A DNA stretch of 55,401 bases, filler included, from Asterionella formosa (lineage: Eukaryota), in NCBI GenBank assembly GCA_002256025.1. It is 5 parts of 5 records of this genome, joined end to end, with 100 filler letters (N's around TTAATTAATTAA, not from the genome) between each part and the next. Parts side by side here need not be neighbours in the genome. Positions count along the whole stretch, not along the records: positions 1 to 11,015 come from NKIB01008902.1; positions 11,116 to 22,119 come from NKIB01008911.1; positions 22,220 to 33,217 come from NKIB01008924.1; positions 33,318 to 44,314 come from NKIB01008925.1; positions 44,415 to 55,401 come from NKIB01008933.1. One strand, 5' to 3'. Numbering within the stretch: position 1 is the stretch's first letter; each line of letters starts with the position of its first letter. Shown here in pieces: positions 1 to 55,401 of the stretch. Both the position numbers and the translations under genes were made by a program. The notes under the pieces are model-generated. The model was not told where the DNA came from, searched no databases, and saw nothing but the letters and a program-made list of their open reading frames with translations.

Positions 1-644
1 TGTTGATTAAGAAGTTCAGAAAGGAATTGGCCTTGAATAGCAAGTTGAGCCGCACCCCTCAGGAAATCGAAAATGAGCTTCCTCCCCAATTCTGGGAGTA
101 CAAGAAGAGCCAATGGTATTTTAAATTGACATTTAAAAAATTCGCAGGACCCACAGTTGACATGCGATGTGGAGAGGTTTTTGGCGATGCAAGCAACATT
201 CCACTATCTCGAGCAGATTGAAAGCATGGAGATCAGAATCTTCTCCAGCAGAATTATAAAAATGAATCTAAGAAAATCAAGCATGAACATACATTGAGTA
301 AACAAAGCATGTGGGCAAAGCTACATGCAGCAAAAGCATTGGAGGAGACTACTAATGTGTTGCATCGACAGGGCCAGCTAGATGACCTAGAGAAAACCTT
401 GAACTTGTTGTACAAGATGAAGCCAACAATTACTGATTCGGAATTTATTTCTCAATTGCAAGCTGTGCTCAAAGCAATGCCAAACTCACAAACATACAAG
501 GCAGATGTTGAAGTGATAATTGCTATTGATGGGACCATGAGAATAGGTCACATGTTATAGAAGTCTGGGATCCCAACGATGCTGATGAAGAGTAAGTTAA
601 TAAACTATTAATAAAGGCTTCATGTGGTACCAGGTAAAGTGTCC

Positions 645-832
645 AACTAGAAGTAGTAGTATTTGTTGAATATATGAGTTTGTTAGTTAATCTTGATATG
701 CAACTAGTTCTCTTAGTTGACGCCAAAGTATACAACAGGTGTTAGTCGAGTTCTCTCATTATTGAGTTCTGGTACATTCTATGATTTAACCCTAACCCTA
801 TATGCATCTTTATTGATGCGCGGGATCGCTCA
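645..832. repeat. LTR-like direct repeat, copy A
   Basis: GAAGTAGTAGTATTTGTTGAATATATGAGTTT...CTTGATATGCAACT...GATGCGCGGGATCGCTCAC aligns by eye to 4150-4362. Confidence 0.75.
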
Positions 833-1567
833 CTCTCCCACACTGTGGGAAAACCTTTTACCTATGAAAAGGTTTGATTTGACAAAATATTAATTTGTTC
901 CGTAAAAGGCATAGTTTGTCAAAAGTGATTTTGCTATTGGCATGTACTTTATTGATAATATTAGGACCTCGTCCATGATCATCCAAAGTAATAGGATTAT
1001 CCAAAAGGATTAAGATCTTGTCACCCATCACTTTGTAATCACAAGACCGACAATGGAAATTAGCACAACGTAGACTTTTGTCAATTATCACTTGTCAACA
1101 ACCAGTGATATATTAATTAATCAAGGGAATATGGAAAAACCCATGTTCTTGGTGAAATACTCAATGAAATATGAAAAGTAGCTCGAGCAGCATATGATGT
1201 ACTAGCTGCAAAACATGCATCCACAATGTTTTGAGCTTAAATTTTATTAATAGGAGGATGAGCCTTAAAAACAACCCGTAGACTATTACTGATAGATTAA
1301 TAAAAATGTTCACAGATAGGATTAGCTTGTGCATGATTCTTGTCTGTAGTTGTTACATCTTAAATTCCATTCAACACTAACATGTGAAGAAATGGAATAC
1401 CAGTAAATTCACCTCCACTATCATTTATACAACGTTCTGGATGGGGATACTAGTCTAACAAATCATTTTCAAATTATAGTGCAATGATATATTCTGATGT
1501 TTTATTGTTGATGCGCGAAATTTCTGCTAAATTGGTAACTGTATCAACACAAGTTAGAGCACCAAAT

Positions 1568-1930
1568 TCAACCCCTTGTGCAGCCGATGTTCCTCCACCG
1601 TAGAACACGTTGAGTGTGTAATTTATTATACATAAGATTACGATGATCAGTTTGAACAAGTAGAACCGCACCCAATAGCATAGAGCGAAATTCTTTGAAA
1701 GTTTCTACGCCAGAAAATAACGGTGCTTTGTCAATTGTAGTGTCATTTTTCTGGGCAGCAAATAATTTGCGAGAATAATAAGCAACCGAGAGATCGGTTT
1801 GCATAATGAGTGACCCTAATTGATAATCAGAAGCATCAGGAAAAATACGGAAAGGAAAAGTATGATCAGGATAACGCATGAGTGTATCTGCTAACAATGC
1901 TTTCATTACTTCAAAAGCTTGTTGATGTAT
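1568..1930 (-). pseudogene. Gypsy pol RT-RNase H fragment
   Basis: YPDHTFPFRIFPDASDYQLG...VAYYSRKL..AQKN...FKEFRSMLLG..LLVQTDHRNL...QRVLRWR is the typical Ty3/Gypsy RNase H motif set, with D-A-S and T-D-H motifs. Confidence 0.9.
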
Positions 1931-2979
1931 AGGTAGCCAGAAGAATTAAACAGTTTCAATTAAATCCCTTTTTAATCCTAAATACCACCGAGGTTTGAGG
2001 CCAGTTGAAGTTTATTGATATCCCAATGAGTCAGTTTCTTCAACAAATCATTTCATTTGGAATTGTACCTCTTATTGAATATAATAAATTTGTTTCAGCC
2101 ACAACAGCAGCTTTCTGTACTATCCACATAATTAGCAGCTTGAATGATCAATGCGTGAAAATAATCCTTGATAGGTGTATCAAAGTATAACAGCCATTTT
2201 GTAATTTTCTACATCATTATGTGTAGAAATCAATGACATGCGGAAAACACTGATATATCCATACTACAGGAAAAAATATATTTAGTGCAAAATCCATCAT
2301 AATTTAACCAGTTGGACAAATAAGCAAACTTGCAGAAGGTGTTAAAGCATGGTACTTCTGTTGCAGGATACAAGCTGACGGATTAGATTTGGGGAGCATC
2401 ATGTTGTATGAAAGAGTGCTGGCAAGGAAAGAAAAGGTACCTGCTATCATACATGGTATATATTAATTTTAAATGTTCGATAGACAAACAATACCTTGAG
2501 GAACAACCCATTCATAGATTAAAGATCAGGACCCACCGTAATCAAATAACACTCATGCATCTTACTATGTCATGTAAATTCACAGCAGCCACCAATCCTG
2601 GGGTTACTAATGAAATGGGAACAAAATGCAATGAAGCTTACATATTCTTAGGCAAAGAAAGAAATGAGACCGGAATCATGTCTTGAGATTTATGGGATAC
2701 GTTGAATCCGCCTATGTACTTTAAAATATCCCGCATAACAATAATGGCGATATCCAACCCGTAATTAGCTATCCTGTTAAAAACAAAATGTTTTCCAGGT
2801 AATGACTTACGCAAGACATATTCAATGTGCCGTCATAGATATATATTATTAAAAATAGCATCACTATTGTCACACATACTGCTGTTAAGGCGTTCTGTTC
2901 CGCATTCTGCTGGTTTTAGGCACAAAAGGCCACTAACTGAAATTTCCTGGGCAGATTCATAAAAGTCGGCAGGTATGAT

Positions 2980-4100
2980 AGCCCTTGGCACAGTACCCTA
3001 GCCATGCATCGTCATAGGTTTGACCTATGGACTTTTAGAAAGCATGCAAACAAGTCAGTAGTATCATTTTGATAAATCGCTTTCCTTTTTATTGCCATGC
3101 AAGAGTAACAGAAAGAGGGTTAGTAGTGTTAGTAATGTTAACTTGACAGGCCTTACTAGTAGTATGTTTGACTGTTGTTTTACTATCCCATTTGTGCATG
3201 ACCAGCTGCATTAAAATTGTATGTTCCCAGCCAATACCACAAAGTGTAAAATTATCGCATACAAATTGACATGCTTGTTTTATTGATGCATCACATGACT
3301 GCTTTTCAGCAATGAGAAGTCACGCTTGGTTTCCTCAGGCATTGTTACATGATTGCCTTCAACTTCAACTATATAAAGACAATTATGTGTTAGAAAATTG
3401 ATACCAGTCACGCGCATTCTCTTGACATAACACGATTGCCTGAAGCGATGAGAAGACAATGTTGTGTTATGGTAGAACTCATGATTGAGAATGTGCTTGA
3501 GATGATCTTTGAATGATTGTGGACTCTTGAAGGAGCAAAGTCAAAACCAAGCAAATCATTTGTTTTATGTTCTTCTCATTATTCCATACAAACTCTTGCT
3601 GGTGCCACACATCGGGAATAAAGTAAATGGCAATAAACCTCCAATATTCCTTGGCCAAGATCTCCTGATCTTCTGGATGAGTCATCATGAGTTTGAGGAG
3701 CTTATTTAAGGTCTTGAGACAGGCAACAAAGTCCATCGTCACCAGCATGATGAAATGTTTTATCGATTATTATCATATCATCCACTGATACTGACTCTCA
3801 AAGATTCCACGAGGAATACAGTCCTCTGGCCACATCACCATGATGACTTTTTGTTGAGACTGTCAAGGGACTGAGCATCTGGGGGGTGTATTGCAGGCTA
3901 ATGCTCATCCAGTCAGACAAGGCAATAATATCTGTGAGGCATCTTTTTAGCAGTGGGAGAACAAACAAAGAATCTGCTGGACTGAAGGTACATGTGTTAA
4001 GCCATATCACAGGACTTACTGAAATCAATCAACAAGCTTCCTCTGAGTGTCCATTGATCATATCTTCGTTGAAAGGCTCCAAAAATCGACATCAACATTA
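2980..4100 (-). pseudogene. Degenerate Gypsy gag-like region; second copy at ~52360-53410 (+)
   Basis: DFVACLKTLNKLLKLM...E.L....I..IPDVWHQQEF resembles the retrotransposon gag capsid segment. It is colinear with 52360-53410 in inverted orientation. Confidence 0.55.
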
Positions 4101-4149
4101 TTGATTCTAATTGGACTCTTTTTGAATTTAAAGTGAAGTACAGTATATA

Positions 4150-4362
4150 ACTTGAAGTAGTAGTACCGGTATTTGTTGAATATATGAGTTTCTTATTGAA
4201 TCTTGATATGCAACTCATTCTTTACGTTGACTCCAAGTTTACAATAGGTGGTGTTAGCCGAGTTCTCGCATTATTGGCTGAGTTCTGATACTGGTACACC
4301 GGTATATATATGATATAACCCTTTCCCTATCTACATCTGTTGTGATGCGCAGGACAGCTCAC
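4150..4362. repeat. LTR-like direct repeat, copy B (carries CCGGTA insertion at 4164-4171)
   Basis: Aligns to 645-832. Confidence 0.75.
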
Positions 4363-5449
4363 CAGGAACCAGAATACAACTATGATTTTTTTGCAGTACA
4401 TTTTCACGAACCTCTGGTCATGACACATGTATACTTGCAGTAAATATTGAACTGTGTATGAGCGATGCAAATAATTAAGGCACTCGGACATAAACCGTTC
4501 TGAAAATTGGGGAAAATGATAAATATTCATTCATTTAGACATCAACCATTGTTCACACATGTATGACTCATTGGAATGCCTGTATCTCGATGGGCACAGC
4601 ACAGCATAATGCCAAATAATTAATCATGACCCCCAATACGTATCTCCTTTGTTTGAATGTCATTTCTGCATCAGCAAATTTGTGATATGCGCGAACTGAA
4701 AAGCTTTTTTCTCTTTTGCAAAACATCTACCGGTAAATGTTAACCCCGGATGCAATTATTCTTTCTCAGACTGTCATTTCTGCATGAGCAATTTAGTATC
4801 AATGGTACCAGTACCAACAAATGAAGCCGCTTATATCTTTCATACGTAAATTTATACTCATCCATTCTTGAATGTCAACATCACTATTTCTACACAATGC
4901 CAGTATCAAAGTCAGTTGACAGAATATCGATCCGTTTATGCCCATTGTGCCTCCAGTCAGTAATGACGCAAAAAACTCGGCGTGATTGAAACGGCATGAG
5001 CATATTATTATCATCTGTTAGCTACGATCGAGCAGTACAGCTTTTTTCGTTTTTCCTGAGCGAATGGATGCATGCATATTCATTCTTGAGTACCGGTATC
5101 AATATTGATATTTCCTCTCAATTCAGGTATCGAAGTCACTGGACAATGTATCTTTACATTTATGCCTATAATGCCCCCCCAGTCCGCTATTATGCAAAAC
5201 TCGCCTGTAATAATGTAATTAAATACCGCTTTGTATTCCTCAAAGATATAAAGGTCGTTGAAATGACCGAACTGGAACTTGACTTTTTCATGGCTCATAC
5301 CGGTACATATACGCAGGACAAAATTGAAAATTGGACGGTCCGGTACTATTATTTATTACATACACAAGATTGTGATTGACCCCTTGTGCCATTATCCATG
5401 TTCCCATAAAAGCAACAGTTAAAACGAACAACCACAAATCTCATGAACA

Positions 5450-5878
5450 ATGATTTCATCAACAGTTTGCCCTACTGCTACTTCGACCCCTTCCGACGAG
5501 TCTCTCGTCCCTGAGCAACTTTTATCCCGTCTAGTCGACTCTCTCGAAGCCATGGAGGCCGTGCAGAATCTGACCAGAGATGTCGGCACCTTTGTTCTCA
5601 AACATCGCGTCGAAGCGAGCCGAAAGAGGTCGCAATCAGGTGATCTCATGACACAGTCGCTCAAAAGAAAAAGAGCAGCGGAGGAAGCCTTTGGATCTTC
5701 TGAACCAGTGGCTCGATCAGCAGAGACGTCCGTGAAGCGCATGCTTCTCGTTTACCAACATCTACAAAAGACACATGCGCTATTTCAAATTGAAATTGCG
5801 AAGTTCATTGACGAGACTGAGGACACCTGCTTACTAGCGGAGGAATCACAAGACGTTTCTTCCATTTCCGCAGAGTAG
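5450..5878 (+). CDS. Hypothetical 142-aa protein
   Basis: ATG-initiated ORF, more GC/CpG-rich than its flanks, with a helical composition and a basic KRKR patch. No family recognised. Confidence 0.5.
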   Translation: MISSTVCPTATSTPSDESLVPEQLLSRLVDSLEAMEAVQNLTRDVGTFVLKHRVEASRKRSQSGDLMTQSLKRKRAAEEAFGSSEPVARSAETSVKRMLLVYQHLQKTHALFQIEIAKFIDETEDTCLLAEESQDVSSISAE

Positions 5879-6479
5879 ATTAAATGTGGTGGCATCAGCT
5901 CCATCAACAAGTGAAGCCACATCGCACTGTGCACATATTCAGGTAATACTCCTTTGGTCGTTGCTTCCTTCTTGGCAGGTCATGACATCAAAGCCATTCT
6001 ATTTATAATAAAAGATATTTGTCAACACGCGATTGTACATGACGATAGTAAACAATCTGCCTTGTATCTCAGTTCGTCAACTCGTTTTCACTTCGTGCAA
6101 GCCTGACGTGTTCTTTGGTGAATTCGCCATTCACATTTATACTTAGGTATTTTATCCTCGTCGTTCCACTAGTACGTTAGGGTTGTACTGGACTTCTACT
6201 TGGCTTGCCGCTACCGGCATGTATGTGGAGGAAGATGCATTGTGAGCATATCTCTTGTACTGTACAACGGTATTTCCTTTCTGCCCACCATGTAAAAAGC
6301 CTTTGAAAATGTGCATATTTAGCACCCGTACCGTAAAACCTGTCTTTGTGTTTTGTACCCCTGAATTTACACAGCCAGCCACATTATTGATCATTCAACA
6401 TAATGAAAAAATCAGCTCATGGAACAGGGAGTTTGCTGCTATGAGTTCCCATGATTCAAGTGTCCATTTGAATATTTGA

Positions 6480-8100
6480 ATTAAATAGGAGTCGGCACCA
6501 GATAGATAGAGTTCCATTTTAAACAAACAAAAATGATATTTAAATGTTCATACTATATCTACGTTGCTGTAGGTAGACATAATTTTGTTCCACACCAAAA
6601 CACATGTATAAATCAGGAGTATGCCTAAGTGTATTCTCATGATATTTTTTATCCGTTTATATTGAATTTTTTATCTCCCCTTGCCGCAGCATTTCTGGGT
6701 TACTTTCATTCCTTCTTTGTTCCATGGTCTCACAATATTTCCCTTGTTCTTGTTTCAGAGCACAGTGGAAAGACGACTGTATCTCAGCAGTCCTAATGTA
6801 AATGCAATGTTCCAAAAGAAATGGAAACATTCCAGGGAGGTCGAGGCCATTAAAATAGCATGAGAGTTCCATTTGCTTTGTTGAATCATCATACATGGGG
6901 AACCAGTGGTAGCAACAAGAGAAAATGTAAGCAACGGTGGGAAACCCACCCCTAATGGAGAGCAAAGATGCAAAGATGCAAAGGTGCAAAGGTGCAAAGG
7001 TGCAAGCAAACTGACTAAATGATACCAAAAATGCCCACACATTGAGCGGCTGAAGTCGCCAAGGCTGCTTGATCAACATCACATATGCTCATGGCAATAA
7101 GCAAGCAGAATTGGCTTGATTGCTCTTGCAGACAGACAATGCATCCTCCCACCACAGCAACAAACTTAAACTTCTTGTGCACTGTTGATTGATGTGTGTT
7201 TAGCTAAATGTAGCTGCCTTCTCACATTGAAAAATCGCTTGAGTGATGGTGTACATCATGGTGGCAGAACAGCTGATGAATGAAAACAGAGCATACATAG
7301 TTAATAATCACATAATTGCATGCACCATACCAAAGCATAATCATTCTTGTTGTTTCGCGTGCTTTGACTCAAATGACTCATTTATATTCCCGTTGTTATG
7401 GAAATGGCAGATTCATCAACCCATGAGCCCTCGTTTTGCAATCTCTCCATCGGAAGTACTCCACAATAAGCCCTGCTTTCGATTGTGAGAAGCGCGCCAA
7501 TTGGAACTGGTCAGGACGATCAACAATTGAAATTCGCGTACGGCTTTTTGAACAATAAGCGATTTTCCGTGTTGATTTTTTTAGTCGCGGAAAATGTCGA
7601 AAAATTCCTCGATACACGGGGGTTGGGCAATCTAAATGATGGTTTCTGCATTTGAAATGATCCTAGGGAAAAACTAAAATATTGCGCAGGGTTTTGCGGA
7701 AATTTCCTAGAACTGGGAATGTTCATCTGCTATTATGAATATCAATGATTATGATTGAAAGATTTAAATCAGCCAGCGGAAGTTTGCGCACATGTACATA
7801 GATTCCTCATTGTTTTCGCTAACTATATGTCTATACATTCTCCATCACTCGATGTATATATAAATAAATATAGCACACTCTGCCCATTCTTTCAAGGAAT
7901 AGTGCATTATACTGGCAAGAAAATGTTAAATAAATTTTCAATATGGCCGTCATGGGTTAACTTGCAAAACTTCGCAAACTGGGCCAACCAAATGAAGGTA
8001 ATTAATTCACTGCGACCAATCCTCAGAATCTCAATAATGCAGCAGGCACTTACAATCGAAGTTTGTGTACAGGAAATTCTACTACTACTAAATTTTTTAG
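6480..8100. mobile_element. Non-autonomous or decayed copy of the repeat family also at 41580-42790
   Basis: 6494-6610 matches 42677-42785 directly (GATAGAGTTCCATTT...ATAATTTT...CACATGTATA). 7655-7860 and 7940-8080 match 41640-41850, 41870-41990 and 42380-42540 in reverse complement. Confidence 0.6.
6963..7005 (+). repeat. 8-bp tandem repeat (CAAAGRTG) x ~5
   Basis: caaagatg caaagatg caaaggtg caaaggtg caaaggtg. Confidence 0.9.
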
Positions 8101-9572
8101 CACAATAATACTATTTCGATGATGACGTTACGGTGCTTAGTGATTCTGATGCCGACATGTTGGAGACCTTCGAAAAGGCCGATTTGCTTAATGTTGGCTG
8201 GGTTTGAAAGTCGATTAATTACATAAGTAATCTTCATTTTATCACAGAAATAAACCTCTGGCAAGAAAGTGAAGAAAAGAACCTCCCGGTACTATGTATA
8301 CAAGTACCATATGCCAAATAAACCGGCCGCTAGGCCCTGTAATTTCTATTCTTTTCAGCATAGTAAGAAGGCAAAGTTTCTTCCTGCACTTTCTTGCCAG
8401 ATCCTATCCCCTGAAGATATCTAGAGTTTTCCTACTATACACATGCAGCCTGCGCTGTAGTCATTGTTTGTAAAAGCCTGGTTGTTTTAGCCTGTTTTCT
8501 ATAGGTAACTTCTTTTTTGAGTTTCTCCGAAAATTTAGATTAGCTTTTCAGCAAATGTCTATAGCACTTTATGTTAATCCTTGCATATTATGGAAGAATT
8601 GGCTATTGAGATACCCAGTGAGCACTATGAGGCACTAGAAAACCACAAGCAATGTTACATCAATCAGCTGATTGACAATGGTGGTGCTTCTGGTGTTGTT
8701 AGTGAGCTAATAAAGTGGTTTAATGATAACAAACAATAGGAATTATTAATTAGATACTATACTATGTTTTAAGGCACCTTGACAAAACTGAAGGATCTAT
8801 AGGCCATTTGCTAGGCGATTTGCATGCCCTGGAATTTCAAATATTGATCTCCAAACAAACAAAAAACTAAGAACCACCAATTAAATTTCCTATTTGTTGC
8901 TTCCCTTGAACCTTCTGATTTTGTATTGCTTGAAACGCTCACCCTTGCCAACCGATTCCTTGTCTTGTCGATGTCTGACTTAAAAGATACTTGTTGACTT
9001 TAATTATGCCAGTTTTCTTTCAAGTCAACCCATTTCCCATATCTTCGTTTTTGCTGCTTCCACAAGAAAGGGAAGGAATGAAAATGGACAACTGAGTGAG
9101 ATTCTGGTGGACCAAAATGAGCTACAATATCCGGTCTGCTGCTTGTCACTTATCGTTAGACGATGTCTCTCCTGTTTGCTTGCCTCATCAGGGACAACGT
9201 GTACACTTCCCTCAGCTCCAAGCGGCTACTACCTAAACATTACAATCATCTTGTGTGATGCTACAAGACAAGACAACAACTGATCAAGAAGACAAGCGAG
9301 AGGACAAGGATGAAAATGCCCGAAATGTGAGCTGTGTGTGACAATGTAATATTTGTATTTTCCATTGTACTAACTTTATCATGTCTTTGAAGGTTTCTAA
9401 ATAAAAAATTATCAATCAATTCTTAGAGTACGTTAAAGCTATTCAATAATCGCACTCATGCCCAAATAAATGAATAAACGGACACAATTATTACTGGTTT
9501 TATTCGTCCGTACCGTACAATGGGACCTGTCTTTTCGTCAGCCGCACCCCCCGGAACCCTAGGGACTACATG

Positions 9573-9650
9573 AAAAAGGCAGGTGGGGAATGCAGGAATC
9601 AAACCTGCCACCGCATCACCAGGAGTGCTAACCACTAAGCCATTTTTCCT
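9573..9650 (-). pseudogene. tRNA-like pseudogene or tRNA-derived SINE head
   Basis: On the minus strand: A-box TGGCTTAGTGG, T-arm GCAGG-TTTGATT-CCTGC (B-box with C>T), 3' ATTCCCCA, then a TTTTT run. The anticodon arm is short and the acceptor stem is mismatched. Confidence 0.55.
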
Positions 9651-10458
9651 CTATGAAGGGTTCTAAATACAAACATAAATCTGATGAATCTCCTACATTA
9701 TGAAATCATCGCGATTTGCGATTTTCGCCTTTTTCATCTCTTGGTGAATCTTGGCAGCATTCCAGACTTGAGCTTTCTCAAATGAAAAAAGCTGAAGTTT
9801 GGAATGCTAACAACAAGAGCAGTTCCATGAAAGCAGTATATGTAGCAGCATGACTGGTACCAGTACTCTAGTCTAATACCAGGGGTGGCTTAGAGATTCC
9901 CCACTGCATGGATTGCTCGCGATGCCTCACACATCACTGGATGCAATGGTACATCAGTTCAGTTCTACCGGAAAAAGTACCAGGATTCCGTGTACCTCCA
10001 CAGGACAGTCAATCGTCCGGTATTTGAGAAAATGATCGAACTGTTGTTCATCAAGACGAACACGGTGAAGCTAAGATGCTGGGTAGTGATTTTCGGTTGA
10101 AGTTTAATGAAGACCACCTTCACGGCGTTATACCGGATGATTGTCCGAAAAATATCTAGTACTAGCTTGCAGTAACTCTCTACTGAAGGTTAATTTTTTA
10201 AATGGAATCCTGATTGAACGAAAATGTGCCTTTTTTGTCAGTACAAGTGTGAGACATACGAGGCTGCAACTATTATTTAGAATTGCACCACCCAACATCA
10301 CTCAAATGTATGACATATACCATTTATGTGAATACAAGTATAGGTACATAATAATTATTGTAATAACTACTATAATTTTTGGGTGCACATGATTAATTAT
10401 CAGATTTACTGCTCATTTGCACATTCTTGGTTGCATCCTCTTCCCTTCATGCTCACCA

Positions 10459-10837
10459 TGTTGAAAGGTCTCGTACTCCTTCCCGTCTGACGGGTTCCTC
10501 TTACGTAGAACTTACCTGTTATACCACTAGTATTGTTATCTTCTTTCTGCTGCTAGCCTTCGTGCTAGTTTTCGCTATTGACCTTTCTCTGTCAATTCTC
10601 ACTGTTTCTTAATTATAAGATTAAACTAAAACTAAGTTTCAATCCCATTCATCACACTTCGAGAACCTGTTCTTCGTGTTCCCTTTTCGTTGATGTAAAC
10701 CTTCTTCTGATTGATCTAAGACATCAATCTCGTTAGCAAGCTTCTTGACATGGGAACGCACCATTTGACTCATTGGACTATAGTCGAGTCCACAGTCCTT
10801 GTGACTCATTATAGCCATTGATGCTATATTCTTGACA
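10459..10837 (-). repeat. Copia 3' LTR (TGTCAAG...TTTCAACA), preceded by polypurine tract GAGGAGGA
   Basis: TG..CA termini. PPT at 10838-10845. Homologous over its length to the solo LTR at 25701-26112. Confidence 0.8.
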
Positions 10838-11015
10838 TCCTCCTCGTTACCATGTTCAAGAAGTTCTAAAATTGTACCACTCAGCACGGGTCCAGATAAC
10901 CTTGTAAAAATCTGCTCTTTGACATTCTTCGTCAAAATGTCTGCTGGATTGTTTTCTGATCTTAGAAAAACAATATGCAACTCACCCTCATCTATCATGT
11001 TCTTGACATGATGAA
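10639..11015 (-). mobile_element. Ty1/Copia pol C-terminus (RNase H end), truncated by scaffold end
   Basis: HHVKNMIDEGELHIVFLRSENNPADILTKNV matches the Copia RNase H 'N.AD..TK' motif. Confidence 0.9.
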
Positions 11016-11157
11016 NNNNNNNNNNNNNNNNNNNNNNNNNNNNNNNNNNNNNNNNNNNNTTAATTAATTAANNNNNNNNNNNNNNNNNNNNNNNNNNNNN
11101 NNNNNNNNNNNNNNNTTTACTCTACAACTCCCTCCGGCTAAATCTTTCCGCATCGTC

Positions 11158-14100
11158 ATGGCATCATCGCGCTGGAAGCGATTTGCGTTCTTTGATCGCT
11201 CCAATCTTCAACTGAATGCCCAAGTGCTGGACGATTTGATTCCCGGCTTGGACAACACGGCATCGAGTAGCAGGCGAGTTGTTGGTGTCAACGATGGGGA
11301 TTCCATTTGCATGAGAGTTTGCAGTGCAGGGCTTCCTCTGGATGGAGCTTCTACTGCTGTTGCTGTTACAAGCACTGCGCAGAAACCAGAATCAGTCACC
11401 ATGTCGTTCTACAAGAGTTTGACGGCATGCTCTGCTCCGCAAACAAATGCAACGGACGATGTCATGTTACCATCTCAATCAAACAATTCGCTCATATCTT
11501 ATGAAAAGAATCAAAACATGCACGATGGATTGATTCTCTGCTGGTTGACGTCAACCGAGACTGACCTAGTTCACTGCGTTGATTTGACACAACGATGCAG
11601 TGGCAGAGGTGCAGAACAGGAAACATTAGACGGGTGGAGAGGATACTATTCGGCATTTCCCGTTGAACAACCAAAACAAGGCTCTGCTCGATTGGAAGAC
11701 CGCATCATTTCAGAGCATTTGGCAGATGCGTCAACCGCCAGTGGCGAACGAGTTGTTGACGTGGCTACCATGAGGGATCAGGACGGAACTCTATTCTTGG
11801 CTTGTATTTCGGATACGAATGTTGCTGTGCATGTCGATCCACATTTGCATTTAAGCTGTAGGCTACCACTCTCTCACGTAGCGGGGACGGATAGACCAGT
11901 CACCTATTCCTTGGCCACATCGTGGACCACAGGCCATTGCACGACTGTTGATATTCAACCCGGTTTTGTGGCTGTTGGAAATGATATCGGCGGAGCCGTC
12001 ATTTATCAAATTCAAAAGAACGTTTTGCGACATTGGGTAACCCTTACTGGATCTACAGGAGTATCGGTATCTTCAGTCAAAATACATTTAGAACCAACCA
12101 AGCTAAATCTTTTCGTTTGTTACCACCGACTCTCCAATTCACGTTCTGCTGGTGTCTGTTGCTTTGATTTGGGTGCGCCCACTGGTTCACCGACAGCTGC
12201 CCTTGGAAGACATGATTTGGATTCACGTCAAGTCACGGCAGGCAAACTTACGGATTTTAACAACAAGCAATTGACTATTGGCCGGCCTGATGGCCTTTAT
12301 ACGTACAGCACCACATCCAAAATATCAGTCGCTCCCATTGACGGAGTCAAACTCTGTATCAGCGTGTGGGACAAGCAATTAGTGGCAAGTACAGATTTGA
12401 AATCGGGACGAGATGCTGTTGACATTTACGACGCGACAAACAAGTTGGTAGCATTTCATGTTTTGTTGTCACCAGGTCACATGGCCCTACGTGCGTCGAC
12501 AGTTACAACGCCATTAACAAGTGCGCAAGATGGAGGCGTCCAAGGAGGGCGTTCCAGTGCTATTGTCATTACGAGTGAGGGTACAATTTTAACGCTGACG
12601 GAAAAGGAAACGCCAGAGAAAATTTCTCTCCTCGTGCAGAAGAACTTGTTTGGAGCAGCTATTAGCATGGCCTACGCTGACAAATCTGTCCCACCCTCGG
12701 AAATAACCATGTTGTATCGCAAACATGCAGAGCACTTGTATCGCAAGGGTGATTATGCGAGCGCTATGGACCAATATATTTATACCATTGGATCTCTTGA
12801 GTCATCGCACGTAATTTTGAGATACTTGGATGCTCCCAAAATTCCAGTTCTGGTCAAGTATTTGGAAGAGCTGCGCACTAGAAAGTTAGCAACAACAGTT
12901 CACAATGAATTGCTGCGGACATGCTATCTCAAGTTGAATGATAGCGATGCGGCTGAAAAGATTGCTGCCACGTCAGGACGTCGACAAACAATGGATAGTG
13001 CGGTTGCCATGATTTCTAACTTATCGCCCAAAGAAGGCTTGGCTACTTTGTGCAGCCTTGATGCTGCCCAAGCCGCCGAAGCCTTGGTGGTACATGGTGC
13101 AACCTTGGCACGGGCCTTGCCCAGGGAAACAGCGGGTATTGTAATTTCATTGTGTGTTGGAACTTATTCCCCTTCTGCTCTGGCTCATGTCGCCATCAAC
13201 ACTGACGAAGCGTCGAAATTGTTAGTGTGTGCTACTGATAATCGTCCCAAATCGTGCGATCCGTATCCTGTTCATCTCTTTACATCAGCCTTTTTGGAAA
13301 ACCCGCAAATGCTAAGACTGATTCTAGCTCACTGCAATCGCAACAAATGCCGATTAACTCCTTCCTTGAGACGCACGTTGCTCGAATTGACGTTGGAAGA
13401 ATGGAACAATGCCAAACGTACAGGCGACACTGAAGTGGAAAAGTTAAGACGCAAAGAAGCAATTACAGCGCTGACGGATGCGCACTGCCGTACTATTGGG
13501 GATTATGATGCTTTGGTCATTGTGCAGTTGGCTGGCTTTGCAGAGGGCGAATTGCTGCTTTACGAACGCCTCCAAATGGTGCCGATGCTGTTGGCGAGGT
13601 ATGCGCAAGATGGAGGCGATCGAGCTCGGCGTCAAATGTTGGCCATGGGACGAAAAGATCCGGAAATTTTGGCGGACGTGCTTGGTCATTTTGTCGAGAT
13701 TGCATCTGAGAAGATAGACCATGACCGTCCAGATGATTCTTCCATCCATTCCGAGGAGGAGGCAATTCTTGATGACATCGGTGAAGCACTCACCCTGGCG
13801 AAGGCGCAAGGGGTCTTGCCACCGGTCAGAATCGCGCGTATTTTGGCAGGCGAAGGAGTGGGACAGTTTAGCACTGAACTACGCCGAGAGCAGAAGAGGA
13901 CTGTTCCTTTGTCGGTCGCCTTGGATTATGTTGGGGACATTCTTGATGATTCGCGGCGTGAGATTACAAAACTGAAGGCAGAAGTTGAAGAGTACAATGA
14001 TTTATGCAATTCAATGGAAGCGGAAGTTGATTCTCTTTTGAACGGAAGAACGGAAACAGTCAACACCAAGGCAACGCAAGGAGATGTTTCCACGATTAAT

Positions 14101-14262
14101 ATCGACGACATGTACACTAGGCTCAAGTTATCCATTGAAGAAGGACCCAAGTTGGAGAACCGCACAGTTCAATCAAGAGAGCCATTCTGGCGTGAAATGA
14201 ACCACTCAGAGGATCGGTTCGAAACTATTTCTCGTTTCTTTGCAAAGGGAATCATCCAGTAA
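11158..14262 (+). CDS. VPS11: Vacuolar protein sorting 11 (HOPS/CORVET core), apparently without RING finger
   Basis: N-terminal WKRFAFFD, beta-rich N-half, clathrin-repeat segment YRKHAEHLYRKGDYASAMDQYIYTIGSLESSHVILRYLDA, coiled coil, and C-terminal FETISRFFAKGII (Vps11_C-like). 1034-aa single ORF. Confidence 0.88.
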   Translation: MASSRWKRFAFFDRSNLQLNAQVLDDLIPGLDNTASSSRRVVGVNDGDSICMRVCSAGLPLDGASTAVAVTSTAQKPESVTMSFYKSLTACSAPQTNATDDVMLPSQSNNSLISYEKNQNMHDGLILCWLTSTETDLVHCVDLTQRCSGRGAEQETLDGWRGYYSAFPVEQPKQGSARLEDRIISEHLADASTASGERVVDVATMRDQDGTLFLACISDTNVAVHVDPHLHLSCRLPLSHVAGTDRPVTYSLATSWTTGHCTTVDIQPGFVAVGNDIGGAVIYQIQKNVLRHWVTLTGSTGVSVSSVKIHLEPTKLNLFVCYHRLSNSRSAGVCCFDLGAPTGSPTAALGRHDLDSRQVTAGKLTDFNNKQLTIGRPDGLYTYSTTSKISVAPIDGVKLCISVWDKQLVASTDLKSGRDAVDIYDATNKLVAFHVLLSPGHMALRASTVTTPLTSAQDGGVQGGRSSAIVITSEGTILTLTEKETPEKISLLVQKNLFGAAISMAYADKSVPPSEITMLYRKHAEHLYRKGDYASAMDQYIYTIGSLESSHVILRYLDAPKIPVLVKYLEELRTRKLATTVHNELLRTCYLKLNDSDAAEKIAATSGRRQTMDSAVAMISNLSPKEGLATLCSLDAAQAAEALVVHGATLARALPRETAGIVISLCVGTYSPSALAHVAINTDEASKLLVCATDNRPKSCDPYPVHLFTSAFLENPQMLRLILAHCNRNKCRLTPSLRRTLLELTLEEWNNAKRTGDTEVEKLRRKEAITALTDAHCRTIGDYDALVIVQLAGFAEGELLLYERLQMVPMLLARYAQDGGDRARRQMLAMGRKDPEILADVLGHFVEIASEKIDHDRPDDSSIHSEEEAILDDIGEALTLAKAQGVLPPVRIARILAGEGVGQFSTELRREQKRTVPLSVALDYVGDILDDSRREITKLKAEVEEYNDLCNSMEAEVDSLLNGRTETVNTKATQGDVSTINIDDMYTRLKLSIEEGPKLENRTVQSREPFWREMNHSEDRFETISRFFAKGIIQ

Positions 14263-14457
14263 AGAGAAATATGGTTATGGGTTATGACAGTTCATTGCTA
14301 ACTCTAATGTTCCTTTGTCCTAATACCGAGTGATTATATCTTTCGTTCCTTATATGAGTCGGCAGGGCATACTTTTTGTTATTAAGGCGGCGCTCTTGCT
14401 TTTCCCGCCTCAAATCTTCCATATACAAATAAAAATTTATCATCCTTTTACATCACT

Positions 14458-16352
14458 TTAAAGGCTTTGCACCAATGCCACTAACTCGTCTTTTGTTAGT
14501 GGCTTTCCATCCCCACCTACAGCAGCAGCCCCTCGATTCTCCAAGTACACGGACAGGTCCTTCGCAGTTTTACGCTTTAGCGTTGAAGGCGACAAGGTCT
14601 TCCATGGGTTCATGTCAGTTTCGTTATCATTCTGATGCGTCTTCTTGGCCCCCTTTGTCGCTGCAACTTTCTTCTCGGCCGTTTTTGCTCCCTTGGAAGC
14701 CCCGTTAGCGGCGGGTGCAACTGAATCGTTCAACGCGAAGAACATGGGTTCTGGTTCCAGTACTTCCTCTTTTGCAGATGAATTTGTAGGGGTGGGCTTC
14801 GCTTCTGGGGCTGCCTTTTTATCACTAGCAGCCTTTGCCTCCGCAACAGCCTTATCACTAGCAGCCTTTGCCTCCGCAGCAGCCTTATCACTAGCAGCCT
14901 TCGCCTCTGCTGCGGCCTGATCACTAGCAGGGATTTCTGTTCCTGCTTTTTTGGCCAAGTTCTCTTCGTCCACTTGCTTGATCAATGCCAAGATTCTATT
15001 ATTTGCATCTGGGTCGTCCATCTCTTCCATCATTTCCGCAGTGAATTGCTCCATGGGTTTTGCTACAGCAGGCATATCAGCTTTTACCTTAGTTGCAGCC
15101 GCCAATTGTTTTTTCAATGCTGCAGTCTCTACAGTCAATTTATTCAATGCAGACTGCATCATTTCCTGTAATGTTCGAAAAGGAGTAGCCGAGTTTATTA
15201 GTCCATCCATCACGCAGATTTATTCAAGCAAGCACAATCCACGTCATAGTTCAACACACACACACCAAAGGTACTCACCTTATCTACTTGAATCGCTCGA
15301 AGCTTACTGGATTCCAATATGGAGGAGGCCATAGAAACAGACTTATCTCCATTGACCACAATTTTGGATGCTCGATTGGCAGCTTCTGCGGCTATGTTCG
15401 CAGCTTCGGCAGCTTGCGCGGCCTTTTGATTGGCTTCGTTCAATTGAGCCGAAAATTCTGCACGAGCATCCTCAAAGCCTGCTTTTCGTTGAATCAATGC
15501 TAGAACCACCGCCAGGCCAGCCACATACCATGCACCGTACTCTTCCAATCGGAATGTCGCCATGACATTGTTAAGGGACGATCCAAAATTAGCTGTACTA
15601 GCCGCAGCACCAGCCGCAGCAGCTACACCACTAATCGCTTTACCAAAATCAGTCGATTTTTTAATCATATCTCCGTCCATATCTGGAAATGCAATTTTGG
15701 AATTGATGGTATCAGTCATGAGAGACGACGAGGGAGGCAATGTCGGAAAGGTTGAAAACTGCAAAGCGTTGGACTTCAAAATGGCAAGCTTCTCCTTGGC
15801 GTTGGCAATAATATCCAAAGAATCTGACGAGACCGGATCAGCCAATAGTTTAGTAGAACCCCCAGATGTCTTGGCCGATTGCTTAATCGCACCAATATTA
15901 TCCCGAAAGAATTCAAAAATGGTGGGAGCTCGGTCTGTGGGGGTTTTGGCAACTTCCTTGACGATAGTTTCCACCACAGCCACTGGTTCAGGGATGGAGC
16001 TGGTGAAGGGCTCCGGCATTGTAATGATAGGTTCTGGGAGACTAATAACGGCCTCTACGGGGGGCTCTGGGAGACTAATAACGGCCTCTACGGGGGGCTC
16101 AGGGACACTAATAACGGGGGGCTCTGGGACACTCACGACAGGCTCGGGAGGAGATTTATTGATAACAATCTCCGGCGCTTTCAGAGCACTGCTCGACCCC
16201 GCATTCCTCCTTTGATAATTGGACACAATGTCATAAAGTTGTGTTGTTGTTGTTGTGCAAGTGAAACGCGCTTTGCGAGGTGTCATAAAGGCATCAGCGC
16301 CATTGCCGCTCAACAAGATCCAAGTCGCGAACAAAGCAAAAAACGTTGACAT
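14458..16352 (-). CDS. Two-exon plastid-targeted protein (~593 aa): Pro-rich repeats, one TM helix, coiled coil, C-terminal SAP/HeH-like module
   Basis: Exon 1 is 16352-15279 and exon 2 is 15165-14458. The phase-0 intron 15278-15166 (GTGAGT...TTACAG) joins QVDK|EMMQ. Signal peptide ends GADA-FM. TM segment is YGAWYVAGLAVVLALI. Confidence 0.8.
14820..14930 (-). repeat. 33-bp coding tandem repeat (AEAKAASDKAA) x ~3
   Basis: Repeated ttatcactagcagcctttgcctccgc units. Confidence 0.9.
16030..16150 (-). repeat. Coding Pro-rich repeats (EPPVEAVISLP / EPPVISVP)
   Basis: Repeated ctctgggagactaataacggcctctacggggggctc units. Confidence 0.85.
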
Positions 16353-17835
16353 GTTGTCTGATGAATGATGTTCGGATCAATAAGTGTAGGAGTGATAGGA
16401 TCTGCTTTAGACTACTGGCCCTGTATGGAAGCAATAGCTGGCTGACCGGTGACTATACCCCAGTGAACCAACAATGAAGGGGCGACGATTCAATAATCTA
16501 GGGAGCGAGATAAGTCGAAACTATTGAACGCCTTCTACAGCAAACAGTTGCAGCAACGAACTGGCGAGCGAGGCTGATGGGCGGACCATGCTACCCCCCG
16601 TATTTAGCATTCGTCTTTGCTAGCCTACTATACAAAATACCTGTTGCATTTTGTAGTACATAGGCCATGCAGGATACCTTTCAAATGTAGCAGATCATAT
16701 TACCGGTAAGTGACGAATGGAACATCATCTGTTGAAGAACATCACCATCAATCTAACAACTTCCGGGTTTTCAGCGGATTGAACAATCAGACTAAAATGA
16801 CGACACCAGCAGCCAATCAAGAATTACCTAAATCATCAACAATCATAACCCCCTACGCAANNNNNNNNNNNNNNNNNNNNNNNNNNNNNNNNNNNNNNNN
16901 NNNNNNNNNNNNNNNNNNNNNNNNNNNNNNNNNNNNNNNNNNNNNNNNNNNNNNNNNNNNNNNNNNNNNNNNNNNNNNNNNNNNNNNNNNNNNNNNNNNN
17001 NNNNNNNNNNNNNNNNNNNNNNNNNNNNNNNNNNNNNNNNNNNNNNNNNNNNNNNNNNNNNNNNNNNNNNNNNNNNNNNNNNNNNNNNNNNNNNNNNNNN
17101 NNNNNNNNNNNNNNNNNNNNNNNNNNNNNNNNNNNNNNNNNNNNNNNNNNNNNNNNNNNNNNNNNNNNNNNNNNNNNNNNNNNNNNNNNNNNNNNNNNNN
17201 NNNNNNNNNNNNNNNNNNNNNNNNNNNNNNNNNNNNNNNNNNNNNNNNNNNNNNNNNNNNNNNNNNNNNNNNNNNNNNNNNNNNNNNNNNNNNNNNNNNN
17301 NNNNNNNNNNNNNNNNNNNNNNNNNNNNNNNNNNNNNNNNNNNNNNNNNNNNNNNNNNNNNNNNNNNNNNNNNNNNNNNNNNNNNNNNNNNNNNNNNNNN
17401 NNNNNNNNNNNNNNNNNNNNNNNNNNNNNNNNNNNNNNNNNNNNNNNNNNNNNNNNNNNNNNNNNNNNNNNNNNNNNNNNNNNNNNNNNNNNNNNNNNNN
17501 NNNNNNNNNNNNNNNNNNNNNNNNNNNNNNNNNNNNNNNNNNNNNNNNNNNNNNNNNNNNNNNNNNNNNNNNNNNNNNNNNNNNNNNNNNNNNNNNNNNN
17601 NNNNNNNNNNNNNNNNNNNNNNNNNNNNNNNNNNNNNNNNNNNNNNNNNNNNNNNNNNNNNNNNNNNNNNNNNNNNNNNNNNNNNNNNNNNNNNNNNNNN
17701 NNNNNNNNNNNNNNNNNNNNNNNNNNNNNNNNNNNNNNNNNNNNNNNNNNNNATATAAATTGCCAGACACCGACAAACTAACACAACATATTACCAGTAC
17801 CGCCTCGTTCGAAGGCTTGTTGCATAGCTTCCCCT

Positions 17836-19095
17836 CTATGCCCCAAGTGGCAGTAGACAAGGATCCTCCAAGGACAAGTGAGCCATTGCATTCTCGGTAT
17901 GCTCCCCCTTTACTACTGATGCCCATTTTCCAAGTGGACATGAAGGAGTCGTCATCCTGACGGCACCATCCAGAAGCGGGAATTCATGAATGTTGCAAAA
18001 AGGAGCAGCCGCATGTCGTCGACGCGTTCGTTTGTGTGATCGACGACGCTGTCTAGTGTCCGCAGTGGGAGAGGAGGACGAAGATAGTAAACTTGCAACG
18101 GATGATACTTCATCAGTTGCCATTGTCGTCGTCATTTTTCCCAGGTCCGAAGACTGTGATGGCGAAATCGACAATGTAGGACTGCTGGAGGAAGAAGATT
18201 GATCGCCGATTTGGTCAAGACTAGTGTGTATCATTGAGTGAGGGTTGTGTTTTACTCGTCGTGTTGGACGTTTCTTAGTTCGCCTGGGATTTTCCGTCTC
18301 GGGCTCGTTCTGCTCCTCTTCCGGAGAAGCGCCAATCACAAATACCTGACGAGGTGGAATGCTTGGTCCTACATGCTCATCCTCCTGCCCTGCGGGATAC
18401 GGCTGTGGGGAAACGAGATTGGGAGGATGAAGTTGTGTCGGGGTAGATGACATGTTATAATGGTAGTGGATAGCAAAAGGTGGAGACATGTAAAGTGGAT
18501 ATGTTTGCTGGAACCATGGAATGTGCTGCTGCTGCTGCTCCAGGTGAAATGGGGATCCTGAACTATGGGAGTGCTGATGCTGCGTGTACATGACATGATC
18601 ACCAAAGTCAACAGGATGAATGTGAACAGCACCTTCTGATGACAGCGGCCGTGCTGGAGAGGCGACAGCGCCATCTTTGATGACTTGATAGTTTTGATGG
18701 TGTGTGTTCAAATTGTTACAGGGAATGATCGCTCGACTTGCGTTCATGGTTACAAGTTGACTGGCTTCTACGGCCAAGAGCAACCACTTGGTATCTGCAG
18801 GATCCTCCAGAGGCGTATGGAGCAACGCAGAACAAATAGCTCGTACCTTGGGAAAGCGTGCGATTATTTCCGCTGGAACGCCGCCGTCATGATTCCACAT
18901 CAAAGCAGTGAGGAAGGCATCTTTCGCTAGATTCGCCGGCGAAAAGTAGTACTCAATTTGAGTGCAAAGGCGCTCGACTAGTATCTCTCCAATGGGCGCG
19001 TTTTGTTGCTGTTGCTCATGTAGGTGCACCAAGCGCGAAGGTTCCATTCTAGAGCGAACGGGTTCCGAAGATTGTATCTGCTGACTCGCCATCAT
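17836..19095 (-). CDS. La-motif (HTH-La) RNA-binding protein, LARP-like, with low-complexity tail
   Basis: LCTQIEYYFSPANLAKDAFL...GGVPAEIIARFPKVR is a La-motif signature. Confidence 0.85.
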   Translation of the reverse strand: MMASQQIQSSEPVRSRMEPSRLVHLHEQQQQNAPIGEILVERLCTQIEYYFSPANLAKDAFLTALMWNHDGGVPAEIIARFPKVRAICSALLHTPLEDPADTKWLLLAVEASQLVTMNASRAIIPCNNLNTHHQNYQVIKDGAVASPARPLSSEGAVHIHPVDFGDHVMYTQHQHSHSSGSPFHLEQQQQHIPWFQQTYPLYMSPPFAIHYHYNMSSTPTQLHPPNLVSPQPYPAGQEDEHVGPSIPPRQVFVIGASPEEEQNEPETENPRRTKKRPTRRVKHNPHSMIHTSLDQIGDQSSSSSSPTLSISPSQSSDLGKMTTTMATDEVSSVASLLSSSSSPTADTRQRRRSHKRTRRRHAAAPFCNIHEFPLLDGAVRMTTPSCPLGKWASVVKGEHTENAMAHLSLEDPCLLPLGA

Positions 19096-22000
19096 GGCGC
19101 GGTGGAGACGACGAACGTGTAGAAAGAAAATGAAGCGCTGGTGGCGAAATCAGAGATCACTGTGAAGGCGCTGACGGCGTGCGAGTTTGGACGCAGCAGA
19201 GAATTAAGTTCAAGGGCAACAACTGTCGCAACAACTGTAAACGTGCCCAAGAAACGAGAACGGACGCTAATCGTGTTTCTGCGAGAAGTGCTTGCGTCGG
19301 CGTCACTTCGTTTTCTGTCGCTCTGACTTGAGTGTCAACCTTTCTTTCCGCAACGATCACACCGCCTCAACTGCCAAACTCTATCAACGGTCCTCTTTAG
19401 CTCTCTTGACTCGAAAGGAAATGACAAGTAATCAGTGAAACAGAATAATGATGTACTACGGTAGCATTCCATAACAAACAGTGGAGAATATCGTTATATC
19501 GGGTGTGCGTATAAGCTATTTGCTTGTTTTGGCTGCAGGTAGATTAAGACCCTGACATTTTGGCTGCTGGTGACACCACAACCACGCAACTTATTCTATC
19601 CTAGGTAAATTGATATGATACGTACTGAGTAAATGCTGTGTGGAGTACCGGTGTGAGTTTTGTCCAGTGAGGGCATATGTACCGGTACTCCTACCTTGAC
19701 AAAAGCAACATATTTAGTAAACCCTGTCCACCCATGGCAATGGTCGAACCACCGAAATGATGAGGTCCCTGTAAATGCACAGCCATAGTGTCTTATACGC
19801 ACACATGATAACTAGAAATTTCTCCATCTGTTCGCTATGTCTGTATCAGGGACTCCACCACGTACAATCAAGAATAGATTCTATGAGTACCTTGCATGAA
19901 CAAAATGGAACAAATGTGCAGTTGTGTACAAGAGCCTCCGTAGAGTCATGATGACGATTGTTAGTACCGTATACTGGTTACTCCAATATATTTACCGGTA
20001 CCCTTCTAACGGTATTCAGTAAGTGCGTAGATTCCCACAGCTCTGGTACACCATGGATATACAATAATACTCTAGTACAAAAAAATCAGTTACTTGAAAA
20101 TCTATTGCTGTCAACCCAAATGCAGGTTCTCTGTCATTCTCTCTCTCTCCACAGGTTATTAATCCCTCGTGAATAGTGGGACATGTGATCTCTGTTGCCC
20201 ACTGATGCCAACCAAGCCGTCAATATTGGTGTGTTTGTGTTTGGCAAAGCAAGCCCCCCGGCATGATCCTCCAGCCAGACTTATGTCCTCTGCTGCGCCA
20301 AGGAGACCCATTTCACATGACTCCCCATCCCTCCTACCCTATCACCCCCAATACACTGCTGGCACATGCTTTGGGCCGTCTGCTCCAAATCCTTTCCATG
20401 TCCTCCCAAAGTCTCGCCATGAGTCAGCTTCAAGCCAAGCATTTCTGGATGACCCGCCCACCTCATACACCGCCACAGGCCCCCACCCTCCCATTTGGTC
20501 TGCAGCATCTGGTTCACCAGCTTATTACACCCCTGATCATGGTATAAGAACCAACCTGCCTAAATACAATCCATTGATAGTTTCAAAATGACTCATTCGT
20601 TTTTGAGAACTGATCCAGTTGACTCTTTTGTTTACAAGTACTGATCCAGTTTGATGACTACATATGACTAGAAATTTGCTGATGACCACATAAAATTGCA
20701 GACTATGAATATGACTATAAGTTACTGAGCAATTTGTGAACTCTATAACCAAACCATCTTCCAGCAGGTCCTGAATGCATACAATCACATGTAGTAGAAG
20801 CAGTTGAACATGATTTCGATGATCAGAAGGGGACTTGGATTTAATGAATGATGACTCAACAGCATAGAAAATTACATACTAAGAGAGTTTGGAATGGAAA
20901 GCCAGCCTAACCCTTCCAGTACTAGGCATGGGACAAATCATTGGGAGTGAGTCAAACCTGAACAATTGCACATAAAACATGCAGTACCAGACTTTCCAGG
21001 GCAGAACGACCGGTTGTACAATTATGGTGCTGGTATAAAGCAATATTTGCATTGTATACCATGTACAACCCATGGCACTTGTTCGAGGGAGAACCTGGAA
21101 GGTCCGGTAATTGAGATATTTAGCTAAATCTTTTCTTTAGTAAGAAATGTTTTACCGGACTTTCCTTGGTGGTCCTGGTATTCTCCCAGAATCTGACAAT
21201 TGTGTACAGTCAGATATGTTAGTTTCTCTTTTGTTTGTATAATTTTATTGTGAGTTACTAAATTAGTTAGGTTTGTTCAGTTTGAATAATCAAACAAACT
21301 ATTTCTCCAAAATGCTGTTTGCATTTGTAAGAACATTTATTCATAGATAGACCCATATCTATCTCACAATTATTGATCATAGGTTTATAACCATTTGATC
21401 ATTGGATTCAAACTATCGCTATTTTGAATATTCCTCATTGTATGAATCATTAGAGCAAAAAAATTGTGAGGTTGATGAGAGCTTGGTAAATCTAAAGTCA
21501 ATTCATTTGACTTCGAGGCAAAGATTTACTGGTACCAGGTACTCCCTCTGGTTGAAAATAATTGCAGCAATTGTTAAAATTTTTCCGGCGCAATTTTGAT
21601 TCCTGCGATTTTCTCCGGCTCAATTGCCCTAATGTGCGCAATTGCATAAGCTACAGAGGATCCATGTATTATATATATCTAGTAAATTGAAAATTGGCAA
21701 CTCTGCATCAATCAAAAAGACGTTTTTGGGATTTTTCGATTTTCACTTATGGCTATCTTGAGCAAAATGCAGATGCATGAGGACCCATATTAGTAGAACA
21801 ACAGCAACTTGCATTCAATTATGATATGAGCAACCCCAAAAGATGCAATGGTGGGAGGGAAGAAAATGATGGTATGCTCAGCCGTTTTGAGGAAATCACC
21901 GTTAAATATCAGGGGGTGTGGTCAATGTAAGTGCAACAACTGTAGAAAGCAAACAAAAATACAGTTATACTATTCATGTTATAATTATGATACATCTAAG

Positions 22001-22219
22001 ACGCGAAATACGCCACTTTTCGAAATTTCGTCTACGTATGAGTGTTAATTATGTGGTACTTCACATGCATTAATGCCACTCTTCACGTAAAAAAGATTAC
22101 TTTTAACGGTTTCATGTGANNNNNNNNNNNNNNNNNNNNNNNNNNNNNNNNNNNNNNNNNNNNTTAATTAATTAANNNNNNNNNNNNNNNNNNNNNNNNN
22201 NNNNNNNNNNNNNNNNNNN

Positions 22220-22542
22220 AATTGGTTGGTGTCGATGACATCATATCAAAGGTGTTGTGGACGAAATTATTTATTGAAGCACAAGGACACAAGGTGACTA
22301 CGAATGTCATTTACCGTGACAACACTAGCGCAATGAAGCTAGAAGCGAATGGAAAAGCAAGTTCAGGAAAACGCACGCGACATTTCAACATCAAATATTT
22401 TTATATTACTGATCTTATTGAAAGAAAGGAAGTACAAATCAAGTACTGTCCATCGGATGCAATGTTAGCAGACTACATGACGAAACCACTGGTTGGAATG
22501 AAATTTATTCATTTTCGTCAGGAAATTATGAATTCAAAGTGA
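22220..22542 (+). mobile_element. Ty1/Copia (CoDi-like) pol RNase H C-terminus, truncated by scaffold start
   Basis: VIYRDNTSAMKLE.NGK.SS.KRTRHFNIKYFYITD...YCPSDAMLADYMTKPL. Confidence 0.93.
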
Positions 22543-22564
22543 GCATCCGTGTCCAGCAGGAGTG

Positions 22565-22830
22565 TGTTGGAGAAAATATTTTAGGAAAGAAAATCCGGGT
22601 ATAAATTACCTACTACATATTGAATCGAATGAATCAAGAAAGAATATGGTACCAGAGAATTCGAAAACAATCTACGCCAACAGTAAAAACCCATAATTCT
22701 ATTAAAACGCTTAGGAACGATTACAATCGATCACGGAGACATCGTTGTTATATCTACAGCCTATTTGGTCCCTGACGTGTCCTTACAGGATACAAGAAAG
22801 CATAGAGTGCTTCGGGACGCAATTTCAACA
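22565..22830 (+). repeat. Probable 3' LTR of the Copia element
   Basis: Purine-rich CAGCAGGAGTG followed by TGTTGG...TTTCAACA. Confidence 0.6.
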
Positions 22831-23609
22831 GATGATTGCAACAGAATCATGCAAGAAATGTAGTCAGCAGAGATTCACTTCTGTCAATGTTAAAGACCAT
22901 ATTTGAACATGGTTTTTATTATGATGATTTGCGATATTACTGCCTGCCTATACATATAGATATAATGAAAAGACCAAAGAAGAGGAACACATGGATACAG
23001 ACAAGATTGAATTTATTTTATACCGGTATTACGATGCATGGCGGGCGAAGCGTCATCACGTCCTGTGCGTGATGGAACGCTCGCTCTATAATAGGTACTG
23101 GTGGTACCAGGGGAGTACATGTAGGAAGTACCGGTACCGGTATACCGAAAATCCATGTCGCTATCATTGCTTGTGCGATGATAAAACAATATCATACAAC
23201 GTACCGGTAGCTAGAAGCAAAGTTTAACATAGATTCGAGCAGATATAGACAATCGTACATACATTCACTTTATAAACAATAGAAATACAGCAAAACGTGC
23301 TTCAACCAATATAAACCTTCATAAATGGGATTTATGTATGGAGTATCCTTGTTTTTCTTACTTTCTTGTTAAGATATATACCGGTATTCATTATCATGGA
23401 CTACATTATCCAAAAAATTTGAAGCAATATTTCAGAAATAAAGCAAATCAGCCAAATCAATAGACTAAAGCAATATGGTAAACTATAGACTACTTACGAC
23501 CTGTGCATAGGCTTGGCTAATACAGTTCCCAATTCTTTGTGGGTTTGATTCCAATGGATGGGTGCCCTAAATTTATATTTCAAGGTTCCCCCTCCTCCCT
23601 CTCTTCAAG

Positions 23610-23933
23610 TTGTGTAGATGTCACCAGATTGATATGAGAAGTACAAATTAAGCTCATTTCCTAGTTGGGTATTATGAAAAGATTAATCTTTATGTAGTAG
23701 ATATCTATTTAGCTTGGTTACCAACTGACTTGATAGTTCTTGTTTGTTACAACTATTGAATCAAAAATTGGAAATTGTGTAGATGTCACCAGATTGATAT
23801 GAGAAATACAAATTAAGCTCATTTCCTAGTTGGGTAATATGAAAAGATTAATCTTGATGTGGTAGATATCTATTTAGCTTGGTTACCAACTGACTTGATA
23901 GTTCTTTGTTACAACTATTGAATCAAAAATTGG
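23610..23933 (+). repeat. Tandem duplication, two ~160-bp copies
   Basis: TTGTGTAGATGTCACCAG...TCAAAAATTGG at ~23610-23771 and ~23775-23933 with few differences. Confidence 0.93.
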
Positions 23934-24686
23934 TTTGTATATCAGGGTACCCAGTAGTTTATGGACATCACCTCTCCAAATTGGTATCATTGTGTACCAT
24001 CCAGTATCACATGAAAATCATATCATTACAAATTTGAAGTGGGTATCTAATTTTTGTACATATAATGATACGATTGGGGAATCAAAACGGTTTTCGGGAT
24101 ATGGAATCAACAACATTTCCCAATTGGGAACATGATGCAAACTAAAGTGGAACTCAATTTGGTATTGAAAAGTCCTAATTGTTACTTTGGTATCAATTCC
24201 TGGTGTATGCATTTACACATACTGGTACACAATATCACCTGAATTCCGAGATTAAATATTTGTTTTGTTACCGATTGGGAAAATCAAATCAGTATTGTTG
24301 CAGGCTCCTGTTTGTATCTTGCATAATTTTGGCACAAGCAGAGGATTCAACAATGATGACCATGGATGTGAATAGTACATCAATTGACATGGAATACCTG
24401 CATTCAAGGACAGAAATAGATTCAATTATTGCAAAACAAATGTGTTGATAGTTTTGTCCAAAATTTTTAAGCACAAAAGCTATTGATTGTCTGAAATGAT
24501 GGCAGAAATGCCTTTGTATTATGAACCAATGTCTTGGATTTATTCAATTTCAAAATGGTTTCGGGCATTTCCTGATGGAATCACTTCAACAACTAAAATA
24601 AAATATCTCATCATCCCTTTGTTTTGCTTTCCATACGTAGTAATATATGGTGCAAATAATACCGTGGGAAGAAAAGGGCTTTCAAA

Positions 24687-25484
24687 TCACTTTAGTTCAA
24701 AGACTCCCAATACATGCTCAGAATCATTTGGGAAATGCATGAAAGGCACTAGCTCACATGCCAATCGTGCTTCTGGTAATATTCGTTTCTCAGAAAAAAG
24801 TTGCTTTAGTTTTGGGACAACGAACTCACTGTACCGAGATTGAACAACATGAGCAGGGGTAACTGGGACTTTGTTGAATCGAAGATAGGTGCTATGCACA
24901 ATATTCGGAACCATCAAGGTGGATGGGTCGATTCCAGCATGAATCAGAAATTCTCGCTCGGTATGGACCTCATCAATGATGCATTGGCGCATTGCGTGGA
25001 TACCTCCCGTTGTTTCCTTCCACAACAAAATTCCCGCTCGCGAGCCAATCTGAGACGATTCAAAATGGATTTGAAGAGGGACTTTGGGCCAGGTTGATCT
25101 TTTAGCTGCTGCCCTTACAACTTTAGTCCAATGCCTGTTCAGTTTTTGTCTCGTTTCTGATCCCTTAGTGTCCAGTGTATGCGAGTGGAGTGTCGCTACT
25201 GTTATGTGAAGACATTCCGGTGGATTGAAATACACTGCTGCATCCGGTCCATTCACGTCTGACTCGTCAAAGCACTTTTGAACAAGTTGTTTCAGCTCAC
25301 GATAGGGATGTCCAATTTCATCTAGATTGGGTGGCCAACCAACAACTAAAACTAGGCTGAAGGAATCGTCATCAGGTCCCTTTGATGAGGTATCTTCCAG
25401 AATATTATTTACCAACATCCGAACATAAGGGTCAGCTTCAAAATTTGTTGCCGGACCATCTTTTGGTAGACTTGAAGATGACAT
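24687..25484 (-). CDS. 2H phosphoesterase superfamily protein (LigT-like fold)
   Basis: Two HxT/S motifs (LHITVATL, VHSTYLRF) about 100 aa apart in a 265-aa ORF. Confidence 0.75.
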   Translation of the reverse strand: MSSSSLPKDGPATNFEADPYVRMLVNNILEDTSSKGPDDDSFSLVLVVGWPPNLDEIGHPYRELKQLVQKCFDESDVNGPDAAVYFNPPECLHITVATLHSHTLDTKGSETRQKLNRHWTKVVRAAAKRSTWPKVPLQIHFESSQIGSRAGILLWKETTGGIHAMRQCIIDEVHTEREFLIHAGIDPSTLMVPNIVHSTYLRFNKVPVTPAHVVQSRYSEFVVPKLKQLFSEKRILPEARLACELVPFMHFPNDSEHVLGVFELK

Positions 25485-25700
25485 ACCGGTATTTCAGGCG
25501 GACAGCAGTAGATGGTGAATGTTATAGGAGCAAACAAAGTAAACAATTGAACAGTTGGTACCTGTATCTGATAGTGTCCGGCTGTTTACGTATTGGTATG
25601 CTTTCGTCGTGACATTCAGCGCTTGTTTATATTTTGCTTACTAATACTCGGAGTACTTCTGACAGAAGCGAGATTACGGTACCAGGTACCCGATACCTGG

Positions 25701-26112
25701 TGTCAAGAATATTACCGGTAGCCCGAGTCACAAGGATTGTGGACTCGATTGTAATCGAACGAGTCGAATATTGCATTGCCACGTCAATCAGCTGTCTAAC
25801 GAGATCAGAGATTGAAGATTTCTATGGAAATGTTAAGTGGAAACTCGAAGAGAGTCTTAGAATGACTTTGCAGGAAGCAAAGATGCATGGAAAGGAAACA
25901 TTTAGTTTAGCTTATAATTTAATTTGAGATTTAGATTATCAACCGAGGAAACAGTGTGTTAATTGACAGGAAGGTCAATTAGTCTATCTAGCAGGAAGGC
26001 TAGAAGCAGAGACAAGAGAGAAAGTAAGTGGTACTAGGTAGTACTACGATCACGTAAGAGTCTACGTGAAGAGAGACCCAACCCGCGGGAAGGAGTACGG
26101 ACCATTTCAACA
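25701..26112 (+). mobile_element. Solo Copia LTR with ACCTGG target-site duplication
   Basis: TGTCAAGAATAT...GAGTCACAAGGAYTGTGGACTCGA...GGGAAGGAGTACG..TTTCAACA matches LTR 10459-10837. ACCTGG lies at 25695-25700 and 26113-26118. Confidence 0.85.
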
Positions 26113-26329
26113 ACCTGGTACCTGGTAGTATAATTATAATACCCTACATACATTGTATTACGTTCGACCCCGGTAGGATACTTAATTAATAATATTATTA
26201 GACTTCTGTATATACCGGTAGCATAGCTATAAATTAAGATATTTTGACAAGAAAACTATGATCGCACTTTCAATCACACATCCCATTTGTGTTCCTTTCT
26301 CGATCATCGTGCTTGAACTCTATCCCATC

Positions 26330-27290
26330 ATGACAGAAAACATGCCAGTAGGTACGTTACATTAGCCCAATTGTAGTGCATACCATTGTTCTTGCTACGC
26401 TTGACCTGAACACAACACATCAATATCATTGTTGTAACAAAAGCATCCCAGGTCCAAGGTTCGAGCACCATTTTGACTCGATCACGATCTTTCAAAAAGC
26501 TTGTCAAGTGGGCCTTTCATGTATGCGATACCGACAAGGCTGGATCGATTAACAAAGCTGAGCTGTATGCTGGGCTTTTGCTCGTTCATTTGCACTGTGC
26601 AAAGTATGCTGGCCCTGCTGCTTGTTATGTGAGTTCATACAGGAATTGTGTATCCATTTATTGAATGTGAATGAATCATGTTTGTATAGTCTATATTTGA
26701 TTGAATAAATCACTTTCACTGACTGTTTTATTCAATTTCAGCCCGAATCAAGGGACAGAGTGGATCAGTTGTTTGATGCATCTGACTATGATAATTCAGG
26801 TGGAATCGACGAGAAGGTAGGCTTCTTGTTTACGAAATTTGATTTCACAAACATCATGTGTATCATTAGTTTGTCGAAGCTGACTAAGATGTGATTTTCA
26901 CTGCTTTTGCCAATGACTTCACTATAATAGGAATTCGAAAACATTATGATCATTTTATGTGGTCAGATCACCTCCAGAATCTTTGTTTACTATGCTGTCA
27001 TCATCTTCCTTGTGCCATATATTGCCATTTGGTGTCTTAACCTGTTATACTTTATTGGAGTCGACGATGCTGCATTGAGGGCTGACGCAATCTTTGATAA
27101 GGTCGCACCTAGTTTTATGCAATGGATCGTCCACTTGGTGCCACAAGATCTCCCTGAGCAACTTATATCATTGGCTCTCTTCTTCGTAGTGGTCCCAAAG
27201 TGTTTTGATATTATCGATAACATGGGAAATACAATTGCTGCAAAGAATCACATTATTGTGAATGAATTGCAAGTTGAAAAGAAAGATTGA
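26330..27290 (+). CDS. EF-hand pair protein with C-terminal transmembrane helices (4 exons)
   Basis: Exons 26330-26351, 26444-26628, 26742-26816 and 26931-27290 with GT-AG introns that keep frame. EF loops are DTDKAGSINKAE and DYDNSGGIDEKE. Confidence 0.85.
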
Positions 27291-27846
27291 TAGCTAAGAT
27301 TGTATGTCTATGAATAGAATGCGAGTGACTGTGTCTGTGAGGGAATACATATATTTATTAGGCAATATTATGTCGTGTACTACATTCACTAAACTGGAAG
27401 CAAAAATGACTCACGAAAAAGGGGACCGAAATTTCATACTCACTTCTTATTACGTTGAACCTTGGGTGGAGTTTTACTTTTTCTAGAAACTTGAAAATAT
27501 TCATAATAATTCAAGACCTTCTTTTCAGTCATCAGTTTAATATTCCTTTTAGCGTGTACAATCAGACTTCAACTCTCGTCGTCGATACCAATATCCGCAG
27601 CCCCCATCTTCAAACGTTTCTGTCGTATCATTCATCGTATCATCATCTGATTGCGCTATATTACTAAGTTACCCACTGTTGCGACCAATTCATCTATTGT
27701 AATACGTATCGTGCACCAACTTTAAAAGCTACATGTTTTAATCAATGACGAAGCTGTTGATAACATAGCTACGTACCTATGCATGGATTTTCCGAAGAAT
27801 ATTAACTTGGCATAACTTGTCAAACGAAAGCACAACTCGGATGTGC

Positions 27847-29406
27847 CTAAACATAACGTGCATTAGCTATGCCATCATTATTCAGCCAGGTGGGAGATAC
27901 ACAGTCTTTGTAAAATACCGGATAGTCTGCATCTTGGAGCCAAGCTTTCAGAAAAGCAAAACTGGCCTCTGGTTTGTATGTCGGAACCATGTGCCCCGCT
28001 CCACGGATGGTGAGAAAGTCAAACGAGCCCTGGTATCGCTGTACGTATCCACCCATGCGGCGACAGCCATCGATAGTCCATGGTCGCCAAGATTCAATTT
28101 CTGTCAAACCCAACGATGCTGTCCAGTTTTGAGCAGCAAATGATGTGATTGCTGGGTCTGCATCACCATTGTATACGAGTGCACGAACATGGCCGTATTT
28201 GCCACCAGCCACATCCTTATAAAACCCTGTCAAGTCTGGCTCAGTCGGTGTGTAACTAAAATCAGCAGCATTGTCGACGCTAAAAAACTGTGCCTGTAGA
28301 GGAATATGAAAGGCTTCCTTCACTTCCGTTAGGGTCATATAGTGGTCCATAACGATACCACCACCACAAGGATAATCATTGACGGCTCCCTCCACAACGT
28401 TGACCCCAAGGGTCCTTGCAAGTATACCATTGGTATAGGTACAGTCGTCGTATAACGAATACTCATAGAAGCCTCCCACTTCTTCCATGACAACTTCAAC
28501 CATACGCTGGCACTCTTTCGACAGACCACGAAGGGAAGGTTGAGGTGTGCCTCCACAAACACTTACAACCTTTTGAAACACACTATATGGCAATTGCCCA
28601 TGTCCCGCCAGAAATAGAATTGAAAAGTATTCATTCAACCACGAATTGGCTCCGAGTTCCCCGCAAACATTTGTCTCTGTTCCCAGACAGCCATCCCCCA
28701 CTGCAAAACCCTTGAGATTCATCTTGAGGTCTGTCGCTGGGTCGTTTTGAAGGATACGCCGTGCCAATGTTGGAATGTATATTCCTGCATATGATTCTCC
28801 AGTTAAGTAAAGAGGACGTCCTTGGAGAGAGGGGAACCTGGTCAAAAATGTCTGCAAAGCAAGAAATGTATTGAGCGACGCTAGCTCGTCGGTCCAATCG
28901 AGGCAGGAGCTTCCCTTGCCGGCATAGTCGTCATTGCAATATGAAAATCCCACAGGAGCAGGTGCGTCAAATACAAGAATACTGCCCAACTTGGTCCAAC
29001 TATTGGGGTTGTAAATAGGAGTTGGAACGCCAGTTTCCTTGTACGTTTCTGTTTGCAATGACAGCTGCGAGAGCAGCAAAGGTCCCAGCTCTGTGATGAG
29101 GCCAAATATCGACGACGCTCCAGGGCCACCGTTGCTCCAATATATCAAAGGAGTCGAAGCGGGATCTTCCGTTTCTTCTGCTTCTATGTAGACATAGTGA
29201 GTGTGGATCTTGGTTCCCTCGATCTCGTAGTCGAGGAATCCAGAAAACCAAGGCGACGGCATCGAATGAGGATAGCCGGGGATCATGTACATACGGTCTG
29301 GATGCTTTAGCATGCCGTCATCGATGGGCGCCGAAGTGACTTGTGGATAGAACGATGTAAACGATAAAAGACAGCAAGCCGCAGTGCTGCTTCGAGGGAA
29401 CACCAT
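27847..29406 (-). CDS. Serine carboxypeptidase (peptidase S10), secreted
   Basis: WSNGGPGASS, GESYAG (catalytic Ser), NGDAD and GAGHMVP motifs. Signal peptide runs from MVFPRSS (29406). Confidence 0.95.
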   Translation of the reverse strand: MVFPRSSTAACCLLSFTSFYPQVTSAPIDDGMLKHPDRMYMIPGYPHSMPSPWFSGFLDYEIEGTKIHTHYVYIEAEETEDPASTPLIYWSNGGPGASSIFGLITELGPLLLSQLSLQTETYKETGVPTPIYNPNSWTKLGSILVFDAPAPVGFSYCNDDYAGKGSSCLDWTDELASLNTFLALQTFLTRFPSLQGRPLYLTGESYAGIYIPTLARRILQNDPATDLKMNLKGFAVGDGCLGTETNVCGELGANSWLNEYFSILFLAGHGQLPYSVFQKVVSVCGGTPQPSLRGLSKECQRMVEVVMEEVGGFYEYSLYDDCTYTNGILARTLGVNVVEGAVNDYPCGGGIVMDHYMTLTEVKEAFHIPLQAQFFSVDNAADFSYTPTEPDLTGFYKDVAGGKYGHVRALVYNGDADPAITSFAAQNWTASLGLTEIESWRPWTIDGCRRMGGYVQRYQGSFDFLTIRGAGHMVPTYKPEASFAFLKAWLQDADYPVFYKDCVSPTWLNNDGIANARYV

Positions 29407-32223
29407 CTTGATTAATGAAACGATTGATGCGCTTCTTATTTTATGTACTGTTGGAAACAAATATTCTTTGTATTTTGTTCCTTGGTGACAACAACCACAG
29501 TCATGGCTGCCCATCGTTGCTACATACCCGGTGCCAGGTACTAAGTACTGGCACAGTACCAGGCCCCTGGTACTCGCCCACGACCACCAAAACAAATATT
29601 TTTTGACGTAGATCTTAGTCACGAGGGGCGATCAAAGATAGTGTTATTGGAGCTCACGATTTCCTCATTATCGCAACAATCACCTGCTTCTTGCCGAAAG
29701 TACAGGCCGGTGTACCGTTTGACATGGGCATAACATCCTGAGATGATGTACCGGTACCAGTAGCAATGCCCCGCTCGTATCAGGTGGTAGTCTAGCTAGT
29801 GCGTCTGGACTGGACTACGGTATGCACTGAATGTACGAATCACACAGAATTGAGGAAGACACAACAGATTAAAATTTCATTATGCAAGTGAATTGGTTAA
29901 CTCATTAGTTGATTGTTTTCAATGTAAAATCCAGGCGTATTTTCTACTATAGTAGGACGAGGCTAATGGTAGCTAGGTCATCCAGTGCATGTGCAATTAG
30001 GAGTAACTATTGGCTGTGTCCTCTCCCTCTTGTCATATTTGTTCAAGTCACACTTGTAGCCTCAGAAATTTGTCCCGACGAAATTGTTAGCAAGACTGCG
30101 CCAGATTTTTTCGTTTAGATTGTAGGTTCTGTTGGTACAAAGATGAAGTCATGGCTGCGCCAGGATTTTTGACCCCCTCTGAATTCATAAAGACAACATT
30201 TAACCACCACTGTGCACAATATGTTTTCAACATGGGGACGACCCTTACAACTAGCATCCCCCTTCCAGATTTTCAGCGCCTCACCATTAACAAATCCTTC
30301 ATCAGCCAAGAACTCACATATTGTTTGTTGCAACAACAGAAGGTGGAATGATGGCTGCAACATTGAGATCATAAGCAATCAATGCTTTTAAGGTAAGATT
30401 TATTTGCTTGCTATTTTTGCTATCACATCACCAAGCCAGGGATAACTCATACTGATATGCTGTTGTTTTCAACATTCATTTGACATTTGAACAGGCCTTT
30501 TCAGAAAAGGAGTGTTCTTGTTTGGAAAGCATGAGTGATAGAAGATGAAATGACACAATATGGAGACCCGCAATGGAGGCCGCCTTTAAGGTGAGCTTAA
30601 TCTTCAGTTTTTGTCATCACATCAGCAAAGCGAGCGATAAATCAGGTGGTTCTATTGTTGTTGTCTACATTTATTTTACATTTTAGCCGTCCATTTCACA
30701 ACAGGAGCATTCTTTTGAATGCATCAGTGAGTGCGGTGCTGCCTGGCTGATACCGGTTTGTTGTTTCAATGCGACTGCCCCGAGAAACAGTTGAATACTA
30801 CCACATCTGTGTGTTGCTTTCTGCTGTTGCTAGTTCTAGTAAATGAATGACTGACACACTGTTGTTATGTAAATCTTTGCAGGTCAATGACGAAGTCATT
30901 TCAAGGACAAGAAGGAAGCCAGTGTGTGATGCATTCATGTTGCAACTTCGTGCAATGATGCCTCTTCAAGAATGAATGATTTTTTCATTCAGAATGAATG
31001 GCTTCTGTTTGTCTTGCATTGTCCTTACAGACTTCTCATAATGCCTGCCTTCTCAAGACTGAAGATGCCATTCTGAAAGAACTGCTTCGTTTGATTGCAT
31101 ATCGAGATTTGTTTCCCATGTCATGTGAAATACCGGTAGTTGAATTAGTAATCAACATATTTGATAATACTTTTAAATTACATAAACAAATTTAATACAT
31201 TACATGAACTATATTATAGAATTACGTGAACAAAATTATAAGGCAATGTGAACTAAATTACAGAATTAATTGAAGTATTTTAAATAATTATGTGAAGTAT
31301 TTTAAATAATTATGTGAAGTTGATGACGTAATATAGTGATGACCAGGAATGCATGCATGATACTCTGATCAAATAATTAACGTGATGTATTCAGATAATA
31401 TATAGATACATTGTTCAAGTAAGCAATTTGATGTATTCAACTAATTCATGTAATCCATTCAAAATCAACTAGGCTTCTTTACGTGATGGTCACTTCACGT
31501 AATACGCGGCTTAGATGCCTGTCATCCACCACTGATGATTTTGATGTAATAGATGATTCCAAATGAAGGAAAAATAATATAGATTACATGTCAATGCTAG
31601 TATGATTGATTAGGAAGCTATCACTCTAACTAATTGGAAAAACGGAAAAGTTTTTCTATTCTAGAACACCAATATACAAATGCATAGTCATATTGGTTTT
31701 TGATGGGCTGTTTGGATAAGCTAGGATTTGGGTCGAAGTTTTAAAATTAACATATTGGCATTTGGTGGGGTCAAACCGTGTTGTTCTCATGTTCAGTGGG
31801 TCATAGCAGTTCCACATTTTTTAGTGGGTTACAGCAGTTTTTACTGGTACTAGGGTACTCGAATTTGACACCCTATTACCAGTAGTTAACAGCTTCAGGT
31901 GGTCAGCAAGGGTAATAGTGCCCAGAAGAAGAATTAAGTTTTACAACCAAGGCATTCTATTATATATATGATCAGGTTGCCAGCTAGCTGATACTAAACT
32001 TCATAAAAGAAAAACATGGTGTCATTAACTTTGATGAAACGAAATAGCTACAGCACTCAATTTTCATTATGTATCACTACTGGAAGCAAGCAGTGAATTC
32101 GAAAAGTGGTATTGAAATGCTAATGCAAATTAATCTGGTTGACAGCATACTTGATGCAAAGCCATATATGAATGTACCATAGTCCCTTCCTGGTTTCTTA
32201 TATTATGTATAGGTAGGTAAATT

Positions 32224-32778
32224 TCAACGAATCTTCTTCAACGTAATCTCGAAATGTAATTTGGCATTTGGTGGAATATCAGGTGGGCATCCCCGCTTTC
32301 CATATCCCAGCTTGCTGGGGATAACTAGATTCCTTATTCCTCCCACCTTCATACCAGCAACCCCTTGGTCCCAACCTTTGATTACATCCCCAGCACCCAA
32401 GCAAAAGCCAAATGTACTAGCAGCATCAAATTGGTATCCATCATCAAGTGTCCCCACATACTTGACGACAACGGTATCTCCAAATTTAGCTTCATCGCCC
32501 TGGCCTTCTTTTCTATCGTTCATTAATACTTCCGGAGTATATTCCACATCGCTACTACTTACGGGATCGCCTTTGACTCGAAAGGATTGACCAGATCGTA
32601 CCAATTTTCCAGAAGCCACGGCTTTTTTCAAAGCCGATTTGAGAGCAGTGGGATTATCGTACTCCATTTCCGTCTTTAGGTATTTGGCAATGGCAGAACG
32701 TGACACAAATCCCTGCGGTTGCTTGCGAATGGCATAAAGGATTTTTTCCAGAAATTTCTTTGGAGGTGTTGAGGACAT
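32224..32778 (-). CDS. Linker-histone H15 winged-helix domain fused to FKBP-type PPIase
   Basis: N-half ILYAIRK...SRSAIAKYL...LKSALKKAVASGKLVRSGQSFRV. C-half VVKYVGTLDDG.QFD...VIKGWDQGVAGMKVGG.R.LVIPS.LGYG..G.PP.IPPNA.L.FEI. Confidence 0.9.
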   Translation of the reverse strand: MSSTPPKKFLEKILYAIRKQPQGFVSRSAIAKYLKTEMEYDNPTALKSALKKAVASGKLVRSGQSFRVKGDPVSSSDVEYTPEVLMNDRKEGQGDEAKFGDTVVVKYVGTLDDGYQFDAASTFGFCLGAGDVIKGWDQGVAGMKVGGIRNLVIPSKLGYGKRGCPPDIPPNAKLHFEITLKKIR

Positions 32779-33877
32779 TTTTAAGGAGCAATAAAAGCTG
32801 GAGTCCAATTTACGTGATCAGCGAATGAATTGAAATACACTATGAGCGCCGTTGCAAATATCATATATTCTGGGAGCAGACAGTACGGCGAGATTGGTAC
32901 TTTGATTATGATTGTATTCAATTGCTATAGTACTCAGATGTCTCGGCTCCCCCTTTCCCCGTTGCTTCACGATGCTTTCCGGAGACGAGAAGTGAAATGA
33001 GGGACTCAGGGACAAAGATGAATCACCAGATGCCGGTTATAAAATCTACTTCCTACTACACTATGTACGTACCGTATACTTCATTGTCCTGGACCCCCCC
33101 TATGGTTGCTGGACCCCCCTGTACATTTTTCTCGAGGTGGAACCAAACACCCAATAATTTTCTTGTCATAGACAAAGTAACGTGCTATAATTCTTTTTGT
33201 CCTCGTAGGCACTAGTANNNNNNNNNNNNNNNNNNNNNNNNNNNNNNNNNNNNNNNNNNNNTTAATTAATTAANNNNNNNNNNNNNNNNNNNNNNNNNNN
33301 NNNNNNNNNNNNNNNNNCTCTATCCCAGGGGTGTATCAGATATCTGGAAACAGAAAAATGCTAGATACCACAAGGTATTTGATCTATTCCTTTTTTCAAT
33401 CTGCATGCACCACGTGGTATGAGCAATTTGATCTTGACTATCCACACTGTCGCAATAGTATATAGAAACGATAACAAATGAAGCTTGCAGTACATTCCTA
33501 ATTCAAAAAATCGCAATAGTTTAGAGGATTCTAGATTACCTGGTATGAGAAGACTGGGGTGCCAATATAGTGTTAACTATCGAATATATACTGTTGGTAT
33601 AATGTACCCGAGAAACTACTGTTATATATTCTTCAAATTCTGAAGCGCTGGTCAACTATGCATAAACTTTATTCATGTGTATGCTATTTATATAGAACAT
33701 TTGGCTGTAATTAATCAATCAGGCTCTCGCCATAAATCCATTACATACACGTCTATTTGGATTTATTTACCGTTATAAAATATGCACAGAATTGATTCCA
33801 TTCGCATTCAGCGTGCATATACCGGTATATAGTATTTCTTTCAAAGAAAAGTATCGTATGTAGTGAGGCATTGGAAA

Positions 33878-33990
33878 ATTTGTTCACAAATATGATACAG
33901 AGTTTCGGCAAAATAGTTCATTATCAATGATACATTTTTCAGGTCAATAGAAACATGGTTACTTCCCAGCTTATTGTGCTAAGTTTCTTG
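33878..33990 (+). repeat. Duplicated promoter/5' gene segment, second copy at ~37680-37790
   Basis: TTTGTTCACAAATATGATACAGAGT..CGGC.AAATAGTTCATTATC...TTACTTCC...GTGCTAAGTTT is shared by both copies. Confidence 0.8.
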
Positions 33991-34761
33991 GTAGTTGCGG
34001 CAAGCAGTTCTTTCCTTAATTTCTCTACCTTGAGGACAACAAATAACAATGATATCCACAGTAATGCCGCCTTTTCTGGTGGTTACAATCGATACGACAA
34101 TTTCGGTGGTGGGGGTTGGGGTGGCAGTCCTCAAACCAGTGGGAAATTGACCCATTCTTGCGAGTCACCCAGTGCCAACGTTCGTGGTAAATATTCCTCA
34201 TTAATCCTCCCTTGCGCCTTTACCTTCCACAAGTGTACTGGTAGCGATGACGAAGGTCCCTTTTCAACCTCCACTGTTTGTTCTGATGATAATCATGTCA
34301 ACAAAGGTGATGAAAACTATCAGATTATGGATTATGTCTAAAGCTGCTGGGGCGATGAATGTGTGGGCGACTATACTCGGTGCTACTTATTGAAGAAGGA
34401 CAAGGCCATCTACCTGTCCTTTGCTTGTGGGAAAGGATAGACATTTCCCTTGAGTGCTACTCATTTGAGCGTGAATTGCACTGCTGATAAAGCGGCGCAA
34501 TTGGCTGCCCTGAACAACCCCACGAAAGAATACATTACTCATATCACCAATGACACCTACATGAAGCAGAATAAAGAAATGGAAGAACAGGCACGAAAGG
34601 AAACGCATCGAATGGAACTTTTCCTCGTTATTGGGTTGAGTATCTGTATACTCTGCCTGTCTAGTAGGTGGGTATCTCGAAAGTGCGTATATCGTCGCTC
34701 GCGACAGTCGCAGCAACAACTCATACTCTGTGGTGGAACGAGAAAAAGTCAAACTCACTGA
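33955..34761 (+). pseudogene. Cys-rich type I membrane protein with two in-frame stops
   Basis: Signal peptide, Cys-rich ectodomain and TM helix (LFLVIGLSICILCL). The two ORFs are in the same frame, separated by TAA (34339-34341) and TAG (34438-34440). Confidence 0.6.
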
Positions 34762-35902
34762 AAAGACTCCAGAAGTGGTGTGAGCAAGTGATTGTAAATG
34801 CATTTTCAATGGCTGCTGTCAGCCATTTTCCCAAGAAATCTCACAGACAACAGGAATCTTTTGTGACTTGCTTTTGTCTTTCTGCATTACATATCGTCAT
34901 AAAGTATTCAAAGCCCTGACCTTTCGTTCTGAATCACGGGGAAATGGAAGTGATTGTTCATTTCCATTCATTCTACACTTTAAAAGATTTAGAATGTATT
35001 ATTCACTGGACTGGACCCCCCTGACATACCCCTATTTGCTAGATATCAGGCATGCTAGGATGTATTTGTGGAGGATTTGAAATGGCAATGTCAAACACCA
35101 CTACCGGTATTCATTTGTGCTATGCAGCAATACCCTATGCAGACCAGGTATTGATAATAGTCGTATTGCTTTGTTCCATAACTCGTTATTGCCTGCTTGA
35201 TAAGATTCAGAGCAAACGCAACGCTCGCCTCCTTGCTTAGGGCTTAGTTGAGGACAGAACCGATTTCGCAACTTGGACAGGACTTCTTCCTTGGCTCAGC
35301 CTTCAACCTAATACCGCGTAGCAGAAAGGCTATTTTGCATCTAGCCCACATATCTTGTAGCGACTGCATTCATACCCTTAATGTATTATACTTTCTAGAT
35401 GATGTAACTTTTGATATAGCTTTACCTTCGTGTGATGGTAACGATGAGTGCATGCACTACCGTGATATTTGCCGTTTACAGTAGACGACAAACAAGCAAA
35501 ACGCCGTAATATCATACTCCTTACATCATTTGCATCTTTCTATTGTACCTGTTATTCTGGTACTACCAGTAGGACCCTTACATCATTGTGGTTAGGGTTC
35601 CTCATCAGCTGCGGATATTCCTGGCTGTGGTCCTTGTTTGCGTTTTGAATCATGGGATTATTAAGTGAGTACCTGGTACAGTATTGCCCATCATTAATGC
35701 ATGATTCGACGAATTTACCATATGTGCTATGTACCGGTACCAGAGTTCATTAAGTCATGTTACTTAGTATGTAACTCAAAATATAAAACAAAATTTAGAT
35801 GCGCTCATAAATCAAATTCGTTTGAATCGCTCAGTTCCACAAAACAGTTTGTGTGTCAACAAACTGAACTCTTTGTTCATCGCTTCATCATCACTATAAC
35901 AT

Positions 35903-36385
35903 ATGACAAACTTGAGTTCCCTGCCTCTACTTCTTTCTTTGAAAAAATGGACTTCTGCTGTCGACAGCGTTCGGGAAAAGCCAGAAAGGGCAAGAGAGAT
36001 GGATACTTTTGGGCTCCTCCCTATTCACCGGGCCTGCGAAGGCGGTGCTCCATTGGAGCTAATAGAGATGTTGATTATAGCTTTTCCTGAATCAATCCGT
36101 ATCAGCAGTTCCGTTGCTGGTGGCTCCACGCCTCTTGAATTTGCATTGAAGGCATACCCCAGGGGCAGCCCAGTCATATCCTTGCTGCAGCAGACTAATA
36201 ACGAAATGAATACTGACGTGAAGGTCCCAGAATTGAAAAAGACTGTTCATTCAAAGTTGGTAGGAAAAGTCCAAGATGCTGCGATACATGCCATGGCTGG
36301 TTACGCGGTAAAAACTCTTTTCCAGTATGCAACTTCGGAGTGCTCGGATCAGGAGTACTCGGATCAGGAGTACTCGGATTACTAG
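35903..36385 (+). CDS. Ankyrin-repeat-like protein
   Basis: W...V...PE.A...D..GLLPIHRAC..GAPLELIEMLI.AFPESI...GSTPLEFA. Confidence 0.75.
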   Translation: MTNLSSLPLLLSLKKWTSAVDSVREKPERAREMDTFGLLPIHRACEGGAPLELIEMLIIAFPESIRISSSVAGGSTPLEFALKAYPRGSPVISLLQQTNNEMNTDVKVPELKKTVHSKLVGKVQDAAIHAMAGYAVKTLFQYATSECSDQEYSDQEYSDY

Positions 36386-37989
36386 TTTTCTTTTCTCAAT
36401 TTTAAGCAATTGTTGGCACCACGATTCCTAAAATACTGGCTGGAAGCATTTGCAAAGAAGACTACCTCACCCCTACGAACATGTAGAGATTCCTTGTGGC
36501 AATATTACTATGATATGGTAATGAAGTATGTAATATACTATGGTTATTGTTATAATCTTTGCAACAAAGTTTCGTAGACAGTATTGTTTGTTAGTTTTTA
36601 TGATTATTGGTTCGCTTTTGGCAACCTAATTTCGAGCACTCATTCGTGTTACTTCAATGGCTGACGTCAGATACTGCAGGGGCCATGTACCGGAAGTCTG
36701 CTAAACTGATCATCATTGTATCAGTTCCACTTAACTTAAATTCAGCATTTGCTTACAATAACCCTTACTCAAAAAGACATAAGTAGATGTACTTACGTTC
36801 TATTGAAAACATTTTGTGTGTTTGTGTGTGTGTGTGTGTGCTATATTTTGACCACTAGCGTTAGTTGCACAGTCAGTATACGACATGTGTTTTCCGCTAC
36901 TACATCTGACCTCATTAGATTCAGCAGATAATACATCATATATCATATATTTAAAGTTTCTCACTTTATCTGATATCCCTAACAGCTCTGACCATTCTAT
37001 TGATGGTGATTTCTGAATTGTGCATCAGAAGTCTGTATCATCCACTCTCCAGTGACTGCTGAGACAGGAACACACATGTTCTGCAAGCTGGACTTGTACC
37101 TAGGGAAGAGTCCTTGCTTTTCTTTTCTCCACCAATTCCACAAGTAATAGGTGTTAACAAGGGGAGCTAAGTCCACTGAATGCATAATTTCTATGATATT
37201 TTCTAAAGTGTATGTAATATGAATATGCACAATTACTTCATCCCCACGATTTAGAAGTTATCTCCTTAAATGAAAATGGAAGTCAAAAAAGAATTGAAAA
37301 TAGCTACTAGGAGTATTTTGTTTTCAATTAATGTATTGTTTTTGAAGAAGCATACGGAAATGTAATTTGCATTAATGTTTTTATTCTCACACTACTATGC
37401 TTTGATCTGTTCTACTGTTTCATTCATCATCGGTCCATCACACTAAGAGTATTTCATATCTTCTTGCGCGTGGTATCATACCTGTATTATAGTTGTTAAA
37501 AAGACACCACACAAGAAGTGGTATCCCAGGTCTACTTTTGAATTAGCACCACCCTTTAGTCATGTTCTTTTGGTGTACATATTTCTATGATATATCCAAA
37601 AGTATGCGTTTTGGTAGGACTTGTTGGTTTTTTGACAGTTAAATAATACAACAGGGGGGGGGTATAAGGCTTTTGAAGATTTGTTCACAAATATGATACA
37701 GAGTACCGGCGAAATAGTTCATTATCTATTCAATTTCCAGGTATATAAAATCATGAAGATTCTTACTTCCTTGCTCAAGGTGCTAAGTTTTCTCCAGATA
37801 TTCCAGAGAATATCTCTGATCAGAAACGTGTCACTGAAACAACAGACACTGCTTTTCTTGTTCAAGAGCAACAGAAGAAACGGTCAAAAACCAAAAAGGA
37901 GCGACACATGCGCCAGTTACCAAAAATATCCACACTTGCAAAAATCAAGACCCAACACTTGTAACAGCACCAGAAATGTATTTTCGAAA

Positions 37990-38450
37990 CTATACTTCGA
38001 AGAAAGTGCTAGATATATCAATAGTCATTTGGAAAGGCAAAGCGATCGTGATATTCCAAAATTGTCATACAGATCTGGGATGAAAGCTTTGTCAAAAATT
38101 TCAGAGCAAGAAATTCCCGGATTACGTCTGTTAACTATTTTTTCATTGGGGGGAATGATGGGTTCAGAGAACATGCAGTGCTTTCATGGTTATGTATATC
38201 TGTCAATGACACTTTATTCATACCGCAGAATACATCAACATGTATTGATATTTTAGAGGAAAGGGTGAAGAGATTTATGTCAGTTACTAAGATTGAGATT
38301 GGTCCCCAACGGGAAATGATATCTCAAATTGGCAAGGATGATGCAGTACCAGTACATACGGGCAAGGTGAAATACTTGATCATAATGTTCGCTCATCCAA
38401 ACTTGCATCTTATCCTGGATCACGGACTTGACATCATTTATAATTTTTAG
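37990..38450 (+). pseudogene. Degenerate DNA-transposase fragment (Plavaka/EnSpm-like)
   Basis: RQSDRDIPKLSYRSG..ALSKIS.QE.PG..LL resembles the QSDR-containing segment of such transposases. Frameshifted. Confidence 0.4.
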
Positions 38451-39719
38451 CAAAAATATAATGCACAAAATGGTTTTTTTCCTCCTCATCTGATCTTTTG
38501 CAATAAACAACAATTAGCACATACAGTAGTTACTGTCATGGTGAGTTGGATGACAATCACCTTGGTATATATACGGTTTGTTATTACCCTTTTCTGGGTT
38601 CTCATCCAGATCAGATATAGTATAACCTTTACATCAGTTGGATGAAGTAGCTTCATGAATTATATAATGGATCATAGAGGTAATTGTTTGAAGGTCCCAA
38701 TATGCAAGATCTTTAAAATCTGAAGATGACTTTTTGATACCACCTTTGACTCCATAAAATACAGAGGCGTAATTGCATATTTCTTGTGGGGTACGTGTGT
38801 ACAAATCTTTCCACAATTTTAGTTGTCCATGCGTTTTCGGCAAACTCAAGGAAAATGCAGTTTGCTTTGGCATAATAACTCTACACATTTCACATGCTGA
38901 CTCTTCACAAAAGTAGGCTAGCTGCCTTCAGGAATATTCTCGATGATTTTACAGAGAAATTCTTTTTCTTCCATGTACTATGATTTGGAAAAAGATTCGA
39001 TTTTTTTCTTCAAACTTCGTTCCCGACTTAGTGCATCAACTGCCTTAGCCAGCATCACATCTCTGTCTGCATTGATCTTCTTGAATTCGAGATCTTGATC
39101 TAGCTCGGACTTTTTCTTAAATATATTGCTTTTCTTTTAGAAATGCAATAGTTTCTCTGCTTTCATTATGTTCATCTTGATGTTCTGGACTAATAGTGAG
39201 ACATCTTTCTTGGTTTTGCAACTTTTCAACCATTTCTACTTCAGAAGTGATGCCTCCCACATTTTCGCCGGTATTTTCATTCATCGCATGAATGTGTTTA
39301 TCAAATGAATGAGAATCACTGAGTTCTTCTTTATTATTAGCGATTTCAGGAGAATGAGGAGCAAAATACGACACTGGATGGAACTGTGACTCTGTAGGAA
39401 TAGAGTCTTCATCCGCGTAGATCAACTGCTTGGGTTTGCTCTTCGAAAGCAATCTTTCCTTCTTCTTTTTAATCTCTGCCACTATTGTGACGATTGGCAT
39501 ACTTCATTATTTTTTCTGGATTATTATGAATCTGTTCAAATTCATCTGTTATTTGCGTGTATTCAAAGGAATCTTCGATTGATTTCATAAGATTCTTCAT
39601 CTTCTTTTCCGAAAACATAAAGTCGTGTAGTGTAAACAATGGAAGTAAGTCACGTTTCTTGTTTGACTGATCCTTTGCATGAAATCCATGAAATGCCATT
39701 TGGAAAGTTGTCAAAGGGC

Positions 39720-40100
39720 CAGAAGACTATGATGTAAAACAGTGGAAGGGAAACGCGGAGCTTTTTGCGGCGCTTGTGGAGGTGCAGCTGGTGTGATGGT
39801 AACCGAGTGTAGTAATTGTTGAACAGAGCACAGCAGTGTAATATGCATGTTCCGCCAGCGTAGTGTTTACACAATACACATGCCGGCGTAAATACAGCTA
39901 TAACAAGGAAAAACGACACAACAATGAACTTGCTGGCTGGTTGTTGAGTATACCGGTATGTGATATGCATTAATCCATATCACAAATCATATTATAGTGA
40001 TGTACATAACAACGCAGATGTACATATCAATGAATCCGTATACTTAGATCCTATACACCATAGAATAATATCATATTAATTGTTGGCTTTTACTGTATAC
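39720..40100 (-). repeat. Dispersed repeat, inverted copy at ~54240-54525
   Basis: Both copies translate as ...LCKHY.GGTCILHC.ALFNN.YTRLPSHQLH.HKR, and the nucleotide match is visible. Confidence 0.85.
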
Positions 40101-40750
40101 ATTTAAAGTCGAATTTATATATAAAGTAACATAATTATGATTGATTGATTTATTTTCTATGATGTATCGATAACATTTGCGTACCTATTTTATCGTATTT
40201 TATTATCATTGTATTATTTTTAACATTATCATATTTTGATCAAAATTATATCATAAACATTTTAAGAAATCATCACAGTTCTACGATCAATGCATCATAG
40301 CTATGTGATATTCTTATGTCATTTTATGGTTATGTATGCATCGATGTAAACCTATTGTGATATCACATTATCATCTTATCAATCATGATGAGATGATTGG
40401 GAACTGTAGTATTCTGCATCGTACTACGGAGTATGATATTGTAACACGCACTTTAGTAGCGAAGTCACTCCTGTAATGTAAACAAGTCGACAGTGCACAT
40501 ACACACACGCTAATCAGGCTTGAGGCAACGGACAAATTACATTACTTTAGCTGGTACATTGTCCTACCAAGAAATTCGAATACAGGAATCTAATAGAAAC
40601 AAAACATATAATAATTAAATATATGTAGTCAAAAGGGTTACTGTTTAAATTACAAGGGCATTTATCAAAATTATTAGATGATATAACGAAAAATTATGAT
40701 CAGATGATCACAATCCTATGATGCAGCCATCATGGAAATATGATAGTTTT

Positions 40751-41125
40751 TTATTTGCAGATGTGAATCAAATCCGATGCCTCGTTGGGCGCATACCTAT
40801 CGTTAAGGTTCTTCCATCCTAAGAAAGCATCGCCATCGATCAGGTCCTTTGTTTTTGCATGAATCACTGACCCAAAAGCGATTCCAGTACAGCTGAGGAT
40901 TAAAAACTGGTAAGCTTTGTTATCGTTATCCTCAAACTTTTTCGCCTCTTCGTCGTGCATCGAAGTCAAACAGACAGCATCTGAGCATGGTTTCGTGTCG
41001 TTGGCATAGACATGGCGAAACCCCTTGTTTTTGGCCAGAGCAAGCGCCTTCACGCTCCACTCATGCCAATGGTTTTCGTCTCCATCAAACTTGATGGTTC
41101 CGACTTTCTCTTCTGCTGTAGTCAT
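40751..41125 (-). mobile_element. Ty1/Copia gag N-terminus, truncated; probable 5' LTR at ~41172-41558
   Basis: KFDGDENHWHEWSVKALALA..KGF...AYQFLILSC..IAF...GDAFLGWKNLNDRYAP. Upstream segment reads TGTCAAATG...TTTAACA. Confidence 0.8.
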
Positions 41126-41577
41126 TCTACTTATCTTTTGCTTTGTAGATACAAAGGCCCGTTTATAAACGTGTTAAAGTATCTGGTACTCTTGAGTAGT
41201 ATACATCTATACTTCACTCTCAGCTAGCCATTTCTCGTGATCTATTTCTAGATCTTTCGTAAACATCAGAAACTCACTTTCTGCTTTACTTTATTGTGGG
41301 CTTTCTACTACTTAGAATAAGCTCCTTCCTAAGATCCATTTTTGATCTTTCAACTTCTACTTCAATCATCTCGTCATCGTCTTTACCAAAACAATACTGT
41401 GATCCCTGGGAGCCACATTTACTATAACACATAGTTGGAGCATAATCATAGTTGCAGTCACTTTTGTGACTCGACTCAAATGATCCCTTCACTATTTGTC
41501 CCCCCGGTACCTGTTACCCTATCCACTATGGGTGCTGGTAGATGATTATCATTTGACACACGCGAACAACTCCTAGA

Positions 41578-42790
41578 GTGCACTTCAAATATTTGCCGAG
41601 CCGCCAGGTCGTATGACACATAAACTGTCGATCAGTGTATAGAGTGTATGCCGGTATATAAAGAGAGATAAACAATCCATATCTATATATTTACCAAATT
41701 CGAAAAGGAATCTATGCACGTACGCGCAAATTTCTAATGATCTGAATATTTCAAATGGAATCATGTCGTTTAAAAATAGTTCATAAAAGTTCTTAGTTCC
41801 AGGGAATTTCGGCAACCCTAAGCAATATTTTAATTTTTGCCTTAGGGTTGGAATCCTAAAATCTCCGGTCCAAAAAATTCCATTGTAAGTGCCTGCTTCC
41901 ACATATATAATATGATTAGTGAACGTGAATTGCATTCCTCTGTTTGATTGGCCTGGTTTGCGAGGTCTTGCAAACCCACGCCGGCCACATTGTATAAACA
42001 TGTAATATTTTCTCGGGTGTACTGACAGTCCGGTTCTGAATTCTCGACGGGTACCAGGGTACCAGGTACTAGTAGATGATCATCATTGGACATACGCATA
42101 CCGCTCCTTCAGTGCACTTTCAAATATTTGCCGAGCCGCCGGGTCGTATACATGACCCATTGTCGTCGATCGGAGTATAGATTGTAGTACTGGTGTATGC
42201 TCATGAAGCGATGTAGAACCTAAATATTTATGTATATATTAAACGATTTGAATATGTCGAACGGATTCAATGCATAGCATATAAAATCGTTAATCGGAGT
42301 ATAGAGTGTCCATGCATATTTGTTGATCGAATCTTTAGCGTATGTCTACACTCAGCGACTAAGAGTGTTAATATATATATTTAGCGATTTTGACAAGGAA
42401 TCTATGTACGTATTCGAAAATTTCCACTGATTTAAATATTTCAAATAGAATCACGTCATTCAAACATAGCTAATTAAATTCTCAATTCCAGGGAATTTTC
42501 GCAACCCTAAGCAATATTATAATTTTCGCCTACCGGTAGGGGTTCAAATCAAGCAACCTTAACCCTAGTTTGGAGAATAAATCGATAGGGGTGTAAAAAC
42601 GGCGTGGAACAGGGAATTTTTTCTGTGTATTCCCAAGATGCAAGTATCTCCCTGAATATTTAAACTAAGTAGAAAATGGCGCCACATTGATAGAGTTCCA
42701 TTTCAAAACGAATGAAGACGTTTGTGTTGTATCTAGCTTGCTCAATGTAGATATAATTTTACTCCCCACCAGAGCACATGTATATACTAG
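41578..42790 (+). repeat. Direct-repeat terminal region of a DNA transposon-like element
   Basis: GTGCACTT(T)CAAATATTTGCCGAGCCGCC at ~41578 and ~42112. GGAATCTATG...TTCCAGGGAATTT..GCAACCCTAAGCAATATT occurs in both copies. Confidence 0.75.
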
Positions 42791-43609
42791 CTACTATATA
42801 GTATACCTCGAGCATGTACTGGTAGTCATCCTGCTTCTATAATGCAATATTGGTTCTCCTCTCCGCAAACATCGAACAACGCAACAATCAACCATGAGTT
42901 CTGTTGGATCTCCCCCAGTGAATGCCAATCCACTTCCATAAAATCATGTTCCGTGACCCACTTTTATTGATCGTGACATTGTCGAATCTGAAGTTGCAGG
43001 CTGTGGGAATCGCATCTTCTGCGAATGCTGTGACTTTGCATGCCCAGAGTGTCAATGTCGATGGGACAAGATGGAGGAGTTAGTTGAACAATAAATGGAA
43101 GCAGACTTGGTTCAGCTTCGACTTGTCGAAGATGTTATCACGTCGGGCCAAGGAAGAAACCTTTTATACAAGTTTCTGGTCAAGACATTCTGTGTTTGTT
43201 CGCTTCTCAAGAATAAGGATCACAAAGAAGAGTACACTGGTTTCCAACCAGTATCTAAAAAGTTTAAACATAGTAGCAAATGACTGTTAGTCATCTATTA
43301 ATTTTATTAGTTTGCTTATATTTGAACATTGTCATCGCATTGCTGAAAATATTCTCAGCCTTTATAACGTTAAAAACCATCAATAAATATTCAAACCTTT
43401 CAATCGTTGGCATTAAAAAATGAAAGAACATAAACTTATTACATGATGAATAGTTTCCAAAATATGAAAGGTTCAGGTACCCGTCTCCGTTCCTCGATTG
43501 CAAATGGTGACAAAGGACACGGCGCACACGCAAAGAGGCGCCTGATGAAACCATTTGGTTTCAAGAAACAAAGAAAATTACAGATACAACAGAAAACACA
43601 CCACCCGTA

Positions 43610-44149
43610 ATGAATCTGAGCGAACATCGTTTATTGTCTGCAGAATCATTGCAGCAGTTTATAGAGAGCAACAGTAGCTGTAGTAAATACAGTGAAAAGT
43701 TGAGATTGCAAGCGTATAATATTGCATACAAAGAAGGAATTGCAGATTTACAAACTTACCTTATCCAAAAATGTAAAGGAAAAAGATCAATAGAAGATAA
43801 ATACAATGAATTCATTGAAAGCCATGATAGTTTCATTGACAGCACAAAGTCATCGGAATCTCCTTCACAGATAACAAGGCTGATTGTTGCCAACAATGTT
43901 AGTCCATTTCTTGGCATTGCTAGCCGAATTTCAATTACCTGTGCACAATGTGATGAAAGAAAGTATATTGAACCTGTAATTTGCAAAAACAAAGAAGGAA
44001 ATTATGAGAAAGGCAATCAATCAGAACACTTTGCAATCAATAACATGTTTGTTCTTGATTGTCACGAAGCAGGAATGAGTCCGGTTGACGCTGATATAAT
44101 ATGCTCGTCCCTTTCTTTACCTTTGCAAATTGGTTACTGGACCAGGTAA
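43610..44149 (+). pseudogene. N-terminal Zn-ribbon region of a Mutator-like/Kolobok-type transposase, truncated
   Basis: C..(Y)...GIASRISITCAQC...FAINNMFVL....GM.......CSSLSLP pattern. Confidence 0.6.
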
Positions 44150-44158
44150 CGTGGTATA

Positions 44159-44314
44159 TAAGAGCATCTCCACCGCATCGACCAAATACCAAAGCCAATT
44201 GCAGTTGAAAATATCAATACACGTCACTTGGTCGAGAAATTTTTTATCAATAGTCGAATTTTTCTTTTTTTTTCCCACCGCATCGACCAAATCTTATATT
44301 AGTCAAATCTCGCG
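44159..44314 (+). mobile_element. PIF/Harbinger (Tourist-like) element terminus
   Basis: TAA followed by GAGCATCTCCA (44162), with subterminal repeat CCACCGCATCGACCAAAT present twice. Runs into the scaffold end. Confidence 0.6.
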
Positions 44315-44936
44315 NNNNNNNNNNNNNNNNNNNNNNNNNNNNNNNNNNNNNNNNNNNNTTAATTAATTAANNNNNNNNNNNNNNNNNNNNNNNNNNNNNN
44401 NNNNNNNNNNNNNNCCCTTCGACGACGATCATCAGCATGTGTTTTGAAATATAAATAGAATACAACTTTTCGGATCAGCCTCATAATTTAGATACCATAA
44501 TCGTCAGCCGCATAATCCACGTGTGATATATATTTAGTGAGCAAATGCAGCATTGACCCATGTGTAATACCCGGTATTATAGTTTGGTCCCATCCTCTAT
44601 TGGCCATCACTTGAAACAAAAACATTCGTTGTGTATTGTTGTCTCTGACTGTCTCTGTCTACTCCCAAACAATGATTGTAAGTACCGGCAGTCCAAATGT
44701 GTTTGGTGTGTTAATAAGCAATGCGAGCGAAAGAAGAATGATCACAGCAACGTTCGCAACTGAAGTTAGCGTGCGCCTTTTTTGTAGTGAAGCGTCCCGG
44801 CTGAATCAGCAAGTTTAGTACCAAGAGCATCAGAATCAGAATCAATAGTATTTACAACTACATTCATTGATTCCCTTACTGCTATTGACTGCGTATCTCA
44901 CATGGCAAATCCTCCTTTGTCGTTTTATGAACTCAG

Positions 44937-46316
44937 TCCACCCTTCTGTCGTCTCGCTCGTCCCTACTCTTGACTCGCAGCAGCGTAGCAGCTCGCTGTT
45001 TCTTTGCGACCGAAGCATTTGATCGAACCAAGGCGCATGTGAACATTGGGACTATCGGACACGTCGATCATGGAAAAACTACCTTGACTCAAGCCATTAC
45101 CAAAGTCTTGTCGGAGAAGGGATGGTGCAAGTCCCTTTCCTATGAAGATATTGACCGTGCTCCAGAAGAAAAGGCGAGAAAGATTACTATCAATACATCA
45201 CATATTGAATATGAAACGGAAACGAGACATTATGGTCATATTGATTGGTAGGTTGATCACAAATGCACCGTGTATGTATATATATATATATATACAAACA
45301 ACTAACCTGAACTGACCTGTACTATGTAAATCAACTCTCACCACACCACACTCAACACCGAACAACAAAACAGTCCCGGCCACGCCGATTATGTCAAAAA
45401 CATGATTACAGGTGCAGCTCAAATGGATGGAGGAATTCTTGTGGTGGCTGCCACCGATGGTCCCATGCCTCAAACTCGCGAACATATTCTTTTGGCAAAA
45501 CAAGTGGGCATTCCAAAGCTTGTTGTCTTTCTCAACAAGTGTGATCTCGTCGATGATGAAGAAATATTGGAACTTGTGGAAATGGAAATTAGAGAATTGC
45601 TGGACTTTTATGAATTCGATGGGGACGAAACACCCATTATTCGGGGATCGGCATTGGCTGCAGCAGAAGGGACGAATGACAAATTGGGAAGAGATGCCAT
45701 TTTGGAACTCATGGCAAGTGTCGATGCCAACATTCCTGAGCCTATTAGAGATCTGGATAAGCCCTTTTTAATGCCGATCGAAGATGTTTTCTCCATTTCG
45801 GGACGTGGAACTGTCGTTACTGGTCGCGTCGAACAGGGATGTATCAACATTGGTGATGAGTTGGAAGTTGTTGGGATGGGTCATAATGCCAAGACTACTT
45901 GCACGGGGGTGGAAATGTTCAAAAAGTTGTTGGACTATGGAATGGCTGGTGACAACATTGGAGCACTATTGCGTGGCCTCAAACGAGAAGATGTCTATCG
46001 TGGTCAAGTCTTGGCAAAACCTGGCTCCATTGCGACTGGGAAACGCTTTGAAGCAGAAGTGTATTGCTTGTCCAAAGAAGAAGGTGGACGTCATACTCCT
46101 TTTTTCAGCAAGTACCGCCCTCAGTTCTTCTTTAGAACAGCCGACATTACTGGAGATTTGCAGCTGAAGGAAGGAACGGAGATGGTCATGCCGGGTGATA
46201 ATGTCACACTTGATGTGGAATTGGTTATCCCTATCGCCATTGAACCGGGGCTTCGATTCAACATGCGTGAAGGAGGGAAGACCGTTGGAACTGGTATTAT
46301 TACCAAGGTTCATTAA
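44937..46316 (+). CDS. TUFM: Elongation factor Tu, nuclear-encoded mitochondrial; start exon unresolved
   Basis: [21 protein letters not shown] across intron 45248-45373, NKCD, and a complete C-terminus. Ser/Arg-rich presequence. In-frame TGA at 44928 implies an upstream exon (acceptor ACTCAG at 44936). Confidence 0.93.
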
Positions 46317-46616
46317 GAACAAACATACAACTCTTTGTCTATAATGTTGTGGATACCCCCATTTCATTGGTTTATTAGGGCAGACAGCATGCTCAGATCT
46401 GGCAGCATCAGTGGGAGGATAATTAGGTTGGTAATTGTCGTGCCACCAGAAATTGAACTGTTAGGGTTTGAGCGACACCCCAGTACCAAAGGAATACGAA
46501 CAAAGCATATCTATAATAGGCATGAGTGAAAAAGCAGGACCTCTTGACTTGTAGAATTATTCTTAGACCCTATCTATACCTGACCTCTCATACTATATAT
46601 CAGCAGCTGCAACAAT

Positions 46617-47135
46617 TCAGTTGTTGGTCATCATGAACGCCCAAAAGTTTTCATGTGCGTTGATCGAGTACGCCGCTCGTCCAACAACCGCCAGAACGAA
46701 CGCGCTCCAAGTAGATACCAAAACTATTTGCTTCTGATTGATGCTCCCGTAGTCAATGGCATATCCTTTCATGCGGTTGAAGGCCCAATCATTTGGATTC
46801 CGCAAATAGGCGTCCATGTTGCCCTGAGCGGTGTTTCGGTCGCAGTCGTCGCCCGCCATGAATTTCAACACAGCTTGCTCGTATTCATCCGGCTTAAAGA
46901 TGCGCTGCAAGGCAGGATTGGGACCCTGACGAAGAAGAGATCCAAGAATGTTGTATCCTGCCGATGGTTCGTCTTGAGGCGACGTGGCAGTCCAACGTTC
47001 GGTAGCTTTGTCGTATTTGGGAGCCATAAACAATGCCTTGCCACTGACCCCTCGTGCGGTTGGCACGAATGCAGTCATGGGAACCAAAAGAAGTACCGGT
47101 AGGAACAAGCTCAAGTTCAGCATCAGTCCCCTCAT
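46617..47135 (-). CDS. Plastid-targeted hypothetical protein with C-terminal TM helix
   Basis: Signal peptide ending MTA-FVP, a transit-like stretch, a globular core (GSLLRQGP...YEQAVLKFMA...AQGNMDAY..NPNDWA), and TM segment IVLVSTWSAFVLAVVG. Confidence 0.75.
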   Translation of the reverse strand: MRGLMLNLSLFLPVLLLVPMTAFVPTARGVSGKALFMAPKYDKATERWTATSPQDEPSAGYNILGSLLRQGPNPALQRIFKPDEYEQAVLKFMAGDDCDRNTAQGNMDAYLRNPNDWAFNRMKGYAIDYGSINQKQIVLVSTWSAFVLAVVGRAAYSINAHENFWAFMMTNN

Positions 47136-49160
47136 TTTGTTCAGTATGAAATATGGACTGTCGGATTCGAAAATCAATAACACTCCCATACCGTGATTTT
47201 ACTCATGACGTGACACAGCACATCTTTTAGTATACGGGTAGTATACTGTAATTTAGCGGAATCCATATACCGGTATGTGTGTATGTAACTAGTAATACAG
47301 TGTAGGTAAGTGAAATCTTTTGTTATGACGGCTGTTTGGGAAACTCCTTATGTTTGGCAATTTGCTGCTTGAGGGATCATTCTTTCACCTTGCTGTTGGA
47401 GCTGTGAAGTAAGAATTTTTCTTTGATTGTGCCTTTGGTGGTTGAAATGGTCACTTTTCATCATGCTGCTTGCCTGCTTCAATCCTTCAAAGCAGTTAAT
47501 CAAACTCTATGTCCAGTTTCTTGGTGCTGGCTGGTACTAGATTTTCTTTTTAGTTCTCCTGGTTGCTCTTGTGGTGTGATGAGCCAATGTGAATGCTTTT
47601 GTCAACTTCCGTTATCATCTTGTTGCAGTCCCTGTCTTGTTAATCGCTCCTAATCTTCTGGATCATAATAAGTAAATGCTAAAAAAAAATTTAAGTATGC
47701 GTTATAGCGACTTGACTATAGTGGAGTTTGTTGGGTTGCACTGTCGCCAGAGGACCAGGATTGTACTAGATGTAGGACATTAGAGTCGGGCAAGAAGGAT
47801 CCCAAGTGGAGGAGAAAGATGCTGTAACTGTAATAGACATGAGTCAGTCAAGGAGCCAATGTGGCTCTTAGAGTGTGGTGGATAAAGTGAGAGAAGTAAG
47901 AGTCAGTGAGAGCGAGAGACAGACAGAGGTAGAAATATGGAAGAATGATAGCTTGGAAGCTATGGATGATGGAATTGATAAGGTGTTTATACTCAGATGA
48001 ATGACAAGCTGCAGTCAAAACGAATTGATAGCTAAAGCAATTCTGAAAGCTTGTGCAAGGCAGCTTGTTTGATTTGTTGATAATCAAAAGGATAGATGAG
48101 GAAACACAGGTATGGAAGCACATTATTGCTGGAAGGGAGGTCTTGATAGTGCTGGCATCGACTTGTTCTGAGCTGTCATTGACTGAAATTGGAGTGGTGA
48201 CAGGCTTTGATAATAAATAAATGAGTAATACTTGATGCCATGATGAATTTGATGATAGATTAGCTAGGAGTCAAGAGAGGAGACGCGTGCAGTTAGAGAG
48301 ATCCGAGAAAAGTGACATTCTTGATGCCGTTGGTGCCTGATGGCAGAGAGGAGTGTGGGTGGCAACAATAGAAGAAAGCTTCTTGGATTTTCCGGAGGGT
48401 CTCCCGAAGTCTTCCAGGTGAATATAAGAGAATTTGAAGGTGGTAGAGAGAGACAGAAAGTTCGTGGGAGGAGGAATAAGCAGTCGTTTGAAGAAGTGCT
48501 GTGAGAGGTGTGCAAACTAGGCGAAATTAGTTGTCTCAGGAAGGTAGGNNNNNNNNNNNNNNNNNNNNNNNNNNNNNNNNNNNNNNNNNNNNNNNNNNNN
48601 NNNNNNNNNNNNNNNNNNNNNNNNNNNNNNNNNNNNNNNNNNNNNNNNNNNNNNNNNNNNNNNNNNNNNNNNNNNNNNNNNNNNNNNNNNNNNNNNNNNN
48701 NNNNNNNNNNNNNNNNNNNNNNNNNNNNNNNNNNNNNNNNNNNNNNNNNNNNNNNNNNNNNNNNNNNNNNNNNNNNNNNNNNNNNNNNNNNNNNNNNNNN
48801 NNNNNNNNNNNNNNNNNNNNNNNNNNNNNNNNNNNNNNNNNNNNNNNNNNNNNNNNNNNNNNNNNNNNNNNNNNNNNNNNNNNNNNNNNNNNNNNNNNNN
48901 NNNNNNNNNNNNNNNNNNNNNNNNNNNNNNNNNNNNNNNNNNNNNNNNNNNNNNNNNNNNNNNNNNNNNNNNNNNNNNNNNNNNNNNNNNNNNNNNNNNN
49001 NNNNNNNNNNNNNNNNNNNNNNNNNNNNNNNNNNNNNNNNNNNNNNNNNNNNNNNNNNNNNNNNNNNNNNNNNNNNNNNNNNNNNNNNNNNNNNNNNNNN
49101 NNNNNNNNNNNNNNNNNNNNCCAACACCCCATTGATAAAATCAACCTATTATTTGATTAA

Positions 49161-51462
49161 TTACAATGGCCATTGAAGATTATTGAGACAGGGTATGCTG
49201 CTTTTACATAGCGCAACAACCGTGATTGGCCCCTTGGTCTCAGGAATATAGCATTGAGCAGAATCAGCAATAGGACTTAAATAGAGCAAGTAAACCTTCT
49301 TAAACTTTGTAAGCCATCCAGCCTTATCGCACATAGCTGTAAACTGTTCCAGCACATCGTCATGTTTTGAAATACGTAAATGGACACCACACACAAATTG
49401 ACCACACTTCCAGATGAGATCAATTGCGGGAAATTTGGAGTTTTGGGGTACATACATTCCATCCCATTCCATGATTTTCGGCAAATGTTTTGAGGGAAAG
49501 GTTTCAATGAGATTGAATTTTTTCAAAGGCAGGGATCTCTCGAAGGTAACATCTGCATTGCTTAAACAACGATTGATCACAATGAGTTCAAAAATCCGAC
49601 TTCGAGCATCATTCGTCAAATCATGGTTGGCACAGTCGTCCAAAAGTACTTGCTCATGTTTATGAACAAAAGCCATAATGTCGTTCCAAAAGAAGATTCG
49701 GTACCCGTCTAATACCAAAGGATACAAAGGCGAATAGCGATTAGTCTCCTTCCCCTTACAAGGTACTGAATACATCCTGTCATAATGTATTCGATTTCCT
49801 GTATTTGACAAAACGCAACCAACAGCAGATGCTGTGATACCATCAAATGTATATTTCATTTTCTTGTCATGCAAACTTCCAAGAGAATCTAGAATTGATC
49901 ACAATTCATCCTCTTCATAGTCGTCAAAAGAAAACTTGAAGGAAATCAGTTTCCTCACCTGCAAGGGCACCCCACCAGTCACCTTTAGTATTTTTTCGCT
50001 GTCATTTCGGGTAGCCAATTCCTTAAAGGCAAGCTTTATTTCTTTCAAATCCATGTTGCAAGGGTGATTGTATTCCTCAAACCCTCAATGACTTTCCTTG
50101 TAGGCAACCTCATTGTTTGTTGAAGCTGAGATGATGGAGACAATGCGGCGGCCTCGCTTCATTATGTTGTTGATGGCACTAAAAGGAAAGGGAAGCGTAC
50201 TCAGATCTTTGGCGTCTTTCAGCAATGACCGAGAAAACAACCTGTTGATCTGATCGAAAATAAGGACCCATCTCCTGTCCATATGTTGGAGAATCAAGTC
50301 AATGGCATCAACAAAAGTATTCAGACGTTCCAATTGTTCGTCCAAGTCTGAGCCGATCTGCCACCTGACAGCCGTTAATGAAGTACCAAATGAATTGCAT
50401 ATTGCATTGTACAAGTCGCTAACACATTCCCATCGATCACAGTCTGGAATGAAAGTAACGAGGTATTTGCAGCTGCTGTCATACTGCAGCGAACGAACCA
50501 AGGTTGACAAGTGAGTGCGACTTGCCAATTACATGCGGACCTTTCATTATGATTCCAGACCGACGATTTTTCTTGAAGGTACCGTCAATCACTTTCATCA
50601 TTTCCTTCACAATTTGAGGGCGATATAAAATTCCCCTATTATCGCAGTCATCGAACCGCAAATGTTGGACCTTGTGCCTCCAGTAACTATCTTTGGGGGA
50701 AAAAGCAGATATAGCAGAAACAGAATTAAGCTCGTTCGCCTCTTTCGGATCAATATCGTAGACATGCATTTTCTCTGGAACGCTCCGCTCCTCCTGCTCC
50801 TTTTTCAACTGATCAAAATAATCTTTGAGCTTCTCCTCAAGCAGCACTTCNNNNNNNNNNNNNNNNNNNNNNNNNNNNNNNNNNNNNNNNNNNNNNNNNN
50901 NNNNNNNNNNNNNNNNNNNNNNNNNNNNNNNNNNNNNNNNNNNNNNNNNNNNNNNNNNNNNNNNNNNNNNNNNNNNNNNNNNNNNNNNNNNNNNNNNNNN
51001 NNNNNNNNNNNNNNNNNNNNNNNNNNNNNNNNNNNNNNNNNNNNNNNNNNNNNNNNNNNNNNNNNNNNNNNNNNNNNNNNNNNNNNNNNNNNNNNNNNNN
51101 NNNNNNNNNNNNNNNNNNNNNNNNNNNNNNNNNNNNNNNNNNNNNNNNNNNNNNNNNNNNNNNNNNNNNNNNNNNNNNNNNNNNNNNNNNNNNNNNNNNN
51201 NNNNNNNNNNNNNNNNNNNNNNNNNNNNNNNNNNNNNNNNNNNNNNNNNNNNNNNNNNNNNNNNNNNNNNNNNNNNNNNNNNNNNNNNNNNNNNNNNNNN
51301 NNNNNNNNNNNNNNCAATGGTACTTAAACTATTTTCACATTTAATCTTCACGGCATCCATCAAGTCTGCAACGTCATCATTCGGATTCAAAGTGACATAC
51401 AAGGGCACTTGTGCTTTGCGTCCAAGAAACAACTGGAACCAAACCTTCGTTCTTGTCGACAT
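49161..51462 (-). pseudogene. Crinkler/CR-type effector gene: ubiquitin-like header + P-loop NTPase + restriction-endonuclease-fold domain; disrupted
   Basis: Header VWFQL...DDVADLMDAVKIK. Walker A GPHVIGKS, Walker B VLIFDQIN, TGGVPL, and REase-like YVPQNSKFPAIDLI...V.LRISKH. Frameshift near 50500, in-frame TGA at 50085-50087 and 49899-49901, and an N gap inside. Confidence 0.78.
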
Positions 51463-52359
51463 GATGGTATCTGATAGGGAAGTCCAAATAAATGGAAGTG
51501 AAAAGAGGGCAACCTCGTATCAATCTTGAAACAAAAGTGAGCCCTGTTGTGACTATGATACCGGTGGTGGTACTGGTACCAATACCATCTAAAAACTCAG
51601 GGGTTCTCATCATTTTGGATAGGGTATCAAAATATTTAGAAAAGTATCATGCAATGGCTACCGGTATTCGATTTAAAATGAAAATATTCATTCTCAAGAA
51701 AAAATTTGATAGAATTCGTATCACCCTAAAGCATCACAAATATTCAAAGGCTTAGGCTGGCTACAGACATGTGCTTTTCCTTCCAGACTATTGCATTCAT
51801 TAACCAGCACTCAAACCATGTAGAGGACATTCTAGCAATGACAGTTGACAATCAACAATGAAGGTGCCGAGGATTGTGATAAGTACTCTGACACCAGCAG
51901 CAATGGGCTTACCTTCTCCTCCACAATCTTTGCACAACCAAAGCTCTATCCTCCAAACAGATACTGTGTAGTTTCAAACTCTGCCAGAAGATTGGATGGA
52001 GTAGGCATGGTTGGGATTACATGCAGGGACAATTTTTGTTTTTGTTGCTTCTTGATGCTGATGATGCAGCAATGAAAATTTACACATTGGCTGGTGTTTC
52101 TCACTCATTCAAATGGCTGATAAGGCAAGAGTATGAATGATGACAGAGAATTTGAGAAAAAAGGTGGTTTGCATATAAGCTGATGAAATATTTTTTTTAA
52201 TAACTTAGAACAAAATATTGCCCAAATGTGACAATGACGTATTCGAAAGCATCCACTGGCCCGGTGGACGCTTTCGAATACGTCAAGTCCCAGTGGTACC
52301 ATTGCTTGATGAAGGAGAACAACATGCTAAACATTAAGACTCAGACCTCTTTGTGTATC

Positions 52360-53410
52360 CCTACTAGGTCGATGTTTTGAGTCTTTTAACAAAAATATGA
52401 TCAATGGACACTCAGTGGAAGCTTGTTGACTGATTTCAGTAAATCCTGTGACATGGCTAACACATGTACCTTGTTCAGTCCAGCAGATTACTTGCTTGTT
52501 CTTCTACTGCAACAAAAGATGCCTCACAGATATCGCCTTGTCTGATTGGATGAGTGCTGCAATACAACCAGATGCTCAGTCCCATGACAGTCTAAAAAAA
52601 TTCATGGTGATGTGCCTGGAGGGTTATCTTCCTCATGATATCTTTGAGAGTCAGCATCTGTGGATGCCATGATAATACTCGATAAAACATTTCAACATGG
52701 TATTGATGGACTTTGCTGCCTGTCTCAAGAATTTAAATAATCTCCTCAAGCTCATGATGCCTCATCCAGAAGGAGATCAGGAGGTCTTGGCCAACGACGA
52801 TTTGAGGTTGATTGTCATTTACTTAATGCCCGATGTGTGGCAGCAAGAGTTTAAAGGGAAAAATGATAAGAACATAAAACAAATGATTCGCTTGTTGATT
52901 TTGACTTACTTCAAGAGTCAACAATCATTCAAAGATCATCTCAAGCACATCTGCAAGTATGAGTTCTACTATGCATAACACAACATCGTCTTCGCATCGC
53001 TGAAGGCAAGAATAGTGTTTTGAAGTTGAAGAGAATCCTGTGATACATCAAGAAAACAAGCGTGACTAGTGTCGATTTTTAACAAAAGGTCATCTTCGAA
53101 TTGCTGAATGCAGTCATTTGTTGTATCAAGGGAAAAAGGATGTCAAGTGTCAATTTGTATGCGGTAATTTTAAACTACTAAGTGGTAATGGCAGAGCACA
53201 TGCAATTTTAATGCTGCCGGCCATACATGGGATAGCGAAACAATGGCCAAACCTAAGGCCTGTCAAATTAACATGATTACTAACACTACTAACCCTGTTC
53301 CTGTTCCTCTTGCGTGGAAATTCTACGCAGAGCGAATTATCATACTGACAGCTAACTCTGCTCATGTTTTCCTTGCGTGCATGTTTTCTACAAATTCATG
53401 GGTTAAAATA
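52360..53410 (+). repeat. Second copy of Gypsy gag-like region (inverted relative to 2980-4100)
   Basis: MVLMDFAACLKNLNNLLKLMMPHPE matches MLVTMDFVACLKTLNKLLKLMMTHPE. Confidence 0.8.
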
Positions 53411-53702
53411 TATGGCGCCATTTACGGCAATTTTTCGAATTTATTCCTAAAGTGACGAATTTATGCTACTTTTCGAAAATATTATGTTACTTTTTCCGTC
53501 ACTTATCGAATTATTATGTGATTATTATTTGTGTTCGCGACAATATATGTTGACCAACTAGCCATCATGACAGTATAAAAGTGAAATTATGCTGCTTTCA
53601 CCATGAATGAAGCAAAGAAAGAGTCGCCAATTCCGATTCACTTATTATCTTGTCCGCTCCGACATATTTCTTTGATCTGAACTGGCAAAGAAGCTTTCCA
53701 CA

Positions 53703-54240
53703 ATAGAATTCGTACATTTGATTAGAAACAGCTGTTGCATATTTTAACATTCATTGCATGTCGCTGTAGTCGTGCTGACTTGAAATTGAGATAATGTGCC
53801 GCAATGGCCTTCTCCTTTTCGGAGCGGCTACAAATAGTCTACAGCGATAAGTCTAGCAAGTACAATGTAGAAAAAGAAGCAAAGGATGAGTATCAGTCAA
53901 CAGTTGAATTTGTAAATTTGTTTAGAAACAGCTGTTACATGCTATTTTAACATTCATTGCATGTCGCCATCATAGTTGTGCTGACTCAAAATTGAGATGT
54001 GCCGCAATGGCCTTCTCCTTTTCGGATTGGCTATACTAAGTATACAGCGATAACTTTAGCAAGTACAATGTAAAAAAGAAGCAAAGGATGAGTAGCTGTC
54101 AACGATTGAATTCGTAAATTTGTTTAGAAACAGCTGTTGCATATTTAACATTCATTGCACCATGTCGCCATAGTGAGTCGAAATTGAGATGTGCCGAAAT
54201 GGCCTTGTTGCATATTTTAACATTCATTGCATGTCGCCAT
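53703..54240 (+). repeat. ~200-bp tandem repeat, ~2.5-3 copies
   Basis: TTAGAAACAGCTGTT..ATATTTTAACATTCATTGCATGTCGC recurs at ~53721, ~53923 and ~54124, with a partial copy at ~54205. Confidence 0.9.
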
Positions 54241-55401
54241 ACAGTAAAAGCAAAAAATTGATATGATAGTATTATATAGTGAATAGGATCTATGTATACG
54301 GATGCATTGATATATACATCACCATAATATTATATGTGGTATGGGTTGATGCATATCACATACTGGTATGCTCCACAACCAGCCATCACGTTCATCATCA
54401 TGTTGTTTTTCCTTATATATATGTATTGTGTAAACACTACACTGGCGGAACATGCATATTACACTGTGCTCTGTTCAATAATTGCTACACTCGGTTACCA
54501 TCACACCAGTTGCACTTCCACAAGCGAATCATTTCTTCTCATTGTTACTGTAACTGCATAGTAGGACAATAAAACCAATCAAACAACGGAATAGTCGGCG
54601 AGTTCAGAGTGACACTAACAGCAGGAAAAGAGTCGCAAACATTAGTTGGCACTGCCTCACACATGATTCAGAATAAAGGAAGGAAAGCGCAAGACAGCAA
54701 CAATATACATTGAGCCAAGCAGAGAGAGACTTTGGGTCGCTGGCCTGTAAAATCATAGTAGATAGCAATGCTAAATTTGATAGTTAAATTAAAATCCATT
54801 TCAATCTATTTTAAACAATGCTTGTGATTACTTTTATGATCATGTTTAAGATAGATATATGATAAAACAATTCACATGATAGCATAGAGTTAAGCTGATT
54901 TTAGGATGCATTGTAGATATAATTTACATCGGGCGATCACGAGAAGTGAAAATAATATGAGAAGGTTTATGATATAGATGGGAAATGTTGTTGATCAGTT
55001 TATATACATTGTGTGATGATAATGTTCTTATTATCATTATATTTCAAGGTTGGTAAAATATTAATGAATCATCATACTAGTTACAACATACCTTGATCAT
55101 ATTTTTGATCCAAAAATTATCATATACAATGAATACTACTACAATGACTAGCACAATTTAATATTCGAATTGAATATTCCATAATGTTGCAGACTAAATG
55201 TTTCTTATTTGACTGCAAGAAGATGGTCCATTTACTGCAACTTGCAGATACAAATATATAGAATTATTGATGCTACAGCCATACTACTATGGCTGTATTT
55301 CCCGGTACGACATGCATATGATGACGACTTCTGAAACAAGACCGCGACAACACAGCAAAAATCGATTATTTCACGACTTCGTGTAGCTCGTCAAGTCGTG
55401 T

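Follow-up and report, generated by a model that had tools for sequence, protein, structure and literature searches.

Transposons that target TA dinucleotides differ in what they leave behind on excision. The scar of Sleeping Beauty consists of three letters between two TAs, and Minos, a Tc1-like element of insects, leaves a 6-bp footprint composed of four terminal letters and the duplicated TA; to our knowledge, no genome-wide pile-up of Minos footprints has been described. Internal eliminated sequences of ciliates have TA boundaries and Tc1/mariner-like ends as well, and their removal is programmed and precise, leaving one TA and nothing besides. In Sleeping Beauty and mariner, the first nick has been placed 3 nt within the element, giving 3-nt overhangs with which the scars are identical (PMC7827188). 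In rice, close relatives differ in where mariner/Stowaway MITEs have inserted or been excised (Roffler and Wicker 2015, PMC4423477); of 94 excisions in that study, 8 were clean, and deletions or filler marked the rest. A short word that is very frequent genome-wide has been described in cyanobacteria as HIP1, the highly iterated palindrome GCGATCGC (PMC4390886).

The DNA considered here (the window) is a stretch of 55,401 nucleotides of nuclear DNA of the freshwater diatom Asterionella formosa, made up of five scaffold pieces divided by N44+12 letters+N44, and all counts in it are drawn from 53 kb of sequence. Its top-ranked 8-mer is the palindrome TACCGGTA, at 39.6x expectation. Exactly 25 copies are present, at the very coordinates given in the original prediction, whereas 100 dinucleotide-preserving shuffles of the window average 0.35 copies and never exceed 3. 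The Markov background proposed as a check likewise upholds the over-representation within the window (0.38 sites expected under an order-2 model, 25 seen), and the copies do extend across all five pieces (4, 3, 10, 5 and 3). Four control palindromes, TAGCGCTA, TAGGCCTA, TACGCGTA and AACCGGTT, have no site in the window. Flanks of the form TA..TA are found at 25 of 97 CCGG sites and at 25 of 32 ACCGGT sites, and AgeI sites (ACCGGT) are thus inflated by the motif. Intact copies occur about once per 2 kb, and with variants included about once per kb, in keeping with the predicted density of one per 2 kb or denser. Copies known from the motif count alone lie at 4728–4735, 5091–5098, 16701–16708, 19993–20000, 23202–23209, 33820–33827, 35102–35109, 35732–35739, 47094–47101, 47268–47275 and 51659–51666.

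A library or assembly artefact, or a hexanucleotide microsatellite (CCGGTA)n, has a vanishingly small chance of accounting for this abundance. Its sole support is the tandem TACCGGTACCGGTA at 23129–23142 (overlapping starts 23129 and 23135), which can be read as two scars with a common TA. Rather than forming head-to-tail arrays, 23 of 25 sites stand alone; Tandem Repeats Finder gives a maximum of 2.5 copies, at 23128–23142, and no longer period-6 array; and the sequences flanking the 25 sites are mutually unrelated. Across the 50 half-sites, flank preference is marginal, with positions +3 and +4 deviating. As for an artefact, contigs of public lake runs carry TACCGGTA sites, and these site-bearing contigs come from four runs of four studies, so that the sites are no assembly artefact and can be taken as real in independent read data. 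At 90% likeness over the contig-covered stretches of 22220–33217, the copy at 25484–25491, which adjoins the start codon of the minus-strand gene 24690–25484, is spanned with 0 gaps by contigs of runs X2, X6, X7 and X10, the last being an RNA run. X2 record 8 spans the copy at 23379–23386 without a gap, and the two-unit TACCGGTACCAGTA at 29749–29762, which has a CpG change in its second unit, is spanned by contigs of X6 and X7 with at most one gap.

Some of these contigs differ from the window. Those of X2 and X6 over 26136–26652, a stretch that includes the copy at 26213–26220, are longer by 6 letters at a place not given, and one X6 contig over four sites (22911–23359) is shorter by 6 letters, with side lengths not given and possibly from a paralogous locus. 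An X2 contig has three letters in place of the 415 bases at 25702–26116, leaving three TA-bounded scar-like units, and an X2 contig that departs from the window after the TACC of the scar at 23021–23028 enters repeat sequence; both may likewise stem from paralogous loci. Such length differences and the two joints are hints of live polymorphism, with paralogous loci as another possible source. In metagenome scans, flanks of the 31131 site with a gap of 2–8 letters had no match. The carboxypeptidase alignment A1 recovered 80 loci, none above 58% identity, so that the collection scanned contains neither this diatom nor any close relative. The recovered loci (390 kb) hold 11 TACCGGTA sites and no match to the element-end 13-mer TACCGGACCTTCC discussed below, and are a poor background because many are short and mostly coding.

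Comparison of repeat copies within the window speaks for insertion of the motif at TA rather than for an ancestral motif, since two of the three paralogue comparisons spanning a copy of the motif set TA against TA-CCGG-TA. The copy at 4164–4171 reads GTAGTAGTA-CCGGTA-TTTG, and its paralogue at 659–764, with a plain TA, reads GTAGTAGTATTTG. The copy at 42531–42538 is likewise specific to one repeat copy, with only TA at that place in the two paralogues at 41842 and 7664. Both comparisons show TACCGGTA as the derived state, with 6 bp inserted at TA. In the third, the motif at 39951–39958 is common to the paralogue at 54361–54368, where it appears in the CpG-changed form TACTGGTA; being in both copies, it is old there and uninformative on origin.

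These insertions also bear on whether TACCGGTA could be a functional palindrome that selection maintains or propagates as the binding site of an architectural protein, a methylation-linked factor or a dimeric transcription factor, an account we regard as improbable. It would suit the perfect palindrome and the placement of the copies: as predicted, nearly all appear non-coding, with 0 of 25 inside Pfam- or RNA-supported coding stretches, although such stretches account for only about 17% of the window, roughly 9 kb out of 53. Some copies also lie close to gene starts (e.g. 25484 and 29749), and the gene-dense, diatom-like contig L013/L016 has an intergenic array of five scar-like units. It fits poorly with individual repeat copies in which the motif has come about by the clean insertion of 6 bp at TA, with the existence of length variants and arrays, and with copies inside transposon copies (19680–19687 within the element at 19497–19810, 25713–25720 within a high-copy repeat and 31131–31138 within the highest-copy repeat). 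A cis-regulatory site would be expected to arise by base substitution and to stay at set positions with respect to genes; the motif is seen as copy-specific 6-bp insertions inside repeats and decays freely at the CpG.

This decay is seen in the variants. The forms TACTGGTA and TACCAGTA occur at 16 sites compared with 1.1–1.9 expected, with TACCAGTA at 1398–1405 and further sites of either form at 4289, 4806, 9858, 17792, 24220, 31842, 31877, 34236, 35564, 38347, 42817 and 51571. They had been proposed as CpG-decay products, and two lines of evidence agree: TACCGGTA faces TACTGGTA at one position in the paralogue pair described above, and CpG transitions dominate the one-mismatch neighbours of TACCGGTA (16 of 33, with 11.4 neighbours expected in all). 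Sequence comparison thus supports the reading that the copies decay as would be expected of neutral relics. The surrounding DNA was predicted to be CpG-eroded, and its CpG observed/expected ratio of 0.74 bears out erosion, which is therefore moderate in degree.

Longer and shorter variants also occur. All seven TACCWGGTA sites of the original prediction were found (0.2–0.4 expected), including TACCAGGTA at 628–636, sites at 33537 and 35670, and units of arrays. The arrays comprise TACTGGTACCAGGTA at 21527–21541, the TA-bounded units CGG, CCAGG, CCCGA and CCTGG at 25675–25701, CCTGG-TA-CCTGG-TA at 26113–26127 (two 7-bp units) and GGGTACCAGGGTACCAGGTA at 42049–42068. For TACCGTA/TACGGTA, the five predicted sites are present (TACCGTA at 6329–6335, the others at 19457, 19965, 29816 and 33070) together with two more at 9511 and 25675, but enrichment is weak (seven in total, 2.4–3.6 expected). 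Neither of the no-overlap products, TACCGCGGTA and TACCATGGTA, occurs in the window, and the variant spectrum supports a fit to the pairing registers that CCG and CCW overhangs would allow. Separately, TATGATA/TATCATA occurs 29 times in the window (12–13 expected) and TATTGATA 11 times (about 4 expected); these words might be scars of TC-tipped elements, with base composition as an alternative account.

Elements with matching ends reside in the same DNA. The predicted cut-and-paste family with CC...GG ends is represented by TA-flanked inverted-repeat elements that end in CCGG, or in CCAGG on the other arm, and lacks a transposase in the window. One is a 121-bp inverted-repeat element between two TAs at 20985–21109, with tips CCAGAC... 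and ...GTCCGG and 16-nt arms that are 88% complementary; a self reverse-complement alignment shows it as well. Close by, at 21153–21180, is a 24-bp micro-element between two TAs with tip CCGGAC and other arm CCAGGAC; homology of its region to the 20985 element extends to about 21250. A 41-bp TA-flanked piece at 9978–10022 (tips CCAGGA... and ...GTCCGG) is a weak case with 6-nt tips only, and a truncated right end, ...GGACGGTCCGG and then TA, lies at 5306–5345. A second TA-flanked inverted-repeat element, at 19497–19810, has tips TCG/TCA followed by GGTGTG and 19-nt arms that are 89% complementary; both arm lengths include the TA. TA is thus present on both sides of 20987–21107, 21155–21178, 9980–10020 and 19499–19808. 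The 13-mer TACCGGACCTTCC has three matches with at most one mismatch and one with two, all at element ends, and the inner letters CCGG and CCWGG of the scars equal the tips of resident elements, in line with the 6 bp gained at TA.

Two further candidates were reassessed. The high-copy repeat at 25694–26120, with CCTGG at both tips, is a possible TA-flanked element, and its role as a parent was downgraded to uncertain because its arms match poorly and because homology with the copy at 10459–10807 may extend beyond the supposed left tip. The tip at 4304 is better taken as a decayed scar than as an element end. The elements seen in the window are non-coding; Pfam searches found no transposase of any kind among its 54 + 7 ORFs, and no DD(E/D) transposase domain with a helix-turn-helix part in these 61; nor was a transposase present among 19 ORFs of the contig L016. 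Pair scans (24-nt ungapped, and 16-nt with at least 13 matches) revealed no longer CC-tipped TA-flanked inverted-repeat elements in the window, where scars and recognisable elements stand at roughly 55 to 5. These negative results, like the surplus of scars and their far greater uniformity than in rice, count against an excision origin.

Taken together, TACCGGTA is probably the scar that cut-and-paste transposons of the IS630/Tc1/mariner kind, which target TA, leave on excision; the excision, its 3-nt stagger and the transposase are inferred. The array of five scar-like units on the contig L013/L016 also counts in favour of this reading. The source within the window would be small non-autonomous elements ending in CCGGAC... 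at one arm and in either CCGGAC or CCAGGAC at the other, whose target TA would be doubled on insertion. After excision, the flanking DNA would retain the outermost letters of each element end as 3' overhangs, and a 3-nt stagger like that of Sleeping Beauty and mariner would make each overhang CCG. Because these overhangs would finish in the self-complementary CG, they could pair, and fill-in and ligation would then produce TA-CCGG-TA, lengthening the site by 6 bp net. Three-letter pairing with a central mismatch would give TACCGTA or TACGGTA, CCA or CCT tips with a one-letter overlap would give TACCAGGTA or TACCTGGTA, and subsequent C-to-T change at CpG would give TACTGGTA or TACCAGTA. Arrays could build up where an element inserts into a TA of an older scar and is then excised again. 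The figure of 3 nt for the stagger comes from other transposases, and one of 2 or 4 nt would also yield CCGG.

Alternatively, the scars could be made in place, either from TA insertions that abortive gap repair or internal deletion between the tips has progressively shortened, or by a transposase joining tip fragments into TA, such that TACCGGTA would be the smallest deletion derivative. The sizes found between TAs form a series that would suit this (121, 41, 24, then 4 bp, all with CC..GG tips), as would the truncated end that directly adjoins the scar at 5298–5305 (joint stretch 5298–5345). We nevertheless judge it unlikely. One dominant product (25 intact and 16 CpG-changed copies, against a handful of micro-elements) is more easily obtained by overhang pairing, and the transposon family and breaks needed are identical, which makes this a variant of the excision reading.

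If excision is the source, the scars would be a major and so far undescribed origin of small insertions in the Asterionella formosa genome, and cut-and-paste elements could be a main source of short insertions even with few copies left. Excision scars are usually regarded as rare and messy; here, one scar word would dominate a eukaryotic k-mer spectrum, and diatom end joining would repair such breaks at high fidelity. The motif would also mislead motif discovery on diatom promoters. Scars and arrays would further provide a countable record of past transposition and rare-change markers separating lake strains, and the family would be a candidate active diatom transposon tool. A more tentative possibility is that one family is hopping now or very recently in freshwater diatoms, with scars as the leading class of small insertions (about 1 per kb, mean age of a few per cent divergence) that differ between lake populations, and with the same process in at least one other diatom genus. 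Each visit would then add a methylatable palindromic CpG site, so that scars could also feed new protein-binding sites.

Our literature search, of limited coverage, located no report on the TACCGGTA motif or on excision scars in diatoms, and we judge the likely overall verdict to be a mechanism already known, acting at a scale that has not been reported. Like HIP1, the diatom motif is a palindromic octamer with a CpG-containing core and a high frequency, whereas HIP1 is bacterial and tied to orphan methyltransferases (PMC4390886). This likeness is one of appearance, not of mechanism. We know of no case in which HIP1 arises by insertion at TA. Unlike the removal of ciliate internal eliminated sequences, the diatom process adds letters between the TAs. 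With Minos the diatom scar shares a net gain of 6 bp, although the terminal letters of Minos differ and its host is an insect. The rice MITEs are, like the elements in the window, non-autonomous and TA-targeting, but the diatom scars are far more uniform, and no single scar word is described as enriched in rice (PMC4423477). The closest match is with Tc1/mariner elements such as Sleeping Beauty and Mos1, in which the TA target is duplicated and a scar of terminal letters remains between two TAs (PMC7827188). In contrast to those footprints, the diatom scar is the most over-represented 8-mer of its DNA and unusually uniform, plausibly because CCG overhangs would pair through CG.

All 25 copies of TACCGGTA, an eight-letter palindrome reading TA-CCGG-TA, that the original prediction had placed in the window are present, each at precisely its predicted coordinate, and they are spread over all five scaffold pieces (4, 3, 10, 5 and 3 per piece). 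The claimed over-representation also stands, as TACCGGTA is the top-enriched 8-mer of the window at 39.6 times the order-2 expectation, and 100 dinucleotide-preserving shuffles of the window gave a mean of 0.35 copies and a maximum of 3. TA..TA flanks are found on 25 of 32 ACCGGT sites and on 25 of 97 CCGG sites, and four control palindromes have no sites in the window. Since the sequences flanking the 25 sites show no mutual relation, the sites do not stem from copying of a longer repeat. Related words are enriched in the window as well, namely the CpG-changed forms TACTGGTA/TACCAGTA (16 sites against 1.1-1.9 expected), TACCWGGTA (7 against 0.2-0.4) and, with a weak excess, TACCGTA/TACGGTA (7 against 2.4-3.6). 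Window-wide, TATGATA/TATCATA occurs at 29 sites (12-13 expected) and TATTGATA/TATCAATA at 11 (about 4 expected); either excess could stem from scars of TC-tipped elements, for example the one at 19497-19810, or simply from composition.

The window consists of five pieces of ~11 kb, with 44 N, twelve letters and 44 N between one piece and the next; it has three internal gaps and a GC content of 35-45%. Its eukaryotic genes, identified with Pfam, include VPS11, a La-domain protein, a serine carboxypeptidase, an FKBP and a mitochondrial-type EF-Tu with an intron. The named relatives of the carboxypeptidase are diatoms (its only 100% match, a JGI protein, is not among these named proteins, and the next best reach 81% and 79%) and the public runs containing the window stretch are lake or freshwater metagenomes and metatranscriptomes; the source is therefore a freshwater diatom. 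The ORF at 32227-32817 (minus strand), which is covered by an RNA contig, combines a linker-histone (H1/H5) domain (Pfam E 1e-5) with an FKBP-type prolyl isomerase domain (Pfam E 3e-28), and a retrotransposon RNase H/reverse transcriptase fragment lies at 1571-1945 (minus strand; RT_RNaseH, E 5e-15). Tandem repeats of 33 bp (11 codons) at 14819-14930 and 16033-16117 (3.4 and 2.6 copies, 92-96% identity) sit in long minus-strand ORFs that gave no Pfam match. Very high-copy repeats occupy 22220-22953, 25523-26256, about 29823-31783 and 33072-33217, with a summed contig depth in the public DNA run X2 of up to 261,277, compared with about 150-170 in single-copy stretches. The repeat at 29823 begins with TG immediately after TACGGTA and has no ORF of at least 90 codons; it may be an LTR or similar element.

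Comparison of 22220-33217 with contigs of three DNA runs (X2, X6 and X7) and one RNA run (X10), from four studies, places the motif in independent data. Contigs with 0 gaps span site 23379 (X2) and site 25484 (X2, X6, X7 and X10), and site 29749 is spanned by X6 and X7 contigs with at most 1 gap. That the motif is an artefact or a microsatellite can be dismissed as far as the present data reach, and we give this explanation almost no weight. The window holds a few old repeats, and three paralogue comparisons include a motif site. At site 4164, the sequence is GTAGTAGTA-CCGGTA-TTTG in one copy and GTAGTAGTATTTG in the paralogue, and at site 42531 the motif is present in one copy and a plain TA in two paralogues. 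As predicted, the motif was inserted rather than ancestral in these two of three comparisons, each a clean 6-bp gain at TA. In the third, the copies at 39951 and 54361 (~79% alike) carry the motif at the same place, as TACCGGTA and TACTGGTA respectively; judging from this alignment, the motif is older than the duplication, because both copies have it, and a CpG change is directly visible. The motif has 33 one-mismatch neighbours, of which 16 are CpG transitions where 1.9 would be expected; the remaining 17 stand against an expectation of 9.5. Together with the TACCGGTA/TACTGGTA pair, this supports the proposed CpG decay. Such a spectrum would be the expected appearance of freely decaying, fairly young relics. 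A putative selected binding site would agree with the avoidance of coding sequence, but is at odds with an origin by insertion, with copies lying inside transposons and with the free decay, and seems improbable. We consider it likely that TACCGGTA is the scar of a putative excision of TA-targeting cut-and-paste elements.

Element tips were traced by listing TACCGG without a following TA, among which one continuation recurs. There is a perfect match to the 13-mer TACCGGACCTTCC at 21109, one with a single mismatch at each of 21153 and 5345, and one with 2 mismatches at 20985. An element of 121 bp lies between two TAs at 20985-21109, with 16-nt arms (TA included) that are 88% complementary, and aligns throughout with its own reverse complement. 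A second copy starts at 21153; its first 24 bases, enclosed by two TAs, form a micro-element whose tips read CCGGAC on one arm and CCAGGAC on the other. The scar at 5298 is directly adjoined by a truncated right end (5306-5345) that has TA after it. A 41-bp piece between two TAs at 9980-10020 (tips CCAGGA and CCGGAC) is a weak case, since the tips alone match. TA-duplicating inverted-repeat elements with CCGG tips (CCAGG on one arm) thus reside in the same 53 kb as the scars, in support of the postulated family with CC...GG ends. Another kind of element, also flanked by TA, lies at 19497-19810; its 19-nt arms are 89% complementary, and its tips presumably resemble the beginning of classical mariner repeats. 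Counting against the excision reading, Pfam searches found no transposase in the window ORFs or on the metagenomic locus L016, and pair scans found no long CC-tipped inverted-repeat element in the window. Scars outnumber recognisable elements roughly ten to one, an excess that requires the family to be long-lived or very active, since a jump adds a scar and no copy. In a variant of this excision reading, which we hold to be rather unlikely, inserted elements would instead have shrunk in place.

TA-bounded units frequently stand in short arrays (21527, 23129, 25675, 26113, 29749 and 42049). Under a strict array pattern, the window contains 4, compared with 0.03 in shuffled sequence, and Tandem Repeats Finder detected no array longer than 2.5 units there. 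A further point against the excision reading is that such arrays occur more often than repeated random hits on TAs would produce, so that local hopping or target preference is needed. Just downstream of the five-scar cluster at 23021-23386 lies a 165-bp tandem duplication (23610-23933, 95% identical). Half-scar-like words (CCAGGTAC, GTACTGG, GTACCAGG, CCTGGTAC) are dense at 29520-29580, ~50-130 bp upstream of the carboxypeptidase start codon, and may represent a heavily decayed scar array in the promoter.

Length and joint differences of run contigs, matched at a likeness of 90% and without stated places or side lengths, offer hints only that the scar-making process is still running. Relative to the window, an X6 contig spanning four sites (22911-23359) lacks 6 letters, and at 26136-26652 contigs of X2 and X6 have 6 extra letters. 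One X2 contig has three letters instead of the 415 bases 25702-26116, the junction giving three successive TA-bounded units, and another matches the window as far as the TACC of the 23021 scar and then enters repeat sequence; both joints could come from a paralogous locus.

The source organism was not found in the metagenome contig collection, and 390 kb of other protist loci, many of them short and coding, contain 11 copies of TACCGGTA. Two of these loci, L013 and L016, retrieved by carboxypeptidase likeness, are the same diatom-like contig sampled twice (carboxypeptidase 58% identical, GC 0.51). Because five TA-bounded units (CCGG, TCTGG, CGG, CCAGG, CCGG) form an intergenic array there, alongside 5-6 TACSGTA, the process is probably not limited to one species. 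A post hoc match to the element end, L016:6850-6925 (the same locus as L013:2024-2099), may represent a relic of the end of a related element in another diatom. L016 also encodes a 1,540-residue nitric-oxide-synthase-like protein with a globin hit at its N-terminus (11954-16573, minus strand) and a cytidine/dCMP deaminase domain fused to a 2OG-Fe(II) oxygenase (7855-9426, minus strand).

How the scars could form is extrapolated here from an established mechanism. According to excerpts of PMC7827188, the transposases of Sleeping Beauty and mariner place their nick three letters into the element, donor flanks keep three-letter 3' overhangs, and end joining leaves scars identical to those overhangs. 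An element with CCGG at both ends would leave two overhangs reading CCG, whose last two letters, CG, are self-complementary, so that pairing and a one-letter fill per strand would yield TA-CCGG-TA. Three-letter pairing with a central C-C mismatch would give TACCGTA or TACGGTA, and CCA or CCT tips with a one-letter overlap TACCAGGTA or TACCTGGTA; the no-overlap products TACCGCGGTA and TACCATGGTA have 0 sites each in the window. The observed spectrum (25+16, 7, 7, 0) fits this scheme, and a stagger of 2 nt or 4 nt would likewise produce CCGG.

A partial literature search returned nothing on the motif or on diatom transposon scars. The underlying mechanism belongs to textbook Tc1/mariner biology; the novelty lies in one scar word, TACCGGTA, dominating the k-mer spectrum of a genome, as seen in 53 kb. 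Perfect overhang pairing may explain the uniformity of the scars in the window, which differs from rice, where 8 of 94 DNA-transposon excisions were clean according to excerpts of PMC4423477.
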